Source: an uncultured archaeon
GTDB taxonomy: Archaea > Asgardarchaeota > Thorarchaeia > Thorarchaeales > Thorarchaeaceae
Assembly (NCBI GenBank): GCA_964590575.1
Contig: CAZPWM010000072.1
Span: 1 to 16,302, forward strand
Direction of reading: 5' to 3'
Length of the DNA: 16,302 nucleotides
Part shown: positions 1-16,302 of the stretch, in pieces
Layout: every line of letters begins with the position of its first letter
Numbering within the stretch: position 1 is the stretch's first letter
Position numbers and translations under genes: made by a program
The notes under the pieces: generated by a model
What the model was told of the DNA's origin: nothing
What the model saw: the letters and a program-made list of their open reading frames with translations, nothing else
The model's database searches: none

Positions 1-1
1 G

Positions 2-3000
2 GATAAATAGTGTATTAATCTTGGAAACAATCCCGGTCATCGTGATAGTTGGTAGATTCAGGTAGTATGGTGAAGATCCATCCCATCCCACATCAAGATT
101 GAATAGAAATGTTCCAGGAGCGAGCAAGGCAGTCGAATCAATCTGAATCGTATATAGTCCTGTTCCCTTTATAACGATGAAATCGACTCCTTCAACAAGA
201 CCACCACTCTTGAGATCAAAGGATATCAATGCATCATTCACAGGGTTCGCCGAGGTTGCGTCTAGTAACGTAAAGGAGAGATTGAGTAGTTCACCAAAGG
301 CAGTTTCTTCAGCGGATAAGACGGTATATGACATGGTTCGAGCTCTAGTTGTAACCCGTACTATTGTTGAGTCATCAAAGTAATAGGGAGCTGTCCCATC
401 ATTCCAGTCTACATATACAGTCACATTGTAGCTACTTACTAATCCAACACTAAGTACCGTTGAATTGATATTCACTGTGAATGTACCCGCTATTCCAGCA
501 AGGGCATACTGACCAAGTGTGAGAAGAACGCCACCAGCCCAAATTTGGATATCCGAAGCAGAAATTGTACTAATCACTGATCCAAGTCCGAGGTCTCTAA
601 ACACAAACTGGAAGGTAACATTGTCAAGATACCTTGCTTGAGTAGGCGGAGTTGTTATCTCAACATTAGCTTCTCGTTTCGTCACATAAACATGGACATC
701 TAAGTTTGCGTTGTCGTGATATGGAGCCCCGCTCAACCAAGTAGCACGAATCTGTACAGTGTTGTAAGCAAGTCCATCTAATGCAGTTGTATCTAGAGAA
801 ACCAAGTAGACCCCGTTTCCTTGAGGTGTAAGGACATAATCAACACCGTCAGTAAGTGGAGTTACTCCCTTGTAGATAGCAATACTGTCAGCTGCTATTC
901 CGTATCCACTATCTGAGTCGAGATACTGAACTCGGAAAATAGCATCCTCTAGATAGGGTGTTGGATCTGGAGATTCAACCAAAATAACATCAGATGCACG
1001 GTTTCTCAGTTCGAAGAATATGTATGTGTCATCAGAATCGAAGAACGGAGACTGAGCATCATAAGAAGCCTCAATGTGGAGGTTGTAGAGCACTCCTATG
1101 GTGAGAATATGATTGTATGTTTCTACTGTCAGTTCATAATATTGGAATGCAGGCTTCCATTCAATTGTGAAGAACCAGCTTGACCCATTTAGAATGGTCA
1201 ATGTCACGAGCGAAGAGTCATTACCAATCGTATCAAGTGTGAGTCTATCTTGGAAATCGAGTATGTAAACAAGAGAGGAATTATATGGAGCAGGTCCTAT
1301 GGGTTCAGCGGAAAGTAGCGTAGGTCTGTAGAGCACCTTCAGAGTGCGCGTCGAAACAGCATCATTGATGTAGAAAAAGCCTGTTGAAAGTTCGATTCTT
1401 AGATTATAATCTCCAGGATTTGTATAGTATGTTGTATTGAGTTCGACCTCATACAGACCAGTACCTAAATCCCGTACAGTGTAGTAAGTTTCTGGAATCA
1501 CGAATATCGTGTTATAGAGTGTAATCGTCGCCCCTTCAATTCCTCTTGTTGCTGCACCTGCCATATCTGTCCATTCGAGAGTGATTGTCACGTTGTTGGT
1601 ATATGATGTCGGTGCTGGTGATTGGTAGTCGAGAACCGTCTGTCGTGTGGTGACCGTGATATAGACCGTATGTCCAGTCCGGTTGTTGTAGTAAGGTGCA
1701 CCTGCCCAAGTGACACTAAGAGTGAATGATTTTTGGCCTAAGGGTGCTCCGAATTGGGTTGTATTGAAGGAAACCGCAAATGTGTGTGACCCACCAATCC
1801 ATGTGAGTGTGTAATCAGCTAAACTCAAACTCACTGACATTTTTAGATCGTCATCAATCGGCACACTTGCACCACCAGTCACGTCTTCAAATGTGAAGGA
1901 GAAGGTGGCGTTCTCACCATAAGCCTGAGGAGTTGGGGGTACAACAGATAGAACAGTGTCACGTGGCAGGACCCGTACAGAGAGGACATCAAATCGATTG
2001 GTGTAGAATGGAGCCACACCAGCCGTCCAATTGATATAGACATTCATATAGATGAGTCCGGTCCTACCAAATATTGTGGTGCTGAACGAAACCGAATAAT
2101 TACCAGGTTGAAGGGCGGGGTTAATCTCTGCAATTGTCACTAAGCCAAGGTCAACGTTTTCACCTTGGAAACTGACGTAGATGTGGACATTACCAGTTGT
2201 ATTTGTGATGCCGATTCCACTTGTTTCAGCATAATTGAAGATGTAAAGCATAGAATCGAGATATGGAGTTGGTTCTGATGACTGTAGTAATGTGAGTTGA
2301 GAGTCAACACCGATAATGTTTCCGGATGCAGCGGTCGATTTGTTCTCATATTGTTGAACTGGACCAACCCAATCGAAGTATATTATAAAGTTCTGAACAC
2401 CCTGTCCGAATATCGTCGCATCAATCTGAAGGGTATAGAAACCACTTCCATCATTGACTAAGGTGTGAGAAATCCAGTGTGTCTGGTTCCAGATACGAGA
2501 GAGAATATTGCTGTCATCAGTGATGCCAACTTTACCATCCCAGTCGTAGTATCGCAATGAGATATTGACAATTCCGTTGTATGGAGTTGGTTCAATTGCA
2601 CTCACCAAGTTGAAAATGGTCACATGGCTACGCACAATGACTTCAATTTCACAATAGCCATCATAGTAATTACCACTACCCTCATCAAAGTTGAACCAAA
2701 CAATGTATGTCCCCAATGCATCAGAACCAGTAGTTGTGAATGATATCTGCCAAGTCGTTCCGGTCCATGTGACAACCACATTCGGTTGAGTGGTCCAATT
2801 GTGTGTCACAGTTGCAGAACTGATCGGTACACCATTGTCAAGGTCATTGAAATCAATGGAGAATATCTTAGTACTACCAACTGGCATGTCCAAAGAGATG
2901 AGAGATGGTTCTGCATCTGTGTGAATCTGAGTGATTACGACTGTGATTCTAACAGTACGAGAGTCATAACCAGCTGCGTTGGCATCTAGATCAATTAGAT

Positions 3001-4756
3001 GAATTCCTATCGCGAGACCACTCACATCAATAATCACATCGTAATATCCTCCGCCAGTATGTGTTGGAGTGACTGGTGCATCCACTGATGTAATGACCCC
3101 GATGGTTATACCGAGGGCACGGTCGAGATCCTCATAGAAGAGGACAATCGTCACATCATGTTCGTATGGTGTGGAAACAGTGTACAGGTTAGCTGTCAAG
3201 TCACTCCTAGTTGGACGGTAGTTGAATGTAATCACGAGTTGAGTTGATGCATAGTTTGGATTGGAAGGATTCACATAAACAGTGATTGTATATGTTCCCT
3301 CTGGGAAGAATGAAGCTGCTATCGTTAGATTGTATATTCCAAGTCCAAAGTCGTTAATGGTTATCGGATAGGAATAAGTTCCATTGCTAACTGAAAAGTC
3401 AGCAGCAAGTCCAGTGATGAAGTCACCATAATTAGGACCTATCTCACTCACATTCAAACGAAGTGCAATATAGAAATCATCCCCATTTGGAAAGATTAAA
3501 TCACTTGGTTCATTATAGAGGTAGGTAGCCATGCTTCTGACTCTGACTTGAAAGTTGTAGTTTGATGGATTAAGGCAGTTTGACGAGCCAAGCATTGTCA
3601 CTGCGAGAGTCACTGATTCAACTCCTATAGCCCATGAATCAGTACCTGTTGGTAACAGCACATCGAGATTTGTAAAGGGAGATGAGACTGAGTAGAGTGG
3701 GTAGCTTGAAGTGAATTGTAGACTGCTAATATGAGAAGCTGCTACTATTCCCCCTGTGTCAAGATCGGTTATTACTACCGTTATTGATGTGTTATTCCCA
3801 TAAGGAGTGACTAGATTTCCTATGACTGTCGCAGATGTGTAGTGGTTTCTGATAGTCACTTGGAAATCATAGGAATTCGGAGCATAGTAATCTGAGCTCG
3901 ACATACTCACAGTGAGTGTGATATCCTCTACAGCAACACTCCAAGTGTTAGTGACTAGCGTTGGGTTAAAGGTCCCAAATACTTGCGAACCATAACTGGA
4001 GGGAGCGAAAGTTATGGATGCAACATTGCTGATGTCAACAAACCCTCCTGTATCAAGATCAATAAGAACCACAGTTGGGTATGTATTGAAACCTGCAGGA
4101 GTTACAAGATCACCGGTAACTGAAGCTGCTATATAGTGAGGTCGAAGGATGAATGCGATTTCCACACTTGCCATTTCAAGAAGAGTACCGGGTTTTGTCG
4201 CATTGAAGATGTACGAATACGCACCTACAGAGAAACCGGCGGTAGGAAGTGAAATATTATAATGGCCATTCGCTGCAGCAACCGGAGTTACTAGAGTACC
4301 ATTTGCGAAAGTAATAGTTGCACCAGTAATCGGGCTACCGTCAAAAGTATCAGTATAGACCAATGTAGCTGTAAAATCAAATCCGGTTGGTGTTGAGTCA
4401 ACGTTTGTAGAACCTAAAGTAGTATCATGGCTCAAATCAATATACAAAATTGTTGACGCATCTGTGTAGTAAGGATGACTTGATTGAATATCGAGCCTCC
4501 ATCTGATGTTGTTCTCCAAGTGAGATGTATTTAGAACAAGCCCATACAGTCCCCCACCTTCATAATGAAACTGGAGATTTGTACCGGAGTCATAGATAGT
4601 CCAATTTGTTGAAACAGAAGCTCCTCCCACACCTGAGCTTGTGAAGTCATCTGTCAGTTCAACTTGTACATAGAGGGATTCACCAATTGTAGTAGCAGTG
4701 ATGCTGTCACCAACTGCATCAGTTGGAGCTGTAAGACTCAATGAAGATGCTTGTTG
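2..4756 (-). repeat. 15 complete Ig-like repeats plus the start of a 16th in gene B
   Basis: Same pattern (e.g. RNHYTSATVIGNLVTPYGNNT, PRDTVLSVVPPTPQAYGENA, KREANVEITTPPTQARYLDNV), matching repeats 1-15 of gene A in order. Confidence 0.8.
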
Positions 4757-6694
4757 AATAGTGAAGGTTCGCTCATACATACCAACGCGGAAATTAACAG
4801 AACTTCCAGAGTCATTGTAGTACGCTGTAGCAATCCAAGATCCAGCAAGAGCTGTAGCATCCACTGTCTTTTTGATTTGAGAATCAGGAGAAACTCGTTC
4901 AATTTCTGAACCTATTGAGTAGAAAGTTGATGGGCTGTTTAGATTCCCGAACTCAGCTGCACGCCATGCTGTCGATCTACCGTTGGCTGTAGAAAAAGAT
5001 GATGCAACACGAACCTCATCCATTACACCATCAAACCATGCTAGGTTCCCGGTCACCTGATCAATCAATCCGCCCCCGATTTCCAAATCTGCGGCGAATG
5101 AAAGATCAGCATAAGTTATCCCTCCAGAGGTCCCACCCGTATCCACAATATTGTTGATCTGTATTCGATTTAGTGACGGATCACTAGCATCCATGAAGCA
5201 AGAGAAATAGTACCACACACCAGCAGACCAGCTAGTTTGGCTGGTCCACTTGTACATTTGACCACTGGCGCCATTCTCCGTCTTAAAGACCAAACTTCCA
5301 TCAGCAGTTGCATCGTTTGAATATACAGTAGAACCAGTTCCAACGAGCGCTATGTGCATATCATTATCGCCATCCAAAAACTTACTAAAGAGAACCTTAG
5401 TTGTTGTTGAAGACGGAGTATGAGCCACATCTAGTTTGAACCAACCTGATATCTCAACATCACCATTGGGTTCGAGAGATTCAGATGCAGATATGACAAC
5501 TTGGTCATTTGAACCATCAAAGTGTTGTCCGGAACCAACCCTACCAGTATCATCATAGTTACCACTTTGAGTTCCATCATAACTACCTGCAGTTGAATCA
5601 TAATGAATTGTTGTTGATTGCCCAGCAGTAGCATCCTCACCAAGATGCCAGACAGCAGCAAAGCTCTGAGTCCATACATCATCAGGGTTTTCCATATTTT
5701 CGAGAAGAGGATTTCCATAGTACATACTGATGACGGTATTAGTAGAACCAGTGAGGTTTGTCTTCACCCATGCAACTAAATGACCTGTTGCTTGATTGAA
5801 GAGTTCTATCTCGTGTGACAATATCTTCCCAGCTGAAACAAACAGAATATCATCTCCGTCACTCTGTACATCTGTCTGAAAGTCGGAAGTAGTGATGTCA
5901 ATTAGTACAGGAAAGTTGTTCACGTTGGTAGCTAGATGCTTTGTTCTATCAATAGTGATGATCTTCTTGTATTGGAATGATTGCAAGAGATGCGTTGGAA
6001 TACCAGTTGTTGTATTGGAAGCAGAATACCACTCAGAACCAGTTGGGTCAGTCAAAACAAATTCAGTTGATGCGCCAGTAATCCAACTACTTGTACTGCG
6101 AAATAGCATTTCATCACTTAGACCAAAGGTAGATGTTGTTGATAGTGGTCCAGTACTTGGTCCTAGTTCAAGATCAAATAGATGATTGATTGCACTAAAT
6201 TCGAGCTTCCAAATTCCATAAGTTGTAATTGCAGATTCACTGACATACACAAGTCCAGCTTCAAACCACCAATCAGTCGGATTTGTCTGTTCAACTCCAA
6301 TTGGGTTGGTTAGTGACACAGGAGCCCACTCCGTTTCGTTATAGTCCACTGTAAAACTAAATGTATCAATCTCTGAAGGTGGAGAAACAAGAATGTATGC
6401 TGTCCACGTAACTGTGCTTGAGTTTGACACCTCAAAGGAGGTGCCTGATGTGAAATCTGAGGAGAGAGTTGTGGTTGTATCAGTCCAACTCGAGCTGTTC
6501 ACGAATGTACCAAAAAAGGAAACAGTAAGAGGAGAGCCTTTACCGACATAAGTGCCGCCTGCCTCTGAAATCTGATTTTGGTTGTTCAGGTAATATTCCC
6601 TGTCGGTTGCTTGGGAACCGTTTCCTGACAGGTCTACAAGACTGAACATGAATAGCATGATAAATATTAGAGAAAGAACACTGCTTTTCCTCAT
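2..6694 (-). CDS. Gene B: giant secreted/surface protein, colinear paralog of gene A (signal peptide, DUF2341 + LamG-like head, at least 15 Ig-like repeats); 3'-partial
   Basis: Manual translation from ATG at 6694 gives MRKSSVLSLIFIMLFMFSLVDLSGNGSQATDREYYLNN...FQYKKIITID...NFPVLIDIT...WVKTNLTG...MYYGNP...VWHLGE and ends at the window edge with ...GWDGSSPYYLNLPTITMTGIVSKINTLFI. The frame is the same at both ends and no stop was found. An in-frame TAA lies 26 codons upstream of the ATG. Absent from the ORF track because it has no stop inside the window. Confidence 0.93.
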   Translation of the reverse strand, partial: MRKSSVLSLIFIMLFMFSLVDLSGNGSQATDREYYLNNQNQISEAGGTYVGKGSPLTVSFFGTFVNSSSWTDTTTTLSSDFTSGTSFEVSNSSTVTWTAYILVSPPSEIDTFSFTVDYNETEWAPVSLTNPIGVEQTNPTDWWFEAGLVYVSESAITTYGIWKLEFSAINHLFDLELGPSTGPLSTTSTFGLSDEMLFRSTSSWITGASTEFVLTDPTGSEWYSASNTTTGIPTHLLQSFQYKKIITIDRTKHLATNVNNFPVLIDITTSDFQTDVQSDGDDILFVSAGKILSHEIELFNQATGHLVAWVKTNLTGSTNTVISMYYGNPLLENMENPDDVWTQSFAAVWHLGEDATAGQSTTIHYDSTAGSYDGTQSGNYDDTGRVGSGQHFDGSNDQVVISASESLEPNGDVEISGWFKLDVAHTPSSTTTKVLFSKFLDGDNDMHIALVGTGSTVYSNDATADGSLVFKTENGASGQMYKWTSQTSWSAGVWYYFSCFMDASDPSLNRIQINNIVDTGGTSGGITYADLSFAADLEIGGGLIDQVTGNLAWFDGVMDEVRVASSFSTANGRSTAWRAAEFGNLNSPSTFYSIGSEIERVSPDSQIKKTVDATALAGSWIATAYYNDSGSSVNFRVGMYERTFTIQQASSLSLTAPTDAVGDSITATTIGESLYVQVELTDDFTSSGVGGASVSTNWTIYDSGTNLQFHYEGGGLYGLVLNTSHLENNIRWRLDIQSSHPYYTDASTILYIDLSHDTTLGSTNVDSTPTGFDFTATLVYTDTFDGSPITGATITFANGTLVTPVAAANGHYNISLPTAGFSVGAYSYIFNATKPGTLLEMASVEIAFILRPHYIAASVTGDLVTPAGFNTYPTVVLIDLDTGGFVDISNVASITFAPSSYGSQVFGTFNPTLVTNTWSVAVEDITLTVSMSSSDYYAPNSYDFQVTIRNHYTSATVIGNLVTPYGNNTSITVVITDLDTGGIVAASHISSLQFTSSYPLYSVSSPFTNLDVLLPTGTDSWAIGVESVTLAVTMLGSSNCLNPSNYNFQVRVRSMATYLYNEPSDLIFPNGDDFYIALRLNVSEIGPNYGDFITGLAADFSVSNGTYSYPITINDFGLGIYNLTIAASFFPEGTYTITVYVNPSNPNYASTQLVITFNYRPTRSDLTANLYTVSTPYEHDVTIVLFYEDLDRALGITIGVITSVDAPVTPTHTGGGYYDVIIDVSGLAIGIHLIDLDANAAGYDSRTVRITVVITQIHTDAEPSLISLDMPVGSTKIFSIDFNDLDNGVPISSATVTHNWTTQPNVVVTWTGTTWQISFTTTGSDALGTYIVWFNFDEGSGNYYDGYCEIEVIVRSHVTIFNLVSAIEPTPYNGIVNISLRYYDWDGKVGITDDSNILSRIWNQTHWISHTLVNDGSGFYTLQIDATIFGQGVQNFIIYFDWVGPVQQYENKSTAASGNIIGVDSQLTLLQSSEPTPYLDSMLYIFNYAETSGIGITNTTGNVHIYVSFQGENVDLGLVTIAEINPALQPGNYSVSFSTTIFGRTGLIYMNVYINWTAGVAPFYTNRFDVLSVRVLPRDTVLSVVPPTPQAYGENATFSFTFEDVTGGASVPIDDDLKMSVSLSLADYTLTWIGGSHTFAVSFNTTQFGAPLGQKSFTLSVTWAGAPYYNNRTGHTVYITVTTRQTVLDYQSPAPTSYTNNVTITLEWTDMAGAATRGIEGATITLYNTIFVIPETYYTVRDLGTGLYEVELNTTYYTNPGDYNLRIELSTGFFYINDAVSTRTLKVLYRPTLLSAEPIGPAPYNSSLVYILDFQDRLTLDTIGNDSSLVTLTILNGSSWFFTIEWKPAFQYYELTVETYNHILTIGVLYNLHIEASYDAQSPFFDSDDTYIFFELRNRASDVILVESPDPTPYLEDAIFRVQYLDSDSGYGIAADSIAIYKGVTPLTDGVDYVLTPQGNGVYLVSLDTTALDGLAYNTVQIRATWLSGAPYHDNANLDVHVYVTKREANVEITTPPTQARYLDNVTFQFVFRDLGLGSVISTISASDIQIWAGGVLLTLGQYALAGIAGTFTVNINSTVLSVGLVSSYNVTVYVDWNDGTAPYYFDDSTIVRVTTRARTMSYTVLSAEETAFGELLNLSFTLLDATSANPVNDALISFDLKSGGLVEGVDFIVIKGTGLYTIQIDSTALLAPGTFLFNLDVGWDGSSPYYLNLPTITMTGIVSKINTLFI
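4940..5660 (-). other. LamG/concanavalin A-like jellyroll domain in gene B
   Basis: VWHLGE...DSTAGSYDG...FDGSNDQV...ISGWFK...VWYYFSC...EIGGG...WFDGVMDEVRVAS. Confidence 0.85.
5684..5977 (-). other. DUF2341-like domain in gene B
   Basis: FQYKKIITID...NFPVLIDI...SDGDDILF...LSHEIELF...AWVKTNL...ISMYYGNP. Confidence 0.8.
6608..6694 (-). other. Sec-type signal peptide (or N-terminal anchor) of gene B
   Basis: MRK basic n-region, hydrophobic SVLSLIFIMLFMFSLV h-region, polar DLSGNGSQA c-region with a possible S-Q-A cleavage site. No twin-Arg motif and no lipobox Cys. Confidence 0.75.
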
Positions 6695-6700
6695 ACTCGG

Positions 6701-6706
6701 CACCTT
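6701..6706 (-). promoter_or_regulatory. Putative Shine-Dalgarno for gene B
   Basis: Minus strand reads AAGGTG-CCGAGT-ATG: an AGGTG core matching the GGAGGTGA consensus, 6 nt before the start codon. Confidence 0.55.
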
Positions 6707-6781
6707 CGAAAGTCGACTTAGAGCGACCCACCATCTCCTCAATGGCAAGTCCACTGCTGGAGTTTCAGATTATTTGTTCCC

Positions 6782-6796
6782 TATATCAATTCATGT
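6782..6796 (-). promoter_or_regulatory. Possible archaeal BRE/TATA promoter for gene B
   Basis: Minus strand ACATGAA-TTGATATA-GG, an imperfect TTTATATA-like box with purines upstream, about 90 nt before the ATG. Weak match. Confidence 0.25.
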
Positions 6797-6804
6797 CGTG
6801 TGAA

Positions 6805-6868
6805 TTCTCTCCCTCTTTCATCGGAGCGGTCTTTTTTTCGACATGAAAGAAAATAGAGAAGGAACCAG
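6805..6868 (-). terminator. Pyrimidine-rich tract and imperfect hairpin directly after the gene A stop (terminator or mRNA stability/processing element)
   Basis: Minus strand TTCCTTCTCTATTTTCTTTC lies ~12 nt after TAG. Arm 6839-6860 pairs with arm 6805-6823 (about 19 bp including 3 G-U, with two small bulges). Confidence 0.45.
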
Positions 6869-6876
6869 GAGGATAC

Positions 6877-9800
6877 CTAGCCCTTCTTGCCTTCTAAGCT
6901 CTTAACGAGCTCATCAACGAGTTCACGCGGTAGTTCCTTCGCTTGCTCAATGATTGTGTCAATCTCATGAGGAGGTACACCCTTACGTTCAAGATCACGT
7001 CGGAGTTCCTCAAGCTCGTAGAGATTCATCTTGTCAGATGGTGTTACAGCTTCTTCTTCTTCGTAGATATCCTTCTCAACCGGAGTGACGTCTTTTGTAG
7101 GAATAGGAGTGGCGTTCTCCTCTTCCTCAAGGAATACTCGTTCTTCAGGAGCTGGAGTAACGACTTCGATTGGTTTTACTCCCTCATCTCCACCAAGACG
7201 CCGCGCAGCTTCCTTTTCAATAACTGCGAGTGTCTCTTCTATTGTCCTACCATCACGACGGGCTGCGCGAATAGCCTCCTGCATTATGACCTCTTTCACG
7301 AATGCAGCCTGTTCACTCATTTTCATCTTGGCAATATCAGCCTGGAACTCGTCAAGCTCATCAGGACTGAGATTAGTAAGGATTGCGAGCTGCATGAGGA
7401 GCTCGCCCATTTCTGGAACCTCAATAGGTATGGGGTCTTCTGGCATTTGAGCTGCTGTCCGAGTTATCTTCATTTTCTCATAGGTATCGTTGAAGAGCTC
7501 TGCTGCTAGTTGTTGCCGACTCTTGACATCGCGTATTGGTTTGGGAACCTTGCCCTTACGAAGAGTCTTTAGTTGGCTGTTAATTTGACGGATTCTCTTT
7601 GGAACACTCCAGACTTTCACATAAGCTCCGAGTAATACGATAATGAAGATACTAATCGGAAGACCATAAAGCGTTATGTTTGAAACTAGTTTATCGAAAT
7701 CGCTAGCCTGCGTGGTTATTCTAAGGATAATACTAGCATCATCATGGAAGTCCCTACTCATTGTTATTCGAATAGCAGGTTGTCCATTATACCCCACAGC
7801 AAGAATCACTATCCTATAGTGACCGTTGCCAAGAGAGTAATTGTTGTCTATTTTGACAGTGTCTCCAGCGATGATATAGAACGAAGCGCCATCAACACCC
7901 CTGTTATGCCACGTGTCGTTGAGATAGAAATCAAAGACAATACTCTCACCATTTATGAGTGCATACGGAATCTCAATATCTGGGTCTGCAAGTTGGCCAT
8001 CGTGTAAGATTCTCGTGGGTGTATATATGATCCGGATTCGGATTTCTCGTGTCTGCAATTGCCTATTTTCGTCAAAGATTTCTATCCTAAATCTGAAGTA
8101 TTCGCCTTCTAGAATGACAGGATATCCATATAGGTCATATAACACAGGATTATTTGTATCAAAGGTGAAATTATAGTAACCAAATCCTTCTCGAAATAGT
8201 ATTGGCGTATAATTAGAGAAATATGCTGGAGCTCTCAACACTGTGAACTCTGAGAAGTTCGCGCCAGTAATTCCGCCAAATAAACCACCAATTGAACTGG
8301 TATCATTATAGAACAACGATATATTAATTGCATCGCCCATTGTTAATTCGAGATAAATTATTCCTGATTCAATTGAATAAAAATTCTGGTCAGGGTATTC
8401 AATGATTAATTCTGTAGGTCTCTCAAGTATATGAATAAAGTAGCTACGTGACTGGGTTTCATAGTTGGGAAGGAAGAATAGAGTGGAGATTCTTTCTCTA
8501 ATATTAGAATCCAGTAGTGTTGTATCTATATAGAGTGTATATGTTCCATTTCCTAGGTCTGTAGCATTGAAATCTAGGTTGCCATAGCTATAGGTAACTG
8601 TTGCACCACGTACAAACCTCGTGTTGTAGGTATCAGTGTAGTTTAGGGAGATGGTCCCAGTCCAACCCCATACCAAGTCTATAGTTTCGGTAGGACCTTC
8701 AATATCTGTTGGAACATTCTTAATTGTTAGAGTCATACTTGTTAAGGTATCAGCAAGAGTTGTATTAGTTGGGTATCCATAGAACGACGCTCCCACTGTA
8801 CCAAATCCCAAGATTGATGTATTGAATGTCAGTGTCCAGATGCCATTGCCCATCGATGTGAAGTTAAGGTAGATATTGCGAGTGTTGTCTCTCCAAGAAA
8901 CTTCGCCATTATCGACTTCCATAAAGAATGAAACTGTACTAGACGTTGTGAAATTAAGGTGCAATGTGACATTCTGGAGGTAATATACCTCAAGTTTCGT
9001 AGGATCCGGAAGACCAGTCACACGGAGCTGCGTTGGAGTTTGTGTGATATATATCTTGAACTGATCAACAGCTGGATCGTAGTTGTTGAAGCTAGCGAAG
9101 ATTTGCACATCATATGATAGCAATGCTTCTAGGATAGTCGCAGTTCCAGGTATTGTAACACTCCATCGTCCAGTAAAGACGCTATAAATCATGTAGTACT
9201 TAACACTACTCAATCTTGCATAGACTTGGAGCTGTCCTGATTCATTTCGAACTTGTGTATCATCAATCGATAGATCATAGTCAATATCATGGAGTTCCAC
9301 CTCAATGAAGACTGAATCTCCTCTACCCACTTCTTTCACTATATCAGTGGGTTCGTGGATTATTATTTCGCTTGGAATCGTCAATACTACTAATGTTATT
9401 GTTGTAATTGCTGTTGTGTACTTGTCCTTTGTAGCTGTAATAGTAGCAACAAATGTTCCTGCTGTAAATGAGCTAGTATCAATTGTTGCGTTATAACGTC
9501 CAGGAGTACCAACAGCTGTCAGAGAACCGCCAAACGCCTCCGAGGACCAAGTTACACTATATGCACCGGAAATTGGAACTCCATTCAACAAATCGAGATA
9601 GTCCACTGAGATTATAGCGTTTCCCTTCCAGTACACTGTAACAGACGTATCTACTGGAGTTAGAACTGTGTTGATAGCTATCACGTTAAATTGTGGTGTC
9701 ACAGTCACTGATGCATATACCGAAACAGCTGCTACAATTCTTAGTGTGTAGGGTCCTAAGGTGGGTAAATCAGATGTACTGAAGGTAATATTATAGATTC

Positions 9801-12800
9801 CTGATGAAACATACTCGTAGACTACCAAGCTTGCAGGCCTTAACCCGCTTACGAGGTACTTAACATTTGAATCGACGATTGCGGCATACCCAGAGATTGG
9901 AAGACCATGATCAAGGTCCTTCCAAGTTACATTGAGTGAAACACTACCTGTGTATTGGACCGATGATGGAACCAGAGCATTGACCTGAAGAGAGGTTCGT
10001 ACCAAGTCAACTAGACCAGTCAAAGTTACCAAAGAACGGTTAGAATAGAATGGGGATAATGAGGGGTTCCACTGTACTTCAATATCAAAGAAGAACGTAC
10101 CAGTCCCAGTCAATGACAAGGTGTCGACATTGAAAGAATAAGTTCCTGACCCCTCAGTCTTGGTATAGTCAACTCCTTCTATTAAGAAATGACCCTGACA
10201 GCTGAATTGTATTATTGCACCTGCAATTGGACTACCACTATCAAGGTCAGAAAGGTTGACTGTAATGTTGAGAACATCACCTTTTGGAGTTCTATCAATT
10301 TGGTCTGTTTCAACAAGAATAGAACGTCCTGTTATTGTCACCTTGACAATAGTGAAATCATCTGCATAGTATGGTGCTTGTGCAGCAGGCCAGTCCACTA
10401 CGACCCTGATTGATAGACCAATCACAGACATATTAGAAATAATTGTTGATGAGATTGTAGTCTCATATGTGCCACTGTTTAGAATAATGGTGTAATCCAA
10501 CTGGTTGATTTCAGTCATATTTGGCCAGTACAAATGGATCAATGATAGATCAGCTAATGAAATGGATGTACCTGCGTCGAGGTCATTATACTCAAACTCA
10601 AAGGTCACATCATCCAAGTACAATGTCTGTGCTGGAGGTATAGTGATTCCTAAATTGGTTTCTCTTTGTCGAATCAGAACATTGACGAGTTGAGTTGCAC
10701 TTTCATGATAAGGCACACCGGTCCTGCTTGCCTGAATCTCAAGCGCGTGAACTCCAAGACCACCAAGGGCAGTTGAATCGATGACAATAGTGTAATAACC
10801 AGGACCTCCTTCAGTCACTGTGTAGTGAGTATTTTCAACAAGAGGAATAGAATTATTCAATACAATGATTTGAGCTCCATCGATTCCAGCTCCGCTAGCG
10901 TCATCATCACTAAAGAATAGGGTGAATGTAGCATCATCAAGATATGGCGTGGTTTCGGGTTCGGTATCGAGTGCCAGAGAAGAATCTCTAATTACTATCT
11001 TGAAAGTGCTTGATACTTGACCGCTCTGATAGAACGGTGCTTGATATGCGTAGCTCATCCTTATTGTGAAGGAGTGTTGAGTACCTGGTGCCCAAATGAC
11101 TGGATCCCAGCTTTGATTCCATGCAATGATTAGTTCATAGTTTTGACTGAGCGCGCTCCAGGCTGAAGTGAAAACCGCACCGGAGGGAGACAATATCTCG
11201 ATTGTAACAGGGTATCCATGCGCTGAATCATTTGCTATCGATTGTGTAGTGAATTGGTCCAAATAGCTCAAAATGATCCTGATTGAGGAATTATATGGCA
11301 CATCAACCACTGGATTTACTGCAACTATTGTGAAGCGCTCAAGGATTGAAAAAGCCCGATCGACTATCTTGTCTGGTATATAGATTAGTCCGATAGAAAT
11401 CTGCACTCTTAGCGTCTTGATCCCTGGTGTAGTTGTGTAGGTTGTGTTAAGAGTGACTTGATAAATGCCAGGAGCTATCTCAAAATAGTTATACTCAGCG
11501 GAGTCTATAGAGAACAAACCTTCTCTCAACACAAGAGTTGCTGAAGTTATCGGGACAGAAGCGCCACCTGTCGTGTCAGTCCAAGTCACATTGAAAATAA
11601 CTTGGTCCCCATATTGTGTTGGTGGAGGAGTGAGATATTCCAGTGAGGTTTCTCTCACTATAACGTTGATGTAGGTAATACGACCAGTTCGATTGGCATA
11701 GAAGGGAATTCCAACCCATGTCACATCAACAAGTATTGCTTTCAGTCCTAGACTGCCAAACTGACCTGTGTTGAATGAGATGCTGTAAGTTCCAGCAACC
11801 TCTACGAGAGAGAAGGAAATGTTTAGTGATATTTCTTGCTTGGAAAGACCAGTTATGAATGAACTACCTGTGATGTCCTCAAAGGTTAATGTAATGGTTG
11901 CATTCTCATTGTAACTTGTCGATGATGCAGGCGTGATTGAGAGAAGAGTATCTCTTGGTAGAACCCTGATTGAAACTACATCAGTTCTGTTAGAATAGAA
12001 GGGTGAAACACCTTTTGACCAGTTAACGAACACATTCATGTAGAACAGTCCGGTCCGACTGAAAATACCAGTATCAAATTGGATAGCGTATTGTCCAGGC
12101 AGAGTAGCAGAATAATCCAAGATTATGATATCTGATGGATTGACTGGTTCACCTTGGAAACTGACATAGATGAATACATTTCCTGTGAGGTTAGCAATTC
12201 CGGTTCCCGAATCACTGTAAAAGAAGGTGTACGCCATATTCTCATCATAGGGTGTTGGTTCGGAACCAACTAGAAGTGTGAGTGATGAATCCTTTCCAAC
12301 AACGAGTGCAGTAGTTACAAATGCCTTGTCCTGATATTTAGTAACAGCTCCTGTCCAATCTGCGTAAACAGTAAATGTCTGAAAGCCTAAACCAAATTGA
12401 GAAGCTGACACAGAAATGATGTAATAACCATCGCCAAGAAACAAGTCATAGTCATAGCTTGAGATTACTGGTCCAGAATCATTCGATACCGAGAATAACA
12501 CCAGGGAGGATTTGATGCCAACTGCACTATCAAGATCTCCGTAGTAAACTGAGATGTTGAACGTGCCACTCGTACTGGTTGGTTCAATTGAGCTTACTAT
12601 TCTGAATTCTGTATTATGTGTACGGATAGTTACTACGACGTTGAAACTGACAGTTTGATAATTGCCGCCTTTTGAGAACTCAAAGTTGTAAACAATATTC
12701 GAGGAAATGGTGTCAGAATCAGAGGTGTGGAATGTAATCTTGTATTTCTGAAGTCCCGGCATGTATTCAACTGAGAAGTTATGCCACGTTGAAACAACCT

Positions 12801-15800
12801 GAGTATATGGTGAGGTGCTATTATCGATAGGTATGAGTCGATCAATATCTGAATAATCGACATAAAAGATGGGGGAATTTCCAATCGGGATTACCAATGA
12901 ACTCAACGAGGGTATTACAGAAGTATATGCTTGGCGAATTACTAATCTGAACTCAAGGGTTCTTCCAGAAATGCCTGATTTGTCTGCCGTAAGGTTCAGG
13001 TAGTAGATTCCTTGGGTCAATGTTGAAACATCAATCCATACCTCATAGATACCTCCGCCCACGTCACTCCAGTTGGCAATCCAAGTAGGATGATCTGGAG
13101 AGGATATTACAGCTCCAGCTATGCCAGAACCAAAATCGATGTCAGTGTAGTTGAGAATGATTTTAACATCTAGTTGATAGGGAGTTGTTACCTGGGGATG
13201 ATTTGGAGAGGTCAGAGTACTGTCCACCTCTCGATAGAAGAATCGTATCACAAGGAAAGTATTCCCATACTCACTATTTGCAGAGGTGAAATAGACGATG
13301 ATTTCGTATGGCCCACCAGTAAAGTATGATTCACTAATGGTCAACTTGTATCTACCAATCGCTTGTTCTGCTGTGTCTATAACAATTACATACCCCGGTA
13401 CAGAGAACTCTCCTGCAATCCTACCTGTTATGGGATCACCATAGTTTGGCCCAATTTCACTCACATTTAGACGGAGGTAAACCTCCAAGTCAGAGCCAAG
13501 TGGGAAGTTCAATGTAGATGGGTCGTGATACATCACGGATGACATACTTCGAATCGTTATAGAGAACTGATAGCTTGAGGGATTACTATAGATAGTTCCA
13601 CCTATTGTCACAATGACACTAACTGAATGTGTTCCCACAGACCATGTGCTTGTATCCAATGTGATTATGTAGCTGCCACTAGAATCATAGATCCCAAATG
13701 GGTGTTGTAGTCTGATGTTTGATACAGAGCCAATTGGTACAATACTACCATTTTCTAAATCTGTCAGGATTATATTCAGCGTAGTCTGATTACCATATGG
13801 TTTTGTAGTGACGCCGGTCACAGACACTGAAGTTCTATGAGACAAAATCTGGATGTTGAACACATATGGAATAGGTGCTTGAATCTTGGTGTTCGACATT
13901 GTGATTGTTAGGGTGGCTGTAACACTACCCACACTCCAATCAGCAGTTGTCAGGGTAGCAGAGTAGGTCCCAAATGCATCAGCCCCATAACCGCCAGTAT
14001 AAGTGAAGGTCAGAGTACCTACATCAGAGATACCAACTGCAAGACCTGTGTCCAAGTCGAATAGGAAGACAGTGACTTGTGTATCTTCTCCATATGGTGT
14101 AGTCATATCTCCAGTTACAGTGGCTGAAGTACGATGGGCACGGAGCGTGAAAGTAACATCCACTTGTGCTACATGTAGGAACCCGCCCGGTGCCGTTGCA
14201 TTGAAAGTGTAAGGATGAGAACCAAGACCTAGAGAATTTGTTAGAATAGCAATGTCGTATGTACCATCACCATTGTCAGTGACAAAATCGATGGGATTTC
14301 CATCTGAGTAAGTGATTGTGGCCCCGGTAATTGGAGCGCTTGTATATTGATCTCTGAAGGTCAAGGTAGTAGTGAAGTTGAAGTCAGCAGGAGTAGCGGA
14401 TACACCAGAGGCCTGCAGTTGAGTGGAGTGGTAGAGGTCCACTTTGAAGTACTCTGTTGCATTGTTGTAATATTGGTGATATGACTGGATATTAATTCGC
14501 CATTGCTTATTGTCCCCAAGGCCTGTTGTGGACAATACCTTTCCATAGATTCCTCCACCGTAGTCATTGAGTGTGATCGTGGATGGAGCTGTCCAGTTCA
14601 TGGTGACTGTTGCACCAGGTATTCCCTGAGCTGTGATATCATCGTTGAGCTCATACTCAACAATGAGTGAATCTCCAACAGTTTTAACCGAGAGTCGGTC
14701 TCCAACAGCGTCAGAGGGTTCAGTGAGTGTCAAAGTGGTGGGGTGACGGACAATGAAAGTCCGCTCGAAGAGACCTGTCTTGTTTGTGACTGAGCTACCA
14801 GTATCATTATAATATGCTATTGCGGTCCATAGACCAGCAGGAGCTGAAGAGTCAATAGTCTTCGTAAGGGTGTGCTCTGGTGAGGTTCGCACTTGCTCGG
14901 ATCCGGGACTTAGGAAAATATCAGCGTCTCTGTAGTTATGCTCCTCGTTCTTAAGCCACGTATCAGTCCTGAGTGTGTTTGAAACTGTAAACTCATCAAG
15001 TCGACCAGCAAAATACCCAGACCCTTCATAACTCGTTTCATAATCCCCGCCACCTAATTTCCACTCTTCAATGTATGATACATTCGCTTGAGTAGCACTA
15101 CCAACGAATCCTGCGTCAGTGTTCCAATTCGTGTCAACCCAGATTTTGTTGTTTGAGGGCGTATCTTCATCCGCATAACAGGCTATGAAATACCATTGGT
15201 TTGCGTTCCAGGTTATCTTCTGAGTCCATTTGTAAATAGGATCATTTTGTGAACTCTCAACCTTGAAAACAAGTGTGCCATTTGGCACTGTCCCTTGCGT
15301 ATAATCTTGGCCAACTAATGCTATGACCATATCATGGTCGATATCGATATACTTCTCCATGATTACCTTTGTAGTTGGTGAGGATGAGGAATGAGGAGAA
15401 GAGAGCTTGAACCAGCCAGTTATCAACACGTCATTCTGAGGAGCTAAGGTTTTATCAAATGAGATGTAGTCGTTGCTTCCATCAAATAGTTGACTATACC
15501 CAGCACCATCAAAGACATCTGTGTTTCCATTACGAACTCCGTCGTATCCGTTTCCTGTTGAGTCGAAGTGTATGTCACCACCGATAACGAGGTCCTCTTC
15601 ATTCAAATGCCATACAGCCTCATAATTATTAGACCACACACCCGCGGGATTTTCAAGATTGTCAACAATGGGAGAACCATAGTACATAGTGATTGTGTTA
15701 TCGACTCCATGAGTCAGGTTGGTCTTAACCCATGTGGTAAGATACGCCGTATTGATTGAATAGGATTGGTCGAAGTATTCAATCTGATGATCGAGAATTT

Positions 15801-16302
15801 TATCTCCGACTGCAAATAGAATATCAGATGCATCTGCTCGAACCTTACTCGTGTCGAATAAATCAGTATCTTCAAACTGAATAAGTACAGGGAAGTTGAC
15901 AAGATTCTCGGACCCAAAGATTTCAGCAGAAGGTATTGTAATGTCTTTTCGGTAACTGAATGATGGAAACTTATGATCAGGATCAGTCCCAGTTGTTTGA
16001 TTGTAGGCTGAATACCATATATTACCATCGGGCTGGACTAGGTCCAATCCAACACGTGCTCCAATTACTGTAGGGGTAGTCATTGTGAATTTCGCTGTGT
16101 CATTGATGTTGAATGCAGTATTATCTATCTGGAGGTCTTGCATAAAGTTCCAGCTGATGAACTTGAGAGTCCATACACCCCAGAAGTCAATCGATGATGC
16201 ATTTAGAGTCAGAGTTCCACCATGATACCACCAGTCTTGGTCAACGGTCTTTGGTTGGTTCAATGGATTGAGAACCTTGGTTGCTTTCCATTCAGCTCGA
16301 GG
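6877..16302 (-). CDS. Gene A: giant type I membrane surface protein (DUF2341 + LamG-like head, ~22 Ig-like repeats, C-terminal TM helix, cytoplasmic tail); 5'-partial
   Basis: 3128-aa ORF in the track with TAG stop at 6877-6879. The track's TTG start at 16263 is probably not the true start: the frame stays open to 16302 (PRAEWKATKVLNPLNQPKTVDQDWW), and this extension aligns with gene B (NETEWAPVSLTNPIGVEQTNPTDWW). Thr/Ser/Tyr-rich, nearly Cys-free, many N-x-S/T sequons. Confidence 0.95.
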   Translation of the reverse strand, partial: PRAEWKATKVLNPLNQPKTVDQDWWYHGGTLTLNASSIDFWGVWTLKFISWNFMQDLQIDNTAFNINDTAKFTMTTPTVIGARVGLDLVQPDGNIWYSAYNQTTGTDPDHKFPSFSYRKDITIPSAEIFGSENLVNFPVLIQFEDTDLFDTSKVRADASDILFAVGDKILDHQIEYFDQSYSINTAYLTTWVKTNLTHGVDNTITMYYGSPIVDNLENPAGVWSNNYEAVWHLNEEDLVIGGDIHFDSTGNGYDGVRNGNTDVFDGAGYSQLFDGSNDYISFDKTLAPQNDVLITGWFKLSSPHSSSSPTTKVIMEKYIDIDHDMVIALVGQDYTQGTVPNGTLVFKVESSQNDPIYKWTQKITWNANQWYFIACYADEDTPSNNKIWVDTNWNTDAGFVGSATQANVSYIEEWKLGGGDYETSYEGSGYFAGRLDEFTVSNTLRTDTWLKNEEHNYRDADIFLSPGSEQVRTSPEHTLTKTIDSSAPAGLWTAIAYYNDTGSSVTNKTGLFERTFIVRHPTTLTLTEPSDAVGDRLSVKTVGDSLIVEYELNDDITAQGIPGATVTMNWTAPSTITLNDYGGGIYGKVLSTTGLGDNKQWRINIQSYHQYYNNATEYFKVDLYHSTQLQASGVSATPADFNFTTTLTFRDQYTSAPITGATITYSDGNPIDFVTDNGDGTYDIAILTNSLGLGSHPYTFNATAPGGFLHVAQVDVTFTLRAHRTSATVTGDMTTPYGEDTQVTVFLFDLDTGLAVGISDVGTLTFTYTGGYGADAFGTYSATLTTADWSVGSVTATLTITMSNTKIQAPIPYVFNIQILSHRTSVSVTGVTTKPYGNQTTLNIILTDLENGSIVPIGSVSNIRLQHPFGIYDSSGSYIITLDTSTWSVGTHSVSVIVTIGGTIYSNPSSYQFSITIRSMSSVMYHDPSTLNFPLGSDLEVYLRLNVSEIGPNYGDPITGRIAGEFSVPGYVIVIDTAEQAIGRYKLTISESYFTGGPYEIIVYFTSANSEYGNTFLVIRFFYREVDSTLTSPNHPQVTTPYQLDVKIILNYTDIDFGSGIAGAVISSPDHPTWIANWSDVGGGIYEVWIDVSTLTQGIYYLNLTADKSGISGRTLEFRLVIRQAYTSVIPSLSSLVIPIGNSPIFYVDYSDIDRLIPIDNSTSPYTQVVSTWHNFSVEYMPGLQKYKITFHTSDSDTISSNIVYNFEFSKGGNYQTVSFNVVVTIRTHNTEFRIVSSIEPTSTSGTFNISVYYGDLDSAVGIKSSLVLFSVSNDSGPVISSYDYDLFLGDGYYIISVSASQFGLGFQTFTVYADWTGAVTKYQDKAFVTTALVVGKDSSLTLLVGSEPTPYDENMAYTFFYSDSGTGIANLTGNVFIYVSFQGEPVNPSDIIILDYSATLPGQYAIQFDTGIFSRTGLFYMNVFVNWSKGVSPFYSNRTDVVSIRVLPRDTLLSITPASSTSYNENATITLTFEDITGSSFITGLSKQEISLNISFSLVEVAGTYSISFNTGQFGSLGLKAILVDVTWVGIPFYANRTGRITYINVIVRETSLEYLTPPPTQYGDQVIFNVTWTDTTGGASVPITSATLVLREGLFSIDSAEYNYFEIAPGIYQVTLNTTYTTTPGIKTLRVQISIGLIYIPDKIVDRAFSILERFTIVAVNPVVDVPYNSSIRIILSYLDQFTTQSIANDSAHGYPVTIEILSPSGAVFTSAWSALSQNYELIIAWNQSWDPVIWAPGTQHSFTIRMSYAYQAPFYQSGQVSSTFKIVIRDSSLALDTEPETTPYLDDATFTLFFSDDDASGAGIDGAQIIVLNNSIPLVENTHYTVTEGGPGYYTIVIDSTALGGLGVHALEIQASRTGVPYHESATQLVNVLIRQRETNLGITIPPAQTLYLDDVTFEFEYNDLDAGTSISLADLSLIHLYWPNMTEINQLDYTIILNSGTYETTISSTIISNMSVIGLSIRVVVDWPAAQAPYYADDFTIVKVTITGRSILVETDQIDRTPKGDVLNITVNLSDLDSGSPIAGAIIQFSCQGHFLIEGVDYTKTEGSGTYSFNVDTLSLTGTGTFFFDIEVQWNPSLSPFYSNRSLVTLTGLVDLVRTSLQVNALVPSSVQYTGSVSLNVTWKDLDHGLPISGYAAIVDSNVKYLVSGLRPASLVVYEYVSSGIYNITFSTSDLPTLGPYTLRIVAAVSVYASVTVTPQFNVIAINTVLTPVDTSVTVYWKGNAIISVDYLDLLNGVPISGAYSVTWSSEAFGGSLTAVGTPGRYNATIDTSSFTAGTFVATITATKDKYTTAITTITLVVLTIPSEIIIHEPTDIVKEVGRGDSVFIEVELHDIDYDLSIDDTQVRNESGQLQVYARLSSVKYYMIYSVFTGRWSVTIPGTATILEALLSYDVQIFASFNNYDPAVDQFKIYITQTPTQLRVTGLPDPTKLEVYYLQNVTLHLNFTTSSTVSFFMEVDNGEVSWRDNTRNIYLNFTSMGNGIWTLTFNTSILGFGTVGASFYGYPTNTTLADTLTSMTLTIKNVPTDIEGPTETIDLVWGWTGTISLNYTDTYNTRFVRGATVTYSYGNLDFNATDLGNGTYTLYIDTTLLDSNIRERISTLFFLPNYETQSRSYFIHILERPTELIIEYPDQNFYSIESGIIYLELTMGDAINISLFYNDTSSIGGLFGGITGANFSEFTVLRAPAYFSNYTPILFREGFGYYNFTFDTNNPVLYDLYGYPVILEGEYFRFRIEIFDENRQLQTREIRIRIIYTPTRILHDGQLADPDIEIPYALINGESIVFDFYLNDTWHNRGVDGASFYIIAGDTVKIDNNYSLGNGHYRIVILAVGYNGQPAIRITMSRDFHDDASIILRITTQASDFDKLVSNITLYGLPISIFIIVLLGAYVKVWSVPKRIRQINSQLKTLRKGKVPKPIRDVKSRQQLAAELFNDTYEKMKITRTAAQMPEDPIPIEVPEMGELLMQLAILTNLSPDELDEFQADIAKMKMSEQAAFVKEVIMQEAIRAARRDGRTIEETLAVIEKEAARRLGGDEGVKPIEVVTPAPEERVFLEEEENATPIPTKDVTPVEKDIYEEEEAVTPSDKMNLYELEELRRDLERKGVPPHEIDTIIEQAKELPRELVDELVKSLEGKKG
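6880..7608 (-). other. ~243-aa cytoplasmic tail of gene A
   Basis: Composition switches from beta-rich T/S/Y/V to E/K/R/L/M-rich helical sequence, with an acidic Pro/Thr linker and a terminal helical module. Confidence 0.8.
7609..7677 (-). other. C-terminal transmembrane helix of gene A
   Basis: ITLYGLPISIFIIVLLGAYVKVW followed by the basic segment PKRIRQINSQLKTLRKGKVPKPIR (positive-inside rule implies a cytoplasmic C-terminus). Confidence 0.88.
7711..14748 (-). repeat. About 22 tandem divergent Ig-like repeats (protein level, average ~107 aa) in gene A
   Basis: Recurring pattern R.T.L....(P)TPY.D.V.F...Y.D.D.G..I.GA.I....G.G.Y.I.IDT..L..G.Y.L.I...V.I. Counted by eye from RHPTTL to YTPTRI. 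Not visible as DNA repeats. Confidence 0.8.
14932..15630 (-). other. LamG/concanavalin A-like jellyroll domain in gene A
   Basis: VWHLNE...DSTGNGYDG...FDGSNDYI...ITGWFK...QWYFIAC...KLGG...YFAGRLDEFTVSNTLRT follows the typical Laminin_G_3 motif order. Confidence 0.85.
15646..15960 (-). other. DUF2341-like domain in gene A
   Basis: YRKDITI...NFPVLI...ADASDILF...LDHQIEYF...TWVK...TITMYYGSP matches the remembered DUF2341 pattern (DI.F...L.++IE.+....+WVK......I.+YYG). Confidence 0.8.

Follow-up and report, generated by a model that had tools for sequence, protein, structure and literature searches.

The window analysed here, a 16.3-kb stretch of DNA that is one whole contig in the metagenome-assembled genome of a Thorarchaeia (Asgard) archaeon, carries two giant genes, A and B, both on the minus strand, co-oriented and separated by 182 bp between the stop codon of A and the ATG of B (Table 1), as a preliminary description of this DNA had stated. 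Both genes run off the window: the first ~952 aa of A sit on a second contig (C129) and the remaining ~930 aa of B on a third (C1). We joined the frames over the overlapping contigs (A_full and B_full), the overlap being 55/55 nt between the end of C129 and the A end of the window and 96/107 nt between C1 and its B end. These joins are credited because three other genomes show identical synteny on uninterrupted contigs. From stop to stop, the complete frames come to 4,093 aa (A) and 3,181 aa (B; ~3,156 aa counted from the ATG). An in-frame GTG lies upstream of this ATG, at 6754. Orthologs of A on uninterrupted contigs reach 4,086, 4,105 and 4,162 aa, and the complete frames of B orthologs 3,141–3,192 aa in 13 other genomes. 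The pair had been described as length-matched, but once completed from the flanking contigs A (~4,090 aa) exceeds B (~3,160 aa) by ~910 aa and has one more repeat in its stalk, an N-terminal stretch of ~812 aa found only in A being a second lectin-like head. Because the window is a whole contig and ends where it does, the apparent match was an effect of truncation.

Table 1. Genes and features of the 16.3-kb window, with the basis of each assignment.
Feature	Position	Strand	Basis or remarks
Gene A, in-window part	16302..6880, stop 6877-6879	-	3,141 aa; ORF list and translation
A membrane-proximal head (second of two): beta-sandwich, DUF2341-like and LamG-like	14872..16302	-	homologous to the single head of B; aligns to B residues 140-630
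A stalk	7699..14871	-	22 HMM-detected repeats and one weak membrane-proximal Ig-like repeat, ~105 aa each
A-specific extra repeat, rank 17	9562..10005	-	alignment gap ~9679-10005, HMM repeat ~9562-9804
A transmembrane helix	7609..7677	-	hydrophobic segment before juxtamembrane motif; one continuous helix in AF2, residues 2-48
Basic juxtamembrane motif WSVPKR...KGK(I/V)PKP	7537..7608	-	(near-)invariant across 46 tails
Cytoplasmic helical domain, ~110 aa, contains KMKxSEQ..FVKEVIxQE	7195..7518	-	AF2 pLDDT mostly >90
Acidic tail linker, predicted disordered	7039..7185	-	pLDDT <50 at model residues 173-221; linker length differs between paralogs
C-terminal three-helix module ELEELR..KG....EI..I..QAK.LPR.L..EL..SL	6883..7023	-	AF2 helices 227-239, 244-256, 259-273, pLDDT ~90; six-tail alignment
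A-B spacer	6695..6876	-	T/C-rich tract after A stop, conserved TCGAAAAA block, BRE/TATA-like block, hairpin, GGTGCC just before ATG
Gene B, in-window part	2..6694	-	2,231 aa from ATG at 6694; runs off window at base 2
B signal peptide	6617..6694	-	hydrophobic N-terminus; AF2 helix 6-19, then low-confidence linker
B N-terminal beta-sandwich region	6005..6553	-	AF2 model residues 48-230, all-beta
B DUF2341 domain	5672..5860	-	Pfam PF10102, 30.3-30.7 bits vs cutoff 23.4; residues 299-361
B ConA-like / LamG-like jelly roll, putative ligand/glycan-binding head	4928..5668	-	AF2 model residues 343-589
B stalk repeats 1-16 (of 22)	2..4873	-	repeat HMM; positional identity to A repeats 1-16

What kind of proteins do these genes encode? 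Each begins with a signal peptide, followed by head modules that combine a beta-sandwich, a DUF2341 domain and a jelly roll (two modules in A, one in B), a stalk of repeats (23 in A, 22 in B), a transmembrane (TM) helix and a cytoplasmic tail. The B head was modelled with AF2 (residues 1–795, alignment of 30 sequences, mean pLDDT 81.7). When its jelly roll was compared with 48,161 chains by VIA-align, the best match was domain 4 of AbnA (5hon_B; Z 18.9, rmsd 2.5, 188 residues), followed at Z 12–17 by lectin-like subdomains of clostridial neurotoxin binding domains, laminin G/neurexin LNS domains (Z 12–14), CBM40 and pentraxins. Complement C3/C4/C5 and alpha-2-macroglobulin, considered as head relatives from a Foldseek search with the whole 795-residue model, were discarded as generic beta-sandwich arrays (TM ~0.1, rmsd >30). 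Inside A the head is duplicated, with A_full 533–701 resembling 1059–1236; the distal head, on C129, matches Pfam Laminin_G_3 (PF13385) at 64.3 bits (cutoff 27.6), and Pfam DUF2341 gave no match on the in-window head. NCBIfam returned nothing meaningful on A or B.

The stalk repeats were called with an HMM built in this analysis, and the weak A repeat by membrane-proximal alignment. In the AF2 model the first repeats of B are beta-sandwiches (residues 600–760), the Ig-like fold being modelled for these first repeats only. No Pfam Ig family reached its threshold on A or B, and none matched at E ≤ 0.01. Distant family members have Pfam matches of the Invasin_D3, Big_1 and Big_3_5 types; in distant proteins that share the tail, Invasin_D3 scores 33.1–38.6 bits over the whole protein (cutoff 33), with no single stretch passing. 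The earlier picture of giant surface-protein paralogs with ~22 Ig-like repeats agrees with these data.

Both proteins end in the same arrangement of TM helix, WSVPKR..KGKIPKP motif, helical domain and three-helix end. The whole tail measures ~245 aa (AF2 model pLDDT 79.7), is 58% identical between A and B, and scores 406 bits in A and 391 bits in B against the tail profile. Among 1.84 billion proteins, only 154 cluster representatives match, always at the C-terminus; a match to large proteins in further families of Asgard archaea is also seen for the TM helix and juxtamembrane part. Searches for known relatives of the tail gave sub-threshold rows only in Pfam (RecX_HTH1, 16.8 bits vs 26), E ≥ 0.38 against PDB sequences, a best Foldseek E of 1.2 and a best VIA-align Z of 6.0 (within noise for helical models) against PDB folds, and no usable match in the ESM Atlas. 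As modelled, the conserved tail is family-specific and without a known fold match. A SHOCT-like or MIM-like motif in the tail was considered and dropped, as no tool supported it. The paralog C13_2 carries four copies of the three-helix module.

Are A and B transcribed together? In a 12-species alignment of the spacer, the BRE/TATA-like block (~6779–6797) is near-invariant and a short hairpin (~6722–6745) covaries, three of its six predicted pairs showing compensatory changes. Judging from this conservation, B carries its own promoter-like element and 5' hairpin. One terminator-like stem was found at 6883–6862 (0.4 expected), and a sigma-70 promoter scan, whose model is not applicable to archaea, found nothing. 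Six short contigs of one metatranscriptome library fall on both genes, a weak sign that A and B are expressed since DNA carry-over is possible; in this single library, whose contigs cannot show transcript ends, no RNA contig spans the spacer (6695–6876). In the two other tandem pairs of this genome, the stop and start codons overlap (TAGTG and ATGA).

These pairs, C13_1/C13_2 and C26_1/C26_2, make up with A/B a family of six paralogs that accounts for 1.9% of the genome. Of 76 genomes in the same taxonomic family, 74 gave a match to the tail profile, and Thorarchaeota stands in the titles of 60 of 73 related loci. The upstream neighbours of A are ThiI and DUF2334, which were found in the same place in G001, G014 and G241; in all, four genomes of two genera have identical flanks. 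An IMG/VR pattern scan returned no relative. Synteny of the pair in relatives, proposed earlier as a check of the two-subunit complex, was conserved in part. The A-then-B order is kept in 11 of the 13 assessable A-clade species and in another genus (G241; A 4,162 aa and B 3,181 aa, same flanks), but A stands without B at its locus in the remaining two, L025 and L035, and the L025 genome (92% complete) yielded no full-length ortholog of B. A genome of the sister family has one single long-type gene, and in G015 the gene upstream of B points the other way.

A sister grouping of A and B was not recovered in the phylogeny, where their common ancestor coincides with the basal node of the whole set of 50 long-type rows. 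C13_1 and C13_2 form a sister pair (UFboot 100/SH-aLRT 99), and a single clade of upstream genes is rejected (AU test, p 8e-45). On the evidence of these trees, the tandem pairs arose by separate duplications and not from an ancient alpha/beta split. The divergences of A and B are discordant in six species, for example 72% vs 45% identity in L026.

How strictly do the two stalks keep register? As claimed before, A and B are colinear: our own alignment covers 2,060 residues at 42% identity, and BLASTP gives 40% over 2,149 columns with 4% gaps (E = 0). The nucleotide offset between equivalent positions, first put at ~9960–10015, measured 9,959–10,019, and repeats 1–15, reported to span 1,581 aa in A (10006–14748) and 1,578 aa in B (23–4756), match A_full 1471–3051 and B_full 672–2249. 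For each of A repeats 1–16, the best match in B is the repeat of the same rank (35–56% identity vs ~17–22% for other B repeats), confirming that positional counterparts resemble each other more than their neighbours. Within A, the repeats are ~20% identical on average and adjacent ones 23%; with within-protein identity this low, unequal crossing-over would be left without a substrate. The A/B duplication is old, as had been proposed from differing synonymous sites: nucleotide identity is 51%, the longest identical run is 18 nt, and the same codon is used at 35% of 833 identical residues (M and W left out).

The rank-17 repeat is an insertion of 109 aa at A_full 3051/B_full 2249, just past the point where B exits the window, and no repeat of B is its colinear best match. 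B also falls short of C13_1 and C13_2 by about one repeat, C13_2 being a paralog of A at another locus. Comparisons of A with C13_2, C13_1 with C13_2 and C26_1 with C26_2 showed no stalk indel of at least 25 aa, and the A/B gap is the only repeat-scale one in this set. From first repeat to TM, the stalk spans 2,396–2,423 aa in seven A orthologs and 2,290–2,313 aa in six B orthologs, and the A-minus-B difference stays steady at about one repeat across species. The four long paralogs span 2,298–2,495 aa and the C26 pair ~1,720–1,850 aa. Stalk length, on which selection had been suggested earlier, is tightly conserved within each orthologous group; across branches of the family, repeat numbers range from 16–17 up to at least 31.

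How do these proteins compare with known systems? Like A and B as read here, bacterial giant Ig-repeat adhesins (invasin/intimin, Bap/RTX-type) are long rods of Ig-like beta-sandwiches presenting a distal, lectin-like ligand-binding domain at a distance from the cell; they are anchored by way of a barrel in the outer membrane, by a sortase or by a type I secretion plug, and their repeats are near-identical and expandable. In contrast, A and B are anchored through a TM helix at the C-terminal side, followed by a large conserved tail, and their repeats are diverged and position-specific. With integrins and cadherins they share a type I topology, a large ectodomain, a single TM helix, a cytoplasmic tail possibly linked to a partner, and gene pairs of related size. 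Unlike integrin alpha and beta, the two chains are mutual paralogs, and no FG-GAP propeller, beta-I/vWA domain or cadherin repeat was found on either by Pfam (E ≤ 0.01). SlaA and SlaB of Sulfolobales resemble A and B as products of adjacent envelope-protein genes with C-terminal TM anchoring; between SlaA and SlaB there is no sequence relationship and SlaB alone is anchored, whereas A and B are both anchored paralogs with long tails. The integrin-like family fam15271 (PMC9258230) was considered and set aside: in the part of that paper available, it adjoins tubulin/FtsZ genes, with no evident relation to the A/B locus.

Tandem giant genes of Thorarchaeota are already in print: the available sections of a 2022 paper (PMC8813620) report high homology between neighbours and distant homology to Otus/Ephialtes, and these pairs very probably belong to the same family as A/B or to a sister one. 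The aloposon features listed there are tandem genes of 3,000–6,000 aa, a downstream tRNA integration site and an upstream row of four genes, one of them for a MinD/ParA-like ATPase. Like the aloposon giants so described, A and B are tandem, mutually homologous, within 3,000–6,000 aa and from Asgard archaea; they differ in that no tRNA site and no MinD/ParA-like set was found and in their stable synteny across genera. On the Thorarchaeota genes, the same sections give no domain anatomy, cytoplasmic tail or function. According to the accessible text of PMC11573180, an N-terminal Laminin_G_3 domain with a very long repeat region is the commonest architecture of archaeal huge proteins, its function not understood, with three cases in Thorarchaeota. 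A and B likewise place one or several N-terminal ConA-like/Laminin_G_3 domains before long repeats; that text deals only with proteins of at least 5,000 aa and, as far as it goes, does not describe pairing, positional register or a conserved tail. Full-text literature searches found no published account of the family anatomy, the conserved tail, the stable position-specific repeats or the three independent tandem pairs.

What, then, may be the function of A and B? We favour, with a probability of roughly 0.55, giant type I surface receptors or adhesins that are old tandem duplicates, with ConA/LamG-like heads, 22–23 Ig-like repeats, a single TM helix and a tail specific to the family. Fold and topology suggest the surface location, glycan binding by the heads and the role of the tail. 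The stalk, if extended, would hold the lectin-like heads up to ~90 nm off the membrane, where they may recognise glycans, or ligands of another kind, on a partner or a substrate, and the tail would couple to a cytoplasmic partner. A and B would have diversified mainly in their heads; co-expression or mixed oligomers are possible and not required. The A-then-B order, kept in most species and across genera with the same flanks, counts against this reading, and so do the overlapping stop and start codons of the other two pairs, which can be likened to operons of stoichiometric partners; by the same analogy, retained tandem pairs with such overlaps would fit hetero-oligomers evolved from homo-oligomers.

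Alternatively, A and B may be subunits of one heteromeric surface complex, lying side by side via stalk, TM or tail, with the register reflecting matched geometry. The A-then-B adjacency in most species and a second genus, the three tandem pairs, two of them with overlapping codons, the high similarity of A and B in TM and tail, and a stalk difference that is constant across species speak for such a complex. Against it stand two outcomes singled out beforehand as telling, orthologs that occur singly (A without B in L025 and L035, and the one long-type gene of the sister-family genome) and repeat numbers that vary across family branches. The divergent upstream neighbour of B in G015, the independent origin of the pairs without alpha and beta subfamilies, the promoter-like element of B, the ~910 aa and one repeat that separate the completed proteins, and the discordant divergences of A and B also speak against it. 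The register itself had been taken as a sign of A–B pairing. It proved to be family-wide and just as strict between paralogs at different loci; since the repeats are diverged and their positions separately conserved, it needs no pairing. Length matching as evidence for a heterodimer was an exciting claim and a product of where the contig ends. We consider a heteromeric complex unlikely.

We give similarly low credence to the idea that the six members jointly make up the principal coat of the cell surface, a canopy or a substitute for an S-layer in which stalk length would set the thickness and head binding would be secondary. The share of the genome taken up by the family, its presence in nearly all genomes of the taxonomic family, the similar stalks of the four long paralogs and the 48–76 N-glycosylation sequons per protein are consistent with a coat. 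However, no lattice-forming domain was recognised, and stalk length varies, from the C26 pair to genera with at least 31 repeats. To our knowledge, known S-layer anchors are without a conserved 245-aa cytoplasmic tail, a further point against a coat. In its favour, the cultured Lokiarchaeon L. ossiferum is without an ordered S-layer and has protruding surface proteins, according to the sections available of PMC9834061.

That an aloposon-like mobile element carries the pair as cargo, in the way described for the tandem giants Otus and Ephialtes of Ca. Heimdallarchaeum, is very improbable and, for the A/B locus, already largely refuted: the genes are tandem and of fitting size, but ARAGORN found no tRNA gene in the window, in C129, in C1:1-6000 (3.1 kb past the B stop) or on either side of the C13 pair (C26 downstream flank left out), ThiI and DUF2334 stand upstream instead of the four-gene set with a MinD/ParA-like ATPase, the same flanks recur in four genomes of two genera, and the IMG/VR scan is without a relative.

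If A and B are giant surface receptors or adhesins as we favour, what would this mean for the organism? In the portion of PMC9834061 at hand, cultured Asgard archaea are without an ordered S-layer and bear unexplained protruding surface proteins, proposed for cell–cell contacts relevant to eukaryogenesis; the A/B-family genes are candidates for such protruding structures in Thorarchaeia. The tail provides a handle for finding an intracellular partner, and the heads a handle for ligands. More speculatively, and with little probability in our estimate, the tail might be an Asgard-specific docking module linking lectin-headed receptors to, for example, the cytoskeleton, ESCRT or small-GTPase machinery, the tandem pairs being hetero-oligomers derived from homo-oligomers. 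Were this true, the family would represent outside-in adhesion of an integrin-like kind, with an independent origin in the archaeal relatives of eukaryotes.

Both long frames in the window lie on the minus strand, and the two genes, A and B, are co-oriented with 182 bp between the A stop and the B ATG, the same value as in the preliminary description. BLASTP aligned the encoded proteins at 40% identity over 2,149 columns (4% gaps), and our own alignment paired 2,060 residues at a nucleotide offset of 9,959–10,019, in agreement with the colinearity and steady offset first claimed. Many synonymous sites had also been said to differ, and we found the same codon at only 35% of 833 identical residues. 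A and B are 51% identical as nucleotide sequences, share no unbroken run longer than 18 nt and reach at most 65% in any 150-nt window. Thus, given this nucleotide identity, codon sharing and longest run, the A/B duplication is old. Under a repeat HMM derived from the proteins themselves, the closest B repeat to each of A repeats 1–16 is the one at its own rank, as expected from the reported likeness of positional counterparts. Same-rank repeats are 35–56% identical versus about 20% in other pairings, and adjacent repeats inside A average 23%. Everything that had been described as directly visible in the sequence was borne out.

Coordinates of genes A and B, of the elements in their spacer and of the further tandem pairs in the source genome
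Feature	Position	Strand	Remarks
Gene A	16302 to 6880, stop 6877-6879	minus	5' end open
Gene B	ATG at 6694, leaves window at base 2	minus	
Spacer element 1	after A stop		T/C-rich tract
Spacer element 2			conserved TCGAAAAA block
Spacer element 3	about 6779-6797, 85-95 nt before B ATG		BRE/TATA-like block TTGATATA, near-invariant
Spacer element 4	about 6722-6745		short hairpin, 3/6 pairs compensated, purine-rich GAGGAG loop
Spacer element 5	before B ATG		invariant GGTGCC
Pair C13_1/C13_2	C13:15330-42802 (L013, L014)		5,180 + 3,979 aa
Pair C26_1/C26_2	C26:14874-30478 (L015, L016)		2,619 + 2,605 aa

The window is one entire contig of a 3.4-Mb assembly of 194 contigs. Its A end overlaps the end of contig C129 (55/55 nt) and its B end the start of contig C1 (96/107 nt), giving the order ThiI, DUF2334, A, B, Rad51/RadB-like, AAA (Orc-like), FAD-linked oxidase. 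The join is valid because the same order occurs on uninterrupted contigs of three other genomes: G001 (4,105 + 3,171 aa), G014 (4,086 + 3,187 aa) and G241, from another genus (4,162 + 3,181 aa). The completed frames encode 4,093 aa (A) and 3,181 aa (B). Upon global alignment, A carries about 812 additional N-terminal residues and a single 109-aa insertion (A_full 3051 / B_full 2249), which is one whole repeat, so that A repeat 17 lacks a positional partner in B. The insertion starts just where B exits the window. The proposal that A and B are length-matched therefore fails; their apparent match reflects the position of the contig end. The break inside B (window 1-107, C1:1-107) coincides with strain-level variation (11 mismatches in the 107-nt overlap), and variant sites are clustered in DNA runs X1, X2 and X6, for example at 9143-9281 and 10668-10746. 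The source communities seem to contain several related strains.

What does the strict repeat register mean? The same genome carries four further members of the family as two more tandem pairs, C13_1/C13_2 and C26_1/C26_2, and all six genes together account for 1.9% of its sequence. Stalks are colinear also between paralogs at separate loci, and no stalk indel of at least 25 aa was found in A/C13_2, C13_1/C13_2 or C26_1/C26_2, at 35–40% identity; B is one repeat short of the other three long paralogs. Because this colinearity extends to paralogs at different loci, the register is a property of the family, and the pairing of A with B, of which it had been taken as a sign, is unnecessary to account for it. 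Each repeat is specific to its position, and at about 20% identity the repeats differ too much to recombine. Stalk span hardly varies among orthologs, at 2,396–2,423 aa in A (n = 7) and 2,290–2,313 aa in B (n = 6), and complete B frames stay within 3,141–3,192 aa across 14 genomes, which belong to three genera or more. Repeat number varies by branch: the C26 type has 16–17, and some genera have 31 or more.

Roughly five DUF2341/LamG head modules are present in C13_1, whose orthologs range from 4,655 to 6,555 aa. Directly upstream of the C13 pair, in divergent orientation, lies a gene for a Ras-family GTPase-domain protein (C13:13023-14333, minus; L097), and about 6 kb beyond it one for a Vps4-like AAA ATPase (AAA, Vps4_C, weak MIT; C13:7694-8917, plus). 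The C26 pair is directly preceded on the same strand by a 721-aa gene (C26:30649-32811; L096), whose product, without any Pfam match, combines a signal peptide and a C-terminal TM helix with a very short basic tail. The cluster may thus include a third surface protein.

Phylogenetic analysis of 52 sequences, on about 1,000 stalk columns common to them, recovered an A clade and a B clade (SH-aLRT 100 each), B with two deep subclades, and placed C13_1 and C13_2 as sisters (UFboot 100 / SH-aLRT 99); the base of the tree is poorly supported. The AU test rejected a single 'upstream' clade (A + C13_1), a group chosen after the tree was seen (delta log-likelihood 148.7, p = 8e-45). Since C13_1 and C13_2 are sisters and this clade is rejected, the sequences indicate that the pairs arose via separate tandem duplications, or underwent long-ago homogenisation, and that an ancient alpha/beta division is absent. 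Divergence of A and B is discordant between species: against the source genome, identities in the C-terminal ectodomain are 72% (A) and 45% (B) for the species of locus L026, versus 38% and 54% for G001 (L019, L020). One of the two genes may have undergone recombination or allele replacement.

Of 73 related loci, 60 are from records titled as Thorarchaeota MAGs, 2 from Hermodarchaeota, 2 from 'Promethearchaeota' and 9 from other archaea. Among 24 other genomes in the genus, 22 have B-like matches, and within the taxonomic family the tail profile matches 74 of 76 genomes. As to the synteny check suggested for the pair, A is followed by B in 11 of the 13 A-clade loci with sequence downstream of A. 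At the other two (L025, L035), the usual downstream genes directly follow A, and the L025 genome (92% complete) yielded no full-length ortholog of B. The gene upstream of B in G015 is divergently oriented, and a sister-family genome has one long-type gene (4,431 aa) with unrelated flanks.

The A–B spacer (6695-6876, minus) is conserved across 12 aligned species. From its conserved elements we infer that B probably has its own promoter; the same elements also suggest that its 5' UTR is structured and that it is controlled separately. One metatranscriptome library yielded six short contigs on the A tail and stalk and the B 5' end, for which DNA carry-over is possible, and none of the six bridges the spacer.

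A and B each carry a signal peptide at the N-terminus and a single C-terminal TM helix, with 52–67 N-glycosylation sequons apiece and a pI close to 4.3. An AF2 model of the B head (residues 1–795, 30-sequence alignment, mean pLDDT 81.7) consists of all-beta domains (48–230), the Pfam DUF2341 domain, a jelly roll (343–589) and the first beta-sandwich repeats. The jelly roll matches ConA-like/LamG folds, best of all AbnA arabinan-binding domain 4 (Z 18.9, rmsd 2.5, 188 residues), followed by lectin-like subdomains of clostridial neurotoxin binding domains, laminin G/neurexin LNS, CBM40 and pentraxins. The N-terminal extension of A contains a second head module, detected as an internal duplicate, and scores 64.3 bits with Pfam Laminin_G_3. 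Laminin_G_3-headed architectures are described as the commonest among archaeal huge proteins, with a function that is not understood (PMC11573180).

The cytoplasmic tail is similar across all six paralogs and 46 aligned relatives. In it, a basic juxtamembrane motif is followed by a helical domain of about 110 aa, which an acidic disordered linker connects to a three-helix end module, present four times in C13_2. The AF2 model of the tail has a pLDDT of 79.7. The tail has no significant relative in Pfam, PDB sequences, Foldseek, VIA-align or the ESM Atlas, and among 1.84 billion representatives its profile matched only 154 proteins, always C-terminally. Weaker partial matches (TM, juxtamembrane, helical part) occur in large proteins of four other Asgard families; such proteins, of 700–4,500 aa, end in the TM/juxtamembrane part, with or without the helical one. 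Carriers occur, for example, at G026:C1:244415-244612 (L101) and on G082:C15 (L100, L104), where four consecutive genes on one strand are of this kind; a closed 1.4-Mb genome has two, of 868 and 701 aa. Full-text literature searches, judged by the running text of the papers, brought up no account of the tail, of the positional register or of the three independent pairs. In gene size the locus resembles the aloposon, a mobile element described with the tandem giant genes Otus and Ephialtes; none of the other aloposon features looked for was found, and an IMG/VR pattern scan found no relative.

An A–B heteromer is possible: pairs are retained, and stop and start codons overlap, operon-like, in the other two pairs, by 1 nt (TAGTG) and 4 nt (ATGA). 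Yet the register can be explained without a heteromer, and A is also found with no B. A surface coat formed by the whole family is a further option. The best-supported reading is that A and B are paralogous giant surface receptors or adhesins with predicted lectin-like heads on long Ig-like stalks, and that a family-specific tail would anchor them and couple them to the cytoplasm.

Follow-up and report, generated by a model that had tools for sequence, protein, structure and literature searches.

A conserved modular tail, predicted to be cytoplasmic, on giant surface proteins of Thorarchaeota

The window studied here, a stretch of 16,302 nucleotides from an uncultured Thorarchaeales archaeon (assembly GCA_964590575.1, contig CAZPWM010000072.1), contains two giant genes on the minus strand. 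ORF A (6877..16302, minus strand) ends with a stop codon at 6877-6879 and is open at its 5´ end; 3141 amino acids are visible, and the true protein is longer, its 5´ part being cut off by the window edge. It consists of an ectodomain (7672..16302, minus strand; 2877 aa visible, 5´-truncated, with orthologues of about 4050-4130 aa), a single transmembrane (TM) helix (7609..7671, minus strand; residues 2878-2898 of the visible ORF) and a C-terminal tail of 243 residues that is predicted to be cytoplasmic (6880..7608, minus strand; residues 2899-3141 of the visible ORF). ORF B (2..6754, minus strand) is a tandem paralogue of the ~3150-aa class, with its 3´ end beyond the window edge and its own tail outside the window. 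Its signal-peptide-like N-terminus resembles that of relatives of 3130-3180 aa, which bear the tail, and it passes PF10102 (DUF2341) with an E-value of 6e-07 (30.3 bits, cut-off 23.4). The nearest full-length relatives of ORF A (4063-4089 aa) also carry PF10102, and both PF13385 and PF10102 occur among the relatives. The visible part of ORF A has no PF10102 match above the cut-off; about 930 N-terminal residues fall outside the window. The ectodomain of ORF A is beta-rich, sequon-enriched and rich in Thr, Ser, Asn and Tyr, and its self-comparison by BLAST gave no internal repeat at E <= 0.001, even though inspection by eye shows repeats. Downstream of the cluster lie convergent housekeeping genes (Rad51-family, GcvH, AAA ATPase, FAD-binding, Fe-S/CCG and malic enzyme).

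Comparison with locus L001 revealed 36, 27 and 156 substitutions at codon positions 1, 2 and 3; of the changed codons, 120 are synonymous and 53 non-synonymous, and the same bias towards the third position was seen in the comparisons with six orthologous loci. Since substitutions fall mainly at codon position 3, the frame of ORF A is real, and the pattern indicates that the tail is under purifying selection. Two plus-strand ORFs, 6943..7509 and 7085..7450, were rejected as genes and regarded as antisense shadows of ORF A.

The earlier note had described a receptor-like topology with one TM helix followed by 243 aa, and exactly this number of residues follows the helix at residues 2878-2898. 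The top Kyte-Doolittle 19-residue windows of ORF A (2.11-1.69) all overlap residues 2871-2901; the next-best hydrophobic segment (1.86 at residue 2297) lies within a beta-rich repeat. In the AF2 model, which was run on a 266-aa piece comprising TM helix and tail, the TM segment is helical at residues 2-23 with a pLDDT of 95. In 193 of 194 relatives the tail core is immediately preceded by a hydrophobic helix; the sole miss scored 1.59 against a cut-off of 1.6. The charge is -1 in the 15 residues preceding the helix and +4 in the 15 residues after it, as the positive-inside rule expects for a tail on the inner side. Among the 97 relatives with a length of 3000 aa or more, 71 have a hydrophobic N-terminal leader, and the ectodomain contains 59 N-x-S/T sequons, compared to 31.3 +/- 4.7 in shuffled sequences (maximum 46). 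From the positive-inside rule, the leaders and the ectodomain sequons we infer that the tail lies on the cytoplasmic side, and together with the one strong TM segment they speak indirectly for the proposed type I receptor-like topology.

Within the tail, the modelled helices (residue numbers of the 266-aa piece) span residues 27-40, 54-65, 90-101, 105-116, 120-142 and 146-161, followed by three more in the end module. Next to the membrane lies a basic juxtamembrane segment (7519..7608, minus strand; net charge about +8), in which an amphipathic helix (27-40) with a hydrophobic moment of 0.45 is followed by a Lys/Pro-rich loop; the first 30 tail residues carry a net charge of +9 here and a median of +8 (range 4-10) in the 69 aligned tails used for the composition and conservation statistics. 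A short helix (54-65) and a confidently modelled Pro/Glu-rich loop (7411..7518, minus strand) lead to the four-helix core (7195..7410, minus strand), whose helices reach pLDDT values of 94-98. The core contains most of the invariant polar residues, including the stretch K-M-K-x-S-E ... F-x-K-E-V-I-x-Q-E. It is connected by an acidic, proline-rich, disordered linker (7033..7194, minus strand; residues 162-215, block pLDDT 47-61) to a single C-terminal three-helix end module (6880..7032, minus strand; helices 219-231, 236-246 and 251-264, pLDDT 92-96). Invariant polar residues are present in the end module as well. Over the 69 tails the linker measures 42-64 aa, with 28% Glu, 12% Pro and a median charge of -16, and core and end module are each net acidic (median -4). 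The pTM of the tail is just 0.48-0.52 despite a pLDDT of about 85, thus it is uncertain how the helices pack against each other. The layout is fixed: TM helix, basic amphipathic helix, a helical core some 110 aa long, variable acidic and proline-rich tether and C-terminal three-helix module. This is the order that had been read from the single sequence, and both the AF2 model and the composition of the 69 tails bear it out. The claim that the tail lacks a catalytic motif likewise holds, with Walker A, HExxH and CxxC motifs in none of the 69 tails and a median of 0 Cys residues.

Conservation follows this division. At least 90% conserved columns make up 12 of 30 in the juxtamembrane segment, 31 of 72 in the core and 16 of 49 in the end module, and none of 54 in the linker; the mean fraction of the commonest residue is 0.79, 0.78 and 0.72 for the three conserved parts, 0.52 for the TM helix and 0.37 for the linker. 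The tail was more conserved than the ectodomain in all 120 homologues compared (median +20.7 identity points). The tail is better conserved than both the ectodomain and the TM helix.

The family is narrow: 120 matches at E <= 0.001 were found among 1,835,955,588 representative proteins, and 131 giant relatives share 50-79% identity across the entire tail. Thorarchaeota labels were found on 53 of 65 related genome loci and on 37 of 41 proteins with organism names, which bears out the earlier guess of an Asgard host; all relatives derive from metagenome-assembled genomes, and bins labelled Hermod-, Odin- and Promethearchaeota are doubtful carriers of the gene. The tail is a lineage-restricted, previously unannotated module, confined to Thorarchaeota-labelled genomes and their close kin and not Asgard-wide. 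The tail of the window matches both family profiles, core and end module. The core is present in one copy in all 214 relatives, and the end module lies at most nine residues from the C-terminus in all 219 proteins, of which 208 have one copy, three have two and eight have four. Four end modules are found in a sister subfamily (P0146, P0150, P0155, P0156 and P0161). We define this family of giant-protein tails by a TM helix directly before a single core and an end module at the extreme C-terminus, and the window tail shows all of these features.

Several giant paralogues per genome bear the tail, often in tandem (tandem tail-bearing genes at 8 of 65 loci), and a third paralogue class is divergently transcribed. 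The ectodomain classes carrying it measure about 2580, 3150, 4080 and 5040 aa, and in the tail tree the window sequence falls into a clade with 100/99 support together with seven proteins of the ~4080-aa class. The earlier note had asked whether different ectodomains share the tail. It does occur in several size classes, but most of these are related to each other as paralogues with a common repeat architecture (27-75% identity to the ORF A ectodomain) and are not unrelated proteins. Four candidates for soluble stand-alone copies of the core were not counted as evidence for domain shuffling: P0221 is a singleton from a contig of just 1610 bases, and P0217 (OPT fragment), P0219 (prenyltransferase fragment) and P0209 (partial receiver domain) have the appearance of chimeric or truncated genes.

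Searches with Pfam, NCBIfam, PDB sequences, Foldseek against the PDB and the ESM Atlas suggest that the tail is an undescribed module. No Pfam family scored above its curated cut-off with the window tail or any of the 82 aligned tails. Below threshold, MobC_2 was named in 22, RecX_HTH1 in 17 (best E 0.0018) and Bap31_Bap29_C in 16 of the 82 tails, and the window tail itself yielded only RecX_HTH1 (E 0.0067, below the cut-off) and VIT1 (E 0.69) at E <= 1. NCBIfam had no match to the tail and the ESM Atlas no usable one. Profile searches of the PDB sequences, run with the complete tail and separately with its core and its end module, retrieved only chance-level matches, and these were rejected: de novo TIM barrels, of which no single stretch passed by itself, an immunity repressor (E 0.0097), a riboflavin kinase (E 0.0041; stretch E 0.097), and uS15 and polycystin-2 (E about 0.04). 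With Foldseek no PDB chain matched at E <= 0.001; the best E-values were 0.86 with the whole tail and 1.1 with the core, where the query TM-score reached at most 0.34. The test says little about the 45-aa end module, which is too small for it. Among the open-access papers searched we found none on this tail. Conserved, predicted to be cytoplasmic and, save for the linker, folded, and without a match to a characterised domain, the tail agrees with the receptor-like reading of the earlier note.

Several known systems resemble these proteins in part. Eukaryotic type I adhesion receptors such as classical cadherins and integrin beta subunits likewise combine a signal peptide and a very large glycosylated ectodomain made of repeats with one TM helix, basic residues next to the membrane, and a cytoplasmic tail that lacks enzymatic activity and is conserved better than any other part; however, there is no similarity in sequence or fold, and the tail described here is confined to one archaeal lineage, has no known catenin- or talin-like partner and contains no NPxY (0/69). 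C-terminally anchored archaeal surface and S-layer glycoproteins, held by a TM helix or processed through PGF-CTERM and archaeosortase, share the N-terminal leader, the sequon-rich ectodomain and the hydrophobic helix near the C-terminus. Archaeal surface glycoproteins of these types stop a few basic residues past the helix or are lipid-anchored, whereas ORF A continues beyond its helix for 243 residues, which include two folded modules, and neither the PGF motif (0/69 TM-plus-tail sequences) nor LPxTG (0/69) was found. Like our proteins, giants of the Ebh type from Staphylococcus aureus have a repeat ectodomain, a TM helix close to the C-terminus and a charged segment on the cytoplasmic side. 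Their sequence is unrelated, though, and Ebh belongs to a bacterial cell-wall context, while the tail here is folded, conserved and modular. A survey of archaeal huge proteins, covering only those of at least 5000 aa, lists members with an N-terminal Laminin_G_3/LamG domain, three of them from Thorarchaeota, whose function is stated there as not understood (PMC11573180). They share giant size and an N-terminal concanavalin-type domain (PF13385/PF10102 in the relatives here) with our family; a TM helix followed by a conserved cytoplasmic module does not appear in the sections of that survey considered here.

The best explanation, which we hold tentatively and with less than even confidence, is that this region codes for the TM anchor and the cytoplasmic part of a giant Thorarchaeote surface glycoprotein with type I topology and that the tail is a non-enzymatic docking module. 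The basic juxtamembrane helix would rest on the inner leaflet, the core would form a membrane-proximal platform, and the end module, on its flexible acidic leash, might grab a cytoplasmic partner common to these giant surface proteins, with one such module here and four in the sister subfamily. Docking of this kind could fix or organise the surface coat from within. Counting against it are the uncertain packing of the modelled helices and the origin of all relatives from metagenome-assembled genomes; in addition, neither the NPxY nor the MIM1 interaction motif is present, and no candidate partner gene was found in the examined neighbourhood, where the downstream genes are housekeeping ones; the conservation could also reflect self-assembly or biogenesis.

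In the case of self-assembly, tail would bind to tail, either through two cores or through the tethered end module of one molecule and the core of its neighbour, so that the giant proteins are clustered into a coat from below the membrane and four modules allow branching. One core and one to four end modules per protein, invariant polar residues in both, and several paralogues with near-identical tails in one cell would fit such a lattice, as would the cell surface of cultured Asgard archaea, which according to PMC9834061 is devoid of an ordered S-layer and bears complex surface proteins, many of them unidentified. On the other hand, there are no long coiled-coil-like helices, and core and end module are both net acidic; we regard a lattice as rather unlikely. 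It might also be that the tail serves biogenesis or retention, as a handle for export, stop-transfer, coupling to glycosylation or quality control of near-megadalton ectodomains, and has no function after assembly. All giant paralogue classes have the tail regardless of their ectodomain, and the strong conservation of its basic residues next to the membrane is what one expects of a topology determinant; yet stop-transfer takes just a few basic residues, for which a folded core of ~110 aa and a strictly C-terminal end module are excessive, and we regard this role as unlikely.

The earlier note had proposed that the tail may connect adhesion to cytoskeletal or membrane-remodelling partners; in its specific form, these partners would be actin regulators of the Asgard host, ESCRT-III/Vps4 or small GTPases. 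The Asgard host, the topology and the conservation of tail over ectodomain, which resemble eukaryotic adhesion receptors, are in its favour, but the absence of NPxY is accompanied by that of MIM1 (0/69 with strict and relaxed patterns), and a MIM2-like pattern occurs in only 4 of 69 tails. Neither Snf7 nor cadherin or integrin Pfam families matched the window tail at E <= 1, the neighbourhood contains no actin-regulator, ESCRT or GTPase genes, and the family is limited to Thorarchaeota-labelled genomes and close kin; we consider this coupling quite improbable. A fuller version, in which the tail is the intracellular half of an adhesion-receptor system in Asgard archaea, is a long shot as well. 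Here the tail would be an adaptor platform peculiar to Thorarchaeota by which giant surface fibres are physically tied to the machinery of actin, ESCRT or small GTPases, with one to four end modules setting the strength of the link; whether through convergence or through a common logic, it would correspond to the coupling of receptors and cytoskeleton in eukaryotes. Most improbable of all is that ligand or force on the ectodomain induces cleavage within the membrane, after which the released tail acts as a regulator. The weak likeness of the tails to three-helix DNA-binding-type modules such as RecX_HTH1 and the sigma-factor chains that top the Foldseek list (E about 1) would suit this, but all of these matches are non-significant, there is no protease gene nearby, and the strongly acidic character of the tail past the juxtamembrane helix argues against nucleic-acid binding.

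For the docking function that we tentatively prefer, the tail (~27 kDa, folded, enzyme-free and conserved) is a concrete bait for pulling out submembrane proteins. If self-assembly or biogenesis were true, the tail would still explain how proteins of 3000-5000 residues are retained at the surface. Should the partner turn out to be cytoskeletal or membrane-remodelling machinery, the finding would bear on cell-cell contact in the archaeal ancestors of eukaryotes.

The minus strand of the window carries two giant ORFs arranged head to tail. ORF A (6877..16302, minus strand), the surface-protein gene considered here, is open at its 5' end with 3141 aa visible, and its final 266 codons occupy 6880-7677. 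Its tandem paralogue ORF B (2..6754, minus strand) is open at its 3' end with 2251 aa visible; the tail of ORF B must lie beyond the window edge. ORF B matches DUF2341 and falls into the ~3150-aa class of giant relatives. Its GTG start at 6754 is probably over-extended, the ATG at ~6694 being the Met of a signal-peptide-like leader, as at the starts of relatives. A terminator-like hairpin at 6862-6883 (minus strand; 8 pairs, then a T-rich run) overlaps the ORF A stop codon; no other such site was found in the region, where shuffles give 0.4 on average, and the scan used a bacterial-type consensus, of uncertain meaning in an archaeon.

ORF A has one strong hydropathy segment: the top 19-residue windows score 2.11 to 1.69, every one of them overlapping residues 2871-2901, and the next candidate (1.86 at residue 2297) lies within a beta-rich repeat. 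The TM helix placed by hydropathy at residues 2878-2898 (7609-7671, minus strand) is followed by exactly 243 residues (6880-7608, minus strand), the tail length that the earlier note had given. An AlphaFold2 model computed from 82 aligned TM-plus-tail sequences (mean pLDDT 84.9, pTM 0.48) contains the TM helix (model residues 2-23), a juxtamembrane helix (27-40), a short helix (54-65) followed by a confidently placed loop, four core helices (90-101, 105-116, 120-142 and 146-161), a low-confidence stretch (162-215) and three terminal helices (219-231, 236-246 and 251-264). With pTM near 0.5, also when the core was modelled by itself (pLDDT 85.6, pTM 0.52), it is uncertain how the helices pack against one another. 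The helix layout shows that the tail had been described correctly as a basic juxtamembrane segment, a helical domain, an acidic linker and a terminal helical module.

Two plus-strand ORFs run antisense to the tail-coding region, 6943..7509 (188 aa), whose translation is rich in Cys, Phe and Leu, and 7085..7450 (121 aa). Both are most likely shadow ORFs, as codon-position statistics favour the minus frame. In comparisons with six orthologous loci, differences in the tail frame were concentrated on codon position 3; against locus L001 they numbered 36/27/156 by codon position, and of the codon changes 120 were synonymous and 53 non-synonymous. Judged by these substitutions, the tail reading frame is real and under selection.

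Four lines of evidence, namely flanking charge, leaders, sequons and tail composition, suggest that the tail lies on the cytoplasmic side and that the receptor-like topology proposed earlier holds. The charge is -1 in the 15 residues before the TM helix and +4 in the 15 after it; the first 30 tail residues of ORF A carry a net charge of +9, and the juxtamembrane 30 residues of 69 tails a median charge of +8. A signal-peptide-like leader is present at the start of ORF B and of many full-length relatives, and a hydrophobic stretch falls within the first 60 residues in 71 of the 97 relatives that are 3000 aa or longer. The ectodomain (7672-16302, minus strand) contains 59 N-x-S/T sequons, where 31.3 +/- 4.7 are expected and 500 shuffles gave at most 46; this nearly doubled number suggests heavy N-glycosylation. 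Thr, Ser, Gly and Ile are abundant in the ectodomain, where Cys makes up 0.1%, and the tail (rich in Glu, 15.6%, and Lys, 8.6%) is composed like a helical protein of the cytoplasm.

The tail is strongly conserved. Among the matches listed, its identity to the window exceeded that of the alignable ectodomain in 120 of 120 cases, the median difference being 20.7 identity points; the comparison is conservative because only BLAST-alignable ectodomain parts were counted. Expressed as the mean fraction of 69 rows with the commonest residue, conservation was 0.79 in both the juxtamembrane segment and the first short helix, 0.64 in the loop, 0.78 in the four-helix core and 0.72 in the end module, the TM helix reaching 0.52 and the linker (42 to 64 residues; Glu 28%, Pro 12%) 0.37. 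Polar or charged residues (Arg, Lys, Asn, Asp, Ser, Glu, Gln) occupy many of the near-invariant positions, which fits conserved surfaces and not a hydrophobic core alone.

A search with the tail alone gave 131 matches at E <= 0.001 (2990 candidate proteins, 1727-5497 aa), and the 120 matches listed share 50-79% identity over 88-100% of the tail. Exhaustive HMMER against 1,835,955,588 representative proteins returned 120 at E <= 0.001, of which 103 also passed <= 1e-10 and 56 passed <= 1e-30. By these searches the tail family is narrow and lineage-specific. Organism names were available for 41 of the 120 matches listed (Thorarchaeota 37, Promethearchaeota 2, Hermodarchaeota 1, Odinarchaeota 1). 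When one genome per GTDB species was scanned, 65 loci turned up in 54 assemblies (by accession prefix), titled Thorarchaeota (53), 'archaeon' or 'uncultured archaeon' (8), Hermodarchaeota (2) and Promethearchaeota (2); the scan relied on two peptide patterns, so that per-genome copy numbers are minimum values, and all relatives come from metagenome bins. The guess of an Asgard host was therefore right. The closest locus belongs to Thorarchaeota SMTZ1-45 and shares 80% identity in the tail; the window's species is thus related but different.

The matches are of four kinds: full C-terminal tails on proteins or gene fragments; a subfamily whose members combine a single core with four end modules in tandem (P0146, P0150, P0155, P0156, P0161; fragments P0167, P0169, P0170); a ~2580-aa subfamily in which a short linker joins the core to a single diverged end module and two of eight members are named Thorarchaeota; and a few small proteins. 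When core and end-module profiles were run on the 231 retrieved proteins, exactly one core was found in 214, and end modules in 219 (one in 208, two in 3, four in 8). Of 194 testable proteins, 193 have a hydrophobic helix immediately upstream of the core (the remaining one scored 1.59 against a cut-off of 1.6), and in 219/219 the last end module ends at most 9 residues from the C-terminus. The small 'soluble' tail proteins are unconvincing: P0221, a soluble core, is a singleton on a 1610-base contig, and P0217, P0219 and P0209, in which tail pieces are joined to truncated OPT-transporter, prenyltransferase and receiver domains, respectively, probably stem from chimeric contigs or broken gene calls and not from real fusions.

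In a maximum-likelihood tree of 85 tails, the window falls into a 100/99 clade with seven ~4080-aa proteins. Tails cluster by length class much more strongly than by chance (11 label changes versus 35.7 when shuffled; 0/200 shuffles as low), although the classes are not strictly monophyletic (7, 4 and 7 changes for the 3150, 4080 and 5040 classes). The ~2580-aa subfamily stands apart as a deep clade (support 100/100) holding 9 of its 10 rows, some of its joins being unsafe owing to long branches. Tree and clustering show that the tail mostly travelled with whole-gene duplicates, and on this evidence it is not shuffled onto unrelated proteins. The possibility of a conserved module shared by different ectodomains was borne out across the length classes of giant paralogues, but not for unrelated proteins.

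Tandem tail-bearing giants, arranged as in the window, occur in 8 of the 65 loci (L001, L003, L007, L012, L013, L021, L052, L064). A further giant gene (L020:3-1022 and L023:2-595, minus strand), divergent from the ~3150-aa gene, has an N-terminus matching the ~5040-aa class (5035-5050-aa relatives); some Thorarchaeota therefore have a three-gene giant tail-bearing cluster of >12,000 codons in total. Beyond the last giant gene, the downstream order is the same in 20 of the 22 loci examined (exceptions L039, L061): a convergent ORF of ~255 aa, then ORFs of ~145, 380, 445 and 370 aa. This conserved order (L009-L063, ~0-10 kb) places the cluster at a fixed position in Thorarchaeota genomes. In L023 the downstream genes are Rad51-family, GcvH, AAA ATPase, FAD-binding and Fe-S/CCG, then malic enzyme, nitroreductase and peroxiredoxins; L059 contains an M28 peptidase. 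Some loci in long or complete assemblies (L027, L035, L051 and L063) have a short tail-bearing ORF (473-1231 aa), preceded by same-strand ORFs resembling giant-gene pieces (979+544+403+1230+473 aa in L035); these may be sequencing frameshifts, pseudogenes or truly shorter variants.

The tail matched no characterised domain in Pfam (sub-threshold names only, for the window tail and 82 aligned tails), NCBIfam, PDB-sequence profile searches (chance-level rows only) or the ESM Atlas (no usable match). In Foldseek searches of 350,542 PDB chains, neither the whole tail (best E 0.86) nor the core model (best E 1.1, highest query TM-score 0.34) had a match at E <= 0.001. In the end module (6880-7032, minus strand), the first helix, Gly-containing turn and second helix align weakly to the archaeal/eukaryotic uS15 N-terminal domain, and the same region to the polycystin-2 EF-hand region (E about 0.04 for both); this non-significant resemblance probably reflects a generic helix-turn-helix pattern. 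No description of the tail was found in the open-access literature searched.

The tail is folded, enzyme-free, strongly conserved and common to all giant surface paralogues of a cell, and is therefore most simply read as a docking device. We tentatively favour docking to a shared cytoplasmic partner, at somewhat less than an even chance. The basic amphipathic helix would rest on the inner leaflet, the core would serve as a platform, and the end module, on its acidic proline-rich leash, would reach the partner; one versus four end-module copies suggests tunable valency. It is unlikely that the tails instead self-assemble into a sub-membrane lattice, and a role in biogenesis or retention is quite doubtful. 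Scanning the tails with motif patterns revealed neither sorting signals nor interaction or catalytic motifs, in agreement with the enzyme-free tail noted earlier, and no candidate partner genes were found in the downstream neighbourhood of the 22 loci, where synteny is conserved among relatives. Coupling to cytoskeleton, ESCRT or GTPases, as the earlier note proposed, seems improbable, and signalling by a released tail highly improbable. The observation behind that proposal is confirmed, and its interpretation partly supported, as regards the topology, the Asgard host and a conserved module that is shared.

A survey restricted to proteins 5000 aa or longer reports that archaeal giants usually have an N-terminal Laminin_G_3 domain and that their function is not understood, and counts three from Thorarchaeota (PMC11573180). 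A cryo-tomography study of a cultured Lokiarchaeon describes a single membrane without an ordered S-layer, and complex surface proteins (PMC9834061). With ORF A, we present a C-terminally anchored archaeal giant surface protein with a previously undescribed, lineage-specific cytoplasmic module.
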